Assembly: GCA_965223415.1 (NCBI GenBank)
Contig: OZ245002.1
Span: 2,688,001-2,752,000, forward strand
Reading direction: 5' to 3'
Length of the DNA: 64,000 bases
From: Myxococcota bacterium
GTDB taxonomy: Bacteria; Myxococcota_A; UBA9160; UBA6930
The position numbers were made by a program, and so were the translations under genes. The notes below the pieces were generated by a model. The model was not told the DNA's origin. It did no database searches and worked only from the letters and a program-made list of their open reading frames with translations. Positions within the stretch are counted from its first letter, which is position 1. Each line of letters starts with the position of its first letter. This document shows, piece by piece, positions 1 through 64,000 of the stretch.

Positions 1-1528
1 TGGTGAGGAGCCGCCGGTAGCTGCCCTCCCGGTCGGTGACGGCGATGGTCTCGTTCACGCCCTCCCGGGCCGCCAGCACCTCCTCGCCCGGGTTCAGCGG
101 CACCGTGCGCAGCATGAGCGAGCGGTCGGGAAGCTGCGCCCACACCACCGCGGCGGCGAGGCCCGCGGCCAGCGCGGCTCCCCGGATCCACGGAGCCCGG
201 GGCTCGCTGTCCCGCGCCGCGAGGGCCACGGCTCCGATGGCGACGAGCACGCTCCCCGCCACGAGCGTCGCCGTGTGCTGGATTCCGAGCAGGGGCAGCA
301 GCCAGAAGCCGGCGCCCAGCGAGCCGATCACGCCGCCCACGGTGTTGGAGAGATAGAGGATCCCCGCCCGCTCGCCGACCCGCTCGCTGGCGCGCTGCAC
401 GAGGGCATTCGCCAGCGGGAACGCCATCCCGGAGAGCAGCGCCGGCGGTCCCACCACCCAGGCGGTGCTGCGCAGCAGGTAGAGGGTGAAGGGCAGCGGC
501 CCGCCGACCGGATCGGCCAGGATGCGCTTCTGCACGTAGGTGGCGCTCGCGTCCACCGACCAGAGCGCCGCCAGTGCCCACACGACGAAGCCGCCCAGGG
601 CCACCGTGAAGATCGTGCCGGGTCGCCCAATGCGGCTCGTGAGGGCACCGCCGAGCATCGAGCCGATCCAGATGCCCAGCAGGATCACCGTGAGCAGGAT
701 CGAGAAGACCGGGCGGTAGCCGCCGAACAGCGAGATCAGGTGGCGGAACCACACGATCTGCATCGCCATCGCCGCGAAGCCACTGAGCCCGATCGCGAGG
801 CCCGCCCAAGCCACCCGCGGATCCCGCGCGCCGCTGCGGGGGGCGGGCGGCGGATCGCCCGGCGACGGCCCCGTCACCCGCCTCGCCAGCAGGAGCGCCC
901 CGGCCGCGGCAAACAGGTTCAGGCCGATCGCCAGGAGCTGGGTGCGCTGCAGGCCGAAGGCGGGCACGAAGGTCGTGTCGGTCAGCAGGCAGCCCAGCGC
1001 CGCGCCTGCCGTGTTGATGCCGTAGAGCACCCCGACGTGGCGCCCGGCCGAGCCCACGTCGTTGCCGACCAGGTGCCGGATCAGCAGGGTCAGGGTGCCG
1101 CCCATCAGCAGGGTGATGGGCGTCAGCAACAGCGCGGAGCAGCCGTAGCGGAACACGGAGCCGCCCAGCGAGAGGCGGAGCCAGCCCTTCTCGTCCGGAA
1201 CGTAGGAGGAGGCCCGGGCCGCGAGCTCCGCCACTTCCGGGATCGCCAGCAGGATCGCCCCGGCCAGGAGCGCGATTCCGAGCTCGAAGAGCCCGTAGGC
1301 GCGCACCGGTGCGGCCGGATGGGTGCGCACCCGCCGGTCGACCCACCGGCCCGCCAGGTAGCTCCCGAGGCCCAGTCCCAGCATGTAGATGCTGGTCACC
1401 AGGGCTGCCGAGTAGACCGTGCTGCCGAAGAGCAGCCCGAACTGCCGCACCCACACGACCTCGTAGACGAGCCCGCTCATCCCGGAGGCGAAGAACAGCA
1501 GATAGATGAGCGCGTGGAAGCCGGGCAT
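1..1528 (-). CDS. Fused membrane (MFS-like)/spermidine-synthase-like protein, N-terminal part; truncated at window edge
   Basis: Read manually from ATG at 1528: MPGFHALIYLLFFASGMSGLVYEVVWVRQFGLLFGSTVYS..., same N-terminal pattern as the paralogs at 12518 and 15627; absent from ORF track because it runs off the window. Confidence 0.8.
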   Translation of the reverse strand, partial: MPGFHALIYLLFFASGMSGLVYEVVWVRQFGLLFGSTVYSAALVTSIYMLGLGLGSYLAGRWVDRRVRTHPAAPVRAYGLFELGIALLAGAILLAIPEVAELAARASSYVPDEKGWLRLSLGGSVFRYGCSALLLTPITLLMGGTLTLLIRHLVGNDVGSAGRHVGVLYGINTAGAALGCLLTDTTFVPAFGLQRTQLLAIGLNLFAAAGALLLARRVTGPSPGDPPPAPRSGARDPRVAWAGLAIGLSGFAAMAMQIVWFRHLISLFGGYRPVFSILLTVILLGIWIGSMLGGALTSRIGRPGTIFTVALGGFVVWALAALWSVDASATYVQKRILADPVGGPLPFTLYLLRSTAWVVGPPALLSGMAFPLANALVQRASERVGERAGILYLSNTVGGVIGSLGAGFWLLPLLGIQHTATLVAGSVLVAIGAVALAARDSEPRAPWIRGAALAAGLAAAVVWAQLPDRSLMLRTVPLNPGEEVLAAREGVNETIAVTDREGSYRRLLT

Positions 1529-1612
1529 GGATCCGCAAGGGGGGGAGAGGGGACCCGACACTATACCGCTGCGCCGATTGGCACGGAACCAGAGGCCCGC
1601 GATGCTGCCGTC

Positions 1613-2584
1613 ATGGCCGGAGCCCGCTCTTCACTCGTCTTCGTCCTCCTGGGCCCGCTCCTGGCGAGCCTCGCGTGCGGCCGGGAGCCTGCCGCGGAAA
1701 CACCCGTCCCCGATCTCTCCCCGCGAGCGGCGGCGGTGCAACGAGGCACCGCCTGGCTCCTCGCCCACGCCCACGAGATGGAGCGCACCTGGGCCCTCTC
1801 GCTGTTCGAGGGGATGCAGCGCATTCGCACGGACCCGGAGCTGCGGGAGACCTGCCGACGAATCCTGGAGGAGCGCTCGCAGGCCCGCCTCACCCACCTC
1901 CCCGCCCGGCTCCCCGCAGTCGTGGCCGTGCATCCGGCCCGGCTGTTCGACGTGCTCGCCGAGCTGAAGCGCCGACGCCGCATGGGCGAGCCCTACGAGA
2001 AGTGGGTCGAGCAGCTCAGGGAGCTGCTCGCCGCCCACGGCGCCCGCGGCTGGCCCGACGTCTGGCTCACCCAGAAGCTCATCATGATCCACAGGCTCTC
2101 GGAGTTCGGCCTGTCGGCACCCGGCAGCTTCGAAGAGGTGCGCGAGGAGATCCGGACCCTCTGGAGGGAGGGCGACCCGGAGGCCCTCGTCCGCGACCGC
2201 AGCTTCATGTTCGCGCTCACCCACGTCTTCACCACGGCGTCGGGCTATTTCAGCCATTTCGTCGACCCGGCGGGCTTCGAGCCGGAGACGGCCATGCTTC
2301 GCCACGCCGTCGGCCACTACCTGACCGAGGGTGTCCCGGACGATCGCCGCTTCCTCGAGATCCAGGCCCAGGTCGTCTCGAGCCTTGCGCTCCAGCAGCT
2401 TCCCGAGGACGAGGCGGTGGAGGCCATGGTCCAGCGGCTCCTCGACGCGCAGAACCCGGACGGGAGCTGGGGCGAGGACGCCGGCCACCACCTGAAGCAC
2501 GCGACCTGGGTCGTGCTGAAGGCCCTCGTCGATCTGGAGCCCGCGCTCTCGGGCGTGCAGCCCTTCGCTCACTCCAGCCGGTAG
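1613..2584 (+). CDS. Putative lipoprotein with C-terminal prenyltransferase/squalene-cyclase-like QW repeat
   Basis: 3' part of ORF 275..2584; signal peptide ending LASLAC; LLDAQNPDGSWG motif. Confidence 0.6.
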   Translation: MAGARSSLVFVLLGPLLASLACGREPAAETPVPDLSPRAAAVQRGTAWLLAHAHEMERTWALSLFEGMQRIRTDPELRETCRRILEERSQARLTHLPARLPAVVAVHPARLFDVLAELKRRRRMGEPYEKWVEQLRELLAAHGARGWPDVWLTQKLIMIHRLSEFGLSAPGSFEEVREEIRTLWREGDPEALVRDRSFMFALTHVFTTASGYFSHFVDPAGFEPETAMLRHAVGHYLTEGVPDDRRFLEIQAQVVSSLALQQLPEDEAVEAMVQRLLDAQNPDGSWGEDAGHHLKHATWVVLKALVDLEPALSGVQPFAHSSR

Positions 2585-3606
2585 AGACGCCCGCCGCGGC
2601 TCGATCCCGCCCAGAGCCGCCCGCGGTGGACGGCCAGGCTCCCGGTGGCATTGCCGTTCGCTCGTCCTCCCGGAACGCGCACGATGCGGAAGGCCTCCGG
2701 CTCCGGCGGCGGCGCGACGAGCTCGAAGTGCTCGTGGTCCCGCGAGCCGTAGAGGCCGCGGCTCGTCAACGCGTAGAGGGCTCCGTCCAGCTCCGCGAGG
2801 TCCGAAACGAAGAGCCGCTCCATCCCGGGCACGGGGGTCCAGTGCTCCCCGTCGTCGCTGAGCAGCAGGTGCAGGCCCTGGGCGTCCCACACCGACCAGA
2901 AGAGTCGGCCCCGGGAGCTCGCGAACCAGCGGAAGGTATTCGCGGCGCCGGGACGCACGTCGTGGGAGCGGGGCGCCCTGGAGCCGACGTCGCCCGTCCA
3001 GCGGACGTAGTCGGCGGCCGGCCCGCTCTCGCTCACGGCCCCGAGCAACGAGCCCCGGTGCTGGACGAGGAAGGTCACGCGGGTGAGGGCCAGCGAGGCG
3101 CGCTCCGTCCAGGCGCCGCCCGCGAGCTCGGACAGCGCGGCCTCGTTGCCGAGCATGCCGCTGCTGGCCAGGAGACGGTCCTGGTGGTGCGTGACGTCGA
3201 AGGAGTGGAGCGCATCGGCGACCGGTAGTGCCCGGAAGCTCACGCCGTCCTCCGTCGTCCAGATCCGGCCGGGAGCCAGCCCCTGGGGATCGCCGTCGGG
3301 CGCGAAGAGACGGCCCTGGACGACTCGCACCCGGAGGAAGCCCTGGCTGTGCGGATCGTCCACCGGCGTCCGGTAGGAGCTCCCGTCCTCCGTCGACAGC
3401 AGGCGCGCTCCGTCGGCCTGGAGCGGATTCGCGGAGGTGGCGAGGTAGAGCCGGTCGCGGAAGCTGACCATGTCGCTCACTACCGCATGGCCCGGCGGGG
3501 CCTTCGCGGCCGCCACGAAGCGCAGCGGGCGAAGCGGCGGCCCGCCTTCCTCGGCACAGGCGGGAGACGAGAGCAGCAAGGCGATCAGCGCGAGGACCGG
3601 GCGCAT
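2569..3606 (-). CDS. Secreted beta-propeller (BNR/Asp-box-like) protein
   Basis: Signal peptide MRPVLALIALLLSSPACA; repeated motifs STEDGSSY, TTEDGVSF, SDDGEHW. Confidence 0.7.
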   Translation of the reverse strand: MRPVLALIALLLSSPACAEEGGPPLRPLRFVAAAKAPPGHAVVSDMVSFRDRLYLATSANPLQADGARLLSTEDGSSYRTPVDDPHSQGFLRVRVVQGRLFAPDGDPQGLAPGRIWTTEDGVSFRALPVADALHSFDVTHHQDRLLASSGMLGNEAALSELAGGAWTERASLALTRVTFLVQHRGSLLGAVSESGPAADYVRWTGDVGSRAPRSHDVRPGAANTFRWFASSRGRLFWSVWDAQGLHLLLSDDGEHWTPVPGMERLFVSDLAELDGALYALTSRGLYGSRDHEHFELVAPPPEPEAFRIVRVPGGRANGNATGSLAVHRGRLWAGSSRGGRLYRLE

Positions 3607-3643
3607 GGAGCCGAACGGTAGCGAGCCCCGGAAAGGTCGAGGG

Positions 3644-4441
3644 CTAGCTCCGGCGGCTGCGCCCCAGCCTGGCGAGCCCGACCAGACCCGCGCCCAGGAG
3701 GAGCAGCGTGCCCGGCTCGGGGGCCGAGGTGAAGCTCAGCGTCAGGCTCGTGGCGCCCGCGGTGCGGTTGCTCTGGGTCGAGCCGTTGCACGCGCCGGCC
3801 GGACCGCCCGCGCAGATCGCCGTGATGGTCGGCGACACGAGGGTGACTGAGCCCGCGCCACCGGCGGTCAGGCTGAAGCTGCCCATGAACGTGGCCGTAC
3901 CGAGCGCCACGGTCATGTTGGTGGCGGTGCCCGTGGTCGTCGTGGTGCCGAACTGTCCGGTCACCGTAACCGTGCCCGGCGTCCAGGCCAGGAACGTCGC
4001 GGTGACGTTCACGGCGCCGACCAGCGGGTTGCTGGTGCTGACGGTGGACGAGCCCGACACGCCCACGGAGAGCGGGATGGCCAGGAACAGCAGCGGGATG
4101 CCGACGAACAGGAACACGTTCACGAGGCCGGCGATGCCCTGGTTGGCTGCCGCGCCGTTCGGTGTCGCCGCGATCGTCTGGCTGCCACCCAGCGTCTGGG
4201 AGATGGTCAGCTGCGGCGGACCGGTGTTCACGGTGCTGAAGAACTGCGGCGTCACGCTGACGCCCACCGCGATGCTGCCGCCGGTCGAGCTGCCGGAGGC
4301 GACCAGGCTGCCCCCGCCGGTGGTCAGCGTGAAGGGCGCGCCCTGAAACGCGCCGTTCCAGGTCGCGGACGTCAGGGTGCCCGCCTGCGCCGTACCCGCG
4401 AGTAGTGCGAACGCCGCGGCGAGAGTGAGGATCCTGGGCAT
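3644..4441 (-). CDS. PEP-CTERM sorting-domain surface protein, copy A
   Basis: Signal peptide ending AQA; T/G/S/A-rich body; C-terminal APEPGTLLLLGAGLVGLARLGRSRRS; AAGGAG RBS. Confidence 0.92.
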   Translation of the reverse strand: MPRILTLAAAFALLAGTAQAGTLTSATWNGAFQGAPFTLTTGGGSLVASGSSTGGSIAVGVSVTPQFFSTVNTGPPQLTISQTLGGSQTIAATPNGAAANQGIAGLVNVFLFVGIPLLFLAIPLSVGVSGSSTVSTSNPLVGAVNVTATFLAWTPGTVTVTGQFGTTTTTGTATNMTVALGTATFMGSFSLTAGGAGSVTLVSPTITAICAGGPAGACNGSTQSNRTAGATSLTLSFTSAPEPGTLLLLGAGLVGLARLGRSRRS

Positions 4442-4511
4442 GATCAACGAAGCTCCTTGAAGGCCCCCTGGAGGGCCAGGCGCCGGGGCCGAACGGTAGC
4501 TACGAGCCCCG

Positions 4512-4552
4512 AAAAAGATCGAGGGGCGGCCACCTCTCGGCGACCGCCCCTC
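4512..4552 (-). terminator. Intrinsic terminator between the two PEP-CTERM genes
   Basis: Minus strand GAGGGGCGGTCGCC-GAGA-GGTGGCCGCCCCTC (14-bp stem with G-U pairs, GNRA loop) followed by GATCTTTTT. Confidence 0.75.
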
Positions 4553-4589
4553 TGTTCGATCTGTCCTCTTTAGGACGTGCGTTCGGAGC

Positions 4590-5390
4590 CTAGCTCCGGC
4601 GGCTGCGCCCCACCGCGGCGAGACCGACCAGGCCCGCGCCCAGAAGGAGCAGCGTGCCCGGCTCGGGAGCCGAGGTGAAGTTCAGCGTCAGGCTCGTGGC
4701 GCCCGCGGTGCGGTTGCTCTGGGTCGAGCCATCGCACGCGCCGGCCGGGCCGCCCGCGCAGATCGCCGTGATGGTCGGCGACACGAGGGTGACCGTGCCC
4801 GCGCCACCGGCGGTCAGGTTGAAGCTGCCCATGAACGTGGCCGTACCGAGCGCCACGGTCATGTTGGTGGCGGTGCCCGTGGTCGTCGTGGTGCCGAACT
4901 GTCCGGTCACCGTAACCGTGCCCGGCGTCCAGGCCAGGAACGTCGCGGTGACGTTCACGGCGCCGACCAGCGGGTTGCTGGTGCTGACGATGGACGAGCC
5001 CGACACGCCCACGGAGAGCGGGATGGCCAGGAACAGCAGCGGGATGCCGACGAACAGGAACACGTTCACGAGGCCGGCGATGCCCTGGTTGGCCGCCGCG
5101 CCGTTCGGTGTCGCCACGATCGTCTGGCTGCCACCCAGCGTCTGGGAGATCGTCAGCTGCGGAGGACCGGTGTTCACGGTCGAGAAGCTTGCGCCACTGA
5201 CCACGGTGACCGCAACGTTGGCGCTTCCGCCAGTGCTGGTGCCGGAGGCGGCCAGGCTGCCACCACCGGTCGTGAGGGTGAACGGCGTGCCCTGGAACGC
5301 ACCGTTCCAGGTCGCGGACGTCAGCGTGCCCGCCTGCGCCGTTCCGGCGAACAACATGAACGCCGCCGCGAGAGTGAGAATCTTGCGCAT
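4590..5390 (-). CDS. PEP-CTERM sorting-domain surface protein, copy B
   Basis: Near-identical paralog of copy A; C-terminal APEPGTLLLLGAGLVGLAAVGRSRRS. Confidence 0.92.
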   Translation of the reverse strand: MRKILTLAAAFMLFAGTAQAGTLTSATWNGAFQGTPFTLTTGGGSLAASGTSTGGSANVAVTVVSGASFSTVNTGPPQLTISQTLGGSQTIVATPNGAAANQGIAGLVNVFLFVGIPLLFLAIPLSVGVSGSSIVSTSNPLVGAVNVTATFLAWTPGTVTVTGQFGTTTTTGTATNMTVALGTATFMGSFNLTAGGAGTVTLVSPTITAICAGGPAGACDGSTQSNRTAGATSLTLNFTSAPEPGTLLLLGAGLVGLAAVGRSRRS

Positions 5391-5510
5391 GATCTACGAA
5401 GCTCCTTGAAGGGTCGGTCCCGACTCGGCTCCGGCTGTGGGGAGCGATCCAACTCGCACCCTCAGCGGCACCCTGCCACCCGGCTCCTCGCGCGGGACAG
5501 CCGGCTTATG

Positions 5511-5526
5511 TGCAAGCCGGATGCCA
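5511..5526 (-). promoter_or_regulatory. Sigma54 (-24/-12) promoter of PEP-CTERM copy B
   Basis: Minus strand TGGCATCCGGCTTGCA matches TGGCAC-N5-TTGCW with exact GG-N10-GC spacing, about 120 bp upstream of the ATG. Confidence 0.8.
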
Positions 5527-5850
5527 CTGGGTCTCGCGCTGGGGCGAATGGCTCAACTCTCTGGAATTCAATGACTTTCTCCCTTTCCGCGGAAGCGGTG
5601 GGCCGGTCAGCGGGGGCTCCGCGGAAGGAAGTTTCTTTCCTCGGAGGAAAAGCACTGCCCTCGAATCCCCGCATTCAATCCCCGCGGGGCCTTCCGCGTC
5701 ACCGGAACCCCTCGAAGGCCCACTCCCCTCCCAATGGGAGCTCTGGATACCGGCTGGTCAGGCCGGGGCGTGTGGGTAGACTGTCGGGTCCTCTCGGGCC
5801 CGCGTCCCGGACGGACGGTCCCAGGACGTACGCCAGTGAGGAGGTTCGCC

Positions 5851-8271
5851 ATGTTCCGCAAGACAAGGCAGGGAGCCCGCCGTCCCTGCGCAGGAGCCCT
5901 CGGCCTGGCCGTCCTGCTCTTGCTGAGCGCCTGCCAGCAGAGTCAGGAGGCCCTCTACGACGAGGCCCAGGCGCTCATCGCGGAAGGCAAGCCCGAAGAC
6001 GGGCTCACGGTCCTGCGCGAGGCCGCCGCCCTCGACCCGGACGACGGCGAGATCCAGTTCGCCATCGGGATGACCCTTCTCCGGCTGGGCCGGACGAGCG
6101 AGGCGCTCTTCCCCCTCTCGAAGGCAGTGGAGACCGAGGAGTACGGCGTGCAGGCCGGCGTCGTCATGGCCAGCACCCTGGCGGAGGGTCGGAACTTCGA
6201 GGAGTCGATCGCCGCCGCCGACCGCGTGCTGGAGCGCAGCCCCGAGGACGTCGCCGCCCTCGCCATCCGGGCGAACGCGGCCATCGGCCTGCACCAGGGA
6301 GAGCTCGCACTCGATTCGGTCGATCGCCTGCTCGCGATCGAGCCGGGATCGGTCCCCTACCGCCACCTCAAGGCGAGCGCGCTCGGAGAGGCCCAGCGCC
6401 TGGACGACGCGGAGGCGCTGTTCCTCGAGCTGATGGAGATCGAGACGGAAGAGGATCCCGGCGGCCCGGCCCGGGCGTGCGGATCCCTCGCAAAGATGCT
6501 CATCGACCACAAGGAGACGGACCGGGCGGTCGAACGCCTGAAGCTGTGTGAGGAGAAGTACGTCACCCAGCCCAACGTGGCCCTCGCCCTGGTCAGCCTG
6601 TACGACGAGATGGGCCAGAAGGACGAGGCCATCGAGCTGCTGCAACGGACCAGCGAGAAGAAGCCCGACGACCCGAACGTGGTGAACGCCTTGGGCCACC
6701 GCCTGCTCGCCGCGGACCGATTCGACGAGGCCGAAGCACTGGCCAGCGAGGGCCTCGAGAAGGGCACCAACCCGGCCCGTTGGGCGGCGCTCTCGTCGGT
6801 GCGCAAGGCCGCGGGCAACGCCGACGGCGCCCTCGAAGCCATCGAGGAAGCGATCACGCTCAGCGATCCGCCGGACCAGGAGTACCTGTTCTCCCGGGCG
6901 GACCTCCTGATCAGCCTCGGCCGCGTCGACGAGGCGCAAGGCGTTCGCGAGCAGCTGACCGAGACGCTCTACCGCGACACGATCGACGGCCGACTCGCCC
7001 AGGAGGCCGGCGACAACGCCCGCGCCCTGGAGATCTACTCCGACGTGCTGGCGCACTGGCCCCAGAACGTGGGCGTGCGAGTGCTGGCGGCGCTGGCGGC
7101 GCTGGAAGAGGGCGACCGGGAGCAGGCCAAATCCCAGCTCCTCGAAGCGACCCGCCAGGCGCCCACGGAGAGCGATGCGGCCATCTGGCTGGCGCGCCTC
7201 CACTTCGCCGAAGGCGACTACGCCCAGGCGGCCTACTTCGCCACCCGACAGATCGCCGAGCGCGGGCCGACCCATCCGGACGCCTACCTGCTCGCGGCCC
7301 GTGCCTTCCGGCGCCTCGGCAAGCCGGAGCGGGTCAAGGGCTCCCTCGGCGCCATGGCCCTGGCCCGCGACGGGCTGTTCGCCGCGGAGAGCATCGCCGA
7401 GGTGATCCGATTCACCTCCGCCACCGAGGGACCGGACGGAGCGCTCGGTCGGCTCGACGAGATGGTCGAGAAGGCCGGCCTCGACTACGCCTCGCCGGAA
7501 ACCGAGCCGGCGCTGATCCAGCGGTTCCAGCTGTTGGCCGACGCGGGCCAGCTCGACGAGGCCACCCGGCGCGGCGAGGCGCTGATTGCGGCGCACCCGG
7601 AGCGGCCGACCCTGCACATGCTCCTGGGCCGGATCGGCCTGCTGAAGGGAGATGCGGAAACGGCGGGTCAGGCCTTCGAGCGGGCCCTCGAGCTCGACCC
7701 GGAGCACGCGGGCTCCCTCGCCGGGAAGGCGCTGCTCCAGCGCGCGGCCGGCGACCCGGCGGCCGCCGACACCATGGACCGGGCCTGGCAGCTCTCCCAG
7801 CATCAGGACTATGGCTACATGGCGGCGCGCATGCGCCTCGACCTGGGCCAGCGCGAAGAGGCCCGCGAGCGCTTCCTCGACCTGCTGATCCTGCACCCGG
7901 ACCAGGCCGCGGGGGCGAACGACCTGGCCTTCCTGCTCGCCGAGGACGGTACCGAGCTCGACCGGGCCCTCGAGCTCGCGCGACTGGCCCTGCGCCTCGC
8001 CCCCTCGCCCGAGGCCCTCGACACGCTGGGCTTCGTGCAGCTGAAGCGCGACGAGCTCGACGCCGCCATCGGCTCCTTCCGCCGGGCCATCGACCGTGGT
8101 CCCGAGTACGCGACCGCCCGCTACCACCTCGCGCTCGCCCTGCACGAGGCCGGCCGCAGCGAGGAGGCCCGCGAAGCCCTGGAGACGGCGCTGGAGACGG
8201 CGTTCCCGGAGGCCGAGCAGGCCCGGGCGCTGCTGGCGCGGCTCGAGGGTGGCGGCGGAACCGTCCAGTAG
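5851..8271 (+). CDS. TPR-repeat lipoprotein (PrsT-like)
   Basis: GAGGAGG RBS; lipobox LLLSAC; TPR repeats throughout; C-terminal ANDLAFLLAE...ALDTLGFV. Confidence 0.85.
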   Translation: MFRKTRQGARRPCAGALGLAVLLLLSACQQSQEALYDEAQALIAEGKPEDGLTVLREAAALDPDDGEIQFAIGMTLLRLGRTSEALFPLSKAVETEEYGVQAGVVMASTLAEGRNFEESIAAADRVLERSPEDVAALAIRANAAIGLHQGELALDSVDRLLAIEPGSVPYRHLKASALGEAQRLDDAEALFLELMEIETEEDPGGPARACGSLAKMLIDHKETDRAVERLKLCEEKYVTQPNVALALVSLYDEMGQKDEAIELLQRTSEKKPDDPNVVNALGHRLLAADRFDEAEALASEGLEKGTNPARWAALSSVRKAAGNADGALEAIEEAITLSDPPDQEYLFSRADLLISLGRVDEAQGVREQLTETLYRDTIDGRLAQEAGDNARALEIYSDVLAHWPQNVGVRVLAALAALEEGDREQAKSQLLEATRQAPTESDAAIWLARLHFAEGDYAQAAYFATRQIAERGPTHPDAYLLAARAFRRLGKPERVKGSLGAMALARDGLFAAESIAEVIRFTSATEGPDGALGRLDEMVEKAGLDYASPETEPALIQRFQLLADAGQLDEATRRGEALIAAHPERPTLHMLLGRIGLLKGDAETAGQAFERALELDPEHAGSLAGKALLQRAAGDPAAADTMDRAWQLSQHQDYGYMAARMRLDLGQREEARERFLDLLILHPDQAAGANDLAFLLAEDGTELDRALELARLALRLAPSPEALDTLGFVQLKRDELDAAIGSFRRAIDRGPEYATARYHLALALHEAGRSEEAREALETALETAFPEAEQARALLARLEGGGGTVQ

Positions 8272-8340
8272 CGGGCTGACCGCGACACTGCTCACGCGCC
8301 CCTCGCAACCCACGGGGCGCGCATCCTGGAGAACGTTGAC

Positions 8341-10848
8341 GTGACGACGAGAAGGTCCCTTGCGACTCGTGCGGGCGCCCACGCGCTCGCCCTGCTGGTG
8401 ACGGCCTCGCTCGGCCTGGGCTGCAGCGACGACGCCCAGCTCGTGAGCGAGCACCTGGCGGCGGCGGCGGCCCACGAAGAGGCGGGCGAGGCCCGCGAGG
8501 CCGTCCTCGAGCTGCGCAGCGCCCTGCGCCTCGCGCCCCAGGACGCCGACATCAACCTGCGGCTGGCGCGGCTCTCCCAGCGCAACGGCAACCTGAGCGA
8601 CGCGCTCTTCTACTTCGAGGAGGTCCGCCGCCTCGACCCCGACGACTCCGAGGCGGCCATCGGCATCATCGCCCTGGTGCAGGCCACGGACCTCGAGCGT
8701 GCCCGGGAGGAGGCGGACCTGCTGGTCGAGAAGGACCCGACCAATCCCCTCGCGCACCTGGCGGCTTCCGGTGTCGCCCTCGTCGAGGAGGACGTGGACG
8801 CGGCGCTCACCTCCGCCCTCACCGCCGTCGAGCTCGACCCCGAGGCGCCGGCCGTGCACCTCCAGCTGGGCCTCGTCCACGAGGCGAACGTCCGCGCCCA
8901 CCACATGGCCAAGCAGAACGTCCCGGAGGACGTCTACACCTCCGCCATCGCGGCCTTCCGGCGCACCCGGGAGCTGGCGACGACCGAGGAGGAGGTGCCG
9001 ACGCGGCTGCGCGCTTGGATGGAGGAGGCGAAGACCTACGCGCGCTGGCCCGGGCACCGGGAGGAGCTGCGCGCGGTCACGGCCGAGGCCTACGAAGACC
9101 TCCACGGCGCCGAGGACCAGATTCGGCGGGTGCTCGTCCAGGCTTCGCTCGGGCTCGGCCGGCAGCTCCGGGACGTCGAGCTGATCCGTTGGTCCCTCGA
9201 GCGCAGCGTGGAGCTGGATCCCCGGGACTTCCGCGCCTGGGGCGACCTGGCGCTGATGGAGGCCCAGGCGGAAGACCGCGGCATGGGCGTGCTGGACCGG
9301 ATGATCGCCCAGCTCCCCGACGACGGTGCCGCCCATGCGCTCTACGCCCGGCGGCTCGCCCAGCTCGGCAGGGCCGAGGAGGCGATCGCCTACCTGGAGG
9401 GCGCCATCGGGAAGCTGGAGGCCTCGTCAGCGGACCTGGGTCACGCCCTCGCCCGTCTGGCCAACCTCCAGGTGGGCGCCGGCGATCTGGAGGCGGCCGC
9501 CGCGACGCGGGACCGCCTGGACCAGGAGGCCCCGGGGTCGATCCACAGCTTCAGCGCCCGGGCGGTCGTGGCCCAGGCCGAGGGCGACACCGAAGCCGCG
9601 AGGGAGGCGCTCCAGAGCTGGATCGAGGCGAGCGAGAGCCTCGTGGCCATGCGCATGCTCGGCCTGCTCGAGCTCCAGCGGGGCAACGCCAAGGCGGCCC
9701 TCGAGGTCGCCGACCGCTCCGTCGAGGTGGCGCGCCGTGAGGGCGAGCGCCAGCGCCCCTATCTCTGCATCCGGGGGATGGCCCTGATGCGGCTCGGCCA
9801 GCGTCAGGCGGGCATGCGGGCCCTCGCGTTGGCGCGCCGAAGCGCCGGGGCGCCGGTGGCGGGCTGCCGCGTGGCCTACGCGGAGGCACTCTACGCATCG
9901 GGCCGGGACGAGCAGGCGTTCGAGGCGCTCGAGCCCCTGGTGGAGCAGGGCCAGCGCGAGGCGGTGCTCGTGTTCGCCCGGCGAGAGGGGGAAAACCAGC
10001 CGAAGCGCGCGCGGGCCCTGCTGGAGCAGGGCCTCGAAGCGCGTCCGTCGGACGCGGTCTTCCTGGGCCGACTCGTGCAGATGGACCTGGCCGAAGGCGA
10101 CGGCGAGGCGGCCGTCGCCCGCGCCCGCGCCGCCGCCGAGGCCTACCCGGATTCGCCGGGCATGAACCTCATCCTGGGCCGCGTCCTGGCGACCACCCGC
10201 GCGAACGACGAAGCCGTCGCGGTGCTGGAGAAGACGTTGGAGCGCTGGCCCTCGGTACCCGGCACCTCCGCCTCCCTGCTCGACCTGCTGCGGAGGCTCG
10301 GGCGGCTCGAGGAGGCCCGCGACACCTTCGAGAGGCTCTACGCCGAAGGCAGCCTGGCCCCTGGAAGCCAGGTCATGCTGGCCCGGCTGCGGAACCGCGG
10401 CGGGGACGAAGCCGGGGCCGTCGAGCTCCTGGAGGCGGCCCTGGCGACCGAGCCGGACCTGACGGCGGCGGCCAACGACCTCGCTTACCTCTTGGCGGTG
10501 CGGGGCGACGATCTGGAGCGCGCCACCGAGCTCGCCCAGGTGGCGCGCGGACAGGAGCCCGAGTCGCCGTCCATCGCGGACACCCTCGGCTGGGTCTTCC
10601 AGCAGCGCGGCCTGCACAACGCGGCCCTGGTGCAGTTCGAAGAGGCCATCGAGCTGGCGGATCCGCAGAGCCCCGCCTGGGCGACGGCGAACTTCCACCG
10701 CGCCCTGGCGCTGCGGGAGCTCGACCGGGGCGAAGAAGCGATCACGGCGGTCGAGCGCGCCCTCGCGTCCGGAACCGATTTCCCGGAGGCGGAGCAGGCC
10801 CGGGAGATCATTCGCGAGCTCTCGGCCGCGGCGACCGACGAGAGCTAG
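8341..10848 (+). CDS. TPR-repeat lipoprotein (second paralog)
   Basis: Lipobox LGLGC; TPR repeats; ANDLAYLLA...IADTLGWV. Confidence 0.85.
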   Translation: MTTRRSLATRAGAHALALLVTASLGLGCSDDAQLVSEHLAAAAAHEEAGEAREAVLELRSALRLAPQDADINLRLARLSQRNGNLSDALFYFEEVRRLDPDDSEAAIGIIALVQATDLERAREEADLLVEKDPTNPLAHLAASGVALVEEDVDAALTSALTAVELDPEAPAVHLQLGLVHEANVRAHHMAKQNVPEDVYTSAIAAFRRTRELATTEEEVPTRLRAWMEEAKTYARWPGHREELRAVTAEAYEDLHGAEDQIRRVLVQASLGLGRQLRDVELIRWSLERSVELDPRDFRAWGDLALMEAQAEDRGMGVLDRMIAQLPDDGAAHALYARRLAQLGRAEEAIAYLEGAIGKLEASSADLGHALARLANLQVGAGDLEAAAATRDRLDQEAPGSIHSFSARAVVAQAEGDTEAAREALQSWIEASESLVAMRMLGLLELQRGNAKAALEVADRSVEVARREGERQRPYLCIRGMALMRLGQRQAGMRALALARRSAGAPVAGCRVAYAEALYASGRDEQAFEALEPLVEQGQREAVLVFARREGENQPKRARALLEQGLEARPSDAVFLGRLVQMDLAEGDGEAAVARARAAAEAYPDSPGMNLILGRVLATTRANDEAVAVLEKTLERWPSVPGTSASLLDLLRRLGRLEEARDTFERLYAEGSLAPGSQVMLARLRNRGGDEAGAVELLEAALATEPDLTAAANDLAYLLAVRGDDLERATELAQVARGQEPESPSIADTLGWVFQQRGLHNAALVQFEEAIELADPQSPAWATANFHRALALRELDRGEEAITAVERALASGTDFPEAEQAREIIRELSAAATDES

Positions 10849-10850
10849 CC

Positions 10851-12521
10851 GTGCCCGCTGGCGACCGCCCCGGCGCGCGGCGCGGCGGCCCGAGGGACGC
10901 GCTGCTGCTGCTGGCGGGCTTCGTCCTGATCGCGCTGGCGCTGTACGCGCCGATCATGAACGCGGGCTGGCTCTCCGACGACCTCTCGGTGATCGCGGGC
11001 AACCCCTACGTGCAGGAGCTGAGCCTCGAGAACCTGGGGGTCGTCCTCGACCCCTACGGCGCGGCCACCGCTTACGCATTCAACTACTCGCCGGTGCATC
11101 TGCTGCTGCACGCGGTGAACATCCAGCTGTTCGGCGGGAGCTTCTGGGGGCACCACTTCGTGAACGTGCTGCTGCACGCGCTCACGGCCCTGCTCTTCGT
11201 CCTGCTGCTGCGCTCGTCGAAGCTCCCCTACTCCGTCGCGGCCGCCGCGGGCTTCCTGTTCCTCGTGCACCCGGCGAACGCCGAATCGGTGGCCCTGATC
11301 TTCCAGGCGAAGACGACGCTGTCCACCGCCCTGGCCCTGGGCGCGCTGCTCTGCTTCTTCCGGTGGCCGCTGGCGAGCGTGGCGCTGTTCGGGCTGGCGC
11401 TCCTCACCAAGATCACCGCAGTCTTCGCGCTTCCCGGGCTCTTCCTGCTGGTTCGGGCGCGACGGGCCGAGCCGGATCGCGAGGTTCCGGGCTTCGCCTG
11501 GGTGGCGGCCTGGGCCTTCGTGCTGGTGCTGGTCTCCCTGCCGGAGCTCGAGGCCTTCCGGCGCACCGGACAGGCGGGCTCGGGCATGGGCGAGGGCTTC
11601 CAGCTGGCCCGCTCGATCGTGGGGATCGCCGGCCGCTACCTGGTGATGGCGGCGAGCTCCGTCGGCGTCTCCCCCCTGCACAACCCGGAGCCGAGCGCGT
11701 CCTGGCTCGACCCGTGGTTCCTGGCGGGATGCGTGGCGCTGGGGCTGCTCGGCTGGCGCAGCGCCCGGGCGTTCCTGCGACGGGACGAGGAGGCCGCCTA
11801 CTGGGGAATGGCGGCGGCCGGCTTCTTCCCCGTCTGCCAGCTCTTTCCCTTCCTGTATCCGATGGCCGACCGCTACCTCTACACCATGCTCGTCGGCTTG
11901 CTGGGCGGGGCGTGCTTGGCCCTGAGGCAGGTCCCGGCGGCATGGGCGCCCACTGCCGGGTGGACGCGGCGAATTCCGGGCCTGGCTAGGCCCGGTGCAC
12001 TCGTCGCGGCCGGGCTGCTCGTCGCTGCAGTGGGACTGGGCGCGGTGACCTCGTCGCGGGTGGGCGTCTTCCGCACCGAGCAGGCGATGACGCGGGAAGG
12101 CGCCCGCAACTACCCGAACGGCATCGCCGCCAACCTCCGCGCCCTGCAGCTCGCCGGCCCGATCGGGAACGCCGCGGCCGCCGCCGAGGCCGTGCGAAAC
12201 CTCGATGCCCTGGGCTTCGCCGCCTACAACGGCCTGGTGAACGACGCCGGGCTGAACCGGGTGGCGCGGGACCCCGCCTATCGGGCCGCGATCCAGGACA
12301 TGGCCGGCTATTGGATCGAGCGCATCGGCCCGCTCGAGGAGCGTTTCCAGATCGAGTACCAGCAGCTCGCCTACTCCCACCTGGTGCGGGAGGAGCTGCG
12401 CGAGAGCCTCGAGGCCGCCGAGCAGGGCCTCGCCCTGGGCGGCCCCCACGACGCCGACCTGCGCGCGATTCGCGACGCGGCCCAGGCGGGGCTCGCGCGT
12501 CGGGATTCGGCGGAGCCATGA
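10851..12521 (+). CDS. TMTC-like GT-C fold membrane glycosyltransferase
   Basis: First TM followed by SDD...NPYV loop; HFVNVLLH, HPANAESVA and MADRYLY motifs; many TM segments. Confidence 0.72.
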   Translation: MPAGDRPGARRGGPRDALLLLAGFVLIALALYAPIMNAGWLSDDLSVIAGNPYVQELSLENLGVVLDPYGAATAYAFNYSPVHLLLHAVNIQLFGGSFWGHHFVNVLLHALTALLFVLLLRSSKLPYSVAAAAGFLFLVHPANAESVALIFQAKTTLSTALALGALLCFFRWPLASVALFGLALLTKITAVFALPGLFLLVRARRAEPDREVPGFAWVAAWAFVLVLVSLPELEAFRRTGQAGSGMGEGFQLARSIVGIAGRYLVMAASSVGVSPLHNPEPSASWLDPWFLAGCVALGLLGWRSARAFLRRDEEAAYWGMAAAGFFPVCQLFPFLYPMADRYLYTMLVGLLGGACLALRQVPAAWAPTAGWTRRIPGLARPGALVAAGLLVAAVGLGAVTSSRVGVFRTEQAMTREGARNYPNGIAANLRALQLAGPIGNAAAAAEAVRNLDALGFAAYNGLVNDAGLNRVARDPAYRAAIQDMAGYWIERIGPLEERFQIEYQQLAYSHLVREELRESLEAAEQGLALGGPHDADLRAIRDAAQAGLARRDSAEP

Positions 12522-15500
12522 GCGGCCCGCCGCGCGCCGGGGAGGCGGCCGGCCGTCACTCCGTGGACTGGCGCTTCGGCGGCGTGCTCGCCTGCTTCGT
12601 GCTGAGCGGCTTCGCGGGCCTGCTCTATCAGACCGCGTGGACCCGCCAGTTCTCCTTCGCCTTCGGCACCTCGAGCCTGGCCGTGGCGACTGTGCTGGCC
12701 GCCTACATGGGCGGGCTCGCGGCCGGGGCCGCCCTCGCGGCCCGCTTCCTCCCCCGCGTGAGGCGACCGCTCCTCACCTATGGCCTGCTGGAGGGCGGCG
12801 TCGCCCTGGCCGCCCTGGGCGTGCCTTTCGCGGTGGAAGCCGCGGGCGACCTGCGAGCCGCCTGGCTCGGCGGCGGCCCGATCCCCTCGGAAGGCGGCGT
12901 CGGCGCGGCCGGCTTCTACCTCTTCGTCTCCTTCCTCGTGCTGTGCATCCCCACGGCACTGATGGGCGCGACCCTTCCGCTGCTCACGCGCCACGCGGTC
13001 CACAACGAGGCCCAGATCGGGCCGCGGATCGGCGCCCTCTACACCACGAACACGCTGGGCGCCGTCGCCGGCACCCTCGCGACCGCCTTCGTCCTGCTGC
13101 CGGCCCTCGGTCTCGGCGGGACGATCCGCGTCGGCGTGGCCACGAACGCCCTGGTGCTGCTGGTGGCCTGGGCGCTGGCCCGCGGCAGCGCGCCGACGAC
13201 CGAGCCGGCACCCGCGGCGGAGCCTGCCGTGCACCCGATCGCCGCGCGGGGCGGCGCCTTCCTGGCCATCGCCTTCGGCGCCGGGGTCGCTTCGTTCACC
13301 TTCGAGGTGCTGTGGACGCGGCTGCTCGAGCACGTGCTCGGGGGGAGCGTCTTCGCCTTCGCCACGATGCTGGCGAGCTTCCTGGTCGGCATCGCCCTCG
13401 GCGCCGCCGTCGCGGCGCGGCTGGCGACGAGCCCGGGGCGCGCGGCCGCCGGCCTGGCCTTCTCCCAGGTGGGCGCCGGCGTGCTGGCCCTCGCCGCCTA
13501 CGTGATGGCCCAGGGCCTTCCGGAGCTCGCGGCCGGGCTGGGCGAAGCGAGCCCCCTGCGACGGCTCCTCACCCTCTCCCTCTACGGCGGCGCCATGCTG
13601 CTGCCCTCGGCCCTGTGCATCGGCGCGACCTTCCCGTTCGTCGTGCGCGCCATCGTGCGCGGTCCCGAGGATTCCGGCGGCGCCAGCGCACGCGTCTACG
13701 CCTGGAACACCTTGGGCGCGATCGTGGGATCCGTCGGCGCGGGCTTCGTCATCATCCCGTGGCTGGGCTACGAGGGAACCCTGCGGGCGACGGTGCTACT
13801 GAACGTGGCCCTCGGCGCCGGCGCGGCCCTGTTCGCGCGCCCGCCCTCGCGAAGCGCCCTGGCCGTAGCCTCGGCGAGCCTGCTCGCCCTCGCGTGGGTG
13901 GCTCCGTCGCCTCCCTGGACCCTGCTGCGCAGCCGGGCCGGTGGGGGCGTGGAGGAGGCTGCCGACGAGGTGCTCTACTACGGCGTCGGACGCGGCGGCA
14001 CGGTGCTGCTCACGCGCCGCGACCGGATCTTCCGACTCTGGACGAACGGGCTACCCGAAGCCGGCGTCGGCATGCACGGCCAGCGGCCGGGAATCGGGCT
14101 CACCGCCCGCTGGCTCGGCGCGCTCCCCGCGCTGCGGCCCGGCGGCTCGAAGCACCTGCTGGTCGTGGGCCTCGGGGGCGGGACCGCGGTGGAGAGCGTG
14201 CCGCCCTCGGTCGAGCAGGTGGAGGTGATCGAGATCGAGGAGGAGGTCGTCGCCGCCAATCGGGCCATTGCGAACCGGCGCGCCCACGACCCCCTCGCGG
14301 ACCCGCGGGTGGCGGTCCGGGTGAACGACGCCCGCGGTGCGCTCCGACTCACCGGCGACCGCTTCGACGCCATCGTTTCCCAGCCCTCCCATCCGTGGAC
14401 GGCGGGCGCCTCCCATCTCTATACCCGGGAGTTCTTCGAGCTCGTGAAGAGCCGGCTCGAGCCCGGCGGCGTGTTCGTGCAGTGGATCGGCCTGGGCTTC
14501 GCGGACGAGCCCCTGCTGCGCAGCCTCGCCGCGACGCTGGGCGGCTCCTTTGCCCACGTCCGCGCCTACCAGCCGAACCCGGCGGGCCTGCTCTTCCTGG
14601 CTTCGAACGAGCCGCTGGCCGACCGGGCCGAGGAGGCGCGGCGGATCGCCGCCGACGCCGCGGCCTTCGCCGAGCTGGGGGTGCGGGGGGTCGAGGACCT
14701 GATCGCCCTCCAGGCCCTGGACGAGCGCGGGGTCGCCCTGCTCGGCGCCGGCGCTCCCCTGATCCGCGACGACCACAACCTGTTCGCCACCCGCTCCCCC
14801 TTCCTGGTCCGCAAGGACGCGGCCGCGGACTCCCGGCGCGTGCTCGCCGAGTACGACCCGCTGCGGGGCAGCGGAGAGGACGTGGACCTCGTCTCCATGA
14901 TCCGCCGGCTCGCCACCATGGGCCAGCGGGAGCGAGCCAAGCGCCTCGCCGGGCGCGTCCGGGGCGAGACCGAGCGCATCGTCCTGAGTGGCGAGCTGCA
15001 CCTCCGCGCCGGGCGGGAGCACAAGATGGTCTCCGCCTGGCGGCGCGCCCTCGGGCGGGACCCGGGCCTCGAGACCCCCCGCTACCGGCTGGCGGAGCAC
15101 CGGACCCTGGCGGGGGAAGCCGTCGAGGAGGCCTTCCTCGAGCCCCTGAGTGCGCCGGCCCGCGCGGTCGTCCGGGGCCTGGCCCTGCGCCGGGACGGCC
15201 GTTGGGAGGAGCTCGCGGCCCTGGAGCCGGCGCTCTCCCGGGTGGACTACCGGCACGCGGCCCGCGACGGCGCCGTGGCCCTGCGCGCCGAGTGGCGCCT
15301 CCACAGGGACGATCCCGCGCTCGCCCGGGAGGCTCTGGCCGTCGTGGACGCGGACGCCTTCGGCTGGCCTCCCGCCCGATTGCTGCTGCGCGCCCGTGCC
15401 GCCCTCGCGGCGGAGCGCTTCGACGTCGCCATTTCGACCCTGCACGACATCATCGGCCTGTCCCGGGGCCGCGCCGGCCGTCTGAGCGAGGTCGCGGACG

Positions 15501-15622
15501 GCGCGCTCCGGGTGCTCGCCGCCATCCCGCGTAGCGAGCTCGCGGACACCCAGCGGGACGACCTGCGGGTCGCGCTGCGGCGTCTGGCGGGAACCCAGCG
15601 GTCCGGTCGGTCGGGAGGTTAG
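12518..15622 (+). CDS. Fused membrane (MFS-like)/spermidine-synthase-like SAM-binding protein
   Basis: ATGA overlap with upstream gene; multi-TM N-terminus; VVGLGGG, VIEIE, NDAR, SQPSHPW, LYTREFF. Confidence 0.85.
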   Translation: MSGPPRAGEAAGRHSVDWRFGGVLACFVLSGFAGLLYQTAWTRQFSFAFGTSSLAVATVLAAYMGGLAAGAALAARFLPRVRRPLLTYGLLEGGVALAALGVPFAVEAAGDLRAAWLGGGPIPSEGGVGAAGFYLFVSFLVLCIPTALMGATLPLLTRHAVHNEAQIGPRIGALYTTNTLGAVAGTLATAFVLLPALGLGGTIRVGVATNALVLLVAWALARGSAPTTEPAPAAEPAVHPIAARGGAFLAIAFGAGVASFTFEVLWTRLLEHVLGGSVFAFATMLASFLVGIALGAAVAARLATSPGRAAAGLAFSQVGAGVLALAAYVMAQGLPELAAGLGEASPLRRLLTLSLYGGAMLLPSALCIGATFPFVVRAIVRGPEDSGGASARVYAWNTLGAIVGSVGAGFVIIPWLGYEGTLRATVLLNVALGAGAALFARPPSRSALAVASASLLALAWVAPSPPWTLLRSRAGGGVEEAADEVLYYGVGRGGTVLLTRRDRIFRLWTNGLPEAGVGMHGQRPGIGLTARWLGALPALRPGGSKHLLVVGLGGGTAVESVPPSVEQVEVIEIEEEVVAANRAIANRRAHDPLADPRVAVRVNDARGALRLTGDRFDAIVSQPSHPWTAGASHLYTREFFELVKSRLEPGGVFVQWIGLGFADEPLLRSLAATLGGSFAHVRAYQPNPAGLLFLASNEPLADRAEEARRIAADAAAFAELGVRGVEDLIALQALDERGVALLGAGAPLIRDDHNLFATRSPFLVRKDAAADSRRVLAEYDPLRGSGEDVDLVSMIRRLATMGQRERAKRLAGRVRGETERIVLSGELHLRAGREHKMVSAWRRALGRDPGLETPRYRLAEHRTLAGEAVEEAFLEPLSAPARAVVRGLALRRDGRWEELAALEPALSRVDYRHAARDGAVALRAEWRLHRDDPALAREALAVVDADAFGWPPARLLLRARAALAAERFDVAISTLHDIIGLSRGRAGRLSEVADGALRVLAAIPRSELADTQRDDLRVALRRLAGTQRSGRSGG

Positions 15623-15626
15623 GCGG

Positions 15627-18416
15627 GTGCCGAGCCGGGTCGCGATCGCCGCCCTGTCGGCGGTGTTCTTCGTCTCCGGAGCGGCCGCGCTGATCTTCGA
15701 GAGCCTGTGGTTCCGCCAGGCCGGCCTCGCCTTCGGCAACAGCGTGTGGGCTTCGACGCTCGTGCTCTCGAGCTTCATGGCGGGGCTCGCCGCCGGGAAT
15801 GCCCTGGCGGTGCGTCGGGGTGACGCGATCCGCCACCCGGTGCGCTTCTACGCCGTCCTCGAGGTGACCGTCGCCCTGAGCGGCGCCCTGCTCGTCTTCG
15901 TGCTGCCGGACCTGGGCCGGGCCCTGGCACCGATACTCGGAACCCTGGACGACCAGCCGTTCCTGCTGAACGCCATCCGCTTCGGGCTGGGCTTCCTGCT
16001 GCTGGTGGCGCCGGCCACCGCGATGGGAGTGACCCTCCCGGTGCTGGTGAAGGCCCTGCGGGTCTGGGACCCGGACTTCGGCGCGGTGCTCGGACGCCTC
16101 TACGGCTTCAACACCCTGGGCGCGGTGCTCGGCGCCCTGGCGGCGGAGACCGTGCTGACCCGCTGGCTCGGCGTGCGCGGCACCTCCCTGGCGGCGGCGG
16201 GCCTGTACCTGGCGGCGGCGGCGGTGGCGCTCGCGATCCACCGGGCCTTCGCCACGCGCGGCGCGGCGCCGGCCGCCGGGCCGGGGACGGCGCCGGCGTC
16301 CGGAGCCGGCAGCCGGCTGCGCGCGGGGGCGCTGGCGGCGTCCAGCTTCCTGGCGGGCTTCGCGCTGCTGGCCTTCGAGGTGGTCTGGTTCCGCTTCGTG
16401 CGGCTCTTCATCGACCCGAACCCGCGGGCCTTCTCCCTGATGCTGGCCGTCGTGCTCTCGGGCATCGGCCTGGGCGGCTTCCTGGCGGGCCTCGTCCTGC
16501 GGCGCTTCCCGCGAGCCGACCGCCACGCAGCGGCCCTGGCCTGTGCGAGCGGAGCGATCGCGGTCCTGCTGTACGCGAGCTTCGACCGCGCGTTGGCCCC
16601 CTACGAGCAGGTCTACATCCAGGGAGTGAGCGGCGTCCTCTGGCTCTCGACGCTCCTGATGCTGCCGGTGTCGGTGCTCTCGGGCGTGCTCTTCACCTTC
16701 ACCGGCTCGGCCCTGCACCGGGAGGTCGAGAGCGACGTCGGCGCCACGGGCCTCTTGGCCTTCGCGAACACCGTGGGCGGCATGCTGGGGTCCATCGCCG
16801 GCGCGTTCCTTCTGCTCCCCTTTCTCGGCATGGAGGGCTCCTTCTTCGTGTTGGGCGCCAGCTACGCCCTGGTGGCAGCGCTCCTGCTGGCGGCACGCAG
16901 CAGCGGCTCCGCCCTCTGGGTCCACGGTCTGCGCGGCGTAGCGGCGGCCGGGCTCGCGGCAGCGCTCCTGGCCTTCCCCTTCGGGGCGATGCGCGACCAC
17001 TACCTGACGATCCTGGCCGGGCGCTACGGCTACCCGGACTACTCGACCATCGAAGGCGTGCGGGAGGGACGCTCGGAGACGGTGATGTACCTGCGCACCG
17101 AGAGCCCGAAGGAGCCCGCCTATCGCCGGCTGGTGACCGGATCGTTCAGCATGGCGTCGAACCAGGTGCTCGATCGGCGCTACATGAAGCTCTTCGTCTA
17201 CTGGCCCCTGGCGCTGCGGCCCCAGAGCGAGCGTGCGCTGCTCATCAGCTACGGCATCGGCAGCACCGCCAAGGCGCTCACGGACAGCGCGGGCCTCGAG
17301 CACATCGACGTGATCGACATCTCCCGCGAGGTGACGGAGATGAGCGATCTGGCCTTCGCGGAGACGAAGGGCCATCCGCTGCGCGATCCGCGGGTGGCGC
17401 TGCACATCGAGGATGGGCGCTACTTCCTGCAGGCCACCGAGCACCGCTACGACCTGATCACCAGCGAGCCGCCGCCGCCCAAGCACGCAGGGGTCGTGAA
17501 CCTCTACACCCGCGAGTACTTCCAGCTGATGCACGACCGGCTCGCCGAGGGAGGAATCAACACCTACTGGCTTCCGGTCCACCTGCTCCGGGGGGAGGAG
17601 ACCCGTGCGATCATCCGCGCCTACTGCGACGTCTTCGAGAACTGCTCGCTGTGGGGAGGCTTCGGCTACAGCTGGATGCTGGTCGGGACGAACGGGCCGC
17701 TCGGCGGCGTCTCGGAGGAAGCGTTCTCCGCCCAGTGGCGGGATCCGGCGGTGGTGGACGAGCTGCGCACCCTCGGCGTCGAGCTCCCGGAGCAGCTCGG
17801 CGCCCTGTTCATGGCCGACGCGCCCGCCCTGAACGCGATGACGGAAGGAACACCGCCGGTCACCGACGACTTCCCGAAGCGTCTCGGCGACGACGCCACC
17901 GTGCCCGAGGACTTCGCCTGGTATCTGAGCCTGATGCGGCCCGACGCGAATCGTCGGGCGTTCGCCCGGAGCGGGCTGATCCGCGAGGCCTGGCCCGCGG
18001 CCCTGCGCGAGCGGAGCCTCCCCTACTTCGCCTTCCAGGAGATGATCGACGTCCAGCTGGGCATGCGGCGCGAGCCCCTGCCGATCGACGAGCGGATCCC
18101 GCTCCTCCATCGCATCCAGCGGGACACCCCGCTCGAGACCCTCGTTCTCTGGCACCTGGGCGTCCTCAGCGGACGCGACGACCGCCCCGCTCCGGCCGCC
18201 CGCGCGGCCCTCGCCCTCGCCCGCCGCGACTTCCCCGCCGCCCGCGCTTACTACACCCAGGCCCTGCGCCTCTCTCCCGACGACACCGACTTCGCCCGCC
18301 TCGCCTCCTACGCCCTGTGCATGGAAGGCGGACTCGCCGCCCTCGGCCTGCCCCCCTCCCAGTGCAACGAGCTCCCCCGCCTGTCCGAACGCACGCAGGG
18401 GGGCGGACGTTCCTGA
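15627..18416 (+). CDS. Fused membrane (MFS-like)/spermidine-synthase-like SAM-binding protein
   Basis: Multi-TM N-terminus; ISYGIGST, VIDIS, EDGR, SEPPPP, NLYTREYF. Confidence 0.85.
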   Translation: MPSRVAIAALSAVFFVSGAAALIFESLWFRQAGLAFGNSVWASTLVLSSFMAGLAAGNALAVRRGDAIRHPVRFYAVLEVTVALSGALLVFVLPDLGRALAPILGTLDDQPFLLNAIRFGLGFLLLVAPATAMGVTLPVLVKALRVWDPDFGAVLGRLYGFNTLGAVLGALAAETVLTRWLGVRGTSLAAAGLYLAAAAVALAIHRAFATRGAAPAAGPGTAPASGAGSRLRAGALAASSFLAGFALLAFEVVWFRFVRLFIDPNPRAFSLMLAVVLSGIGLGGFLAGLVLRRFPRADRHAAALACASGAIAVLLYASFDRALAPYEQVYIQGVSGVLWLSTLLMLPVSVLSGVLFTFTGSALHREVESDVGATGLLAFANTVGGMLGSIAGAFLLLPFLGMEGSFFVLGASYALVAALLLAARSSGSALWVHGLRGVAAAGLAAALLAFPFGAMRDHYLTILAGRYGYPDYSTIEGVREGRSETVMYLRTESPKEPAYRRLVTGSFSMASNQVLDRRYMKLFVYWPLALRPQSERALLISYGIGSTAKALTDSAGLEHIDVIDISREVTEMSDLAFAETKGHPLRDPRVALHIEDGRYFLQATEHRYDLITSEPPPPKHAGVVNLYTREYFQLMHDRLAEGGINTYWLPVHLLRGEETRAIIRAYCDVFENCSLWGGFGYSWMLVGTNGPLGGVSEEAFSAQWRDPAVVDELRTLGVELPEQLGALFMADAPALNAMTEGTPPVTDDFPKRLGDDATVPEDFAWYLSLMRPDANRRAFARSGLIREAWPAALRERSLPYFAFQEMIDVQLGMRREPLPIDERIPLLHRIQRDTPLETLVLWHLGVLSGRDDRPAPAARAALALARRDFPAARAYYTQALRLSPDDTDFARLASYALCMEGGLAALGLPPSQCNELPRLSERTQGGGRS

Positions 18417-18447
18417 ACGCGACACGGTGTTGCGCTCAGGAACCTCC
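18387..18447. repeat. REP-like palindrome, family A (degenerate copy)
   Basis: GGACGTTCCTGAACGCGACAC-G-GTGTTGCGCTCAGGAACCTCC (3 mismatches), preceded by GAACGCA; contains the stop codons of both convergent genes. Confidence 0.75.
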
Positions 18448-19599
18448 CGCGTGCCCTGCGGCGGTGGCGACGGCGTGGAGGGAGACGTCGAGGCGGACCG
18501 AGCTGCCTCGTTGCCGCGCGGCCAGAACGGCGACGGCGGCGTGCAGGCCGGCGACGGGGTCGGCGACGGCGTCGGCCACGAAGAGGGGCGCGCCGGCGAC
18601 GTGCCAGACGAGGCCAGCGGCGGCGGCGACGTCGTCGCCGAAGCCCACCCAGTGGCGCTGGGGCTCGCCGAGGCCGTAGGCGGTGAGGCTGAGCCACACA
18701 CGCCCCGGCCGGTGCCGGATCCAGGCGGCCGCGTCGATGCCGAGCTGCTCCAGGGCGCGGGGGCGGGAGGCTTCGATGACGACGTCGGCATCGGCCAGCA
18801 GGTCTTCGAGTGCGGCGCGGCCCTCGCGGGACGCGAAGTCGAGAGCGACGTACTGCTTGCCCGCGTTCATCCGCTCGAAGAACGCCGGCGGCCCGACCCG
18901 CGCACCGTCCGGCCGGGCCCGGGACTCGACCCTCACGACGGTGGCACCGCAGGCCCGAAGCAGCCGCCCGCACAGGGGACCGGCCCAGAGCGACGAGAGG
19001 TCCACGACCCGGGGCGCCCGAGAGGCCGGCGGACCCTCGGGCCCGCGGTCGTCGACCCGCCGCCAGGCCGGCGCCACCGCGGACCCCGGCCGCGTGGGCG
19101 CCACGGCCAGGCCGAGCAGACGCGCCCGATCGGCGGCTTCCCCCGCCGGCCAGCTCGCCAGGGCTCCTGCGACGACGCGCCACGGGTCCTCGCCCACGTC
19201 GACGCCGAGCCAGGCGGGCAGGGCGCGGAGGTCGTCCGGCCGGGGGAGGTTCACGGCGAGCCAGCCGTCCGACGCCTCGAGCAGGCGGCAGCTTCCCCCC
19301 GGTGAGATGCGCCCGCGGCGACGAAGCCCGGCGATGGCCGCGCGTTCTCCGAGCAGCCCCGCGCCGTCGATCCCGCGGAGGCCGGCGCCGGGTGCCAGCG
19401 CGCGCAGCACGTCGAAGGCGCCGTCCATGCAGCTCGGGAGCGGAACGTCGGGGAGGAGCGCCGGCCCGTCCGGCCAGCCGGTGAGCTCCTGCACACCCGA
19501 GCGCGCCCAGGCCGCCGCCGTGCTCGGCTCCGCCACGACCGGGGGCACCCCCGCCAGCTCGAGATCCGCCCACAGCCGCCGGGCCCAGGCCGCCCTCAC
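18436..19599 (-). CDS. CoA-transferase family III (CaiB/BaiF-like)
   Basis: VVDLSSLWAGPLC, VRVES, NAGK, ADVVIEASRP; GTG start overlaps upstream stop (GTGA). Confidence 0.8.
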   Translation of the reverse strand: MRAAWARRLWADLELAGVPPVVAEPSTAAAWARSGVQELTGWPDGPALLPDVPLPSCMDGAFDVLRALAPGAGLRGIDGAGLLGERAAIAGLRRRGRISPGGSCRLLEASDGWLAVNLPRPDDLRALPAWLGVDVGEDPWRVVAGALASWPAGEAADRARLLGLAVAPTRPGSAVAPAWRRVDDRGPEGPPASRAPRVVDLSSLWAGPLCGRLLRACGATVVRVESRARPDGARVGPPAFFERMNAGKQYVALDFASREGRAALEDLLADADVVIEASRPRALEQLGIDAAAWIRHRPGRVWLSLTAYGLGEPQRHWVGFGDDVAAAAGLVWHVAGAPLFVADAVADPVAGLHAAVAVLAARQRGSSVRLDVSLHAVATAAGHAGGS

Positions 19600-20600
19600 G
19601 CGCGGATCTCGTCCACGAGCCCCCAGCGCGAAGCCTCGGCGGCCGTCACGCGCTGGCCACACAGCGCCATCCACGCCGTCCGCTGCCGCCCGATCCGTCG
19701 CGGCAGGCTGACCGTGCCACCGGCGCCGGGGACGAGCCCCATCGCCAGCTCGGGCAGCAGGAAGAAGGCATCCTCCCGCGCGCTCACCCGGGCGCAGAAG
19801 GCGGGCAGCTCGGCGCCGGCCCCGACGCAGGCGCCGTGGACGAAGGCGTGCACCCGCCCGGCCACGGCGGCGAGCAGGCGACCCGGGTTGCGCGTCGCGC
19901 GGATGGCGTGGGCGGTGGCGGGATCGGGCAGCGTGCCGAACTCGTCCAGGTCGCCGCCGCTCGAGAAGGACGGGCCGGCGCCGCGCAGCTCCACCGCGCG
20001 CACGCTCGGATCCTGGTGCACCAGGGCCAGCCCTTCGCACAGGGCGTCGCGCATCGCTGCCGAGAAGGCGTTGCGCTTCTCCGGCCGGTTCAGCGTCAGC
20101 GTGAGCCGATGGCCCTCCCGCTCGGCGCGCACCGCGGGCTCGCGACTCTCCTCGCCGACCTTCGGCTCGCGGCCCGCGAGCCACGCCGTGAACTCCGGCC
20201 CGGATTGGAGCGTGGAGTAGACCCACGACTCCGCCATCAGCCCCTCGTGAACGCTCCGCCCCTCGGAGTGGCGGAGCAGCTGCACCAGCGCGAGAGCCGC
20301 GAGGGGGGTGCGCGTCGTGACCGCGCGCAGGCGCGCCAGGTCGGAAGCCTCCCGGACGGTCACGTCGGCGGCCGCGGCGAGGGGATGCAGGGGGAGCGCG
20401 ACCTCGTCGCCGACCCAAGCGACGGTGACGGCTGGGAGCTGCCCCAGCCGCTGCGCCGCCGCCGCGACCGCGAGGCCCGGCGTCTCCTCGCGCAGGTCGA
20501 CCGCCAGGAGCGCTTCGCCGGTGAGGACCGACCAGCGCTCGAAGGCGTCGGGATCGGCGAGCTGCTCGACGAGCTCGCGGGGGGTGACGGCGTCAGCCAT
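19596..20600 (-). CDS. Enoyl-CoA hydratase/isomerase family protein
   Basis: LNRPEKRNAF, FSSGGDL, GACVGAGAEL, LPELAMGLVPGAGGT. Confidence 0.88.
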   Translation of the reverse strand: MADAVTPRELVEQLADPDAFERWSVLTGEALLAVDLREETPGLAVAAAAQRLGQLPAVTVAWVGDEVALPLHPLAAAADVTVREASDLARLRAVTTRTPLAALALVQLLRHSEGRSVHEGLMAESWVYSTLQSGPEFTAWLAGREPKVGEESREPAVRAEREGHRLTLTLNRPEKRNAFSAAMRDALCEGLALVHQDPSVRAVELRGAGPSFSSGGDLDEFGTLPDPATAHAIRATRNPGRLLAAVAGRVHAFVHGACVGAGAELPAFCARVSAREDAFFLLPELAMGLVPGAGGTVSLPRRIGRQRTAWMALCGQRVTAAEASRWGLVDEIRA

Positions 20601-20621
20601 GGACGAATGGTATCGCTCCCT

Positions 20622-21458
20622 TCATCGGCCGCGGGCGACGGCGAAGGAGCCGAGCAGAACGAGCGACGCGCCGATCCACGTCCCCGGCCCGGGAAGCTCG
20701 CCGAACAGGGCAGCCCCCCAGCCGGCGGCGAACACCACCTGGAGGTAGGAGAGCGCCGTCGCGCGGCCGGCGGGCTCGTGGGTCATGCCCCGCGTGAGGG
20801 CCACCTGGCCGACCTGGGCCGCCGCACCCACCCCGAGCAGCCACAGCCAATCGGCGCCGATCGGGAGCACCGGGTCCGCCAGCACGAAGGGCAGGGTGGC
20901 GGGCACGGTGACCATCGGGAAGTAGAGCACGATCACCAGGGGATGCTCGCTGCCGGAGAGCCGGCGCACGACGACGTAGGCGCAGCCGCTGAAGAACGCG
21001 CCGGCGATCGCCACGCCGACGGCGAAGGGATCGAGAGCGAGCCCCGGCCCGGAGTAGCCGGTGACCAGGAGGACGCCGGCGAAGGAGATCGCCACGCCGA
21101 GGGCCAGGCCGCGCCCGATCGACTCGCCCAGCAGCCGCAAGGCGAGGAGCGCCGTGAAGAGCGGGTGCAGGTACTGGAGCACCGTCGCCTCGGCGAGGGG
21201 CAGGTGGCCGATCGCGTAGAAGACGCAGTGGAGTCCGGCGAAGCCGAGCAGACCGCGCAGAATCAGCAGGCCCCGGCTCCGGCCGAGCGGCGCCACTCCC
21301 GCCCAGCGCAGGCCTGCAGCGGAGAGGGCGATGGAGATCAGCGCGCGGGCCAGCACGATCTCGGCGGTAGGCAGGCGCACGCTCGCCTGCTTCACGCACA
21401 CCGCCATCGCGCTGAAGGCGAGCGCCGAGAGGATCATGTACCGCACGCCCGGGCGCAT
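20622..21458 (-). CDS. DMT/EamA family transporter
   Basis: About 10 TM; LPLAEATVLQYLHPLF and YLQVVFA motifs. Confidence 0.88.
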   Translation of the reverse strand: MRPGVRYMILSALAFSAMAVCVKQASVRLPTAEIVLARALISIALSAAGLRWAGVAPLGRSRGLLILRGLLGFAGLHCVFYAIGHLPLAEATVLQYLHPLFTALLALRLLGESIGRGLALGVAISFAGVLLVTGYSGPGLALDPFAVGVAIAGAFFSGCAYVVVRRLSGSEHPLVIVLYFPMVTVPATLPFVLADPVLPIGADWLWLLGVGAAAQVGQVALTRGMTHEPAGRATALSYLQVVFAAGWGAALFGELPGPGTWIGASLVLLGSFAVARGR

Positions 21459-21503
21459 CTCGTGGCGGCCTAGAGTAACGTGACCCGCGGAGGAGGACCG
21501 GCC

Positions 21504-22340
21504 ATGGCCTACGACTACGAACGGCTGCACGTGAAGCTGGAAGACGGCGTCGCCTGGGCCACGATCGACAACCCGCCGATCAACGTGATGACCCTCCCGC
21601 TCTTCGGCGACCTGGCGCGCTTCGCCGGCGAGGCGGCGGCCGACGACACGGTTCGCGCCGTGGTGCTTCGCAGCGACGAGCCCGACTTCTTCATCGCCCA
21701 CTTCGACGTGGAGGCGATCCTGCAGTTCCCGATCGACGCCCCCGCCGAGCGCGTCGGCAAGGTGGAGGAGAATCCCTTCCACGCGATGTGCGAGACCTTC
21801 CGCACGATGCCGAAGGCCACCATCGCCGAGATCGGCGGACGGGTCGGCGGCGGCGGCAGCGAGCTGGCCTCTTCCTGCGACATGCGCTTCGGCGCGCTCG
21901 GGCGGACGGTGATCAACCAGCCCGAGGTGGCGCTGGGCATCCTGCCCGGCGGCTCCGGCACCCAGCGGCTTCCGCGGCTGCTCGGGCGCGGCCGCGCCCT
22001 CGAGGTGATCCTCGGCTGCGACGACCTGGATGCGGAGACCGCGGAGCGCTGGGGATACCTGAACCGGGCGCTGCCTCCGGAGGAGCTGCGGCCCTTCGTC
22101 GACCGGCTCGCCCGGCGCATCGCGAGCTTCCCGGCGGAGGCGATCGCGGCGGCGAAGCGGTCCATCGTGCAGGCCGACGTCGGCCTCGGGGCCGGGCTGA
22201 TCGAGGAGGGCTTCCTCTTCCAGGGGCTGCTTCGCTCCGAGCCGGCCCCGCGGCTCATGCAGCGCTTCATGGAGCGCGGCGGCCAGACCCGCGAGGGCGA
22301 GCTGCGCCTCGGGGCCCTGTGCACCGAAGTCGCCGACTAG
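21504..22340 (+). CDS. Enoyl-CoA hydratase/isomerase family protein
   Basis: GGAGG RBS; DNPPINV, FFIAHFD, GGGSEL, QPEVALGILPGGSGTQRL. Confidence 0.9.
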   Translation: MAYDYERLHVKLEDGVAWATIDNPPINVMTLPLFGDLARFAGEAAADDTVRAVVLRSDEPDFFIAHFDVEAILQFPIDAPAERVGKVEENPFHAMCETFRTMPKATIAEIGGRVGGGGSELASSCDMRFGALGRTVINQPEVALGILPGGSGTQRLPRLLGRGRALEVILGCDDLDAETAERWGYLNRALPPEELRPFVDRLARRIASFPAEAIAAAKRSIVQADVGLGAGLIEEGFLFQGLLRSEPAPRLMQRFMERGGQTREGELRLGALCTEVAD

Positions 22341-22378
22341 CATCGAACGGACACGCGCAACCATCGAGAGGAGGATTC

Positions 22379-23155
22379 GTGGGACGCCTCGACGGCAAGA
22401 CGGCACTGATCACCGGCGCGGCCTCGGGCATCGGCGCCGCCTGCGCCCTGCGCTTCGCCGAAGAAGGGGCGAGCGTCGCCGGGCTCGATCTCCAGGAGCC
22501 CGTGGACGCGGCGTCCTGGGCCGCGGTGGAGAAACGCGCGCCGGAGGCGCTATTCCGCAGCGGCCTCGACGTGCGCGACGAGGCCAGCGTTCGGGAGGCG
22601 GTGGAGGCGGTGCGCGAGCGTCTGGGCCGCGTCGACGTCCTCGTCAACGCCGCCGGCGTAGGGGGCTTCTCCCAGGCGCACCTCTGCGACGAGGCGGAGT
22701 GGGACCAGACCGTCGACATCAACCTCAAGGGCTCGTGGCTGGTGAGCAAGCACGTGCTCCCGGCGATGATCGAGCAGCAGGCCGGCAGCATCGTGCACCT
22801 GGCCAGCGTCGAGGGCATCGAGGGGATGGGCGGCTCGCTGGCCTACAACGCCTCGAAGGGCGGTGTGGTGCTGATGACGAAGAACATGGCAATCGACTAC
22901 GCGAAGCTGGGCATTCGCGTGAACTGCCTGTGCCCGGGGTTGATCGACACGCCGCTCACCGCGCTGCTCAAGGATCCGGAGCTCGAGGCGGTGCGGGAGC
23001 GCATGCTGAGCTGGCACGCGATGGGTCGCGCCGGAGCGCCCGAGGAGGTCGCAGCCTGTGCGCTCTTCCTCGCTTCCGACGACGCCTCCTTCGTGACGGG
23101 CCACTCCCTGGTGGTCGACGGCGGCTGGACGGCGGGCCGGAGCAGCACGGGCTGA
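22379..23155 (+). CDS. Short-chain dehydrogenase/reductase
   Basis: ITGAASGIG, NAAG, YNASK, VDGG. Confidence 0.92.
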   Translation: MGRLDGKTALITGAASGIGAACALRFAEEGASVAGLDLQEPVDAASWAAVEKRAPEALFRSGLDVRDEASVREAVEAVRERLGRVDVLVNAAGVGGFSQAHLCDEAEWDQTVDINLKGSWLVSKHVLPAMIEQQAGSIVHLASVEGIEGMGGSLAYNASKGGVVLMTKNMAIDYAKLGIRVNCLCPGLIDTPLTALLKDPELEAVRERMLSWHAMGRAGAPEEVAACALFLASDDASFVTGHSLVVDGGWTAGRSSTG

Positions 23156-23985
23156 AGGGGCTTCGCGCCGTTTTCGTCGCGCTCGCCCTGGGCGTCGTGG
23201 CCTGTGCGGGCACGGGGCCGGAGGGTGGTGCGACACCCGAGACGTCGCCCGCGGCGCCGAAGCCGGACCTGTTTCCCGAGCTCAGCGCCGACCTCGAGCG
23301 GCAGATGGCGGAGCGGCGGCGCGCGGCCCTGGCCCGCGGCGCGGAGCAGAAGGCCCGGGAGATCGATCCCTTCGCCGGGCAATCCGTGCAGAGCCGCCTC
23401 GAGGAGCTCGGCATCCCGACGGTCGGCGGCTGCGCGACGGAAGCCGGGACGCTTCGGCGCACCACCGCCCTGCGCAGCCATCGCCGCCTCGAGAGCCGGG
23501 ACTTCCGGATGGTCGACCCCGGCGAGCCGCTCGCCCGACGGGCGGTCCAGCCGGCGGTGTTCGTGAGCTGCACGCTCGAGCTGCTGGACGAGAACGCGCC
23601 GGGCGGCGGATTCGAGGTGCACGTGCGCAGCGCGCGCTTCGCCGCGTTCTTCGACGCGCCCCAGTCCTGGCTGCACCCGGAGTGGCGGGCCAACGCAACC
23701 GTGCTCGAGCACGCCCAGGCCCACTTCGACCTGGCCCATCTCCTGGCCCGCGAGGCCGACCGGACGCGTCACGGCTGGCGCCTCGTCGGCCGCGGCGAGA
23801 CTCCGGCCGCCGCGCGAGAGGATTTCGCCCTGCGCTGGTCCCACCTGCTCGGTCGCCTCCAGACCGAGCTGCGCCAGCTCGAATCCCAGCTCGATCGCGA
23901 GACCGCCCACGGCCAGGACCGGATCGCCCAGGCCCAGTGGACCCGCCGCATCACCGCCGGCCTCCCCGCCCTCCGCGCCCCCTGA
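23152..23985 (+). CDS. Putative lipoprotein, DUF922-like C-terminal domain (start uncertain)
   Basis: Lipobox-like GVVAC; SW...VLEHAQAHFDL resembles the DUF922 HEQxHFD motif. Confidence 0.5.
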   Translation: MKGLRAVFVALALGVVACAGTGPEGGATPETSPAAPKPDLFPELSADLERQMAERRRAALARGAEQKAREIDPFAGQSVQSRLEELGIPTVGGCATEAGTLRRTTALRSHRRLESRDFRMVDPGEPLARRAVQPAVFVSCTLELLDENAPGGGFEVHVRSARFAAFFDAPQSWLHPEWRANATVLEHAQAHFDLAHLLAREADRTRHGWRLVGRGETPAAAREDFALRWSHLLGRLQTELRQLESQLDRETAHGQDRIAQAQWTRRITAGLPALRAP

Positions 23986-24058
23986 ACGCAAGAGTGGGGA
24001 CGTTCCTTGCATCTTGCGCAATTGCGCAAGATGCAAGGAACGTCCCCACTCTTGCGTT
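23985..24058. repeat. REP-like palindrome, family A (perfect, 74 bp)
   Basis: AACGCAAGAGTGGGGACGTTCCTTGCATCTTGCGCAA plus exact reverse complement, no loop, filling the gap between two convergent stop codons. Confidence 0.95.
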
Positions 24059-25556
24059 ATTCGGCGAGGGCGTCCTTGACCTTGCGGCGGAGGAGCTTGC
24101 CGGTCTCGTTGTAGGGAAGCTCCTCCCAGAACTCGACCTTCTGGGGGACGCGGGAGGAGCGAAGGTGCTGCTTGACCCAGTCCTGGAGGCTCTCGACGCT
24201 GACCTCGGAGCCGGGCTTGGGGACGATGGCGACACCGACGGCTTCGCCCCACTGCTCGTCGGGGACGGGGACGACGGCGCAGTCCGATACGGCCTCGTGC
24301 TCGTGGAGGACGTCCTCGATCTCGCCGGGGGAGAGGTTCTCGCCGCCGCGGACGATCACGTCGTCGATGCGACCCTCGATGAAGAGGTAGCCCTCCTCGT
24401 CGAGGTATCCCCCGTCATTGGTCGGGAACCATCCGCCCTCGATCAGCAGGCTGCCGCGGCCGACGTACTCGCCGGAGACCTGCTCGCCGCGGACGTGGAT
24501 CTCTCCGCGATCTCCGGGGGCGACGGCCTGGCCGGTCTCGTCGCGGATCTCGACCTCGACGCCCGGGAGCGGGCGGCCCGCCGAGCCGAGCCGGCGGCGC
24601 GCGGACGGGGCATCGCTGGCGAAGGCCTCGCGGTGATCCTGGGGACCCAGCACGGCGATGGTCGAGCTCGTCTCGGTGAGGCCGTAGGCGTTGGTGAAAT
24701 CGGCCTCCGGGAAGTGGCGCATGGCGCGATCGATCACCGGAAGCGGCATCTTGCCGCCGCCGTAGGCGAGGGCGCGCAGGGAGGACGGCGCGGCGCCGGC
24801 GCCGGCCTCGATCTCCTCGACGATGCGGGCGAGCATCGTCGGGACCACGAAGGCGTTGGTGATCGCCTCCTTCTCGGCCAGACGCAGCCAGGTGCCCGCG
24901 TCGAAGTTCGGCAGCTGCACCTGGCGCCGGCCGGAATAGATGCCGCTCATCAGGGCGGCCATGCCGGCCACGTGGTAGGGCGGCACGCTCACCAGCGCGG
25001 CGTCGCTCTCGTCCGCCGCCATGAACTCCACCGAGCCCAGGATGTAGGAGACCATGTGCTTGTGGCGAAGCACCGCGGCCTTGGGCACGCCGGTGGTGCC
25101 GCTCGTGAAGAGGAGGATCGCGATCTCCTCGGGGTCCATGCCCCAATCCGCATCCGGCGCCTCGGCGCCTCCGCGCGCGATGTCGAGGAGCGCGTTCCGG
25201 GGCATCACCGTGAGGCCTTCGCGGCCGGAGAGCTGGGCGGCGCGCTCGTCGTCGGTCACGAGCAGCGCGGGTGTGATGCGCTCGATCAGTGCGTCGAGCT
25301 CGTCGCCGGTCAGCCGGTAGTTGAGCGGCACGAAGGGGAGGCCCGCCCAGCCGGAGCCGAAGAGGGTGAGCGGCACCGCCGGGCTCGACACGTCGAGGAT
25401 CGCCGCGTTCTCGACGCCGGCACCCCGCAGGTGCGCGGCGACCCGTCCCGCGCCGGCGAACAGGCTCTCCATCGTCCAGCGGTCGTCCTCGCACTGGACG
25501 GCGACCCGATCGCCCATCGCCTGGGCGGCCATCTCGAGCAGCATCATCGTGTTCAT
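24057..25556 (-). CDS. Acyl-CoA synthetase (AMP-binding)
   Basis: FTSGTTGVPK, YGLTET, TNDGG, GRIDDVIVRGGEN, TGKL. Confidence 0.93.
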   Translation of the reverse strand: MNTMMLLEMAAQAMGDRVAVQCEDDRWTMESLFAGAGRVAAHLRGAGVENAAILDVSSPAVPLTLFGSGWAGLPFVPLNYRLTGDELDALIERITPALLVTDDERAAQLSGREGLTVMPRNALLDIARGGAEAPDADWGMDPEEIAILLFTSGTTGVPKAAVLRHKHMVSYILGSVEFMAADESDAALVSVPPYHVAGMAALMSGIYSGRRQVQLPNFDAGTWLRLAEKEAITNAFVVPTMLARIVEEIEAGAGAAPSSLRALAYGGGKMPLPVIDRAMRHFPEADFTNAYGLTETSSTIAVLGPQDHREAFASDAPSARRRLGSAGRPLPGVEVEIRDETGQAVAPGDRGEIHVRGEQVSGEYVGRGSLLIEGGWFPTNDGGYLDEEGYLFIEGRIDDVIVRGGENLSPGEIEDVLHEHEAVSDCAVVPVPDEQWGEAVGVAIVPKPGSEVSVESLQDWVKQHLRSSRVPQKVEFWEELPYNETGKLLRRKVKDALAE

Positions 25557-25608
25557 GCGCGCACCCGCCTCGACAACGCAACAAACGGAACCGGCCCCTT
25601 ACGCAACA

Positions 25609-25917
25609 TCAGTCGGAGCTCGGGAGGGCTTTGGCTTCCTTGAGGACGAGGGCGGTGCCGGCGACGGCCAGGCTGCCTTCGCCGGGTTTGGTGCAGAGGA
25701 GCTCGAGGTCGCCGGCCTCGTTGACGTAGCGCTTGCCGATCTGGGTGCCGTTCTTGTGGTCCGGGGCGATGTCGCCGCCCGAGCCGTCGCCGGCCACGTC
25801 GACCATGGGCGCGCCGCCACAGGTGAGGTCCGTGTCGCCGTCGGGGGCGGCGATCACCATCACCTGGGTGTCGCAAACGGCGCTCTTGAGTCGGGTTCCG
25901 GCCTTGAGTGCAGCCAT
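25609..25917 (-). CDS. Small hypothetical protein (102 aa, Cys-containing)
   Basis: GAGGAG RBS; co-oriented within operon; SAVCDTQVMV, LTCGGAPM, ELLCTKPG. Confidence 0.75.
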   Translation of the reverse strand: MAALKAGTRLKSAVCDTQVMVIAAPDGDTDLTCGGAPMVDVAGDGSGGDIAPDHKNGTQIGKRYVNEAGDLELLCTKPGEGSLAVAGTALVLKEAKALPSSD

Positions 25918-25930
25918 GGGTGTCTCCTCT

Positions 25931-26710
25931 TCATCCGTCGCGCGGCCAATCCGGCTCGCGCTTCTCCAGGAAGGCCTTCATGCCCTCGACCATCTCCGGC
26001 GAGAGGATCGAGCGCTTGAACATGCCCTGATCCGGCGTGGGCAGGCGCCGGTTGATGTCTTCCTTGATCATCGCCCGCGCCTGGGGGCCCATCCTCCGGA
26101 TCTGGGCGAGGGTGGATTCTACCTGCTCTTCGAACTCCGTGTGGGGCACCACCTTGCCCACGAGGCCCAGGGCCAGGGCCCGCTCCGCGTCGATCACCTC
26201 GGCCGTGAAGAGCAGGTACTTGGCGGGCCCCAGGCCGACGTGCTCGGCCAGCCGGGCCGAGATCCAGGGGTCCGCGGCGCCCCGCAGCAGCTCCGGCACC
26301 CGGAAGCGCGCCCGGTCCGAGGCGATCGCGAGATCTCCGTAGAGGACCAGGTCGACCCCGCCCGCGTAGCAGAGGCCGTTCACGGCACAGAGGATGGTCT
26401 TGCGGCAGCGCTCCATGTGCCGGAAGGGGTGGTGGTCGGTCGGGTCGAGCTCCTGGGCCAGGCCCTCCGGATCCTCGGCCTCGCCGCTCATGTCGCCGCC
26501 CACCGCGAAGACGTCGTCGCTGCCGGTGATGAGGACCGCGTCCAGCTCGGCGTCCGCGTCCGCCAGCACGCAGGCGCGCTTTACGCCGCGGTACATGTCC
26601 TGGGTCATGGCGTTGCGCTTCTCGGGGCGGACGATGCGCACGCGCATCACGCGCCCCCGGACCTCTGCCTCCAGGTAGCGGCTGCCGAGTTCGACGGGGA
26701 CAGCGCCCAT
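25931..26710 (-). CDS. Enoyl-CoA hydratase/isomerase family protein
   Basis: RPEKRNAMT, FAVGGDM, NGLCYAGG, RVPELLRG. Confidence 0.88.
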   Translation of the reverse strand: MGAVPVELGSRYLEAEVRGRVMRVRIVRPEKRNAMTQDMYRGVKRACVLADADAELDAVLITGSDDVFAVGGDMSGEAEDPEGLAQELDPTDHHPFRHMERCRKTILCAVNGLCYAGGVDLVLYGDLAIASDRARFRVPELLRGAADPWISARLAEHVGLGPAKYLLFTAEVIDAERALALGLVGKVVPHTEFEEQVESTLAQIRRMGPQARAMIKEDINRRLPTPDQGMFKRSILSPEMVEGMKAFLEKREPDWPRDG

Positions 26711-26711
26711 G

Positions 26712-27878
26712 CTAGGCGATGCCGTAGAGCGCAGCGGCGCTGTCGTGGAGGACCTTCCGCACCACCTCGTCGGAGATCCCCGCCAGGGCCTTCTCCGCAT
26801 AGTCCTTGGGGTGGGCGCCGGCACTCGCCGGCCCGGGCGCTTGGCAGGTCGGATGGGGGAAGTCCGTCTCGTAGAGGACGTTGTCCGGGAACATCTCGAG
26901 GGCCGTCGCGATGCCCTTCTCCTCGAACCAGAAGGAAGCGTAGATCTGACGCCGGAAGTACTCACTCGGCAGCAGGTCGTACTCCGGGTGCTCGGTCGTG
27001 ACTCCGTTGTTCTGCCACTGCCAGTCGAGGGCCTCGATGATGAACGGAATCCAAGAGACCCCGCTCTCCACCGAGACCATCTTGAGCTCCGGGTAGCGGT
27101 GGGGGATGCCGCCCATGATGATGTCGGTGACGCACTTGGCGTTGTCGAGGAAAGCCGTCGCGGAGACGCGGGCGAAGTTCGCGCGCTGGCCGATGTCCGC
27201 CGGGTCGGCCATCTGGGCGGCGAGGTCGCCGCCGCCGACGTGGAAGCTGATCGGCAGCCCCGCCTCCTGGGCGGCGGCCCAGATCGGGTCCCAGTGCTTG
27301 TCTCGCAGCAGGGGCTGGCCGTGCTCCTGGGGCTGGTTGCAGAAGAGCACGGTCTTGAAGCCGTTCTCGGCGCTGCGCTGGATCTCGGCAATCGACGCAG
27401 GAACGTCCCAGAACGGAAGCGCGGCGACCCCGACGAGGCGTTTCGGGTCGGCGCTCGTCCACTCGAGCAGGAAGTCGTTGTAGGCCCGAACGCACTCGAT
27501 CATCAGCTCGGGCTCGCCGAGCTTCAGGAAGCCGCCCATCCCGAATCCGCCGACGTTCGGATAGATGATCTGGGTGTGGATCTTCTCCTCGTCCATGAAG
27601 GCGAGGCGCGCCTTCGCGTCGAACATCTCGGGCGGAATCGCCTCGTAGTTCGGCCGGAAGTTCGGGTAGTAGTCGTCGTGGCCCGCGGCGGAGTAGGCGC
27701 CGGGCATGCCCACCGGCTGGTCGCCGATGAACCAGAGGTCCATCTCGTCGCTGCGGCGGATGTGCGGGACCTTGTCGCCCCACCTGCTCGCCACCCGCGA
27801 GGTCCACACGTCCGCCGGCTCGGTGATGTGGGTATCGATGTCGATGACCGGGACGCGGTCGAAGAGCGGGGTCGTCAC
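26712..27878 (-). CDS. Amidohydrolase-2 family protein
   Basis: IDIDTHITEP, RAYNDF, FHVGG, VESG, YETDFPHP. Confidence 0.9.
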   Translation of the reverse strand: MTTPLFDRVPVIDIDTHITEPADVWTSRVASRWGDKVPHIRRSDEMDLWFIGDQPVGMPGAYSAAGHDDYYPNFRPNYEAIPPEMFDAKARLAFMDEEKIHTQIIYPNVGGFGMGGFLKLGEPELMIECVRAYNDFLLEWTSADPKRLVGVAALPFWDVPASIAEIQRSAENGFKTVLFCNQPQEHGQPLLRDKHWDPIWAAAQEAGLPISFHVGGGDLAAQMADPADIGQRANFARVSATAFLDNAKCVTDIIMGGIPHRYPELKMVSVESGVSWIPFIIEALDWQWQNNGVTTEHPEYDLLPSEYFRRQIYASFWFEEKGIATALEMFPDNVLYETDFPHPTCQAPGPASAGAHPKDYAEKALAGISDEVVRKVLHDSAAALYGIA

Positions 27879-28462
27879 GAGGGGTCCTCCCGAAGGCCGG
27901 CGAGCATGAGCCCGATGCCGGCTTCGATCTGGCGCGTGGCCGGTGTGGCCAGGCGCTCGGTGAAGAGCTGCTGGGTGAGGCCGATCTGCAGGCCGCGGAG
28001 CGCGGCAGCCGTAGCGGGCACGTCCAGGTCGGCGCGGAAGACGCCGTCCTTCTGGCCGCGCTCGAGGAGCACGCCCAGCCGTCCGAGCCACTCCTCGCGC
28101 AGACGCTCCCGGAACGCGGCGGAGGAAGCCTCGCCGGAGCCGTCGCTGGCGAAGATCGCGCGGGCGACCGCGTGGCGCGGCGAGTCCTGCAGGCTGAAGC
28201 GCAGCCACGCGGCGAGGGCCTCGTCCGGGCCCTCCGCCTCGGCCACCACCTGCTCGGCGGCGGCGAGCCACTCCTCGAGCACCCTCTCCTGCACCCGGGC
28301 GAGGAGCTTGGTCTTGCCGCCGAAATAGGAATGGACGAGAGCGCGGGAGACCCCGGCCGCCGCCGCCACGTCCTCCATCCGCGTCCGAGCCACGCCGTAC
28401 TGGGCGAAGCAGGCGGCGGCCTCCTCGAGGATGCGCTGGTGGGTCTCGCTCACGCGCGTCAT
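27875..28462 (-). CDS. TetR/AcrR family transcriptional regulator
   Basis: RILEEAAACFAQYGVARTRMEDVAAAAGVSRALVHSYF HTH. Confidence 0.9.
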   Translation of the reverse strand: MTRVSETHQRILEEAAACFAQYGVARTRMEDVAAAAGVSRALVHSYFGGKTKLLARVQERVLEEWLAAAEQVVAEAEGPDEALAAWLRFSLQDSPRHAVARAIFASDGSGEASSAAFRERLREEWLGRLGVLLERGQKDGVFRADLDVPATAAALRGLQIGLTQQLFTERLATPATRQIEAGIGLMLAGLREDPS

Positions 28463-28483
28463 TCTGGACGGAAACGTCAAGAA
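28462..28483. promoter_or_regulatory. Candidate TetR operator
   Basis: TTCTGGACG-GAAA-CGTCAAGAA inverted repeat (1 mismatch) abutting the TetR start; extra AACGTCAAG half-site follows. Confidence 0.55.
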
Positions 28484-28530
28484 CGTCAAGCCGCATGGGC
28501 TAGGCTCGGAGGCCTTTGGGAGGGGCTGCC

Positions 28531-30360
28531 GTGGCGAGGTCGATCGCGTTCGTTGTCCTGGCTTGCGCGCTCGTGGCGTGCGCCACCTTCGCGCCGGAGC
28601 CGCCGGCACCGCCCGCCGCCGACCGCGCCACCCACCGGGAGCTCCCGGCGGGCGAGGTGATCGGCTCGGTGAGCGCGCGGGGGGCGCACGTGTGGCGGGG
28701 CCTGCCCTTCGCGGCGCCGCCGGTGGGCGAGCTGCGCTGGAAGGCGCCGCGGCCCGCACCCGCCTGGACCGGCGTGTTCCAGGCGCTCGAGAGCAGCCCG
28801 CCTTGCGTACAGCCCGTGACCTTCCTGGCCCGGCAGGACACGGCCCGGGACAGCGGCCTCCTCGGCGACGAGGACTGCCTCTACCTGAACGTCTACGCCC
28901 CGCCCTTCGACCTCGGTGAGGTGCCCGCGGGCGGCGCGCGCCGTCCGGTCATGGTGTGGATCCACGGCGGCGGCAACGTGATCGGCGAGGGCTCGACCTA
29001 CGACGGCAGCGTCCTCGCGACGCGCCACGGCGTCGTGGTCGTGACGGTGAACTACCGCCTCGGCCCCCTCGGCTGGATGCGCCACCAGGCCCTGCGCAGC
29101 ACCGGGCAGAACGAGCTCGACGCGTCGGGCAACTTCGGCACCCTCGACCTGGTCGCCGCGCTGCAGTGGGTGCGCACGAACGTGTCGGCCTTCGGCGGCG
29201 ATCCCGGCAACGTGACGATCTTCGGCGAGAGCGCCGGCGGCCTCAACACGATCAGCCTGCTCCTGGCGCGCCCCGCAGCCGGGCTCTTCCACCGCGCCAT
29301 CGCCCAGAGCGGCGGGACCTGGTCGTCGAGCCCCCAGGAAGCGGAGCACTGGGCCGACGCGAGCCCGCCGGGCAAGCCGTGGAGCTCGAACCAGCTCGCG
29401 GCGGCGCTGGTGGAGACGGACGGGCTGGCAGATGGCGCGACCGCAGCGCGTGCCCATGTGGAGGGCGGGACCGACGACCAGCTCGCAGCCTACCTGCGCG
29501 GCAAGACCGCCGACGAGATCTGGGCGCCGCTGGTCGCGGGCGGCGAGGGCGAAGCGAACCTCTTCGACGATCTGCCGATGATGTTCCGCGACGGCACGGT
29601 CCTCCCCTCCCGCCCGTTCCACGACGCCTTCGGCCGCGGCGAGCACCACCGGGTGCCGATCGTGCTCGGCACCAACCGGGACGAGACCAAGGCCTTCATG
29701 TCCGGCGATCCGGAGTACGTGCGAATGTGGTTCGGCTTCATCCCGCAGATCCGCGACTGGGACGTCTTCGAGCGCGACGCCCGCTACACGAGCGACCTGT
29801 GGAAGGCTGACGGCGCCGACGAGATCGCGAGCGCCCTGTACCGCCATCAGCCCGGCGGCGTGTGGGTCTACCGCTTCGATTGGGACGAGGCCGGCAAGCG
29901 GCTCTGGATCGACGTCGGCCGGATGGTCGGCGCGGCCCACGGCCTCGAGATCCCCTTCGTGTTCGGCACCTTCGACATGGGCTTCCTCGCCGCGATGTTC
30001 GACGAGGAGAACGAGTCCGGCCGCCTCCAGCTGTCCGGGGCGATGATGTCCTACTGGACCCGCTTCGCGGCCAGCGGCGACCCGGACCGGGGGCGCGACG
30101 GCGACCTCCCGGCCTGGACGGCCTGGGACGAAGCGACTGACTCGACCCCGCGGACGTTGCTCTTCGACACCGAGGCCGGCGGCGGCGTGCGCATGAGCGC
30201 CGAAACCGTGCGCTTTGACACCCTGGCAGCCGCCATCCGAGAGGATCCGACGCTCAGCGAGGCGGAGCGCTGCGAGGCCCTCGACGACATCGCGGGGCTG
30301 GCGCTGCGGCCCCTTGCGGTGGCGAGCTGCGGCGAGAGCGCGGGCACCGCGGGACGTTAG
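28531..30360 (+). CDS. Type-B carboxylesterase, probable lipoprotein
   Basis: EDCLYLNV, WIHGGG, FGESAGG nucleophile elbow, AAHGLEI; lipobox LVAC. Confidence 0.92.
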   Translation: MARSIAFVVLACALVACATFAPEPPAPPAADRATHRELPAGEVIGSVSARGAHVWRGLPFAAPPVGELRWKAPRPAPAWTGVFQALESSPPCVQPVTFLARQDTARDSGLLGDEDCLYLNVYAPPFDLGEVPAGGARRPVMVWIHGGGNVIGEGSTYDGSVLATRHGVVVVTVNYRLGPLGWMRHQALRSTGQNELDASGNFGTLDLVAALQWVRTNVSAFGGDPGNVTIFGESAGGLNTISLLLARPAAGLFHRAIAQSGGTWSSSPQEAEHWADASPPGKPWSSNQLAAALVETDGLADGATAARAHVEGGTDDQLAAYLRGKTADEIWAPLVAGGEGEANLFDDLPMMFRDGTVLPSRPFHDAFGRGEHHRVPIVLGTNRDETKAFMSGDPEYVRMWFGFIPQIRDWDVFERDARYTSDLWKADGADEIASALYRHQPGGVWVYRFDWDEAGKRLWIDVGRMVGAAHGLEIPFVFGTFDMGFLAAMFDEENESGRLQLSGAMMSYWTRFAASGDPDRGRDGDLPAWTAWDEATDSTPRTLLFDTEAGGGVRMSAETVRFDTLAAAIREDPTLSEAERCEALDDIAGLALRPLAVASCGESAGTAGR

Positions 30361-32726
30361 TCACCTTCGTCGCTCGACTGCCTCGCCAGCGAGTACACAC
30401 GCACCGGGGCGCTCCGCCCGCGAATCGGCAGGAGCCCGCGGTCGCGGAACCCGTGGGCGGCCTCGGCGGCGGCAGCGTGGGTCGCCTCGTCGACGGCGAT
30501 CGCTGCGTCGAGCTCGCGAGTCTGGCCCTGGAGTCGGGCCGCCAGGTTGGTGGTGTTCCCGATGGCGCCCCAGATCACGCGATCGACGGACTGGATGTTG
30601 CCGACGAAGGCGGGGCCGGTCGCCACGCCGACGCCGGCCTCCAGCCGCGCGCCCGGAAGGTCGAGCGCCGCCACCTCGGCCACCGCCTCCCGCGCTGCCG
30701 CGACGGCGCGAGCCTCCTTGTCCGCCAGCTCCCGGGGCGCGCCGAACACGGCCATCAGGCCGTCCCCATGGAACTCCACGACCGAGCCCCCGTGGCGCAC
30801 AACGACCGCGGACGCGCACTCGGTGTAGCGACTCACGGCTTCGAAGATCTGGTCGGGAGTGCGCGATTCCGAGAACGAGGTGTAGCCGCGGATGTCGATG
30901 AAGAGGATCGACACCTCGCGCTCCCGGGCCGGCAGGTCGGCCCCGGCCTCCAGGGCATGCTGCACGGCGCCCGGCACGTAGCGCGCCAGGCGGTCGCGAA
31001 GGCCGGTGCCCTGCTCGATCACCTCGTCGGCGGCAAAGCGCTCGAGCCGGCGTGCTGCCCGCTCGACGGTCGCGCCGAGCCAGACCCGCTCCCGTGCGGC
31101 GTAGAGATCGCCCGACCGCTTGGGCCCGACGAGGATCAGGCCAGCCAGCTCGCGTCCCTCGCCGGGGATGGGCAGCACGACGTCCGGCGCGAGGCTCTCG
31201 AGGAGCCCGCGGGACGCCCCGTCGAGAAAGCCGCGGCGGAGCCACCCGCGCCACGTGCGGCCGTCGACGGCCTCGCCCTCTTCTTCCAGCGCGAGGACGA
31301 GCGTCGCCTCCGGGTCCAGGGCAGGCGGAACGGACGCCCCGCTCGCGACCACGGGCCCGAGCACCTCTCCCATCCGCGCGTAGATCACGCAGCTCTGACA
31401 GCGCAGCAGCTCCGGGAGCTCCTCGCCGAGCAGGCGGAAGAGCTTCTCCGGGCTCTCGACGGCGCCGATCCGCAGGCGCAGCTCGCTCAGGCCCTTCTCC
31501 ATCGCGATGCGATCCCGGTAGACCAGGCGGTCGATCCACGGGGTCAGGACCCGGCGCAAGGGAACCGCCGCCGCCACCAGGGCCACGAGGACGAGCCCCT
31601 GGGCCGTGGCCTCGCCGATCTGGGCCTGGGCCGAGATCACCCGGGCCGTCGCAGGGATGGCCTGGAGCAGCACGGCGAGCATGAGCACCGACACGATCGA
31701 GTACGAGGCCGTCTCCGTGACCAGCCGGTCGATGTCGAGGAAGTCGTCCCGCACGATCGCGATGAGCACGCCGATGGGCACGGCGACGGTCGCGGCGGTG
31801 GCGACCTCGTACACCCAGGTGAGTCGGGGCTCGAAGGCGCCGATCGCGGCGGCGACCAGCACCGGGAAGAGCGCGACGTAGAACCCCAGCAGCACCCACT
31901 TGAGCTGACGCCGGGCCGGCCGGCTGGCCCGGCGGTAGTTGTTCGTGAGCAGCACGACCACCGCTACGGCCAACGCCACGTTGAGGACGAAGACGGTTCG
32001 CAGCCCGAGCCCGCTCGAGAGCGGCCAGCCGAGGAGCCAGCTCGTGGTCGCGGGGCCGAGGGCGACGAAACCCCACGCCCAGTGGCGCCCGAGGAAGGTG
32101 CGGGGCGCTACCTCCGGCGGAAAGAGCTCCATGGCCTGCACGATGAAGGCGAAGAGGCCGAAGGAAGCGGCGAGCGCCAGCAGGAGGGAGAGGACCGTCT
32201 GCCACGGCGTCGCGCCGAAGAAGGTCGCCCACATGAGTCCGTGGGTCACGCCGGCCAGGAACCAGGCCCGGGCATGGCGCGTGCCGCCGCCCCGAAGGAG
32301 CACGGCAACCGCCGCGAGGCCGGAGAAGACGATCATCGGCAGCATGCGCCAGGGCGCGGGCACACGATCGATCTCTACGCGGTGCCGCATCGGACCGCCG
32401 GGCCCCGCCACCGTCACTTCGAAGCCCAGCTCCTCGTCGACCTGGGACCAGGCCGCGGCGACGAAGCCGATGCGACTGGCCCCGGTCAGGTCCAGCTCGC
32501 CCACGCGCAGAAGCTGCGTGCCCGGCGCGAGCGCAGGGTGGCCCTCCGGCGCGCCGGCGAGCCACTCCCGGAAGCGGGGCGGGCCGTCGGGCACGGGTTC
32601 GATCAGGAGCGGCATCCAGCCGATCCGGCCGTCGGCCACCCGCGCCGAGTGGAGCAGGACCGCCAGGGTCCAGAGCGGCACCAGGACCACCAGCAGGGCG
32701 ATGTCGATGCGGCGGAGCGATCTCAC
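30357..32726 (-). CDS. Membrane-bound class III nucleotidyl (adenylate/guanylate) cyclase
   Basis: Multi-TM N-terminus; LFIDIRGYT, EFHGDGLMAVFG, IGNTTNLAARL; GTGA-coupled to lnt. Confidence 0.88.
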   Translation of the reverse strand: MRSLRRIDIALLVVLVPLWTLAVLLHSARVADGRIGWMPLLIEPVPDGPPRFREWLAGAPEGHPALAPGTQLLRVGELDLTGASRIGFVAAAWSQVDEELGFEVTVAGPGGPMRHRVEIDRVPAPWRMLPMIVFSGLAAVAVLLRGGGTRHARAWFLAGVTHGLMWATFFGATPWQTVLSLLLALAASFGLFAFIVQAMELFPPEVAPRTFLGRHWAWGFVALGPATTSWLLGWPLSSGLGLRTVFVLNVALAVAVVVLLTNNYRRASRPARRQLKWVLLGFYVALFPVLVAAAIGAFEPRLTWVYEVATAATVAVPIGVLIAIVRDDFLDIDRLVTETASYSIVSVLMLAVLLQAIPATARVISAQAQIGEATAQGLVLVALVAAAVPLRRVLTPWIDRLVYRDRIAMEKGLSELRLRIGAVESPEKLFRLLGEELPELLRCQSCVIYARMGEVLGPVVASGASVPPALDPEATLVLALEEEGEAVDGRTWRGWLRRGFLDGASRGLLESLAPDVVLPIPGEGRELAGLILVGPKRSGDLYAARERVWLGATVERAARRLERFAADEVIEQGTGLRDRLARYVPGAVQHALEAGADLPAREREVSILFIDIRGYTSFSESRTPDQIFEAVSRYTECASAVVVRHGGSVVEFHGDGLMAVFGAPRELADKEARAVAAAREAVAEVAALDLPGARLEAGVGVATGPAFVGNIQSVDRVIWGAIGNTTNLAARLQGQTRELDAAIAVDEATHAAAAEAAHGFRDRGLLPIRGRSAPVRVYSLARQSSDEGD

Positions 32727-34237
32727 GCCCGGGACCACCCCAGCGAAGCGACCAGGGCGATCAGGGCCAGGCCGACCGACGGCCCGTCCCCGAGAGCGAG
32801 GTAGGGCGAGCCGCCGCCGCCGGTGGGCAGCTCGGCGACCAGCACGGCCTCTCCTCCGATCGGGCCGCGCTTCACGACGGCGCCGCGGGGATCGATCAGT
32901 GCCGAGAGCCCGGTCGGTGTCGCGCGGACCAGGGACCGTCGCGTCTCGATGGCGCGGAAGCGCGCCGCGACGAGCTGCTGCTCCGATGCGCTGGCCGCGC
33001 CGAACCAGACGTCGTTCGAGGGGTTCACCAGCACGTCGGCGCCGGCGCGCACGACCGCGCGCGCCTGGCTCGGGAGCATCGCCTCGGAGCAGAGCAGGGA
33101 TCCGGCGCGGTGCGCGTCGGAGATGCGGATCAGGCGGAGCTCGCCGGGCGAGAGCCGATCGTTGCCGAGCGGGAGCCAGCCACCGAGCGGCTGCGCCTCG
33201 GAGAAAGGCATCAGCTCCACCTTGTCCGCGGTCCCGGCGATCCGTCCACGACTCAGGGCGAAGAGCGCGTTGTATGCGCGTCCCGCCTCCTCCCGCGGCG
33301 CGCCGACGAGCAGGCCCGCGCCGAGCGCGCGGCTCAGGCGGAGGAGGTCGCGGGCGCGGGTGGTGCGTCCGTCGGGGCGAAAGTCGGCGGCGCCCTCGGG
33401 CCACACCACCCAGTCCGGCGCGTAGCTCCGTACGGCCTCCCGGGTGGCCGCGGCGTAGGTGACCAGGTTGCGCTGCGAGTCGGCCAGTGTCTCGAGGCTC
33501 TGGGGTGCGTGGCCGATCTGCACGACGGCGACGCGCAGCGTCGGCTCGGCGATCGGCACCGTGTGGAGACGCCACGCGCCGTAGCCCCACGCCGCCCCCA
33601 GGGCCGCCGCGACGGCGACGAGCTCCCGCAGCCGCACCCGGCCGAGCAGCGCTCCGGCGAGGGCGGCGTTGACCGCGGCGACCAGCGCACCGAGCCCCCA
33701 CGGCCCGGCCAGGTCGGCGGCTTGGACCAGGGCCCCGTCCATGGGGAGGCCATAGGCCGTCAGCGCCCACGGGTTGGGAACGAGCAGACGGACCCGGGCC
33801 CATTCGCAGAGCATCCACGCTGCCGCGACCGGGAGGACGCCCGCCTGGGGCCCGAAGCGCGAGAGCACGGTGCCGAACACCGCCGTGTAGCCACCCACGA
33901 TCCCCACCGAGGCGACGGCCGCCGTCGCGAGGCGCACCTCCGGGGCCAGCTCGAAGTAGCGTCCGATGAGCTCGGGAAGCCAAGGCGCCGTCCCGGCGGT
34001 GACGCCGAAGCCCCAACACAGGCCCGCCAGGGCCGCCCGGCCGGGTGGGCTCGATGCCGCCACGGCGAAGAAGGGGGCCAGCGCCACCCAGACCACCGGG
34101 CTCCAGCCGAGCGGCGGGAACGCTGTCGCGTAGGCCAGCCCGGACCCGAGCGCGACGACGGGGCCGACCCACCCGGCCGTCCATGACCTCGGGGGAGCCT
34201 CGTCACGCGCACCCGCTGGGCTGGCGAAGGCCTGCAT
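32723..34237 (-). CDS. lnt: Apolipoprotein N-acyltransferase
   Basis: TM region plus nitrilase triad motifs VWPE, DKVELMPFSE, LLCSE; NPSNDVWF, RAIE, TGLS; start uncertain (34237-34258). Confidence 0.88.
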   Translation of the reverse strand: MQAFASPAGARDEAPPRSWTAGWVGPVVALGSGLAYATAFPPLGWSPVVWVALAPFFAVAASSPPGRAALAGLCWGFGVTAGTAPWLPELIGRYFELAPEVRLATAAVASVGIVGGYTAVFGTVLSRFGPQAGVLPVAAAWMLCEWARVRLLVPNPWALTAYGLPMDGALVQAADLAGPWGLGALVAAVNAALAGALLGRVRLRELVAVAAALGAAWGYGAWRLHTVPIAEPTLRVAVVQIGHAPQSLETLADSQRNLVTYAAATREAVRSYAPDWVVWPEGAADFRPDGRTTRARDLLRLSRALGAGLLVGAPREEAGRAYNALFALSRGRIAGTADKVELMPFSEAQPLGGWLPLGNDRLSPGELRLIRISDAHRAGSLLCSEAMLPSQARAVVRAGADVLVNPSNDVWFGAASASEQQLVAARFRAIETRRSLVRATPTGLSALIDPRGAVVKRGPIGGEAVLVAELPTGGGGSPYLALGDGPSVGLALIALVASLGWSRA

Positions 34238-34307
34238 CGACGAGATCATAGGCGGCACCGGGGCGCGCGAGCCCGGAGGGAACCTGCCCGGCTCGGGCGC
34301 CGATCGC

Positions 34308-34323
34308 TGTGAAGGGATTCACA
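34308..34323. promoter_or_regulatory. CRP-type binding site
   Basis: TGTGA-AGGGAT-TCACA, exact TGTGA-N6-TCACA; candidate -10 TACCAT at 34347-34352. Confidence 0.75.
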
Positions 34324-34384
34324 CCCACGGCGCGGTCGATCGACGCTACCATGCGGCGTCGTTCCCCTGGATACGGAGGTCTCG

Positions 34385-35071
34385 ATGCGACGGCTGTACC
34401 GAGCGATCGCGATCCTGATGCTCTTCGGAGTCGCGGCCTGGGCGAGCATCCCCGGCGCCACCCCGGGAAAGAACGCCGAGGGCCTGCTCCATGCCTGCGT
34501 CGACCACGAGCCGGGCCACCCGGAGTACATCGTCTGCGACGACCAGATCGGTGGCCAACGCGACGCGCCCTACACGGGCGCGGAATGCACCGCGGCGGGC
34601 CTGCCGCCGGTGTGCGTGATCGACTTCGTCGATGGCGCCCGGGCGCGCGGCCTGCTGACCCTCGTCTCCGACGAGACGGCCACCGGAGCCCGCGCCACTG
34701 CCACCTTCCGGTTCCGCGCCGGCGGCGTCCGTCACATCCTCGCCGACACCTTTGCCGACGACGTGCTCGGCAACTGGAACGGGATCACCAGCATCCTCGG
34801 CGAGGCGGCGGTGTTCGAGCAGGTCCCCTTCGAGGTGGCGCCGCACGAATACCAGTACATGACAGGCAACCTGGGCCCGATGGCCGACGAGATCACGGCA
34901 ATCGTCGACGCTGCGAGGCCCGCCGTCGACCTGAGCGGAGCGGTCCCCGTGTTCGTCGACATGGTGCCGAACCCGGACTCCTTGGAATCGGACCAGTCGG
35001 GCTTCGACGAGCCGCTGGCCTCCGTCGGCCGCCATCGGATCGAACTACACTTCGCGCGGCTGCGGCCCTGA
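34385..35071 (+). CDS. Secreted hypothetical protein, paralog 1
   Basis: GGAGG RBS; signal peptide ending AWA; 4 Cys; ends FARLRP. Confidence 0.85.
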   Translation: MRRLYRAIAILMLFGVAAWASIPGATPGKNAEGLLHACVDHEPGHPEYIVCDDQIGGQRDAPYTGAECTAAGLPPVCVIDFVDGARARGLLTLVSDETATGARATATFRFRAGGVRHILADTFADDVLGNWNGITSILGEAAVFEQVPFEVAPHEYQYMTGNLGPMADEITAIVDAARPAVDLSGAVPVFVDMVPNPDSLESDQSGFDEPLASVGRHRIELHFARLRP

Positions 35072-35091
35072 GCGAAGGGGAGGAGAGCACC

Positions 35092-35787
35092 ATGCGTTTC
35101 CTGAGACACACCGCGGCCGTGGCCGCGCTGGCCGGAGTCGCTGCCTGGGCGAGCATCCCCGGCAACGTGGATCCCCGCTCCTTCGAGGGGCTGCTCCACG
35201 TCTGCGTCGACGAGGAGCCCGGCCATCCCCAGTACATCGTGTGCGACGACCAGGCCGGCGGCTTCCCGGACGCCCCGTACACGGGCGCCGAGTGCACCGC
35301 TGCGGGCTTGCCCGCGGCGTGCGAGATCGACTTCATCCCGGGCGCGAAGGCGAACGGTCTGCTCACCCTCATCGCCGACGACACGCCCTTCCCCGAGAAC
35401 CCGCGCACGACGATCCTGTATCGCTTCCGTGCGGGAGGTGCGCCGCACCTGGTGGCGGACACGTTCGACACAGACTCCCTGGGCAACTGGAATGCGCTCA
35501 ACATCGACGGCGGCGAGATCGCGGTGTTCGGGAACATCAGCACCCAGGACACCTCGGTCACCGAGTTCCAGTTCATGGACGGCAACCTCTCCGATCTCGG
35601 GGACGAGATCACGGCGATCGTCGACGCGGCCGAGCCGGGCATCGACCTCTCGGGAGCGGTCCCGGTCTTCATCGAGGCGACCCACCGGCCGGACAAGCTC
35701 GAGTCCGACCAGTCGGCCTTCGACCAGCCGCTGGCCTCGCTCGCCCGGCATCGGATGAAGGTCCGCTTCGCGAGACTGCGCCCCTAG
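35092..35787 (+). CDS. Secreted hypothetical protein, paralog 2
   Basis: GGAGG RBS; aligns with paralog 1 (EGLLHxCVD, PGHPxYIVCDDQ, APYTGAECTAAGLP, DLSGAVPVF, LESDQS); ends FARLRP. Confidence 0.85.
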   Translation: MRFLRHTAAVAALAGVAAWASIPGNVDPRSFEGLLHVCVDEEPGHPQYIVCDDQAGGFPDAPYTGAECTAAGLPAACEIDFIPGAKANGLLTLIADDTPFPENPRTTILYRFRAGGAPHLVADTFDTDSLGNWNALNIDGGEIAVFGNISTQDTSVTEFQFMDGNLSDLGDEITAIVDAAEPGIDLSGAVPVFIEATHRPDKLESDQSAFDQPLASLARHRMKVRFARLRP

Positions 35788-35829
35788 TCCTCGACGCTCA
35801 CGGCCGAGGAGCTAGCGTCGCGGGTTCCC

Positions 35830-36549
35830 ATGAAACCGACGACGATCTTCATCCCTGCCTACCAGGCCGAGCAGACCATCGAGGCGGTGATCGAGCGCGT
35901 TCCCGAGGCGTTCTGGCCCTCGGTGTGCGAGGTGATCGTCATCAACGACGGCAGCCGGGACGACACCAGTGGCGCCGTCCGCCGCGCCGCCGAGCGCTTC
36001 CCGAAGGTACGGCTGGTCGAGGAGCCCGAGAACCACGGCTACGGCGCGGCCGTGCGCAAGGGCTTGCGGCTCTCCCTCGATACGCCGGCCGAGTACGTCG
36101 TGTGCCTGCACGCCGACGGCCAGTACCCGCCGGAGAAGATGCCCGCGTTCGTGCCCTACATGGCAGAGCACGGCATCGACGTGCTGCAGGGCTCGCGCCA
36201 CAAGGAGGGCACAGCGAGCCAGGGCGGCATGCCCTTCTACAAGGTGGTGGCCGGCCAGGTCCTCACGTGGATGGAGAACCGCACCTTCGACCTGGAGATG
36301 ACCGACTATCACTCCGGGTTCATGCTCTACAGCCGGAAGGCGGTGGAGAGCGTCCCCTTCGAGGAGCTCTCCTACTATTTCGACTTCGATCTCGAGGTGA
36401 TCGCCACCGCCCGGGCTCGGGGCCTGGTCGTGGGCGAGCTCGGCATCCCCACCCGCTATGCGGACGAAGAGAGCCACCTGAACCCGATCTGGTACGGCCT
36501 GCGCTGCCTCCGGGTGATGCTGCGCTACCGACTCGGCCGCTACGCCTAG
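35830..36549 (+). CDS. Glycosyltransferase family 2 (DPM1/ArnC-like)
   Basis: IPAY, INDGSRD, NHGYG, HADGQY, GSR, TDYHSG. Confidence 0.9.
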   Translation: MKPTTIFIPAYQAEQTIEAVIERVPEAFWPSVCEVIVINDGSRDDTSGAVRRAAERFPKVRLVEEPENHGYGAAVRKGLRLSLDTPAEYVVCLHADGQYPPEKMPAFVPYMAEHGIDVLQGSRHKEGTASQGGMPFYKVVAGQVLTWMENRTFDLEMTDYHSGFMLYSRKAVESVPFEELSYYFDFDLEVIATARARGLVVGELGIPTRYADEESHLNPIWYGLRCLRVMLRYRLGRYA

Positions 36550-36589
36550 CCGGCTCAAGCCCGGGCACCGCGCGGACGATCCGCTCCCC

Positions 36590-36919
36590 ATGCGGGGCGA
36601 GCCGATCGCGATGAGCAATACCGAGGAGATCCCCGGGCGCCGGATCCGGGAGCTCCACGGCGTGGTGTCCGGCAGCACGGTGCGCGCCAAGCACCTGGGC
36701 AGGGACATCATGGCGGGCCTCAAGAACCTGGTCGGCGGCGAGCTGAAGGGCTACACGGAGCTCCTCCAGGAGGCGCGCCACGAGGCCACCGAGCGCATGC
36801 TCGAGCAGGCCCGCGCCGCCGGCGCGAACGCGGTGGTGAACGTGCGCTTCCAGACCAGCTCGGTGGCCCAGGGCGCGGCGGAGCTGTTCGCCTACGGCAC
36901 CGCGGTCACGGTGGAGTAG
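36590..36919 (+). CDS. YbjQ/UPF0145 family protein
   Basis: GRDIMAGLKNLVGGELKGYTELL, GANAVV, YGTAV. Confidence 0.9.
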   Translation: MRGEPIAMSNTEEIPGRRIRELHGVVSGSTVRAKHLGRDIMAGLKNLVGGELKGYTELLQEARHEATERMLEQARAAGANAVVNVRFQTSSVAQGAAELFAYGTAVTVE

Positions 36920-36922
36920 GGG

Positions 36923-37414
36923 GTGGACGGCGCGCCGGATCCGGTGGGCCCGGGCTTCTGGCTGCGCCTGCTCATGCCCTTCCTGCTGCTGGCCCTGGGC
37001 TTCCTCGTGGGCAAGGCCGTCGAGAGCACGCACCTGCGGCGTCTGCGCCTGCGGGAGATCCGCTGGCGCCGGATCCCGGCATCGACCCTGGACGCCCCGC
37101 CCGACGGCTGGAAGGTCGCCCGCACCGGCCTGGTGGACGGCTCGGTGGTGATCTCGATCGACTACTGGAAGCGCTTCCTCGCGGTGCTGCGCGCGATCGT
37201 CGGCGGCCGCCTCCGCGCCTACGAGTCCCTCCTCGAGCGCGCCCGTCGCGAGGCGCTGCTCCGCATGAAGGAGCGCGCCCACGAGCAGGGCTTCCACGGC
37301 GTCGTGGGCGTGCGTCTCGAGACCGCCCGGCTCGCCAGCGCCAGCCGGGACGGCGAGGGCACGGCGGGGGTCGAGGTGTTGGCGTTCGGGACCGGCCTCG
37401 AGCGCGTCTCCTAG
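36923..37414 (+). CDS. Membrane-anchored YbjQ-like protein
   Basis: N-terminal TM; GGRLRAYESLLERARREA, EVLAFGT. Confidence 0.8.
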   Translation: MDGAPDPVGPGFWLRLLMPFLLLALGFLVGKAVESTHLRRLRLREIRWRRIPASTLDAPPDGWKVARTGLVDGSVVISIDYWKRFLAVLRAIVGGRLRAYESLLERARREALLRMKERAHEQGFHGVVGVRLETARLASASRDGEGTAGVEVLAFGTGLERVS

Positions 37415-37422
37415 GCCTCAGC

Positions 37423-37623
37423 TCAGCCCGGCCGCACGGCGCAGTCGCCTCTGTCACACTGAACGGTGTAGGATTGGCCTTCGCAGCCGAACCGGAAGCC
37501 GTCGCCCGCCTCGGTCAGGCGGGCCTCCGGGCAGACCTCGTGGGCCGCAACGTGGGCAGCGCGCTGGTCGCCGAAGACCAGGTGCAGGACGACGATGACG
37601 ATGGCGACGGGGACGGCGAGCAT
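37423..37623 (-). CDS. Small Cys-rich membrane-anchored/secreted hypothetical protein (66 aa)
   Basis: 3' end of ORF 37423..38304: hydrophobic N-terminus followed by 4 Cys. Confidence 0.5.
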   Translation of the reverse strand: MLAVPVAIVIVVLHLVFGDQRAAHVAAHEVCPEARLTEAGDGFRFGCEGQSYTVQCDRGDCAVRPG

Positions 37624-37703
37624 GGGGATGGCCTTTCTCGGTTTCGCATGGGATGGATCGGGCGCGGCACTCCATGGACGCGCGAGTCGCGAGGAGGTTC
37701 CCC

Positions 37704-37730
37704 GAAACCTTTTCCGTCCTGCGCCGTCTA
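37704..37730 (+). promoter_or_regulatory. ECF-type promoter, probably autoregulatory
   Basis: GAAACC-N15-CGTCTA (AAC-N16-CGT) 25 bp upstream of the ECF gene. Confidence 0.6.
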
Positions 37731-37755
37731 TCAGGAGACGCCCGTTGGAGATGCC

Positions 37756-38433
37756 ATGACCCTCCCGCAGCCCCATCCGGTCGCCGCCCATCCGGCGAGC
37801 GACGAGGAGATCGTTGCGCGCGTCCTCGAGGGCGACGCCGCCCTCTACGAGATCCTGATGCGCCGCCACAACCAGCGGATGTACCGGGCCGTCCGCTCGA
37901 TCCTGAAGAGCGAGAGCGAGGTGGAGGACATCCTGCAGGAGGCCTACCTGGCGGCCTTCGAGCACCTCCGGAGCTTCGACGGCCGGGCGCGGGTCTCCAC
38001 CTGGCTGGTACGGATCGCGGTCAACAAGGCCCTCGATCGGCTGCGACGCTCGTCTCGGCTCGTGGCCCTGGATGGCTGGCCCGAGGAGGACATTCCGGCC
38101 CCCGACCCGCCGGGAGCCGTCGCACCGAGCCCCGAGAGCCAGAGCGTTTCCCACGAGCTCACACGGCTGTTGGCGCGCGCCATCGACGCCCTGCCCGCCA
38201 TCTACCGCAGCGTCTACGTGATGCGCGAGGTGGAAGGGCTCAGCACCGACGACACGGCGGCCTGCCTCGATCTCGAGCCCGCCACGGTGAAGACCCGGCT
38301 CCATCGGGCGCGGGCCCGGCTTCGTGCAGACCTCGTGCGCGAGGTCGGCGCGTCCGCACGGGAGACCTTCTGCTTCGGCTCGACGCGCTGCGACGAGCTG
38401 GTCGCCCGCGTCCTCGGGAGCCTCCCCGCCTGA
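37756..38433 (+). CDS. ECF RNA polymerase sigma-70 factor
   Basis: EDILQEAYL, STWLVRIAVN, region 4 TVKTRLHRAR; C-terminal FCFGSTRCD. Confidence 0.92.
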   Translation: MTLPQPHPVAAHPASDEEIVARVLEGDAALYEILMRRHNQRMYRAVRSILKSESEVEDILQEAYLAAFEHLRSFDGRARVSTWLVRIAVNKALDRLRRSSRLVALDGWPEEDIPAPDPPGAVAPSPESQSVSHELTRLLARAIDALPAIYRSVYVMREVEGLSTDDTAACLDLEPATVKTRLHRARARLRADLVREVGASARETFCFGSTRCDELVARVLGSLPA

Positions 38434-38442
38434 GCGAGGCCT

Positions 38443-39540
38443 CTACCGCGGCTGCGCCGGGTGCAGCCCCTTCTCGCGACCGTACTGCTCGAAGTAGTGG
38501 GTCATCGTGATGCGAAGGGTCTCGCGCAGGCTCGTCTTCGGCTTCCAGCCGAGGCGGGCCTCGGCCTTGCGGATGTCCGGGACGCGGCGGTCGCAATCCT
38601 CGTAGCCCTCGCCGTAGAACTTCTTGCCCGGGATCTCCTCGACCGGGTGCGTGAGGAACGATTCCCTGCCGGTGATCTCGGCGGCGAGCTCGCGCATCAT
38701 GTGCGCGAGCTCCTTCATCGTCACCTCGCCGCCCCGGTTGCCGACGTTGAAGACCTGGTTCTGGGAGCCCCTCGGGTTGTCGAGCATGAGCGTGAGGGCG
38801 TCGACGGCGTCGTCGATGTAGGTGATGGTGCGGTAGGCACCGCCGCCGTCGACGAGCTGGAGCGGCTGGCCGTCGAGAAGGGCTGTCATGAAGCAGGCGA
38901 GCACCCGCGGCACGCCCTCGCCGTCGCGGCCGGGAATGAAGTCCATGCGCGCGCCGAACCAGTTGTAGGGCCGGATGATCGTGAACGGCATCCCGTTCTC
39001 GACGCTGTGGGCGAAGATGTAGCGCTCGAAGAGCTGCTTCGCGGTGGCATAGCTCCAGCGGTGGTTCTTGCTGGGACCCATGATGAGCGGCGTCTCGTCC
39101 TCGCGCTGCTCGTAGAGATCCGGGTCGTCGTAGTCGTCCGCGGGCACGTAGCTGGAGAGCGTGCGGCCGTAGACCTCGCAGGTGGAGGTGTGGATCAGCC
39201 AGCTGCGGTGCTTCGAGCACAGGTCGATCAGCGCGTAGGCGTCGATGAAGTTCGACTGGATCGTCTTCACCGGGCTCGACACGTACTGGGCCGGCGTGCA
39301 GACGGCGGCCAGGGAGAAGACCGCGTCGGCCTCGGCGACGTGGGGCTCGATCTCCTCGAAGGTCGTGTCGGCGTCGATGTAGCGCTGGTGGAAGCTCAGG
39401 TTCGCGTTGTCGAGGTGCTGGGAGATCTTGTCGAAGGACACATCCCAGCCCTCGATGCGGACGTCGCCGGCAGCCAGCAGCCGATCGGTGAGGTGGCTGC
39501 CCACGAAGCCACCGCAGCCGAGGATGATCACCTTCTTCAC
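38443..39540 (-). CDS. UDP-glucuronate decarboxylase family; UDP-apiose/UDP-xylose synthase-like
   Basis: GCGGFVG, AAVCTPAQY, STCEVYG, RWSYATAK, RMDFIPG, GVPRVLACF, FYGEGYED. Confidence 0.8.
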   Translation of the reverse strand: MKKVIILGCGGFVGSHLTDRLLAAGDVRIEGWDVSFDKISQHLDNANLSFHQRYIDADTTFEEIEPHVAEADAVFSLAAVCTPAQYVSSPVKTIQSNFIDAYALIDLCSKHRSWLIHTSTCEVYGRTLSSYVPADDYDDPDLYEQREDETPLIMGPSKNHRWSYATAKQLFERYIFAHSVENGMPFTIIRPYNWFGARMDFIPGRDGEGVPRVLACFMTALLDGQPLQLVDGGGAYRTITYIDDAVDALTLMLDNPRGSQNQVFNVGNRGGEVTMKELAHMMRELAAEITGRESFLTHPVEEIPGKKFYGEGYEDCDRRVPDIRKAEARLGWKPKTSLRETLRITMTHYFEQYGREKGLHPAQPR

Positions 39541-39702
39541 GGCCTTCCCCTCCCACCCGATCGCCGAGCACGACGGCGTGGAATGCTGCGGCGCTCGCAC
39601 AGCTGGACCACATGCCCCCCCGCCTCGGGCGCCCTGGAATTAGCATTCGATGAAGCGGGGCGCGACCTCCCCGCGGGGGAGGCCCACCTCGACCTCCGGG
39701 AC

Positions 39703-39764
39703 TTGAAAACCCCCCTGGCAGGCCGTAGAGTGCGCCGATCGAAATTGAAAGCCAATTTCAATTT
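39703..39764 (+). promoter_or_regulatory. Sigma70 promoter with downstream AT-rich Fur-like palindrome
   Basis: TTGAAA-N17-TAGAGT (39703-39731); perfect AAATTGAAA-N5-TTTCAATTT at 39742-39764. Confidence 0.65.
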
Positions 39765-39796
39765 GGCGCCCCCATCAGCGAGCCCCTGTGAGCCCG

Positions 39797-39985
39797 ATGC
39801 CCGCCTCCTCCACCCGCACCCGCGATTGCCGTTGCGCCTGCGGGAGCCTGCTCGCACGGCAGGTCGGAGGCGGCGTCGAGCTCAAGTGCCGCCGCTGCAA
39901 GCGGACGACCTGGATCCCGCTGGAGAAGCCCAACCCGGAGGCCCGAGGCCGAGCGTCCAGAGCCCAGACGACTGGAGGCGCCTGA
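39797..39985 (+). CDS. Small zinc-ribbon protein (Mu Com-like)
   Basis: DCRCACGSLLAR...ELKCRRCK; stop 1 nt before the porin start. Confidence 0.65.
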   Translation: MPASSTRTRDCRCACGSLLARQVGGGVELKCRRCKRTTWIPLEKPNPEARGRASRAQTTGGA

Positions 39986-39986
39986 C

Positions 39987-41288
39987 ATGGCCCGCCCGCT
40001 CGCTCTCGCTCTGCTCGCCCTCCTCCTGATGCCCGCTGCGGCCTCGTCCGAGGAAGGGGCCGACGCGATCCGCGCCCGGGACGACAAAATCGAAGACCTC
40101 GAACGCAAGGTGGACCTGCTCGTCGACGAGCTCTCCCGCCTGCGCACCCAGGTGGCGGTGCCGGACGAGCCGGAGCTGACCAGCCTCTACGGCCTCGGCC
40201 CAGCGGCCTCCAAGGTCTACGGCCTGGACCGCGGCCTCTCGATCGGCGGCTACGGCGAGGGCTTCTACACGAACTTCGTCGGCGACGAGTCCGACAGCGA
40301 CCGCGACACCGCCGACTTCCTCCGGCTCGTCATGTACATGGGGTACAAGTTCTCGGAGAACATCGTCTTCAACTCCGAGATCGAGTTCGAGCACGCCTCG
40401 ACCGACCGGGCCGGATCGGCCTCCGTCGAGCTGGCCACCCTCGACTTCTTCTGGAAGCCCGAGATGAACTTCCGCGTCGGCATGCTGCTGCTGCCGATGG
40501 GCTTCCTCAACGAGATCCACGAGCCGCCGTTCTTCTACGGCGTCCAGCGCCCCGAAGTCGAGCGTCGCATCCTCCCGAGCACCTGGCGCGAGAACGGCGT
40601 CGGCATCTTCGGACGGATCGGCGAGGGCTTCGAGTACCGCAGCTACGTCACGACGGGCTTCGACGGCTCGCGCTTCTCGGACGCGGGGATCCGCGGCGGT
40701 CGCCAGAAGGGCAGCCAGGCCCTGGCCGAGGACCTCGCCTGGGTCACCCGCGTCGACTACACGCCGGAGCTCGTGCCGGGCCTGCAGGTCGGAGGTTCCT
40801 TCTACGTCGGCGACTCGGGGCAGGACCTCGAGACCGCCGTCGGGGACGTCCCGGACGCGCAGCTGTGGCTCGGCGAGGCGCACCTCCAGTACCGGAACGG
40901 TCCGTTCCACACCCGGGCGCTCTTCGCCATGTCCCGGCTCTCGGACGCCGGCGACCTGAACGCGGCCCTGGGGCGGCCCACGGAAGCGCCGATCGCCGAC
41001 ACCATGCTCGGGGGCTACGCGGAGGTGGCCTACGACGTGTGGCCTGCGCTCTTCGGCAACGAGGAAAAGGCCCTCGAGCCCTTCCTGCGGGTCGAATACG
41101 TGGACACCCAGCATCAGGTGCCGAACGGCTACTCGGCGAACCGCAGCCGCGCGTACTGGCTGTACACGCCGGGCGTCAACTTCTACCCGCACCCGAACGT
41201 GGTGCTCAAGCTCGAGTACCGGAACTTCAACACGCGGGGCGGCACGCGGGCCGACGAGCTGTCCGTGGGGATGGGCTTTGCGTTCTAG
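39987..41288 (+). CDS. Outer-membrane porin (OprO/P-like beta-barrel)
   Basis: Signal peptide, coiled-coil, GGYGE, SEIEFEHA, alternating beta strands, C-terminal Phe. Confidence 0.8.
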   Translation: MARPLALALLALLLMPAAASSEEGADAIRARDDKIEDLERKVDLLVDELSRLRTQVAVPDEPELTSLYGLGPAASKVYGLDRGLSIGGYGEGFYTNFVGDESDSDRDTADFLRLVMYMGYKFSENIVFNSEIEFEHASTDRAGSASVELATLDFFWKPEMNFRVGMLLLPMGFLNEIHEPPFFYGVQRPEVERRILPSTWRENGVGIFGRIGEGFEYRSYVTTGFDGSRFSDAGIRGGRQKGSQALAEDLAWVTRVDYTPELVPGLQVGGSFYVGDSGQDLETAVGDVPDAQLWLGEAHLQYRNGPFHTRALFAMSRLSDAGDLNAALGRPTEAPIADTMLGGYAEVAYDVWPALFGNEEKALEPFLRVEYVDTQHQVPNGYSANRSRAYWLYTPGVNFYPHPNVVLKLEYRNFNTRGGTRADELSVGMGFAF

Positions 41289-41856
41289 GCCTCATCCGAC
41301 GTTGATGGCGCTCGTCCTCTCGCTGGCGTGGGCCTGGCCGGCGGCCGGCGAAGTGTTCGCCTCGAAGCAGGAGGCGCTCGCCTCCGCCTTCCCCGATGCG
41401 GACCGGATCGAGCATCGCTCGGCGGCCCTCGACGACGCCGAGGCCGAACGCGTGCAGAGTGCGGCCCGGGCGCCCCTCGAGAGCCGCCTCGTCACGCTCT
41501 ACACGGCGTGGAAGGACGACCAGCCCGTGGGCTACGCGTTCATCGACGTCCACACGGTACGAACCCTCCCCGAGGCATTCCTCGTCGTCCTGACGCCGGA
41601 GGGTCGGGTTCGCTCGGTTCGCATGCTGGCCTTCTACGAGCCGCCCGAATACCTGCCCTCCGAGCGCTGGCTCGCCCAGTTCGCGTCGGGCGACGCGGAC
41701 GAGATCCACGGCATCGCGGGATCTACCCTCTCCTCCCGGGCGGTTCGCGGCGGCGTGCGCCGATCCCTGGCCCTCTTCGAGCTCCTGGTCGGCCGCGAGC
41801 TGGCCACGGTGGCCGCGGGCAGCGGGGCGACAGCCCCGCCCAGCGGCGGTCGTTAG
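41278..41856 (+). CDS. Periplasmic FMN-binding domain protein
   Basis: Signal peptide; FYEPPEY; IHGIAGSTLSSRAV resembles the [S/T]GA[S/T] flavinylation site; alternative ATG at 41305. Confidence 0.75.
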   Translation: MRSRPHPTLMALVLSLAWAWPAAGEVFASKQEALASAFPDADRIEHRSAALDDAEAERVQSAARAPLESRLVTLYTAWKDDQPVGYAFIDVHTVRTLPEAFLVVLTPEGRVRSVRMLAFYEPPEYLPSERWLAQFASGDADEIHGIAGSTLSSRAVRGGVRRSLALFELLVGRELATVAAGSGATAPPSGGR

Positions 41857-41861
41857 GCGCC

Positions 41862-42365
41862 TTGCGCTTCGTCGTCACCGGCGAATGGAGCCGCAACCGG
41901 CTGCTCCAGACGATCGTCGTGCTCTACGTCGTCTACGTGTTCGGCCTGTGGCTCACGAACTTCGGGCTCTACTTCAACAAGATGGGGCTCACGTACGCCT
42001 CGGTGGTCGAGTACTACCTGGGCTCCGAGGAGCGCTTCCTCCAGCCCCGCAGCTACCAGGGCCTGCTCGAAGTGTCCCACTTCCACTTCTTCGCGATGGG
42101 CATGCTGCTGCTGGTGCTCACCCACTTGATGCTCTTCGTTCCCATCCGGAACAGGACGAAGGCCTGGCTGATCGTGCTGCCCTTCGCCTCGGCCTTCCTC
42201 GAGGAGGGCGCGGGCTGGCTGATCCGCTTCGTCCACCCGGGCTTCGCCTGCCTGAAGATCGGGAGCTTCCTGCTGCTCCAGGGAAGCCTGTTCGCGCTCA
42301 TGGCGATCTCCCTCTGGTCGGTCTTCGCGGCCAGCTCGGCGAGCTATCGCAGCGGCGAGGGCTGA
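41862..42365 (+). CDS. Small 4-TM membrane protein with His motifs
   Basis: TTG start; GLLEVSHFHFFAMG...LTHL; hydrophobic segments. Confidence 0.75.
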   Translation: MRFVVTGEWSRNRLLQTIVVLYVVYVFGLWLTNFGLYFNKMGLTYASVVEYYLGSEERFLQPRSYQGLLEVSHFHFFAMGMLLLVLTHLMLFVPIRNRTKAWLIVLPFASAFLEEGAGWLIRFVHPGFACLKIGSFLLLQGSLFALMAISLWSVFAASSASYRSGEG

Positions 42366-42505
42366 CTCCCACGGAGAGCTTCGAGGGGAGATGCCCTAGG
42401 CCCTGGACTCGGCCACCTGGCCAAGGGACGCGCGCACCCGACCTCCGTTCACGGTTCGACGCCAGCCCGAACCCGGCCACCACCCTCAGCGGGTAAGCTG
42501 GCGCC

Positions 42506-43525
42506 ATGTCGATCGGCTCCCGCGCGTCGGTCCTGGGCGTGACGATCGCCCTCGGCCTGGGGTGCGCGCACGCAGCGCCGCGCGCTCCCGTCCGCGTCGC
42601 GGACGGACGCCCGGCGATGGGGACGGTGCTCGAGATCCGTCTCGACGCGCCGGATGCCGCGGCCGGTCGCGCCCTGCTAGATCGGCTGTTCGGTGAAGTG
42701 GCGGCGATCGAAGCCGAGCTCTCGACCTGGGAGCCGGCGAGCGCCGCCAGCCGCCTGAACGACGCGGCCGGGAGCGGCCCGGTCTCCGTGCCGCCGCGGC
42801 TGCACGCGATCCTCGACCTCTCGTTGCGGGCGGCCCGGGAGACCGACGGCGTGTTCGACGTGACCGTCGGCCCGTTGATCGGGCTCTGGCGCCGGGCCGC
42901 GACGCGCGGGGCCCTGCCGGAGCCGGAGGCCATCGCCACCGCGCGCGACCGCGTCGGTGCGGGCGCCGTGGCCCTCACGCCCGGGCAGGCCTCGCTTCCG
43001 GCGGGCGCCGTCGTGTCCTTCGACGGCGTGGTCAAGGGCTGGGCCCTCGACCGACTGGGCGAGCTGCTGGAGGACGCGGCGGTCACGAACGCACTGCTCG
43101 ATTTCGGTGGCAGCAGCTGGCTTGCCCGCGGCGCGCCCGAAGGACGAGAGGGATGGCGGGTGCTGGTCGCGGGCCGGGCCGGGCGCCGGCTCCTGACGGA
43201 GCTGCGCGACGAGAGCCTCTCCGTCTCCGAGAGCCTCGGCCAGGAGACGCAGATCGGCGAGCGCCGTTTCGGCCACGTGATCGACCCCCGCAGCGGGTGG
43301 CCCGTCGAGGTGCGGCGCCTGGCCGCGGTCCGTGCCGAGGGCGGCGCGGAGGCCGAGGTGTGGAGCACCGCGCTACTCGTCCTCGGCCGGGAGGAAGGAC
43401 GCGCGAAGATCGAAGCCCGGCCGGAGCTCGACGCGCTCTGGCTCGAGGCCGACGGGCGCGCCCACCACACCGCGGGCTTCCCGGTCGAGCGCGTCGTGGG
43501 CCTGCACGACGGCGCTGCACCTTGA
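42506..43525 (+). CDS. apbE: FAD:protein FMN transferase
   Basis: AMGT, FDVTVGPL, VKGWALD, GHVIDPRSG; lipobox LGC. Confidence 0.9.
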   Translation: MSIGSRASVLGVTIALGLGCAHAAPRAPVRVADGRPAMGTVLEIRLDAPDAAAGRALLDRLFGEVAAIEAELSTWEPASAASRLNDAAGSGPVSVPPRLHAILDLSLRAARETDGVFDVTVGPLIGLWRRAATRGALPEPEAIATARDRVGAGAVALTPGQASLPAGAVVSFDGVVKGWALDRLGELLEDAAVTNALLDFGGSSWLARGAPEGREGWRVLVAGRAGRRLLTELRDESLSVSESLGQETQIGERRFGHVIDPRSGWPVEVRRLAAVRAEGGAEAEVWSTALLVLGREEGRAKIEARPELDALWLEADGRAHHTAGFPVERVVGLHDGAAP

Positions 43526-44049
43526 GCCCGGCCGTCGGCCCCTGGACGCGCGCCATGGACGGGCTGCATCGGGCGGGCCTGCGGATCGCGTGGCTGGGCC
43601 TGCGGGTCCTCTTCGTCGTCGCGCGGCCGACGGTCCGCGCTTCCGTCGTGCTGGTGCGTGTCGAAGGCCGGGTGCTGCTGCTCGACAATTCCTACCGGGC
43701 CGAGCCGAGCTTCCCAGGCGGCCTGCTGCGCTGGCGCGAGGATCCACGGGAAGGCGCCCGTCGGGAGCTGGAAGAGGAGGTCGGGCTCCGGGTGGCCGCG
43801 GGGGAGCTGCGCTTCCTCGAGGTGCTCCCCCAGGAGAAGTGGCGCGCGGTGATCCGGCTGCACGTCTACGACCTCGAGCTCGAACGCGAGCCGGAGGTGC
43901 GCATCGACCGGCGCGAGGTGGTTCACGCCGCCTTTCGCACGCCGGAGGAGATCGCGGCGGCGCTCCCAGAGTTTACCGAGCTGATGGCACGGGTCGCTGA
44001 CGCTGCCTCGGATCGCGTGGTAGGGTTCGCCGCGGAGGACCCCTCATGA
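43522..44049 (+). CDS. NUDIX hydrolase
   Basis: FPGG...EDPREGARRELEEEVGL Nudix box; TTGA overlap with apbE (alternative ATG 43555). Confidence 0.8.
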   Translation: MSPAVGPWTRAMDGLHRAGLRIAWLGLRVLFVVARPTVRASVVLVRVEGRVLLLDNSYRAEPSFPGGLLRWREDPREGARRELEEEVGLRVAAGELRFLEVLPQEKWRAVIRLHVYDLELEREPEVRIDRREVVHAAFRTPEEIAAALPEFTELMARVADAASDRVVGFAAEDPS

Positions 44050-44136
44050 CTTCCGTCTCCGGGTTCGCCGCGGAGGACCCCTCATGACTTCCGTCTCCGG
44101 GTTCGCCGCGGAGGACCCCTCATGACTTCCGTCTCC
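44023..44136 (+). repeat. Exact tandem repeat, 3 x 38 bp
   Basis: GGGTTCGCCGCGGAGGACCCCTCATGACTTCCGTCTCC at 44023, 44061 and 44099, no spacers. Confidence 0.97.
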
Positions 44137-44571
44137 GACGCCGATCGCGCTGCCTTCTTCGCGGACGTGGACGCCGCCTGCCGCAAGGCCGTGTGGAGCG
44201 CCGTCGCCACCGTCGCCGGGGACGGGCCGCGGGTGCGGCTCGTCCATCCCACGTGGGAGGGCGACACGCTCTGGTTCGCCACCTCGCCCACGTCGCCGAA
44301 GGCGGCGCAGATCCGCGCCAACCCGAACGTCGACGTGCAGTACCAGGTGGCGCCGCCGGACTTCGTTCACGTGCTGGTACGCGGCCGCGCCGAGATCCTG
44401 GACGACGAGGCGACGAAGAAGCATGTGTGGGAGGTGCTCGACTACGACCTCTCCGACTTCTGGCCCGAGGGCCCCAGCGATCCGGGCTACTGCGCGGTGC
44501 GCATCGCGCCCAGCCGCGTCGAGCTGTCGAAGATGTTCGGCAGCCAGGACAAGCGCGTCTGGCGGGCGTAG
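44122..44571 (+). CDS. Pyridoxamine 5'-phosphate oxidase-like (FMN split-barrel) protein
   Basis: VATV, PRVR, WFAT, KAAQIRANPNV. Confidence 0.85.
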   Translation: MTSVSDADRAAFFADVDAACRKAVWSAVATVAGDGPRVRLVHPTWEGDTLWFATSPTSPKAAQIRANPNVDVQYQVAPPDFVHVLVRGRAEILDDEATKKHVWEVLDYDLSDFWPEGPSDPGYCAVRIAPSRVELSKMFGSQDKRVWRA

Positions 44572-44627
44572 CCGCCCGGCCAAGAGCTCCCGTGCGTGGC
44601 AATCGGGACGAGGTCGCGGCCTCCGTG

Positions 44628-45605
44628 ATGGCGGAGCGCGTGGCCGGCACGCCGCTCTCGGGAACGCTGCTCAGCGCCCTCGACGAGACCGGACGGGTAG
44701 AGGAGGCGGCCCGGGAAGCCGGGCTCGGCTGCGTCTCGTGGTGCCGCAGCCGTGGGCCCTGGCCGGAGGCGAACGGCGCGGACGCCGTCTCCCTGCGCTT
44801 GCCCAAGGGACGCGAGGCGCTGGTGATGTGTCTGCACGCCGTGCTGGCCCGCGCCGCCCCGGGCGCGCCGGTGTTCGTGTTCGGCGCCAACGACGAGGGC
44901 ATCCGGTCCGTTGACAAGCTGCTCGCGCCCTGGCTCGACGATCTTCGGGCGGTGGAGGCCAAGCGACACTGTCGCGTGTGGGGCGGGAGGCTGGCCGGCT
45001 CCGCCGGGCCGTTCCGCGGGGCGCTCGCAGACTGGGAGGAGCCGCTGGAGCTGGAGGCGCCGGGGGGGCCGCTGCGGCTGGTCTCGCTTCCTGGCCTGTT
45101 CGCCCACGGGCGGCTGGACCCGGGAACCGGGCTCCTGCTCGAGGTGCTCGAGGCGCTACCCCGGCCGAAGGCGGCTGCCCGGATCCTCGACTTCGGCTGC
45201 GGCGCCGGCACGATCGGGCTGGCGCTCCTCCGCAGGAGCCCGGGCGCGGAGGTCCACGGCGTGGATCGCGATGCGCTCGCCATCCATGCAGCCCGCCGGA
45301 ACCTGCCGAACGCCCACCTCCACCTGGGCGACGGCTGGGGCGCCGTCCCGGCGGAGCTGCGCTTCGACCTCGTCGCCAGCAACCCGCCCCTCCACACCGG
45401 CAAGGACCAGGACCTGGGCGGCCTCGCCGCGCTGGTCGACGGATGCCGCCGGCGCCTGACCCGCCGCGGTCGCCTCCTGCTGGTGACCCAACGCCCTCTC
45501 CCGATGGGCCCCCTCCTCGCCGAGCACTTCTCCCGCGTCGACATCTCCCGGGAGACCCGCAGCTTTCGGGTCTGGACCGCCACGCAGCAGAGGGGACGTT
45601 CCTGA
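44628..45605 (+). CDS. RsmC-like class I SAM methyltransferase
   Basis: LPGLF...LDPGT, LDFGCGAG, SNPPLH. Confidence 0.82.
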   Translation: MAERVAGTPLSGTLLSALDETGRVEEAAREAGLGCVSWCRSRGPWPEANGADAVSLRLPKGREALVMCLHAVLARAAPGAPVFVFGANDEGIRSVDKLLAPWLDDLRAVEAKRHCRVWGGRLAGSAGPFRGALADWEEPLELEAPGGPLRLVSLPGLFAHGRLDPGTGLLLEVLEALPRPKAAARILDFGCGAGTIGLALLRRSPGAEVHGVDRDALAIHAARRNLPNAHLHLGDGWGAVPAELRFDLVASNPPLHTGKDQDLGGLAALVDGCRRRLTRRGRLLLVTQRPLPMGPLLAEHFSRVDISRETRSFRVWTATQQRGRS

Positions 45606-45650
45606 ACGCGACCCCGTGTTGCGTCGGGGACGTCCCCGGTGTTGCGTTCA
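45582..45650. repeat. REP-like palindrome, family A (degenerate copy)
   Basis: ACGCA..GAGGGGACGTTCCTGAACGCGAC...GTTGCGTCGGGGACGTCCCC..TGTTGCGTTCA; contains the stops of both convergent genes. Confidence 0.75.
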
Positions 45651-47132
45651 GCGGACGGGGACGAAGCGGTCGCTGGCGAGCTGGCGTAGGCGGGTCAGGT
45701 CTTCGCGGCGGGAGCGGGAGAGGGGGACCGTCTCGGCGAGTTCCTGGAGGATCATGGCGTCCTCGAGGGGGCGCTGCTCGTGGAGGGAGCGGTAGAGGGC
45801 GGAGATCACGGCCTGCTCGATCTCGGCGCCGGAGAAGCCGTCGCTCGCCGCCACCTGAGCGGCGAGGTCGAAGCAGGCGGGCTCCTGCTTGCGGTGGCGC
45901 AGGTGGATCGAGAAGATCGTCTCGCGCTCGTCGGGCGCGGGCAGGTCGACGAAGAAGATCTCGTCGAAGCGGCCCTTGCGCAGGAGCTCCGGCGGAAGGC
46001 GGAAGACGTCGTTGGCGGTGGCGATCAGGAAGACCGGCTTCGTCTTCTCCTGGAGCCAGGTGAGCAGGCTCGCGAAGATGCGTTGGCTGACGCCACCGTC
46101 GTTGTCGCCCGCCTGGGCGAAGCCCTTCTCGATCTCGTCGATCCACAGCACGCAGGGCGACATGGACTCGGCCATGTCGATGGCCCGCCGCAGGTTCTTC
46201 TCGCTCTCGCCGATGTATTTGTCGTAGAGCCGGCCGGCATCGAGCTTGAGCAGCGGCATCGACCACTCCCGCGCGATGCACTTCGCGGCCAGTGACTTGC
46301 CGCAGCCCTGCACGCCGACCAGCAGGATGCCGCTCGGCGGGTCGAGGTTCAGCGCCTTGGCCTGCTCGCTGAAGCCGAGCTGGGCGCGATGGAGCCAGCT
46401 GCGCAGACGTCCGAAGCCGCCGAGCTCGTAGGGATTGTCCTCGGCGGGGAAATACTCGAGCAGGCCGTCCCGGCCGATCTCCTCGGCCTTGCGCTCCTGG
46501 AGCGAGGCGACGTCGGCGGCGCTGAGCCGGCCATCCTGGAGCACGACGCCGGCGACCGCCTGCCGCGCCTGGTTGGCGGTCATGCCGGTGAGGGCATCGA
46601 GCAGGCGCTCGAAGTCCCGGGGAGTGAGGTCGACCTGGGGACGCGTGCGCGAGCGCAGGGAAGAGAGCACGGAAGAGACGACGCTCCGCAGCTCGTCCTT
46701 GCTAGGTAGTGCTACCTCGTAGTGAACGACGTGGTGATCGGCGTCCTTCGGGAACTCGTGGCCGGCGCCGGTGAGCACCAGCGTCGAGTGCGTGTGGGCG
46801 AATTGGCGGGCGAGATCGCGGAAGGCCCGGCACACGGTCGGGTCTTCGAGGTGCCGCGCGAAGTCCTTCAGCAGGAAGATCGCCTCGAGGCGCAGTGTGC
46901 GGATGTGGCCCAGCACCTCGAGGGCGCCGCAGGTCGCGCGGTTTGCCTGGCCGTCGGGCTTGCGCACGAGCCCTCGCGTGACCGTCCACTCGAAGACCGG
47001 CAGCCCCACTTCGCCGGCTACTGCGTCGATCAGGGCCTCCGCCCGCTCCTCCTCCACCGTGTCGATGGCGATCGCCGGATGGAAGGAGAGAACCAGGGTC
47101 TTGACGTCGTGAATCGAGGTCTGGAGCGCCAC
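45648..47132 (-). CDS. AAA+ ATPase (Ycf46-like)
   Basis: GVQGCGKS Walker A, LWIDEIEK Walker B, LRKGRFD. Confidence 0.9.
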   Translation of the reverse strand: MALQTSIHDVKTLVLSFHPAIAIDTVEEERAEALIDAVAGEVGLPVFEWTVTRGLVRKPDGQANRATCGALEVLGHIRTLRLEAIFLLKDFARHLEDPTVCRAFRDLARQFAHTHSTLVLTGAGHEFPKDADHHVVHYEVALPSKDELRSVVSSVLSSLRSRTRPQVDLTPRDFERLLDALTGMTANQARQAVAGVVLQDGRLSAADVASLQERKAEEIGRDGLLEYFPAEDNPYELGGFGRLRSWLHRAQLGFSEQAKALNLDPPSGILLVGVQGCGKSLAAKCIAREWSMPLLKLDAGRLYDKYIGESEKNLRRAIDMAESMSPCVLWIDEIEKGFAQAGDNDGGVSQRIFASLLTWLQEKTKPVFLIATANDVFRLPPELLRKGRFDEIFFVDLPAPDERETIFSIHLRHRKQEPACFDLAAQVAASDGFSGAEIEQAVISALYRSLHEQRPLEDAMILQELAETVPLSRSRREDLTRLRQLASDRFVPVR

Positions 47133-47172
47133 GCCCGACTCATCGAACACCCGTCCGCGGGCCTTGAACGGA

Positions 47173-47249
47173 AGAAACGGGGCCAGAGTTGAGAATTCAG
47201 TTACCCCCCTCCAGGGGGTAACTGAATTCTCAACTCTGGCCCCGTTTCT
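47173..47249. repeat. REP-like palindrome, family B (77 bp)
   Basis: 36-bp perfect arms AGAAACGGGGCCAGAGTTGAGAATTCAGTTACCCCC with 5-nt loop. Confidence 0.95.
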
Positions 47250-48763
47250 CAATCTTCGATTCGGGCTTGGGTGATGCGTTGGAGGCGGGTTTCGTCTCGG
47301 CGGAGCTGGATGGTGCGGCCGCGGTGGACGTAGACGAGGCCGGGCTTGGCGCCTTTCGGCTTCGAGATGTCCTTGCACTCGGCGACGTGAACGGGCGCGC
47401 GGGTGGCGTTCTTCTGCTTGGAGAACTGGACGGCGAGCTCGGCGGCCTCGAGGAGGGCCTCCTGGGGCGGCTCGCCCTTCTCGACGCGCAGGATGACGTG
47501 GCTTCCCGGCGAGCCTTCGAGGTGGAAGAAGAGGTCCCGGCCGCGGGCCAGGCGGGTGGTGAGGACGTCGTTGCCCTCGTCGTTCTTGCCGACCCAGATC
47601 TCGAGGCCGCCGGTCGCCCGGTAGCGCTTGGGGACGAGACGCGTCGGCAGCTCGCGCTTGCCGATCTTCCAGACCTTCCGGGGCTTCGCCGGCTCGGCGC
47701 CCGGCGTGCGGGCCTTCGGCAGGTAGCGGTCGAGCAGCCGCGCCACGTCCGGGCCCTCGGCCAGGGCCCGGAGGGCCTCCTCGTCGTCGTCGGCCAAGGC
47801 GTCGAGCTCGGCCTGGAGCGCCTCCAGGTCGCGGCGACGGGCGTCGAGCGCCTCCAGGTCCTGGGCCGCGCGCACGCCCTTCTTCATGGCCTTGCGGGCG
47901 CGGCGGAAGAGCTGCTCCATGTTGCCGGCGCCGTCGAGCTTCGGGTCGAGGGGGATCGTCACGTTTTCCCCGGTCTCGAAGTCCCGCACCTCCACCTCGC
48001 TGGCCCGCTTGCCGACCTGCCTCAGGTTGCCCTTCAGGAGCTCGCCCCAACGCTCGAGGTGCGGCGCCTCCTCCCCGGCCGCCGCGTCCCGCTGGAGCCC
48101 GCGGGCCTTGCGGTCGAGGGCGGCGCGCTGCTTCTTGAGCGCCTGGGCGAGCTGGTGACGGAGGCGGTCCTCCCGCTCGCGATCCTCCTGGGCCGCGTAC
48201 TCAGCCTCGATCGCCGCGAGCAGCTGCGCGTCGTCGGCGGCAGCGAAGCGGTCCTCGCGTTGGCTCGCGGGTGCCCCTTCGGGATCGCGCCACGGCTCGC
48301 CGAGCGCGAGATCCCGCCGGGTCTCGGCCAGCGGGCGCGCGGCCCGGGCCAGCACCTCGCCACGCTCCAGCACGTAGAGGTTGCTGCGCGGCCCCATCAA
48401 CGAGAGGAGCAGCTCGGTCCGCGTGCCGTCCCGCGCCTCGAAGCGCAGGGCGAGCTGGCGATCGGCGCCGCGCAGCGCCGCCTCCCGCAGCCGCGCGCCC
48501 TCGAGCCGCGGCTTCGCGTACTGGGCGAGAGCGGGCGGCTTTTTCGGGGCGGGCCGGGGCTTCGCCAGCGCGGCCACGCGACCGAACTTCGGCCGCCAAG
48601 AGAGCAGCAGGTGGAGCTTCTCCTTCGGCTCACGGGTCTCGCCGCCGGAGAGGTGCAGCACCAGCTCGAAGGGCCCGGACTCCACCACCCGATCGAGGCG
48701 CGCACCGCGCCACTCCGCGTCCAGTACGCGCCCCGCGCGCGAAAGCTCTGCCAAGCTCAGCAT
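47249..48763 (-). CDS. rqcH: Rqc2/RqcH (NFACT) ribosome quality-control protein
   Basis: NFACT-N, coiled coil, IPLDP, NFACT-R (VGKNDEGND, FHLEGSPGSHV, KPKGAKPG). Confidence 0.82.
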   Translation of the reverse strand: MLSLAELSRAGRVLDAEWRGARLDRVVESGPFELVLHLSGGETREPKEKLHLLLSWRPKFGRVAALAKPRPAPKKPPALAQYAKPRLEGARLREAALRGADRQLALRFEARDGTRTELLLSLMGPRSNLYVLERGEVLARAARPLAETRRDLALGEPWRDPEGAPASQREDRFAAADDAQLLAAIEAEYAAQEDREREDRLRHQLAQALKKQRAALDRKARGLQRDAAAGEEAPHLERWGELLKGNLRQVGKRASEVEVRDFETGENVTIPLDPKLDGAGNMEQLFRRARKAMKKGVRAAQDLEALDARRRDLEALQAELDALADDDEEALRALAEGPDVARLLDRYLPKARTPGAEPAKPRKVWKIGKRELPTRLVPKRYRATGGLEIWVGKNDEGNDVLTTRLARGRDLFFHLEGSPGSHVILRVEKGEPPQEALLEAAELAVQFSKQKNATRAPVHVAECKDISKPKGAKPGLVYVHRGRTIQLRRDETRLQRITQARIED

Positions 48764-48802
48764 TCCCTCACCCCGGACGCTTCTTCGGCGGGCTCAATTC
48801 CC

Positions 48803-49678
48803 TCATCTCTGACAGCGGGAACAGTAGTGGGAGCTGCGCTGGCCGAGCACCTTGCGACGGATCGGGGCGCCGCAGACCGGGCACGGCTCGCCACTCCGGC
48901 CGTAGACCCGGCGCTCGTCCTGATAGCCGCCGTCGCTCCCGTCCGGCGCGACGTAGTCGCTGATGCTCGAGCCCCCGGTCTCGATCGAGCGACGCATCAC
49001 CTGCCGCAGGCCGGCGGCCAGGCCGTCGCACTCGGCGCGGGTCACCCGGCCCGCTCGCCGCCCGGGCCGCACGCCGGCCAGGAACAGGGCCTCGTCGGTG
49101 TAGATGTTCCCGCTCCCGGCGATCACCCCCTGGTCGAGCAGCAGGCTCTTGATCGCCACCTTGCGCTTGCGACTGGCCCGGAAGATCTCCTCGCCGGTGA
49201 TCTCGAGCGCGTCGGTGCCGAGCTTGTCGAGCCGCTCGGAAGGCTCCCCGGCGCCGAGCAGCTGCACCTTGCCGAACTTGCGCACGTCCCGGAAGAGCAC
49301 GTCCGGCCCGCCGTCGTCGAAGCGCAGCTGGAGATGGGTGTGCTGGTCGGGCTCGAAGGCCGGCTGCTGCTCCGGAGCCAGGGAGGCCCGGGCCGTGGCC
49401 GAGAGCAGGCGGAGGCTCTTCGCCCCGGCGGCGAAGAGCTGGCCGGTCATGCCGAGATGCAGCAGCAGGCGCCGCCCGTCGCCCACCTCGGCGACCAGGT
49501 ACTTGCCCCTCCGGGTGAGACCGGCGACCCGCTGCCCGCGCAGGCGGCGGCGCAGGGTCGCCGGCGGCGTCAGGAAGAAGTAGCTGTCGCCGGTCGTGCG
49601 AACCTCTCGAAGGGTACGGCCGACCATCACCGGTGCGATCCGCCGCCGCGTCACCTCGACCTCGGGAAGCTCGGGCAT
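48803..49678 (-). CDS. mutM: Formamidopyrimidine-DNA glycosylase
   Basis: MPELPEVE, RRGKY, HLGMTG, GNIY, C4 zinc finger. Confidence 0.95.
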   Translation of the reverse strand: MPELPEVEVTRRRIAPVMVGRTLREVRTTGDSYFFLTPPATLRRRLRGQRVAGLTRRGKYLVAEVGDGRRLLLHLGMTGQLFAAGAKSLRLLSATARASLAPEQQPAFEPDQHTHLQLRFDDGGPDVLFRDVRKFGKVQLLGAGEPSERLDKLGTDALEITGEEIFRASRKRKVAIKSLLLDQGVIAGSGNIYTDEALFLAGVRPGRRAGRVTRAECDGLAAGLRQVMRRSIETGGSSISDYVAPDGSDGGYQDERRVYGRSGEPCPVCGAPIRRKVLGQRSSHYCSRCQR

Positions 49679-49680
49679 GG

Positions 49681-50118
49681 CTAGGGGTCGAAGCGGGCTC
49701 GCAGCTCCGGCGCGACCACCGGGCAGGCGTCCTGGGGCGGGGCCCACAGCCGTCGGCGGACGACCGCGACGCCGTCGTAGAGCAGATCCCGCAGCGGCCG
49801 GGGCAATGCGCGAAGCAGCCGAGCCCGGCGCGTGTGGCGCCCGCCCAGCGCGTCGAGCAGCCGGATCACCGCGTCGGAGCGGGTGGCGAGCCGGCCGTCG
49901 GGCTCGAGCACGGCCACGCTGTCCGGGAGGCCGCGCCGGGTCGCCTCGTCGATGCGGGAGAGGAAGGTCTCGCCGCCAATCGGGGCGAAGCGGAACAATC
50001 GCCCCTCCGGATCCTCGTCGATCAGGAAGCGGACGGTGCGGTGGCACATCCCGCAGGAGCCGTCGTAGAACACGACGGGCAGAGCGCCCTGCGCGGGCAC
50101 GGCGCTCGCGGCGCTCAC
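49681..50118 (-). CDS. DCC1-like thiol-disulfide oxidoreductase (DUF393)
   Basis: VFYDGSCGMC, RSDA, RDLLY. Confidence 0.85.
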   Translation of the reverse strand: MSAASAVPAQGALPVVFYDGSCGMCHRTVRFLIDEDPEGRLFRFAPIGGETFLSRIDEATRRGLPDSVAVLEPDGRLATRSDAVIRLLDALGGRHTRRARLLRALPRPLRDLLYDGVAVVRRRLWAPPQDACPVVAPELRARFDP

Positions 50119-51152
50119 AGCCCGCCGCTCCGCCATGGCTCGACCAGGATCTTGGCGTGGGCGTCGGGCTCGCCGAGGACCTCGAAGGCCCCCGCCACGC
50201 CGTCGACACCGACCCGGCCGCTGATCAGCGGCCCGCCGTCGATGCTTCCGTCCGTGAGGGCGCCCAGGGTCTCCGCGAACTCCTCCGGCGAGTAGCCGAG
50301 CACGAACTGGAAGGCGAGCTCCTTCGCGATGGCGTGGAGCGGCTGGATCCGATCCTCCTCCATGCACACGCCCACCACCACGACCCGCGTGTCCCGGGGT
50401 GCCTGGGCGATCACGTCCTGGAGCATGCCCGGAACGCCGACGCACTCGAAGACGAGGGGCGTCTTCAGCCCGGCCTCCTTGGCGAAGCGCTCCATGGCCG
50501 GCTCTTCCGCCGGGTCCAGGACGACGTGGGCGCCGAGGGCGCGCGCCAGATCCCGGCGGGTCTTGCTGAAGTCGCTGGCCACGATCGGCTCCGCGCCCTG
50601 CAGGCGCAGGGCCGCGATCACCGCCAGGCCCACCGGGCCGCAGCCGAGCACGAGCGGCGCCTCGCTCGGCTGGAGCTGGCCCTTGCGCACAGCGTGGAGC
50701 CCGACGGCCATGGGCTCGGTGAGGGCCGCCGCCCCGGTCGGCAGATCGTCGGAGACGCGCAGCAGCATGGGCTCGGACAGCAGCATCAGCTCGGCGTAGC
50801 CACCCGGGAAGTCGGGCGAGTAGCCGACGCCGGCGATCCCGCCGGCGTGGATCAGCATGGGCATCGAGCAGACCCGGTCGCCGACCCGGAGCTTGCGCTC
50901 GGTGCCCGGGCCGAAGTCCACGACCTCGGCACAGAACTCGTGACCCATCACCAGGTCCGCGTCCGGGGCATAGCTGCCCTGGCCGAGGGCGGCGCTGAGG
51001 TCGGCCATCTGACCGGCGTTCTTGAGATAGTGGAGGTCCGATCCGCAGATGCCGCAGGCCAGGGTCTTGACGAGCACCTGACCCTCAGCGGGTGTGGGAT
51101 CGGGCAGCTCGTCGGTGACCAGCTGCCGGTCTCGAAGAACGGCTGCGCGCAT
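50115..51152 (-). CDS. Zinc-binding (MDR) dehydrogenase
   Basis: CGICGSDLH, GHE, GCGPVG. Confidence 0.9.
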   Translation of the reverse strand: MRAAVLRDRQLVTDELPDPTPAEGQVLVKTLACGICGSDLHYLKNAGQMADLSAALGQGSYAPDADLVMGHEFCAEVVDFGPGTERKLRVGDRVCSMPMLIHAGGIAGVGYSPDFPGGYAELMLLSEPMLLRVSDDLPTGAAALTEPMAVGLHAVRKGQLQPSEAPLVLGCGPVGLAVIAALRLQGAEPIVASDFSKTRRDLARALGAHVVLDPAEEPAMERFAKEAGLKTPLVFECVGVPGMLQDVIAQAPRDTRVVVVGVCMEEDRIQPLHAIAKELAFQFVLGYSPEEFAETLGALTDGSIDGGPLISGRVGVDGVAGAFEVLGEPDAHAKILVEPWRSGGL

Positions 51153-51244
51153 CGGGGACTCCTCGGCCAAGAGGGTAGCAGTGCGGGGTTTGCGGACGGG
51201 TCCAGGGATGGGATGCTCCCGGGATCCCCATCCAGGAGTGCCGC

Positions 51245-51673
51245 ATGACCGCCCGCCTCGTTCTCGCCCTGGCTCTCGGCCTGGCTGCCGCCCCCGCCTA
51301 CGCCCAGGCCCTGCTCCCGGTGGAGCCGGCGCCGGAAGAGGCGCGCGTCTACTTCATCACCCCGTCGGACGGCGCCACGCTGAAAGGCCCGATCACGGTG
51401 CGCTTCGGGCTGGAGGGGATGGGCGTCGCGCCGGCGGGCGTCGAGAAGGCCGGAACCGGCCACCACCACCTGATCGTCGACGCGGAGCTTCCGCCCGCCG
51501 GCCTGCCGATCCCGGCGGACGAGAACCACGTCCACTTCGGCGGCGGACAGACCGAGACGAGCCTCGAGCTGGCTCCGGGGCAGCACACGCTCCAGCTCCT
51601 GGTCGGCGACGCCCGGCACGTGCCCCACGAGCCACCGATCGCCTCGAAGCGGATCACGATCACGGTGGAGTAG
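51245..51673 (+). CDS. Secreted DUF4399 domain protein
   Basis: Signal peptide; GTGHHHLIVD, HFGGGQTE, GQHTLQL. Confidence 0.85.
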   Translation: MTARLVLALALGLAAAPAYAQALLPVEPAPEEARVYFITPSDGATLKGPITVRFGLEGMGVAPAGVEKAGTGHHHLIVDAELPPAGLPIPADENHVHFGGGQTETSLELAPGQHTLQLLVGDARHVPHEPPIASKRITITVE

Positions 51674-51705
51674 GGCCTGGCGAGACCGCTACCCTCCGGC
51701 CCTCC

Positions 51706-54700
51706 ATGAGCCAGAAGCCCTACCCGGACGTCCCCGCCCAGCCCCGCTTCCCGGAGATCGAGGAGCGGGTCCAGGCGCGTTGGCGCAAGGACGGCACCTT
51801 CGAGCGCTCGGTCGAGCAGCGGCCCGCCGGTGAGAAGGGCGCGAACGAGTACATCTTCTACGACGGCCCGCCCTTCGCGAACGGCATGCCCCATTTCGGC
51901 CACCTGCTCACGAGCTACGTGAAGGACATCGTGCCGCGCTACCAGACGCTGCGCGGTCGCCGGGTCGAGCGGCGCTTCGGCTGGGACTGCCACGGTCTGC
52001 CCGCCGAGATGGAGGCCCAGAAGGAGCTCGGAGTGTCGAGTCGCGCCGAGATCGAGGCCCACGGTGTCGACCGCTTCAACGACTACTGCCGCAGCTCCGT
52101 GCTCCGCTACACCGAGCAGTGGCAGGAGGTGATCCACCGCGCCGGGCGTTGGGTCGACTTCGGGAACGGCTACAAGACGATGGACCTCTCCTACATGGAG
52201 AGCGTCATCTGGGCCTTCAAGCGGCTCTACCAGAAGGACCTGCTCTACGAGGGCTTCAACGTCCTGCCCTACTCCTGGGCCGCCGAGACGCCGCTCTCGA
52301 ACTTCGAGACGCGCCTCGATGACGCCACCCGCGAACGCACGGATCCGGCCATCACCGTGCGCTTCGAGCTCCTGCCCGAGGGCGACGGCCGCCCGACGGA
52401 CCTGCTTGCGTGGACGACGACGCCCTGGACCCTGCCCTCGAACCTCGCACTCGCCGTGGGCCCCGAGATCGACTACGCGGTGCTGGAGCAGGAGGGGCAA
52501 CGAACCGTCCTCGCCGAGGCCCTGGTCGGGAAGTTCGAGGCGGAGCTGGGCTCCGCCGAGCGGATCGGCTCGGTGCGCGGCGCCGAGCTGGTCGGTCGTC
52601 GCTACCGCCCCCTCTTCCCGTTCTTCGCGGACACGCAGAACGCCTTCCGCGTGATCGGCGCGGACTTCGTGGAGGTCGAGGAAGGCACCGGTGTCGTGCA
52701 CCTGGCACCGGGCTTCGGCGAGGACGACCTCCAGACCTGCAAGGAGCACGACATCCCGGTCGTGGTACCGGTGGACGACCGGGGACGCTTCACCTCCGAG
52801 GTTCCGGACTACGAGGGCGTACAGGTCTTCGACGCGAACGGGCGGATCATCCGCGATCTGAAGGAGCGCGGGGTCGTCGTCCGCCACGAGAGCTACGCCC
52901 ACAACTACCCCCACTGCTGGCGGACCGACGAGCCGCTCATCTACCGGGCCATGAGCTCCTGGTTCGTGCGCGTCTCGGCGATCCGCGACCGGATGCTCGC
53001 CAACAACCAGGAGATCAACTGGATCCCCGGACACATCCGCGACGGGCTGTTCGGCAACATGCTGGCCAGCGCGCCGGATTGGGCGCTCTCTCGCAACCGC
53101 TACTGGGGCTCGCCGATCCCGGTCTGGAAGAGCGACGATCCGCGCTTCCCGCGCGTGGACGTCTACGGGAGCCTCGACGAGATCGAGGAGGACTTCGGCG
53201 TCCGCCCGGACGACCTGCACCGCCCGGGCATCGACGGCTTTGTGCGCCCGAACCCGGATGATCCGTCGGGGCGGACGATGATGCGGCGCGTGCCGGACGT
53301 GCTCGACGTGTGGTTCGACTCGGGCTCCATGCCCTTCGCGCAGGTGCACTACCCCTTCGAGAACAAGGAGTGGTTCGAGAACCACTTCCCAGCGGACTTC
53401 ATCTGCGAGTACGTCGCCCAGACCCGCGGCTGGTTCAACACCCTGATGGTGCTGGGCACGGCGCTCTTCGACCGGCCGCCCTTCAAGAACTGCATCTGCC
53501 ACGGCGTCACCCTCGATCCCGACGGCGTCAAGCAGTCGAAGCGGCTGCGCAACTACCCCGAGCCGACCATCGTCTACGACACCCACGGATCCGACGCCAT
53601 GCGCTGGTACCTCGTCGCCTCGCCGCTGCTCAAGGGGCTGGACCTCAAGGTCGAGATCGACGGCAAGCCGATCGGCGACGTGGTGCGCAACGTGCTGAAC
53701 CCGCTCTGGAGCACTTGGCACTTCTTCAGCCTGTACGCGAACGCCGACGGGCTGCGCGGGAACGCGATCACCGAGGCGGAGAACGTGCTCGACCGCTACG
53801 TGCTCGCGAAGACCCGTGATTTCGTCCTCGACGTCCAGCACGGGATGGACGCCTACGATATCCAGGGCGCCTGCCAGTCCTTCGTCGCCTTCCTCGACGC
53901 GCTCAACAACTGGTACGTGCGCCGCAGCCGGCCGCGCTTCTGGAAGGCCGAGCGCGACGCGGACAAGCAGGCGGCCTACGACACCCTGGCGACCGTGCTG
54001 TCCACGCTCTGCCGCGCGGTGAGCCCGCTCCTCCCCATGACCACCGACGAGATCTTCGCCGGCCTGGTCGGCGGCGATAGCGTCCACCTCGCGGACTGGC
54101 CCGACCCGGAGGCCCTGCCGGCCGACCCGGAGCTGGTCGCGGCCATGGATCGGGTGCGCGACGTCTGCTCGACCGCCTTCGCCATGCGCCGGAGCGAGCA
54201 GGTGCGCATCCGTCAGCCACTCCAGAGCCTGACCCTCGCCGGGCCGGACGTGGCGATGCTCGAGCCCTTCACGGAGCTGATCGCCGACGAGGTGAACGTG
54301 AAGGAGGTGAAGCTGCGGCCGGAGATCGACGCCTTCGCGACCTTCCGGCTCCAGGTGAACGCCCGCGCGGTGGGCCCGCGGCTGGGCGGCGAGACCAAGA
54401 AGGTGATCGCCGCCTCGAAGAAGGGCGAGTGGGCCGCCACCGAGGGCGGCGGTGTCGAGGTCGCGGGCCAGCGGCTGGAGGAGGGCGAGTTCACCCTGCT
54501 CCTCCAGCCCAAGGAGGACGTCGCCTGCCGGGCCCTCCAGGCGAACGACATGATCGCCGTGCTCGACTTCGAGCTGACGGACGCGCTGGTGAGTGAAGGT
54601 CATGCCCGCGACCTGGTGCGCGTGGTGCAGCAGGCGCGCCGGGAGGCCGGGCTCGAGGTGTCCGATCGAATCCGCCTCTCCCTCGCCCTCCCGGAGGTCT

Positions 54701-54864
54701 ACCGGAACGCGGCCCTGGGCTTCCGGGACTACGTGACCGAGAGCACCCTCGCCGTCGACCTGGACGTCGACGGCGCGGGCATCGGCGACGGCGCCTTCCG
54801 CCACGAGGCGAGCCTCGGCGGGGAGACCGTGCAGGTGCTCCTCACCCGGGCGGAGGCCGCGTGA
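51706..54864 (+). CDS. ileS: Isoleucine--tRNA ligase, type 2
   Basis: YDGPPFANGMPHFGH, GWDCHGLP, WTTTPWTLP, QTRGWF, KQSKR; long C-terminus without zinc finger. Confidence 0.95.
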   Translation: MSQKPYPDVPAQPRFPEIEERVQARWRKDGTFERSVEQRPAGEKGANEYIFYDGPPFANGMPHFGHLLTSYVKDIVPRYQTLRGRRVERRFGWDCHGLPAEMEAQKELGVSSRAEIEAHGVDRFNDYCRSSVLRYTEQWQEVIHRAGRWVDFGNGYKTMDLSYMESVIWAFKRLYQKDLLYEGFNVLPYSWAAETPLSNFETRLDDATRERTDPAITVRFELLPEGDGRPTDLLAWTTTPWTLPSNLALAVGPEIDYAVLEQEGQRTVLAEALVGKFEAELGSAERIGSVRGAELVGRRYRPLFPFFADTQNAFRVIGADFVEVEEGTGVVHLAPGFGEDDLQTCKEHDIPVVVPVDDRGRFTSEVPDYEGVQVFDANGRIIRDLKERGVVVRHESYAHNYPHCWRTDEPLIYRAMSSWFVRVSAIRDRMLANNQEINWIPGHIRDGLFGNMLASAPDWALSRNRYWGSPIPVWKSDDPRFPRVDVYGSLDEIEEDFGVRPDDLHRPGIDGFVRPNPDDPSGRTMMRRVPDVLDVWFDSGSMPFAQVHYPFENKEWFENHFPADFICEYVAQTRGWFNTLMVLGTALFDRPPFKNCICHGVTLDPDGVKQSKRLRNYPEPTIVYDTHGSDAMRWYLVASPLLKGLDLKVEIDGKPIGDVVRNVLNPLWSTWHFFSLYANADGLRGNAITEAENVLDRYVLAKTRDFVLDVQHGMDAYDIQGACQSFVAFLDALNNWYVRRSRPRFWKAERDADKQAAYDTLATVLSTLCRAVSPLLPMTTDEIFAGLVGGDSVHLADWPDPEALPADPELVAAMDRVRDVCSTAFAMRRSEQVRIRQPLQSLTLAGPDVAMLEPFTELIADEVNVKEVKLRPEIDAFATFRLQVNARAVGPRLGGETKKVIAASKKGEWAATEGGGVEVAGQRLEEGEFTLLLQPKEDVACRALQANDMIAVLDFELTDALVSEGHARDLVRVVQQARREAGLEVSDRIRLSLALPEVYRNAALGFRDYVTESTLAVDLDVDGAGIGDGAFRHEASLGGETVQVLLTRAEAA

Positions 54865-55754
54865 AGGTCCGGGTCCTGGGCTCGTCCGCCGGGGGAGGCC
54901 TTCCCCAGTGGAACTGCGGCGGCAGTCACTCGGTGCGGGCGCGGGCGGGCGATCCGGACGTCCCGCCGCGCAGCCAACCCTCGATCGCCATCTCGAGCGG
55001 CGACGGCCGTTGGACGATCGTGAACGCCAGCCCGGACGTCCGCACCCAGCTCGCCGAGTTCCCGGGCCTGCACCCCCGTCCCGGCACCCGCGACATCCCC
55101 CTCGACGGCGTGGTGGTGACGAACGCCGACCTCGACCACACGATCGGCTTGCTGGTGCTCCGCGAGGCGCTCCCCCACCGCATCCTCACCGCGCCGTGGA
55201 TCCGCGACGTGCTCGTCCGGCACAACGCGGCCTTCCGCCTGCTCGAGCCCGCCTTCCACACCGTGAAGCTCGACCAGCCCTTCCCCCTCGACCGGGAGGG
55301 CCTGCTCGAAGCGAAGCTCTTCCCGGTGCCCGGCAAGGTGCCGACCTGGCTGATGGAGCTGGCGAGCAACGCGGCCGAGGCCACCCTCGGGCTCCGCGTC
55401 ACCGACAAGCGCAGCGGCAAGCGGCTCGTCTACGCGCCGGGGCTCCAGACGCTCGATTCCGGCACCCTCGCCGAGCTGGCCCAGGCGGACGTCCGCTTCG
55501 TCGACGGCACCTTCTTCACCGCCGACGAGCTGCTGGCGATGCGGCCCGGCGCACCGGACGCCTTCGCCATGGGGCACGTGCCGATCAGCGGCCCGGACGG
55601 GAGCCTGGTGCGCTACGAGGGGCTGCCGGGCCGAACCCTCTACATCCACATCAACAACACGAACCCGATCCTCGACGCCAAGTCTCCGGAGCGCGCCCAG
55701 GTGGAGGCGGCTGGCGTCGAAGTGGCCGCCGACGGCATGGAGCTCGAGCTGTGA
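54861..55754 (+). CDS. pqqB: PQQ biosynthesis protein PqqB
   Basis: GSSAGGGLPQWNC, NASPD, NADLDH, MGH, HINNTNP. Confidence 0.9.
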   Translation: MKVRVLGSSAGGGLPQWNCGGSHSVRARAGDPDVPPRSQPSIAISSGDGRWTIVNASPDVRTQLAEFPGLHPRPGTRDIPLDGVVVTNADLDHTIGLLVLREALPHRILTAPWIRDVLVRHNAAFRLLEPAFHTVKLDQPFPLDREGLLEAKLFPVPGKVPTWLMELASNAAEATLGLRVTDKRSGKRLVYAPGLQTLDSGTLAELAQADVRFVDGTFFTADELLAMRPGAPDAFAMGHVPISGPDGSLVRYEGLPGRTLYIHINNTNPILDAKSPERAQVEAAGVEVAADGMELEL

Positions 55755-56698
55755 GCGAAGTCGACCTGGGGACCCGCCTGCGCGGCATCCTCCACGAGCG
55801 CTACCACGATCGGCATCCCTTCAACCTGCGCATGATGGAGGGGCGGCTCTCCGAGGAGGAGCTCCAGCGCTGGGTGCGCAACCGGTACTACTACCAGACG
55901 CGCATCCCGATCAAGGACGGCCTGATCCTGACCAAGGCCGAGGATCGGGACTTCCGGCGGGGCTGGATCCGCCGCATCCACGACCACGACGGCGACGAGG
56001 CGCGGGAAGGCGGGCTCGAGCTGTGGCTGCGGTTGGCGGACGCCGTCGGCCTCGACCGCGAGGAGGTCGCCTCCCTGCGCTGTGTGCTGCCCGGCGTGCG
56101 GCGCGCCTGCGACGCCTACGTGGAGTTCGTCGCGAGCCACGATCTCCTCGAGAGCGTCGCGTCGTCGCTGACCGAGTTCGCGGCGGGGCCCTACCTCGGC
56201 CGGCGGGCCGAGGCCTTTCGCGAGCACTACCCGTGGATCGCCGAGGAGGGCCTGGCCTACTTCCTGAGCCGGACGACCCAGGCGCCGCGGGACGCCAAGG
56301 AGGGCTTCGCGTTCGTCGAGGCCCAGGCGGAGGGCGAGACCGACCGCGATCGCTGCGCCGCCGCCCTCGAACGGAAGTGCGAGATCCTCTGGGCCCTGCT
56401 CGACGGCGTGGAGTGGGGCGGGCGGGGCCCCCGACTCGCGGACCAGGGCCTCCTGCGCCCCGATCCCCAGGATCCGGAGCACAGCCTCGTGGTGCTGCCG
56501 GAGCGGGCGGTCCGGCTGGGCGGAAGCGGGCGCGCCATCCTCGACGCCTGCGACGGCACCCGTCACGTCGAGGCGGTGGCCGCCGAGCTGCGCCGTCGAC
56601 ATCCCGAAGTGGACGAGCTCGAGAGCGACGTCTTCGACTTCATCGAGGAGATGGAGAAGCTCGGCGTGCTCGAGCTCCTGCCCGTGGACGCTGCGTGA
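55751..56698 (+). CDS. pqqC: PqqC-PqqD fusion
   Basis: YHDRHPF, NRYYYQ..IPIKD, RIHDHDG, LTE, HYPW; C-terminal PqqD-like LPER...CDG domain. Confidence 0.88.
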   Translation: MSEVDLGTRLRGILHERYHDRHPFNLRMMEGRLSEEELQRWVRNRYYYQTRIPIKDGLILTKAEDRDFRRGWIRRIHDHDGDEAREGGLELWLRLADAVGLDREEVASLRCVLPGVRRACDAYVEFVASHDLLESVASSLTEFAAGPYLGRRAEAFREHYPWIAEEGLAYFLSRTTQAPRDAKEGFAFVEAQAEGETDRDRCAAALERKCEILWALLDGVEWGGRGPRLADQGLLRPDPQDPEHSLVVLPERAVRLGGSGRAILDACDGTRHVEAVAAELRRRHPEVDELESDVFDFIEEMEKLGVLELLPVDAA

Positions 56699-57750
56699 GT
56701 GGGCCGCTCAACCTGGTCGCGGAGCTGACCTACCGCTGCCCCCTCCAGTGCCCCTACTGCTCGAACCCGGTCGCCCTTCGCGACTTCCCCGACGGGTTGT
56801 CCGCCGACGACTGGGGGCGGGTCTTCCGCGAGGCGGCGGCCCTCGGCTGCGTGCACGTGGGGCTCACGGGCGGCGAGCCTTCGGCGCGCGCGGACCTGCC
56901 GGAGATCGTCGGCGCCGCCGCGGCGGCGGGGCTCTACTCGCACCTGGTCACCGCAGCGCGGCCCCTCACGTCGAAGGGTCTCGAGGGGCTGGTCGCGCGC
57001 GGCCTGCGGAGCCTGCAGGTCTCGGTGCAAGATGCCGAGGCGACGCGCTCGGATCGCATCGCCGGCACGTCCTGCTTCGAGGCCAAGCTCGCCCTGTGCC
57101 GGGCCGGCCGGGAGCTCGGCCTGCCGCTCACCCTAAACGTGGTGTTGCACCGGGCGAACCTCGACCACACCCCGGCGATCATCGAGCTGGCGCGAGCACT
57201 CGACGCCGACCGTCTCGAGCTGGCGAACGCCCAGTACCAGGGCTTCGGGCTGGCGAACCGCGCCGCCCTGATGCCGGACGCGGAGCAGCTGCGCGCCGCG
57301 GCGCGGGCCGTCGCCGAGGCGCGGGAGGCGTCGCCCCGCCCGGAAATCCTCTTCGTCCTGCCCGACTACTTCCGCGAGCGCCCCAAGCCGTGCATGGGGG
57401 GCTGGGCCCGCGCCCACGTCGTGGTGACCCCGGACGGCCGGGCCCTGCCCTGCCATGGCGCCGCCGAGCTTCCCCTCGAGTTCTGGAGCGTGAGGGAGCA
57501 CCCGCTCGCCGATTGCTGGCACGACGCCCCGGGCATGAACGCCTACCGGGGAGAGGACTGGATGCGCGAGCCCTGCCGGAGCTGCGCCGACCGCGCGAAG
57601 GACTTCGGCGGCTGCCGCTGCCAGGCCTTCGCCCTGCTCGGCGACCCCGCCGCCACCGACCCGGTCTGCGCCCGCTCCCCCGACCACCACCTCATCCTGA
57701 ACGCCCACGCCGAACGCAGCATCGCAGTGAAGAAGCGGGGCCAGAGTTGA
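56695..57750 (+). CDS. pqqE: Radical SAM peptide cyclase PqqE
   Basis: ELTYRCPLQCPYCSNP, CMGGW, PCH, CRSC, DFGGCRCQA. Confidence 0.93.
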   Translation: MSGPLNLVAELTYRCPLQCPYCSNPVALRDFPDGLSADDWGRVFREAAALGCVHVGLTGGEPSARADLPEIVGAAAAAGLYSHLVTAARPLTSKGLEGLVARGLRSLQVSVQDAEATRSDRIAGTSCFEAKLALCRAGRELGLPLTLNVVLHRANLDHTPAIIELARALDADRLELANAQYQGFGLANRAALMPDAEQLRAAARAVAEAREASPRPEILFVLPDYFRERPKPCMGGWARAHVVVTPDGRALPCHGAAELPLEFWSVREHPLADCWHDAPGMNAYRGEDWMREPCRSCADRAKDFGGCRCQAFALLGDPAATDPVCARSPDHHLILNAHAERSIAVKKRGQS

Positions 57751-57803
57751 GAATTCAGTTCCCCATGGGGAACTGAATTCTCAACTCTGGCCCCGCTTCT
57801 TCA
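57728..57803. repeat. REP-like palindrome, family B (perfect, 76 bp)
   Basis: TGAAGAAGCGGGGCCAGAGTTGAGAATTCAGTTCCCCA plus exact reverse complement; contains both convergent stops. Confidence 0.95.
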
Positions 57804-58427
57804 TTCGCGGTCGAAGAAGGTGCGGGAGACCTCCTTGCCGTGGTCGAACTCGGCGATCTTCTTCTTGCTGCCGTTCTCCCACCATCCGATCCACTCGCCG
57901 TGGTATCGGCCGCGGTCGAACTGGCCACGGGTCTGCTGGGTGCCATCCTCGTACCAGGTCTCGGCCTTGCCGTGGCGCTGGCCGTTCTCGAAGGCCGAGC
58001 GCGCGTACAGCTGTCCGTTCTTGTGCCAGAGGGTCTGGGTGCCGTGTCGCTTGCCGGCCACGTAGTTGTCCTCGGAGGCCTTCGTCCCGTCCCGGTACCA
58101 GATGGTGTAGAGGCCGACCTTCTCGCCCTTCTCGTAGCGCCCTTCTTCCTTCGGGTTCCCGTTCGCGTGCCAGGCCTTGTACTCACCGTGGAGGATTCCC
58201 TCGGAGAACTCCGCCCGGGCACGGGGCCGGCCGTCCTCGTACCAGGAGAAGCTCGGGCCGTGCTGGGTGCCATCCGGGCGAGCGCACCAGACGGAACGCC
58301 GCGCCTGGTCGCGCTCGACCGCGGCGCCCTGCGGGCAACGCAGCGCCTGCCCCGGCTCCTCGGCGGCGGAGGGCGACCCGAGGGCGAGCCCGGCCGCGCA
58401 CGCCACGACACGCATCCCCCGCAACAT
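57801..58427 (-). CDS. Secreted MORN-variant repeat protein (YwqK-like)
   Basis: Signal peptide; repeated G..HG...W..NG units. Confidence 0.82.
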   Translation of the reverse strand: MLRGMRVVACAAGLALGSPSAAEEPGQALRCPQGAAVERDQARRSVWCARPDGTQHGPSFSWYEDGRPRARAEFSEGILHGEYKAWHANGNPKEEGRYEKGEKVGLYTIWYRDGTKASEDNYVAGKRHGTQTLWHKNGQLYARSAFENGQRHGKAETWYEDGTQQTRGQFDRGRYHGEWIGWWENGSKKKIAEFDHGKEVSRTFFDRE

Positions 58428-58450
58428 GCCGCCAGGGTAGCAGCGCTGCC

Positions 58451-59161
58451 TCACAGGCCGGAGTAGAGCAGCAGACAGGCCTCGGCGAAGACCGGGTAGA
58501 AGATCCGGCGGATCAACAGCCACGCGACCAGCAGGCCGCCGAAAGCCAGCCCGGGCTGCGCCATCCACTCCATCAGCCGCTGGGCCCGATCTTCGCGCAC
58601 GAAGAGGTTCAGGATGCCGGCACCGTCGAGAGGCGGCACCGGAAGCAGGTTGAAGACGAAGAGCAGCAGGTTCAGGGAGAACAGCAGGGAGCAGAGCGTC
58701 GCCAGGGTCTCCCAGACGCCGGGGGCGGTGGAGACCGCGACGCTCTCGAAGGCGATCTGACCCGGTGCGAAGACACCCTGGGCGACGCCGACGCGGATGG
58801 CCACGGCGGCGAGCAGCGAGAGCAGGAGGTTCGCCGCGGGCCCGGCCAGGGCCATCCAGCCGGCCCGACGCGGATGGCCGAAGGCCCAGGTCGGGTCGTA
58901 GGGCGTGCTCGCCCACCCGATCATCCAGGGTGGGGCACCCCGCGCCACCGAGAGCCCGAAGAAGAGGATCGGCACCAGGACCGTGCCGAAGGGCTCGCGG
59001 CGGATGTGGGGCAGGGGGTCGAGGGAGACCTGCCCGCCCTGGTAGGCGGTGGGATCGCCTCCGCGGAGCGCCGCCCACGCGTGGGCCGCCTCGTGCACCG
59101 TGAGCGAGAGCAGCAGCACGAAGTACCAGATCAGTCCGAGTGCCAGCAGGTCCGGTGTCAT
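58451..59161 (-). CDS. Site-2 protease (M50) family
   Basis: HEAAH, AGPAAN, FNLLPVPPLDG. Confidence 0.9.
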   Translation of the reverse strand: MTPDLLALGLIWYFVLLLSLTVHEAAHAWAALRGGDPTAYQGGQVSLDPLPHIRREPFGTVLVPILFFGLSVARGAPPWMIGWASTPYDPTWAFGHPRRAGWMALAGPAANLLLSLLAAVAIRVGVAQGVFAPGQIAFESVAVSTAPGVWETLATLCSLLFSLNLLLFVFNLLPVPPLDGAGILNLFVREDRAQRLMEWMAQPGLAFGGLLVAWLLIRRIFYPVFAEACLLLYSGL

Positions 59162-59200
59162 CCCCCACCCTCGCTCGCGCGAGCCGCTAACTTCCCGCGC

Positions 59201-61438
59201 GTGGCGGCGCGGCGCAAGAGCGGAAACAGCAGCGGGAGATCGACCAGCCTGCGAGGCGACGCACCGATCGTCGTCGTGAGCAACCGGCTGCCCTTCACCT
59301 ACACGCGCGCGGCCGGCGGGCTCAAGCGCCAGCCTTCGCCGGGCGGCCTGGTCTCGGCGCTCGAGCCGGTGCTCCGACGGCGCGGCGGAACCTGGATCGG
59401 CTGGCCCGGCGTCGAGCTCAAGAAGGGCGAGCGCGTCTCGACGCGGGGAGACGCCTACCGGGTGGCCCCGGTCGCCCTGAGCGAGAACGACGTCGCCCGC
59501 TACTACCACGGCTTCTCGAACCGGACGCTCTGGCCCCTCTTCCACTCCCTTCCGGGCCACACCCAGTACGAGCGCAAGGACTGGAACGTCTACGCCGACG
59601 TGAACGCCCGCTTCGCCGATGTGACGCGCCGTCACACGCGGGACGCCGGTACCGTCTGGATCCACGACTACCACCTCATGCTCGCGCCGGAGTTCCTGCG
59701 CGGTGCGCAGCCGGAAGCTCGACTCGCCTTCTTCCTCCACATCCCGTTCCCGCCCTTCGACATCTTCCGCCTGTGCCCGTGGGACGAGGAGCTGCTTCGC
59801 GGCCTGCTCGCCTGCGACCTGATCGGGTTCCACATCGAGCACTACGCGCGCAACTTCATGGATTGCGCCGAGCAGATCCTGGGGGCCCGGGTCGACCGGG
59901 AGGCCATGGTGATCGAGGACGGCGACCGCGTAGCGAAGGTCGGCGTCTTCCCGATCGGGATCGAGTTCGATCACTACCAGGAGCTGGCGATGAAGGCCCG
60001 GCGCGAGTCCCAGCGGGAGCGCGTGGTGCTCGGCGTCGACCGGCTCGACTACACGAAGGGCATCCCCGAGCGGATCCGCGCCTTCGAGCGGCTGCTGGAG
60101 CTCCACCCCCGCTACAAGGGCAACGTCGTGCTGCTCCAGCTCGCCGTCCCCAGCCGCTCCCAGGTGACGGAGTACCGGGAGCTGAAATCGGAGATCGACG
60201 AGCTGGTGGGGCGCGTGAACGGCCGCTTCGCCACCTCGACCTGGTCGCCGATCCGCTACCTCTACCGCTCGGTTCCGCAGGAGCGGCTCTGCGGCCTCTA
60301 CCGGGACGCCGACGTGGCGCTGGTGACGCCGCTGCGCGACGGCATGAACCTGGTGGCGAAGGAGTACGTCGCCTGCCAGGTCGACGATCCGGGCGTGCTG
60401 ATTCTCTCGCGGATGGCCGGCGCCGCCGAGACCATGCGCGAGACCCTGCAGGTGAACCCCTTCGACCTGGACGAGACGGCAGAGGCCATCCATCAGGCCC
60501 TCTCCATGGATGAAGAGGTGCGGGCGACCCGCATCGCGTCCCTGCGCAAGCGCGAGCGCCGCGACAACGTCGAGGCCTGGGTGGAGAGCTTCCTGGACGC
60601 CGCCCGGGAGGAGCCGGAGCATCTGGAGCCGATCTCCGAGCAGGAGATCCAGCGCTGGCTGCGCGGCTACGTGAAGAGCTACATGCTCTGCCTGTTCCTC
60701 GACTACGACGGAACGCTCACGCCTCTCGTCTCCCACCCCTCGAAAGCGAAGCTCACGCCGCGGATGCGCGAGGTCCTGATGGGCTGCGCGCGCCGCGACG
60801 ACACCGACGTGTCGATCGTGAGCGGGCGCGCCCTGGCCGACATCAGCAAGGTCGTGGGCGAGCCCAGCCTGATCTACGCGGGCAACCACGGCCTGGAGGT
60901 GAGGGGCCCGGAGATCGAGTTCCGCCACGAGGACCTGGTCCACTACGAAGAGCGCTGCCAGCAGCTCCTGGCCGAGCTGGAGAGCATCGCCGGCGAGGGC
61001 GCCTGGACCGAGGAGAAGGGGCCCACGCTCACCTTCCACGTACGCAAGGTCGCGGAGAGCCGGCGCGCGCACTACCTGGAGAAGGCGCGGGCGCTGATGG
61101 CCGAGCACGGCTACCAGGCCCTCGACGCCCACGCCGCGGTGGAGGCGCGGCCGCCCATCGGGTGGGACAAGGGACGAGCGGTGCTGCACATCCTCCGCGA
61201 GCGCTACGGCCCCGCCTGGTCGGAGCGGGTGCGGGTGATCTACGTCGGGGACGACCAGACCGACGAAGACGCCTTCCGGTTCCTCTCCGGTCTGGCGATG
61301 ACGTTCCGGGTGGGCAGTGCGGACACGCCCACCGGCGCCCTGCGTCGCCTGCCGGACGTGGAGGCCGTGGGGCGCCTGCTCGAGTGGGTGAGCACCCGAC
61401 CGGCGACGGACCCGACGCCCTCTCACGCCTCCCGATAG
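59201..61438 (+). CDS. Bifunctional trehalose-6-phosphate synthase/phosphatase (OtsA-OtsB fusion)
   Basis: SNRLP, WIHDYHL, DRLDYTKG, RDGMNLV; HAD FLDYDGTL, GDDQTDE; start uncertain. Confidence 0.92.
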   Translation: MAARRKSGNSSGRSTSLRGDAPIVVVSNRLPFTYTRAAGGLKRQPSPGGLVSALEPVLRRRGGTWIGWPGVELKKGERVSTRGDAYRVAPVALSENDVARYYHGFSNRTLWPLFHSLPGHTQYERKDWNVYADVNARFADVTRRHTRDAGTVWIHDYHLMLAPEFLRGAQPEARLAFFLHIPFPPFDIFRLCPWDEELLRGLLACDLIGFHIEHYARNFMDCAEQILGARVDREAMVIEDGDRVAKVGVFPIGIEFDHYQELAMKARRESQRERVVLGVDRLDYTKGIPERIRAFERLLELHPRYKGNVVLLQLAVPSRSQVTEYRELKSEIDELVGRVNGRFATSTWSPIRYLYRSVPQERLCGLYRDADVALVTPLRDGMNLVAKEYVACQVDDPGVLILSRMAGAAETMRETLQVNPFDLDETAEAIHQALSMDEEVRATRIASLRKRERRDNVEAWVESFLDAAREEPEHLEPISEQEIQRWLRGYVKSYMLCLFLDYDGTLTPLVSHPSKAKLTPRMREVLMGCARRDDTDVSIVSGRALADISKVVGEPSLIYAGNHGLEVRGPEIEFRHEDLVHYEERCQQLLAELESIAGEGAWTEEKGPTLTFHVRKVAESRRAHYLEKARALMAEHGYQALDAHAAVEARPPIGWDKGRAVLHILRERYGPAWSERVRVIYVGDDQTDEDAFRFLSGLAMTFRVGSADTPTGALRRLPDVEAVGRLLEWVSTRPATDPTPSHASR

Positions 61439-62643
61439 CGGGCCCGCGGACGGAGCAGCTGCCCGCTCTCGTACTGCTCGAGGGTGTGGGCCACCCAGCC
61501 CGCGCAGCGAGAAACGAAGATGATGCCGGCGGCGCTGCCCTGGGGAAGGCGAAGGGACGCGCGCAGGGCGACGAGCCCGACGTCGACGTTGGGCGGCGGT
61601 CGCCGGGCCCGCTCCATCGCCCCGACGAGCGCGTCGAGGGTGCGCAGCTCCACGCCGCGCTCGCCGACCTCCCAGGCGGCCTCGAACATCAGGCGGGCAC
61701 GGGGATCGCCCTCGGCGTAGAAGGGGTGACCAAAGCCCGGCAGCCGCTCGCCGCGGCGGGTGCGCTCCTGCACGGCGCGTTCGGCGCGCTCCGGCGTGCC
61801 GGCCTCGGCCAGGAGCGCCTCCACCCGATCGCTGGCGGCGCCGTGGCGCGGCCCCGAGATGGCGGCGAGGCCGGCCTGCACGCAGGCGTAGACGTCCGCA
61901 TGGGTGCCGGCAACGACCCTCGCCGCGAAGGTCGAGGCGTTCAGCTCGTGGTCGGCCATCAGCAGGAGCGCCTGGTTCAGGCTCGCCGCGCCGTCCGTGC
62001 GCCCGCCCAGGGCGCGCAGGATCGCCCCCGCCGTCGACGTTGCGTTCCAGGCGCGCAGGGCGCGGGAGGGAGAGCCCGGTAGGGCCAGGCCCGCCGCGAG
62101 CAGGCGGAGCAGGCGGCGGGCGCGGGGAAGCACGATGTCGGGGGAGACCCCGAACCGGCCCGGGTCGCGCACCCCTTCGCTCGCCACGAGCAGGGAGGCC
62201 ACGGCGGAGGGCGGCGCCTCGGCGGGAAGGAGCCGGGCGAGCTCGACGAAGTCCGGCGGCTCCCCGAGCGCGTCGCTCCACGAGACCTCTTGCGGCGGCA
62301 GCGTGCTGGTCCAGAGCAGCTCCGCACAGCGCTCGAAGGACACGCCCCTTTCGACCAGCTCCTGGACCGGGACGCCGCGGTAGGCGGGGCCTTCCGGCGT
62401 CATGTCGGTGATCGCGCTCTCGAGGATGGGCTCGCCCCAGCGCAGCGCCCCGGCCGCTCCGCCGCCGCGGCCCCGCTCCCGGAGGCCCTCGAGATCCGCC
62501 CGGCGGTACTCGCGCTCCCGACCGGGCCCGGCCGGACGGCTCGCGACCCAGCCCCGGCTCACGTAGGCGTAGAGGGTGGCGCGCTTCACACCGAGCAGGT
62601 CCGCCGCCTCCTCCGCCGATAGCCAGCCACGAGCTTGATTCAT
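61423..62643 (-). CDS. HTH (excisionase-like) fused citrate-synthase-family protein
   Basis: AEEAADLLGVKRATLYAYVSRG; DHELNASTF, GPRHG, GFGH, NVD. Confidence 0.88.
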   Translation of the reverse strand: MNQARGWLSAEEAADLLGVKRATLYAYVSRGWVASRPAGPGREREYRRADLEGLRERGRGGGAAGALRWGEPILESAITDMTPEGPAYRGVPVQELVERGVSFERCAELLWTSTLPPQEVSWSDALGEPPDFVELARLLPAEAPPSAVASLLVASEGVRDPGRFGVSPDIVLPRARRLLRLLAAGLALPGSPSRALRAWNATSTAGAILRALGGRTDGAASLNQALLLMADHELNASTFAARVVAGTHADVYACVQAGLAAISGPRHGAASDRVEALLAEAGTPERAERAVQERTRRGERLPGFGHPFYAEGDPRARLMFEAAWEVGERGVELRTLDALVGAMERARRPPPNVDVGLVALRASLRLPQGSAAGIIFVSRCAGWVAHTLEQYESGQLLRPRARYREA

Positions 62644-62673
62644 GATCAAGATTGATAAACGATGATCATCAAG
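62634..62673. promoter_or_regulatory. Candidate operator between the divergent citrate-synthase genes
   Basis: CTTGAT-N5-ATCAAG and TTGAT-N11-ATCAA, an AT-rich island overlapping the HTH gene start. Confidence 0.55.
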
Positions 62674-62701
62674 TACGCTACCCCCTCGAAGGAGAAAAGC
62701 G

Positions 62702-63805
62702 ATGACGAACGACGCGACGGGACTGGACGGTGTGGTGGTGGCGGAGACCGGAATCTCGGAGATCGACGGCGAGCAGGGCCGGCTTCGGGTGAGGGGGAGG
62801 GACGTGGAGGAGCTGGCCCGGAGCTGCTGCTTCGAGGACGTCCTGGCCCTCCTGTGGGAGGGCGAGCTGCCCGGCACCGAGGGGCGGGCCCGCTGGCGGA
62901 GCCGCCTGGGCGCCGCCCGGGGCCGGGCCTTCGAGGGCCTGTGGCGGCTGGGTGCCGCCCTCGACGCGGCGGACCCGATGGACGCCCTACGGGCGGCGGC
63001 GGCCTGCCTGGAGGCGGACCGGGCCCCGGCGGAGCTCGGCCTGGCCGGCGCCCTGCCGGTGTTCGCCGCCGCCTGGAGCCAGCGACGAAGCGGCCGGAGC
63101 CCGCTGCCGCCGGACCCGACCCGGGGGCACGCCGAGGACTTCCTGCACATGCTGGGCGGGGAAGCGCCCCACCCGGAGCGGGTCCGGGCCCTGGACCGCT
63201 ACTGGGTCACGGTCGCCGAGCACGGCATGAACGCTTCGACCTTCACGGCCCGGGTGGTCGCCTCGACCCATGCGGACCCGGTCTCGGTGGTGACGGCGGC
63301 TCTCGGCGCGTTGAAGGGGCCTCTTCACGGCGGCGCCCCCGGGCCGGTGCTCGACATGCTCGATGCGGTCGCCGCCGAGGACGGCGGTGCCGAGGCGTGG
63401 CTCCGCGCAGAGCTCGAAGCCGGCCGCCGCATCATGGGATTGGGGCATCGGGTCTACCGGGTGCGCGACCCGCGGGCCGCGGTGCTGGAAGGCGCCGTCC
63501 AGGAGCTCGAGGCCGCGGGGCTCGGCAGCCCCTACCTGGCCCGGGCAAGGGAGGTCGAGAAGGCGGCGGTCGCCATTCTCGCGGAGCGCCATCCGGACCG
63601 GCCCCTCGCCGCGAACGTCGAGTTCTACACCGCGGTGCTGCTGGACGTGTTAAGCCTGCCGCGCTCGCTCTTCACGGCGACCTTCGCGGTCGCGCGGGTC
63701 GCGGGCTGGCTGGCCCACGCGACGGAGCAGCGCCAGGGCGGGCGCATCCTGCGTCCGCGCCAGCGCTACGTACAGGCCCGCCCCACCGCCCTCGTGACGG
63801 CCTGA
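62702..63805 (+). CDS. Citrate/2-methylcitrate synthase family protein
   Basis: GLDGVV, EHGMNASTF, GPLHGGA, GLGHRVY..RDPR, NVEFY. Confidence 0.9.
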   Translation: MTNDATGLDGVVVAETGISEIDGEQGRLRVRGRDVEELARSCCFEDVLALLWEGELPGTEGRARWRSRLGAARGRAFEGLWRLGAALDAADPMDALRAAAACLEADRAPAELGLAGALPVFAAAWSQRRSGRSPLPPDPTRGHAEDFLHMLGGEAPHPERVRALDRYWVTVAEHGMNASTFTARVVASTHADPVSVVTAALGALKGPLHGGAPGPVLDMLDAVAAEDGGAEAWLRAELEAGRRIMGLGHRVYRVRDPRAAVLEGAVQELEAAGLGSPYLARAREVEKAAVAILAERHPDRPLAANVEFYTAVLLDVLSLPRSLFTATFAVARVAGWLAHATEQRQGGRILRPRQRYVQARPTALVTA

Positions 63806-63806
63806 G

Positions 63807-64000
63807 GTGGGCGGGGAGGAGCTGCTGCTGCTCTGGATGGCGGCCTTCGCGACCGCCGTCCTCTCGGCCATCGTCGGCATGGCGGGGGGCATCACGCTGC
63901 TGGCCGCCATGCTGCTCTTCCTCCCGCCCCTGGTCGCGATCCCGGTCCACGGGGTGATCCAGCTCGCCTCGAACGGCTCACGGGCGTGGATCCAGCGTCG
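63807..64000 (+). CDS. Sulfite exporter TauE/SafE family, partial
   Basis: Manual translation: ...AFATAVLSAIVGMAGGITLLAAMLLFLPPLVAIPVHGVIQLASNGSRAW. Confidence 0.7.
   Translation, partial: MGGEELLLLWMAAFATAVLSAIVGMAGGITLLAAMLLFLPPLVAIPVHGVIQLASNGSRAWIQR

Follow-up and report, generated by a model that had tools for sequence, protein, structure and literature searches.

The window, a 64,000-nt stretch of contig OZ245002.1 of an uncultured, soil-type myxobacterium, carries at its left end a cluster of ten genes, all present and on the strands given by the initial annotation. The genes and their associated signals are as follows.

2–1561, minus strand: FusA, N-terminal 520 aa in the window (full gene 947 aa); MFS-like part, spermidine-synthase-like part and TPR tail; NF037959 53.5 bits
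1613–2584, plus strand: LipoB, 323-aa predicted lipoprotein; ATG at 1613, lipobox in the translation
2569–3606, minus strand: PropC, 345 aa, secreted protein or lipoprotein and possible beta-propeller
3644–4441, minus strand: PEPD, 265 aa, Thr/Ser/Gly-rich, PEP-CTERM; PF07589 24.7 bits (cut-off 20.7)
4521–4552, minus strand: terminator-like hairpin with a T run, just after PEPE; 14 pairs, 11 of them G-C
4590–5390, minus strand: PEPE, 266 aa, PEP-CTERM; PF07589 25.6 bits (cut-off 20.7)
5512–5526, minus strand: sigma-54-type -24/-12 element TGGCAT-N5-TTGC, about 120–135 nt upstream of the PEPE start
5851–8271, plus strand: TPRF, 806-aa TPR lipoprotein; TIGR02917 244 bits (cut-off 312.2)
8341–10848, plus strand: TPRG, 835-aa TPR lipoprotein; TIGR02917 156.5 bits (cut-off 312.2)
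10851–12521, plus strand: H, 556-aa polytopic membrane protein with C-terminal TPR; PMT_2 18.9 bits (cut-off 26.1)
12518–15622, plus strand: FusI, 1034 aa, MFS-like part, SpeE-like part and helical tail; NF037959 124.3 bits, PF01564 50.9 bits
15627–18416, plus strand: FusJ, 929 aa, MFS-like, SpeE-like and TPR-like parts; NF037959 90.7 bits, PF01564 52 bits

TPRF, TPRG, H, FusI and FusJ form a plus-strand run opposite in direction to PEPD and PEPE. The intergenic gaps of 69, 2, -4 and 4 nt agree with the tight run described initially, and the ATGA overlap between the H stop and the FusI start is read directly in the sequence. The third fusion is found, as described, on the other side, where FusA runs off the left end of the window. 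The cluster had been taken to span positions 1 to 18416. Its right border at 18416 is sound, with genes for a CoA-transferase, an enoyl-CoA hydratase and an EamA protein beyond it, whereas the left border had to be moved: the cluster extends about 9 kb to the left of window base 1 and totals about 27 kb. This leftward part contains a second propeller-like gene, PEP3 (a third PEP-CTERM paralogue), two sulfatase-like genes, one of which is a TPR fusion (SulfTPR), and a GT2-methyltransferase fusion. A lipobox or signal peptide is visible in the translations of TPRF, TPRG, SulfTPR, LipoB and PropC, the N-termini of TPRF and TPRG being of the lipobox type.

PEPD and PEPE, described beforehand as Thr/Ser-rich PEP-CTERM genes divergent from the run, both pass the PF07589 cut-off. 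They share 91% identity, and Thr plus Ser account for 29–30% of the mature part. The PEPD start is an ATG with a ribosome-binding site readable in the sequence. The AF2 model of PEPE (pLDDT 86, pTM 0.80) displays an all-beta fold. Foldseek returned nothing for this model at E ≤ 0.001 and the best VIA Z was 5.9; no solved structure is clearly related to it. PEPE matches floc_PepA across the full length with 27.8 bits, below the cut-off of 80; the PEPD/PEPE family, which is small (84 proteins), is distantly PepA-like. At the relatives' loci, only 8 of 18 PEP-CTERM ORFs are hit by a profile built from the family's body region alone. Judged by this profile, the cargo body varies across loci while the neighbor genes remain.

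The sigma-54-type element before PEPE scores 10/11 and is the sole match with one mismatch in the window, against a genome background of 0.002 sites per 430-nt window; rpoN is present in the genome. Sites scoring at least 10/11 precede 4 of the 17 PEP-family genes tested and are absent before PEPD, PEP3 and most paralogues. In further loci they precede 5 of 18 PEP-CTERM ORFs, and in four of these five the ORF is the gene nearest TPRF. The orthologous PEP genes of relatives are preceded by the same kind of site. With the hairpin behind it, PEPE, the lead gene, may be a sigma-54-driven single-gene unit. Such expression would resemble that of pepA in Aquincola, where pepA lies upstream of prsT and is RpoN-dependent, and flocs need prsT (PMC9850573). 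Haft 2006 describes PEP-CTERM operons of one gene that carry sigma-54 sites, and also PrsT (PMC1569441).

TPRF and TPRG had been called PrsT-like. The likeness stands, as the two are the most PrsT-like proteins of their genome, TPRF being the best of its 61 PrsT-profile matches, whereas an assignment as PrsT does not, since both proteins score below 312.2 bits; they are PrsT-like by sequence resemblance only. Their TPR profiles also weakly match PgaA and BcsC. The TPRF start is preceded by a ribosome-binding site, and its family is small (24 proteins at E ≤ 1e-30). In relatives TPRG always lies in tandem after TPRF. As first reported, the window contains no exosortase. The genome itself has two, at 4.71 Mb and 1.06 Mb, so the proposed search for exosortase and PrsKR elsewhere succeeded for the former, whereas no match to PrsK or PrsR passes the cut-off. 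One exosortase is located 3 kb from another PEPD/PEPE-family paralogue, with an NtrC-type regulator and two kinases alongside. Among 41 related genomes, a set that includes the own genome, 35 have exosortase genes, and the distance from exosortase to an H homologue is 2.3 kb in genome G022 and 6 kb in genome G032.

In the first outer loop of H, we notice an invariant Asp-Asp (D43 D44). Aligning H with the PMT_2 proteins of the genome over this loop gave an hhalign probability of 75% (E 2.5e-5); the PMT_2 profile matches just 1 of 38 H family members. Together with the TPR tail, these features support the GT-C part of the earlier label 'TMTC-like GT-C', whereas the TMTC identity fails at the curated cut-offs. 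H thus appears GT-C-like, and 'TMTC' denotes a resemblance only. Matches to H are found in 24 of 41 related genomes.

FusI and FusJ pass both NF037959 (cut-off 40 bits) and PF01564, and FusA matches MFS_1 weakly (25.2 bits). The AF2 model of FusJ (pLDDT 90.8, pTM 0.91) has 13 helices in its MFS-like part, and its top 50 Foldseek matches are all spermidine or thermospermine synthases. The hallmark residues tell a different story from the fold. The SpeE motif D-x-x-D-P is replaced by E-P-P-P-P in FusJ, by E-P-P-P-I in FusA and by Q-P-S-H-P in FusI and its 12 orthologues, and the whole FusI motif IV, S-Q-P-S-H-P-W, is kept in 12/12 orthologues with at most single substitutions. In SpeE, the selection of decarboxylated SAM is attributed to an acidic residue in the Gly-rich loop. 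The fusions have Ile/Val or Gly at this position, while the acidic residues with which they bind ribose and adenine do not vary. Neither AdoMet decarboxylase (PF02675) nor a soluble SpeE was found in the genome, a single contig 97% complete; the decarboxylase control was positive in 7 of 14 genomes. In each of 39 FusJ family members, K+R is enriched on the N-terminal side. Helix counting and this charge bias of roughly 2:1 predict that the SpeE-like domain probably faces the periplasm, where a SAM-type domain would be without obvious cofactor supply. On these residues, the fusions are not ordinary spermidine synthases, having lost those that define aminopropyltransferases. The lost residues, the missing decarboxylase and the predicted periplasmic catalytic domain mean that simple 'SAM modification' is not straightforward.

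Fus genes are present in 37 of 41 related genomes, with up to nine copies per genome. The FusJ family comprises at least 1720 proteins and spreads over many phyla, in which 80 loci showed no conserved neighbor gene and only four a PEP-CTERM-like ORF nearby. As a family, FusJ is thus not generally dedicated to PEP-CTERM proteins.

LipoB, annotated as a QW-motif lipoprotein, is a real gene with GC of 0.75/0.47/0.92 by codon position, the GC3 of 0.92 being coding-type. Its match to SQHop_cyclase_C (E 0.0018, below cut-off) is a weak likeness to terpene-cyclase/prenyltransferase repeats, and no homologue was found at the relatives' loci. PropC is present as described. With no Pfam match, and with Atlas look-alikes that are hypothetical proteins or, more weakly, carry Kelch, Sortilin or BNR (scores 0.86–0.88), the propeller label is a lead only. 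It has no tblastn match in relatives and is lineage-specific. The sulfatase-like proteins belong to the alkaline-phosphatase superfamily with Thr at the nucleophile position, and sulfatase 2 has faint EptA matches. The best-known enzymes of this fold with a Thr nucleophile are phosphotransferases that act on lipids or glycans (EptA, LtaS, BcsG). The GT2 domain of the left-end fusion is weakly similar to dolichyl-phosphate hexose transferases.

The arrangement recurs in relatives, which bears out the synteny expected at the outset. The TPRF–TPRG tandem occurs in 12 related genomes and one Myxococcota MAG. In nine of these loci a PEP-CTERM gene diverges from TPRF within about 1 kb, in eight a FusI-type gene directly adjoins TPRG, and in most, sulfatase-like genes adjoin the PEP genes. 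The recurring block, with Fus, GT-C-like/TPR and sulfatase-like genes near the divergent PEP-CTERM gene(s) and tandem, is seen in at least 12 related genomes. The order PEP/TPRF–TPRG–Fus(–H) is kept over several families of the order at 30–50% protein identity, with differing flanking genes. An H match lies within 1 kb of a Fus match in 11 of 45 cases (9 of 24 genomes), against a roughly estimated chance rate of about 0.003 per site.

We propose, with a probability of about 0.5, that the cluster is an exosortase-cargo locus specific to one lineage, an uncultured order of Myxococcota, and that its accessory enzymes decorate the cargo or a polymer joined to it. PEPE, PEPD and PEP3 would be small, uncharged, Thr/Ser/Gly-rich all-beta cargo, exported by Sec and anchored by the C-terminal PEP-CTERM helix until one of the two exosortases releases or attaches them. 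The neighboring genes would make up a conserved extracytoplasmic set, in which TPRF and TPRG would most likely be adaptors for this cargo. H, the fusions and the sulfatase-like proteins are three different catalytic scaffolds, each with its own TPR or TPR-like tail, and these TPR parts would most likely gather the enzymes on one periplasmic substrate, either the cargo or the joined polymer, before or during exosortase sorting. We infer that H would glycosylate this substrate with sugar from a polyprenyl-phosphate donor, of which the left-end GT2-methyltransferase fusion is a candidate maker, and that the MFS-like/SpeE-like fusions would add an alkyl group of unspecified kind.

Alternatively, H, the fusions, the sulfatase-like proteins and the GT2-methyltransferase might act on a polysaccharide, a lipid or an envelope glycan, with matrix genes co-located and co-regulated and the TPR parts serving as a framework for export or assembly, in the manner of BcsC, PgaA or PelB. 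The far wider, multi-copy distribution of Fus and H compared with the PEP family, the solitary FusJ-type genes of other phyla, the weak PgaA and BcsC matches, and the phosphotransferase affinity of the Thr-nucleophile enzymes fit such a role, as does the tethering of exopolysaccharide to the cell by PEP-CTERM proteins (PMC9850573). However, the 27-kb cluster yielded no genes for a polysaccharide polymerase or flippase or for polysaccharide export, the block stays beside PEP-CTERM genes even when the cargo body is unrelated, and the PEP/TPRF divergence recurs in nine genomes; we regard this explanation as rather unlikely.

Two further explanations seem improbable. The fusions might be true polyamine enzymes, namely membrane aminopropyltransferases whose spermidine-like or long-chain polyamines, made and exported or made at the surface, bind an anionic matrix, with an indirect PEP-CTERM link. 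Their fold, their Pfam and NCBIfam matches, the invariant ribose- and adenine-binding residues and an MFS-like domain that could export polyamine agree with this, whereas the changed Gly-rich loop, the replaced D-x-x-D-P and the missing decarboxylase and soluble SpeE argue against it. Slightly less probable still is a neighborhood without functional meaning, in which multi-copy TPR, Fus and GT-C genes came to lie near PEP-CTERM genes by chance or shared descent. The related genomes are kin and may have inherited the gene order, and both the Fus copies and the PrsT-profile matches are numerous; yet the order persists at low identity with changing flanks and cargo body, H and Fus lie together far above the chance rate, and the run is tightly spaced with a start/stop overlap.

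On the exosortase-cargo reading, the locus compares with pepA-prsT of Aquincola in having a PEP gene beside a TPR gene and a sigma-54 site; TPRF and TPRG score below the PrsT cut-off and PEPE below that of floc_PepA. The locus is a real, conserved variant of the pepA-prsT/exosortase theme, with glycosylation and alkylation of the cargo as its putative chemistry. The conserved block of cargo and helper genes suggests a step in the processing of PEP-CTERM surface proteins that has not been described before.

The window has a G+C content of 72%, so the real frames were chosen by codon-position G+C plus family matches. FusA, FusI and FusJ (the Fus proteins) are fusions of an MFS-like and a spermidine-synthase-like part, and H is a GT-C-like membrane protein with a C-terminal TPR. 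The genes of the cluster lie as follows.

Genes of the cluster, in the window and to its left
2-1561, minus strand: start of FusA, a 947-aa fusion running off the window (NF037959)
1613-2584, plus strand: LipoB, a 323-aa lipoprotein
2569-3606, minus strand: PropC, a 345-aa secreted protein without a Pfam match
3644-4441, minus strand: PEPD, a PEP-CTERM protein with a PF07589 match; ATG and ribosome-binding site read
4590-5390, minus strand: PEPE, a PEP-CTERM protein with a PF07589 match
5851-8271, plus strand: TPRF, a TPR lipoprotein, divergent from PEPE
8341-10848, plus strand: TPRG, a TPR lipoprotein, in the tight run
10851-12521, plus strand: H, in the tight run
12518-15622, plus strand: FusI, in the tight run
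15627-18416, plus strand: FusJ, in the tight run
left of the window, minus strand: remainder of FusA
left of the window, minus strand: Prop2, a second secreted protein without a family
left of the window, minus strand: PEP3, a PEP-CTERM paralogue 84-85% identical to PEPE
left of the window, minus strand: a signal-anchored sulfatase-like protein
left of the window, minus strand: SulfTPR, a sulfatase-like lipoprotein of 836 aa, one half of which is a PrsT-like TPR region
left of the window, minus strand: a GT2 glycosyltransferase fused to a class I methyltransferase

The PEP-CTERM genes are indeed divergent from a tight TPRF-TPRG-H-FusI-FusJ run, as the initial annotation had described. The successive gaps are 69, 2, -4 and 4 nt, and the ATGA overlap was read directly. 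The right border of its span (1..18416) is sound, with genes for a CoA-transferase, an enoyl-CoA hydratase and an EamA protein following FusJ, but the left side extends beyond the window. The host genome, a single contig of 5.83 Mb (97% complete), shows that related genes continue leftward until an amidohydrolase and then unrelated metabolism genes. The cluster therefore measures about 27 kb, roughly from -9000 to 18416 in window coordinates. The label of beta-propeller for PropC is no more than a lead, since Pfam gives no match and the look-alikes (Kelch, Sortilin, BNR) are weak.

Elsewhere in the window, we notice a 1275-aa frame (30357-34184, minus strand) in which Pfam recognizes only a C-terminal adenylate/guanylate cyclase domain, the first ~1080 residues being without a family. 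A 504-aa NFACT-family protein (RqcH-like, ribosome quality control; 47249-48763, minus strand) lies beside a formamidopyrimidine-DNA glycosylase gene, and an 854-aa fused trehalose-6-phosphate synthase/phosphatase (Glyco_transf_20 and Trehalose_PPase) is encoded at 58874-61438 on the plus strand.

A 460-nt spacer separates PEPE from TPRF. On the PEPE strand it carries TGGCAT-N5-TTGC at 5512-5526, the sole match to the sigma-54 consensus with one mismatch in the 64-kb window. Looser matches with up to two mismatches are not enriched over the whole window (29 found, 45 expected), so the weight rests on the position and quality of this single best site. Scoring the upstream regions of PEP-family genes against an 11-position consensus revealed sites of at least 10/11 before 4 of 17 genes, namely PEPE and one each in G021, G013 and G002, two of them perfect. 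In nine further loci, 5 of 18 PEP-CTERM ORFs are preceded by such a site, and four of these five are the gene nearest TPRF. As a background, the two strands of the host genome contain 54 such sites, a rate of 0.002 per 430-nt window. The same genome encodes rpoN and 24 NtrC-like activators (E≤1e-20), and a 14-pair hairpin with a T run lies 3' of PEPE. According to the excerpted text of Haft and colleagues, single-gene PEP-CTERM operons with long spacers and sigma-54 sites form a recurrent pattern (PMC1569441). In Aquincola, pepA lies just upstream of prsT, and the same regulatory pattern is described as experimentally demonstrated in the excerpted text of that study (PMC9850573). Judged by these sequence features, the putative regulation of PEPE fits the Haft and Aquincola pepA pattern. 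Among the 8 sequencing runs listed for the locus, none is an RNA run.

Both PEP-CTERM proteins of the window exceed the thresholds of PF07589 (PEPD 24.7 and PEPE 25.6 bits; cut-off 20.7) and TIGR02595 (19.4 and 20.1 bits; cut-off 16). A search of 5.8 billion clusters, with the best 8000 candidates scored, gave a PEPE family of 84 proteins at E≤1e-5; among those scored, all family members are unnamed or named 'PEP-CTERM', and one is labelled Myxococcota. The host genome has about ten copies, two of them apparently split across two frames. The split copies (G000:C1:2305955-2306742 and 3713668-3714380, two frames each) look frameshifted or broken, and the latter adjoins a short spermidine-synthase-like ORF at 3713134-3713487. 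One paralogue lies 3 kb from an exosortase gene, beside an NtrC-type activator and two histidine kinases, and another adjoins a further Fus gene at 5.80 Mb.

Thr and Ser make up 29% of the 221 residues of mature PEPE, which include 2 charged residues and 2 Cys. Its structure model, built on a 40-sequence alignment, is confident and all-beta (pLDDT 86, pTM 0.80). No PDB chain matched the model in Foldseek at E≤0.001, and VIA-align against 48,161 chains returned small eight-stranded barrels at a best Z of 5.9, with no clear solved relative. A Z of 5.9 is too weak to name the fold, nor does it imply that the fold is novel. In the same 40-sequence alignment, an inserted poly-Thr loop near residue 170 is found in the host paralogues P0001-P0004, P0006 and P0007 and in the metagenome protein P0005 (Logan assembly). 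It is shorter in P0074 and P0077 and missing from the remaining 31 aligned sequences. PEPE also matches the floc_PepA model (NF033554) over its full length, at 27.8 bits and thus under the equivalog cut-off of 80 bits. Because 15 of 40 family members match that model at E≤1e-3 (best 5e-9) and those inspected score far below 80 bits, the PEPE family resembles PepA only distantly and has no model of its own.

For TPRF and TPRG, the best NCBIfam model is PrsT (TIGR02917), with 244 and 156.5 bits against a cut-off of 312.2 that no protein of the host genome reaches. Both translations contain a lipobox, and the pair is divergently adjacent to a PEP-CTERM gene in the window and in nine other genomes. 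The TPRF family comprises 24 proteins at E≤1e-30 among 8000 scored, and is as small as the cargo family. One TPRF-like, three PEP-family and one FusJ-like protein all list the same longest contig (113,095 nt), and these proteins probably share it. A pair of Cys (TPRF residues 210 and 233) is invariant in 20 TPRF-family sequences and may form a disulfide, in keeping with a periplasmic protein. Across the host genome, the best scores of the PrsR profile (430.5 bits; cut-off 502.6) and the PrsK profile (114.3 bits; cut-off 300) stay under threshold, and the canonical Prs regulatory trio was rejected for this reason. The suggestion of PrsT-like TPR proteins thus stands as far as lipoproteins beside PEP-CTERM genes are concerned, but not in the strict sense of a TIGR02917 match accompanied by PrsK and PrsR.

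The window has no exosortase gene, as the initial annotation noted, and two PF09721 matches (172.5 and 155 bits) were located elsewhere in the host genome. Both pass the generic TIGR02602 and fall under the cut-offs of the named subtypes (XrtA, XrtW and others). Of the 41 genomes, 35 contain exosortase genes; the distance from such a gene to an H homologue is 2.3 kb in G022 and 6 kb in G032. Both host exosortase loci are near insertion-sequence genes, an IS5-family transposase in L021 (G000:C1:4700000-4719999) and an IS21 helper ATPase in L022 (1050000-1069000). The neighbors of the first exosortase gene are a NoeE-like gene of the sulfotransferase type and a gene resembling those of GH1 beta-glucosidases.

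In order to compare the arrangement among relatives, 40 genomes of the same genus, family and order were searched with PEPE, H and FusI, and 32 regions were compared by tblastn and a home-made PEP-CTERM detector, which finds 35 ORFs in the host genome (0.12 per 20 kb) against 23 Pfam matches. ORFs in the relatives were read from stop to stop, so their gene starts are approximate. A tandem of TPRF-like and TPRG-like genes, in that order, is present in 12 related genomes (G002, G009, G012, G013, G018, G020, G021, G022, G031, G034, G038 and G040) and in one named Myxococcota MAG, L066. One or two PEP-CTERM genes lie divergently within ~1 kb of TPRF in nine of them (G009, G012, G013, G018, G020, G031, G034, G038 and L066). 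A FusI-type gene immediately adjoins TPRG in eight genomes, H homologues are found within or beside the block in G012, G027, G031, G034, G038, G040 and L066, and sulfatase-like genes flank the PEP genes in most loci. The order in G028 is TPRF, SulfTPR and five consecutive PEP-CTERM genes. In L133 (G028:C25:150000-169999), the five tandem PEP-CTERM genes are located between a SulfTPR-like and a second sulfatase-like gene, and 2 of 5 match the PEPE body profile.

A Fus match lies within 1 kb of 11 of 45 H matches (window locus counted; 9 of 24 genomes) and within 20 kb of 20 of 45, counts which, like all synteny counts here, are lower bounds because many contigs are short and non-independent because the genomes are kin. 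Outside the host genome, 13 of 45 PEP matches (12 of 28 genomes) have a match of Fus or H at a distance of 10 kb or less, a figure in which many PEP matches are the C-terminal tail only and one overlapping opposite-strand row is left out. With the signal peptide and tail removed, the PEPE body profile matches 8 of the 18 PEP-CTERM ORFs in these loci (E 1e-13 to 2e-5) and 10 of 18 do not match. The cargo body varies while the neighbor genes persist. A lack of conserved synteny among relatives had been set beforehand as the finding that would count against a dedicated PEP-CTERM export, glycosylation and SAM-modification pathway; with the gene order present in 12 related genomes and L066, that objection fails.

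These results firmly place the locus among exosortase-cargo loci of the pepA-prsT type, with a lead cargo gene under sigma-54 control, two PrsT-like lipoproteins and a conserved set of outward-facing enzymes. The closest described systems are pepA-prsT and PrsK-PrsR-PrsT-XrtA of Aquincola tertiaricarbonis, Zoogloea and the survey of Haft (2006). As there, the gene of a small PEP-CTERM protein adjoins that of a large TPR lipoprotein, the cargo gene forms a unit by itself behind a -24/-12 element of the sigma-54 type, the exosortase is elsewhere in the genome, and the cargo body is faintly PepA-like. In contrast, two tandem TPR lipoproteins occur here, both under the PrsT cut-off; no PrsK or PrsR exceeds its cut-off, the exosortases fit the generic model only, and the cluster is without exopolysaccharide genes. 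The Fus, GT-C-like and sulfatase-like genes are mentioned in neither paper within the excerpted text, and the word 'spermidine' occurs 0 times in that of PMC1569441.

The H family has 204 representatives at E≤1e-30. In 38 family sequences, an Asp-Asp pair (D43 D44) in the first outer loop is invariant, and the following helices contain further His, Glu and Lys residues that are invariant. At the C-terminus, 11 of 38 members match TPR_14, and the family profile finds consensus-TPR chains (E 1.7e-16). TMTC and other PMT_2-type GT-C enzymes join a membrane domain to TPR and carry out protein O-mannosylation in animals. H shares with them the polytopic N-terminal domain and the C-terminal TPR, and probably also the acidic pair, here an invariant Asp-Asp, of the first outer loop; its architecture is TMTC-like for these reasons. 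The family profile also aligns by hhalign with five PMT_2 proteins of the host genome (probability 75%, E 2.5e-5, 146 columns, residues 38-199), over that loop and the next four helices, placing the Asp-Asp on an Asp-Glu with the conserved Lys in place. H differs in scoring only 18.9 bits with PMT_2 (gathering 26.1; E 0.0018), a model that 1 of 38 family members matches at E≤0.01. Alignments of H to single-sequence PMT_2 templates were insignificant (E 0.11 and 0.018). Against the solved chains of the PDB, the single sequence gave no match at E≤10, and the family profile matched by its TPR tail only, leaving the membrane domain unmatched. Among the Atlas look-alikes are TPR-tailed clusters and one cluster with an ArnT-like name. 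The earlier designation of H as a TMTC-like GT-C thus holds for the architecture but fails the PMT_2 gathering score, and homology to GT-C enzymes is likely on the profile evidence.

The two sulfatase-like proteins match Pfam Sulfatase and Phosphodiest, and reach ~113-120 bits with the arylsulfatase model (cut-off 481). Neither contains the formylglycine-sulfatase motif C/S-x-P-x-R; in the translations the nucleophile position is a Thr, within T-L-P-S-H in SulfTPR and T-K-S-S-M in the second protein. In the alkaline-phosphatase superfamily, phosphotransferases and phosphodiesterases typically have Thr or Ser as the nucleophile; examples are EptA, LtaS and BcsG, which differ in this from true sulfatases. 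The sulfatase-like proteins resemble these enzymes in the Thr position and the extracytoplasmic location. They differ from EptA and LtaS in being a soluble lipoprotein or signal-anchored form without the multi-helix membrane domain, and from all three in that one copy is fused to a PrsT-like TPR region (TIGR02917, 62.6 bits). Meanwhile, the GT2 domain of the GT2-methyltransferase fusion shows a weak likeness to dolichyl-phosphate hexose transferases (AglJ, 44.4 bits, far under the cut-off), the kind of enzyme that feeds GT-C transferases. A role of this fusion as donor maker for the GT-C is only a lead. A stand-alone GT2 at 35830-37414 in the window is 35% identical to the GT2 half of the fusion. 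Its best likeness, sub-threshold, is to polyprenyl-phosphate sugar synthases, and it is followed by two genes of the YbjQ family and one for an ECF sigma factor.

FusI, FusJ and FusA score 124.3, 90.7 and 53.5 bits with NF037959 (cut-off 40), and FusI and FusJ 50.9 and 52 bits with PF01564 (cut-off 22.9). Our searches found no published or experimental study of the fused MFS/spermidine synthase family, and no related paper pairing PEP-CTERM with spermidine synthase. The FusJ family contains at least 1720 proteins at E≤1e-20 with conservation over the full length, some of which show MFS_1 and TPR Pfam matches. Species-representative genomes yielded 624 confirmed FusJ loci. The best 80 of these (42-64% identity) come from Myxococcota, Latescibacterota, Nitrospirota, Acidobacteriota, Gemmatimonadota, Gammaproteobacteria and others. 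A PEP-CTERM-like ORF lies within ~10 kb in 4 of these 80 by the home-made detector, and TPRF/TPRG, H or FusI-type neighbors occur in three (L033, L051 and L066, labelled delta proteobacterium or Myxococcota by their record titles). No neighbor family is conserved across phyla at the 80 loci, the commonest being sulfatase-like (9 of 80). A dedicated PEP-CTERM enzyme was rejected for FusJ on these counts. The FusJ type is instead a general-purpose gene drawn into the locus by this lineage, since PEP-CTERM, TPRF/TPRG, H and FusI neighbors are so rare at its best loci; it is the FusI type, not the FusJ type, that regularly follows TPRG.

The AF2 model of FusJ (pLDDT 90.8, pTM 0.91) displays membrane helices in a 6+6+1 arrangement, a domain of SpeE fold complete with the N-terminal beta part, and a helical repeat tail. 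The top 50 Foldseek hits are all spermidine or thermospermine synthases at probability 1.00 (E ~1e-8 and target TM 0.6-0.7 against the SpeE type). With 13 helices, FusJ has one end on each side of the membrane. The N-terminus of MFS proteins is cytoplasmic, and FusJ carries 19 Lys+Arg on the N-terminal side against 11 on the other, a bias repeated in 39 of 39 family members. For these reasons, the SpeE-like domain and the tail are predicted to be periplasmic, which we consider probable (about two in three). Two invariant Cys about five residues apart (FusJ residues 667 and 673) in 39 family sequences from several phyla could possibly form a disulfide and would then fit a periplasmic location. 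FusA and FusI are without that pair.

Compared with SpeE (PDB 1UIR, 1INL) and NF037959, the Fus proteins keep the fold with its N-terminal beta domain, the glycine-rich loop and two cofactor-binding acids; within the FusJ family, neither the glycines that bind the cofactor nor these two acids vary. The membrane domain, in contrast, is doubled to 13 helices, a TPR-like tail is added, and the catalytic domain is predicted outside the cytoplasm. In SpeE, the acidic residue of the G-G-G-(D/E)-G loop selects decarboxylated SAM. It is replaced by Ile in FusJ (Val/Ile in the family consensus) and by Gly in FusI. The D-x-x-D-P motif has become E-P-P-P-P in FusJ, E-P-P-P-I in FusA (by reading) and Q-P-S-H-P in FusI. 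FusI keeps S-Q-P-S-H-P-W in 12 orthologues, with single substitutions in four, and the other Fus subtypes have fixed variants of their own. That each subtype keeps its own variant argues for an altered function rather than decay.

The name of the family would call for polyamine synthesis, and the SpeE fold and cofactor residues agree with it, but the loop acid and D-x-x-D-P are replaced and no SpeD was found in the genome. The SAM decarboxylase PF02675 has 0 matches at E≤0.01 in the host genome (the control is positive in 7 of 14 genomes), and PF01536 has 0 matches there, though its control was silent. No soluble SpeE was found either, since all seven Spermine_synth matches of the host genome fall in fusion-sized frames of 769-1210 aa. 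Canonical polyamine synthesis by the Fus proteins is therefore unlikely. The host organism may be without the classical spermidine pathway altogether.

TPR or TPR-like repeats occur on four unrelated scaffolds, GT-C-like, MFS/SpeE-like, alkaline-phosphatase-fold and plain TPR lipoproteins, which suggests that the set is recruited to a common target in the periplasm. The simplest candidate for this target is the cargo, because the block follows the PEP-CTERM genes whatever their body. The main rival explanation, itself plausible, is that the enzymes act instead on a glycan or lipid of the matrix. A guiding role of PrsT in covalent modification was already suggested by Haft, in the excerpted text (PMC1569441).

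Taking the cargo as the target, we speculate that the Fus proteins represent a new periplasmic alkyl-transferase class with its own cofactor supply, working in a TPR-tagged periplasmic assembly line; we give this reading a probability of somewhat less than one in five. The 12-helix MFS-like domain would export SAM or a SAM derivative, the 13th helix would hold the SpeE-fold domain outside the membrane to receive the exported cofactor, and the TPR tail would select the substrate. The Fus proteins, the TMTC-like GT-C enzyme and the Thr-nucleophile phosphotransferase-like lipoproteins, all TPR-tagged, would make up one line, which the PrsT-like lipoproteins would dock onto the exosortase cargo.

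Among the bacteria of soil, sediment and sludge, PEP-CTERM/exosortase systems are widely distributed, and the locus offers defined, conserved candidate partners for the step of the cargo between Sec export and exosortase cleavage. The candidates are two PrsT-like lipoproteins and three kinds of TPR-tagged outward-facing enzymes, a set that stays when the cargo body changes. If the assembly-line reading is true, PrsT, whose role has been open since 2006, would be an adaptor for the covalent modification of PEP-CTERM proteins. Meanwhile, a family of at least 1720 proteins in many phyla is annotated as 'spermidine synthase' yet is without the defining residues, here in a genome in which no SAM decarboxylase was found. 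If its SpeE-like domain is periplasmic, the family would be mis-annotated at scale and would represent a rare SAM-type chemistry outside the cytoplasm.
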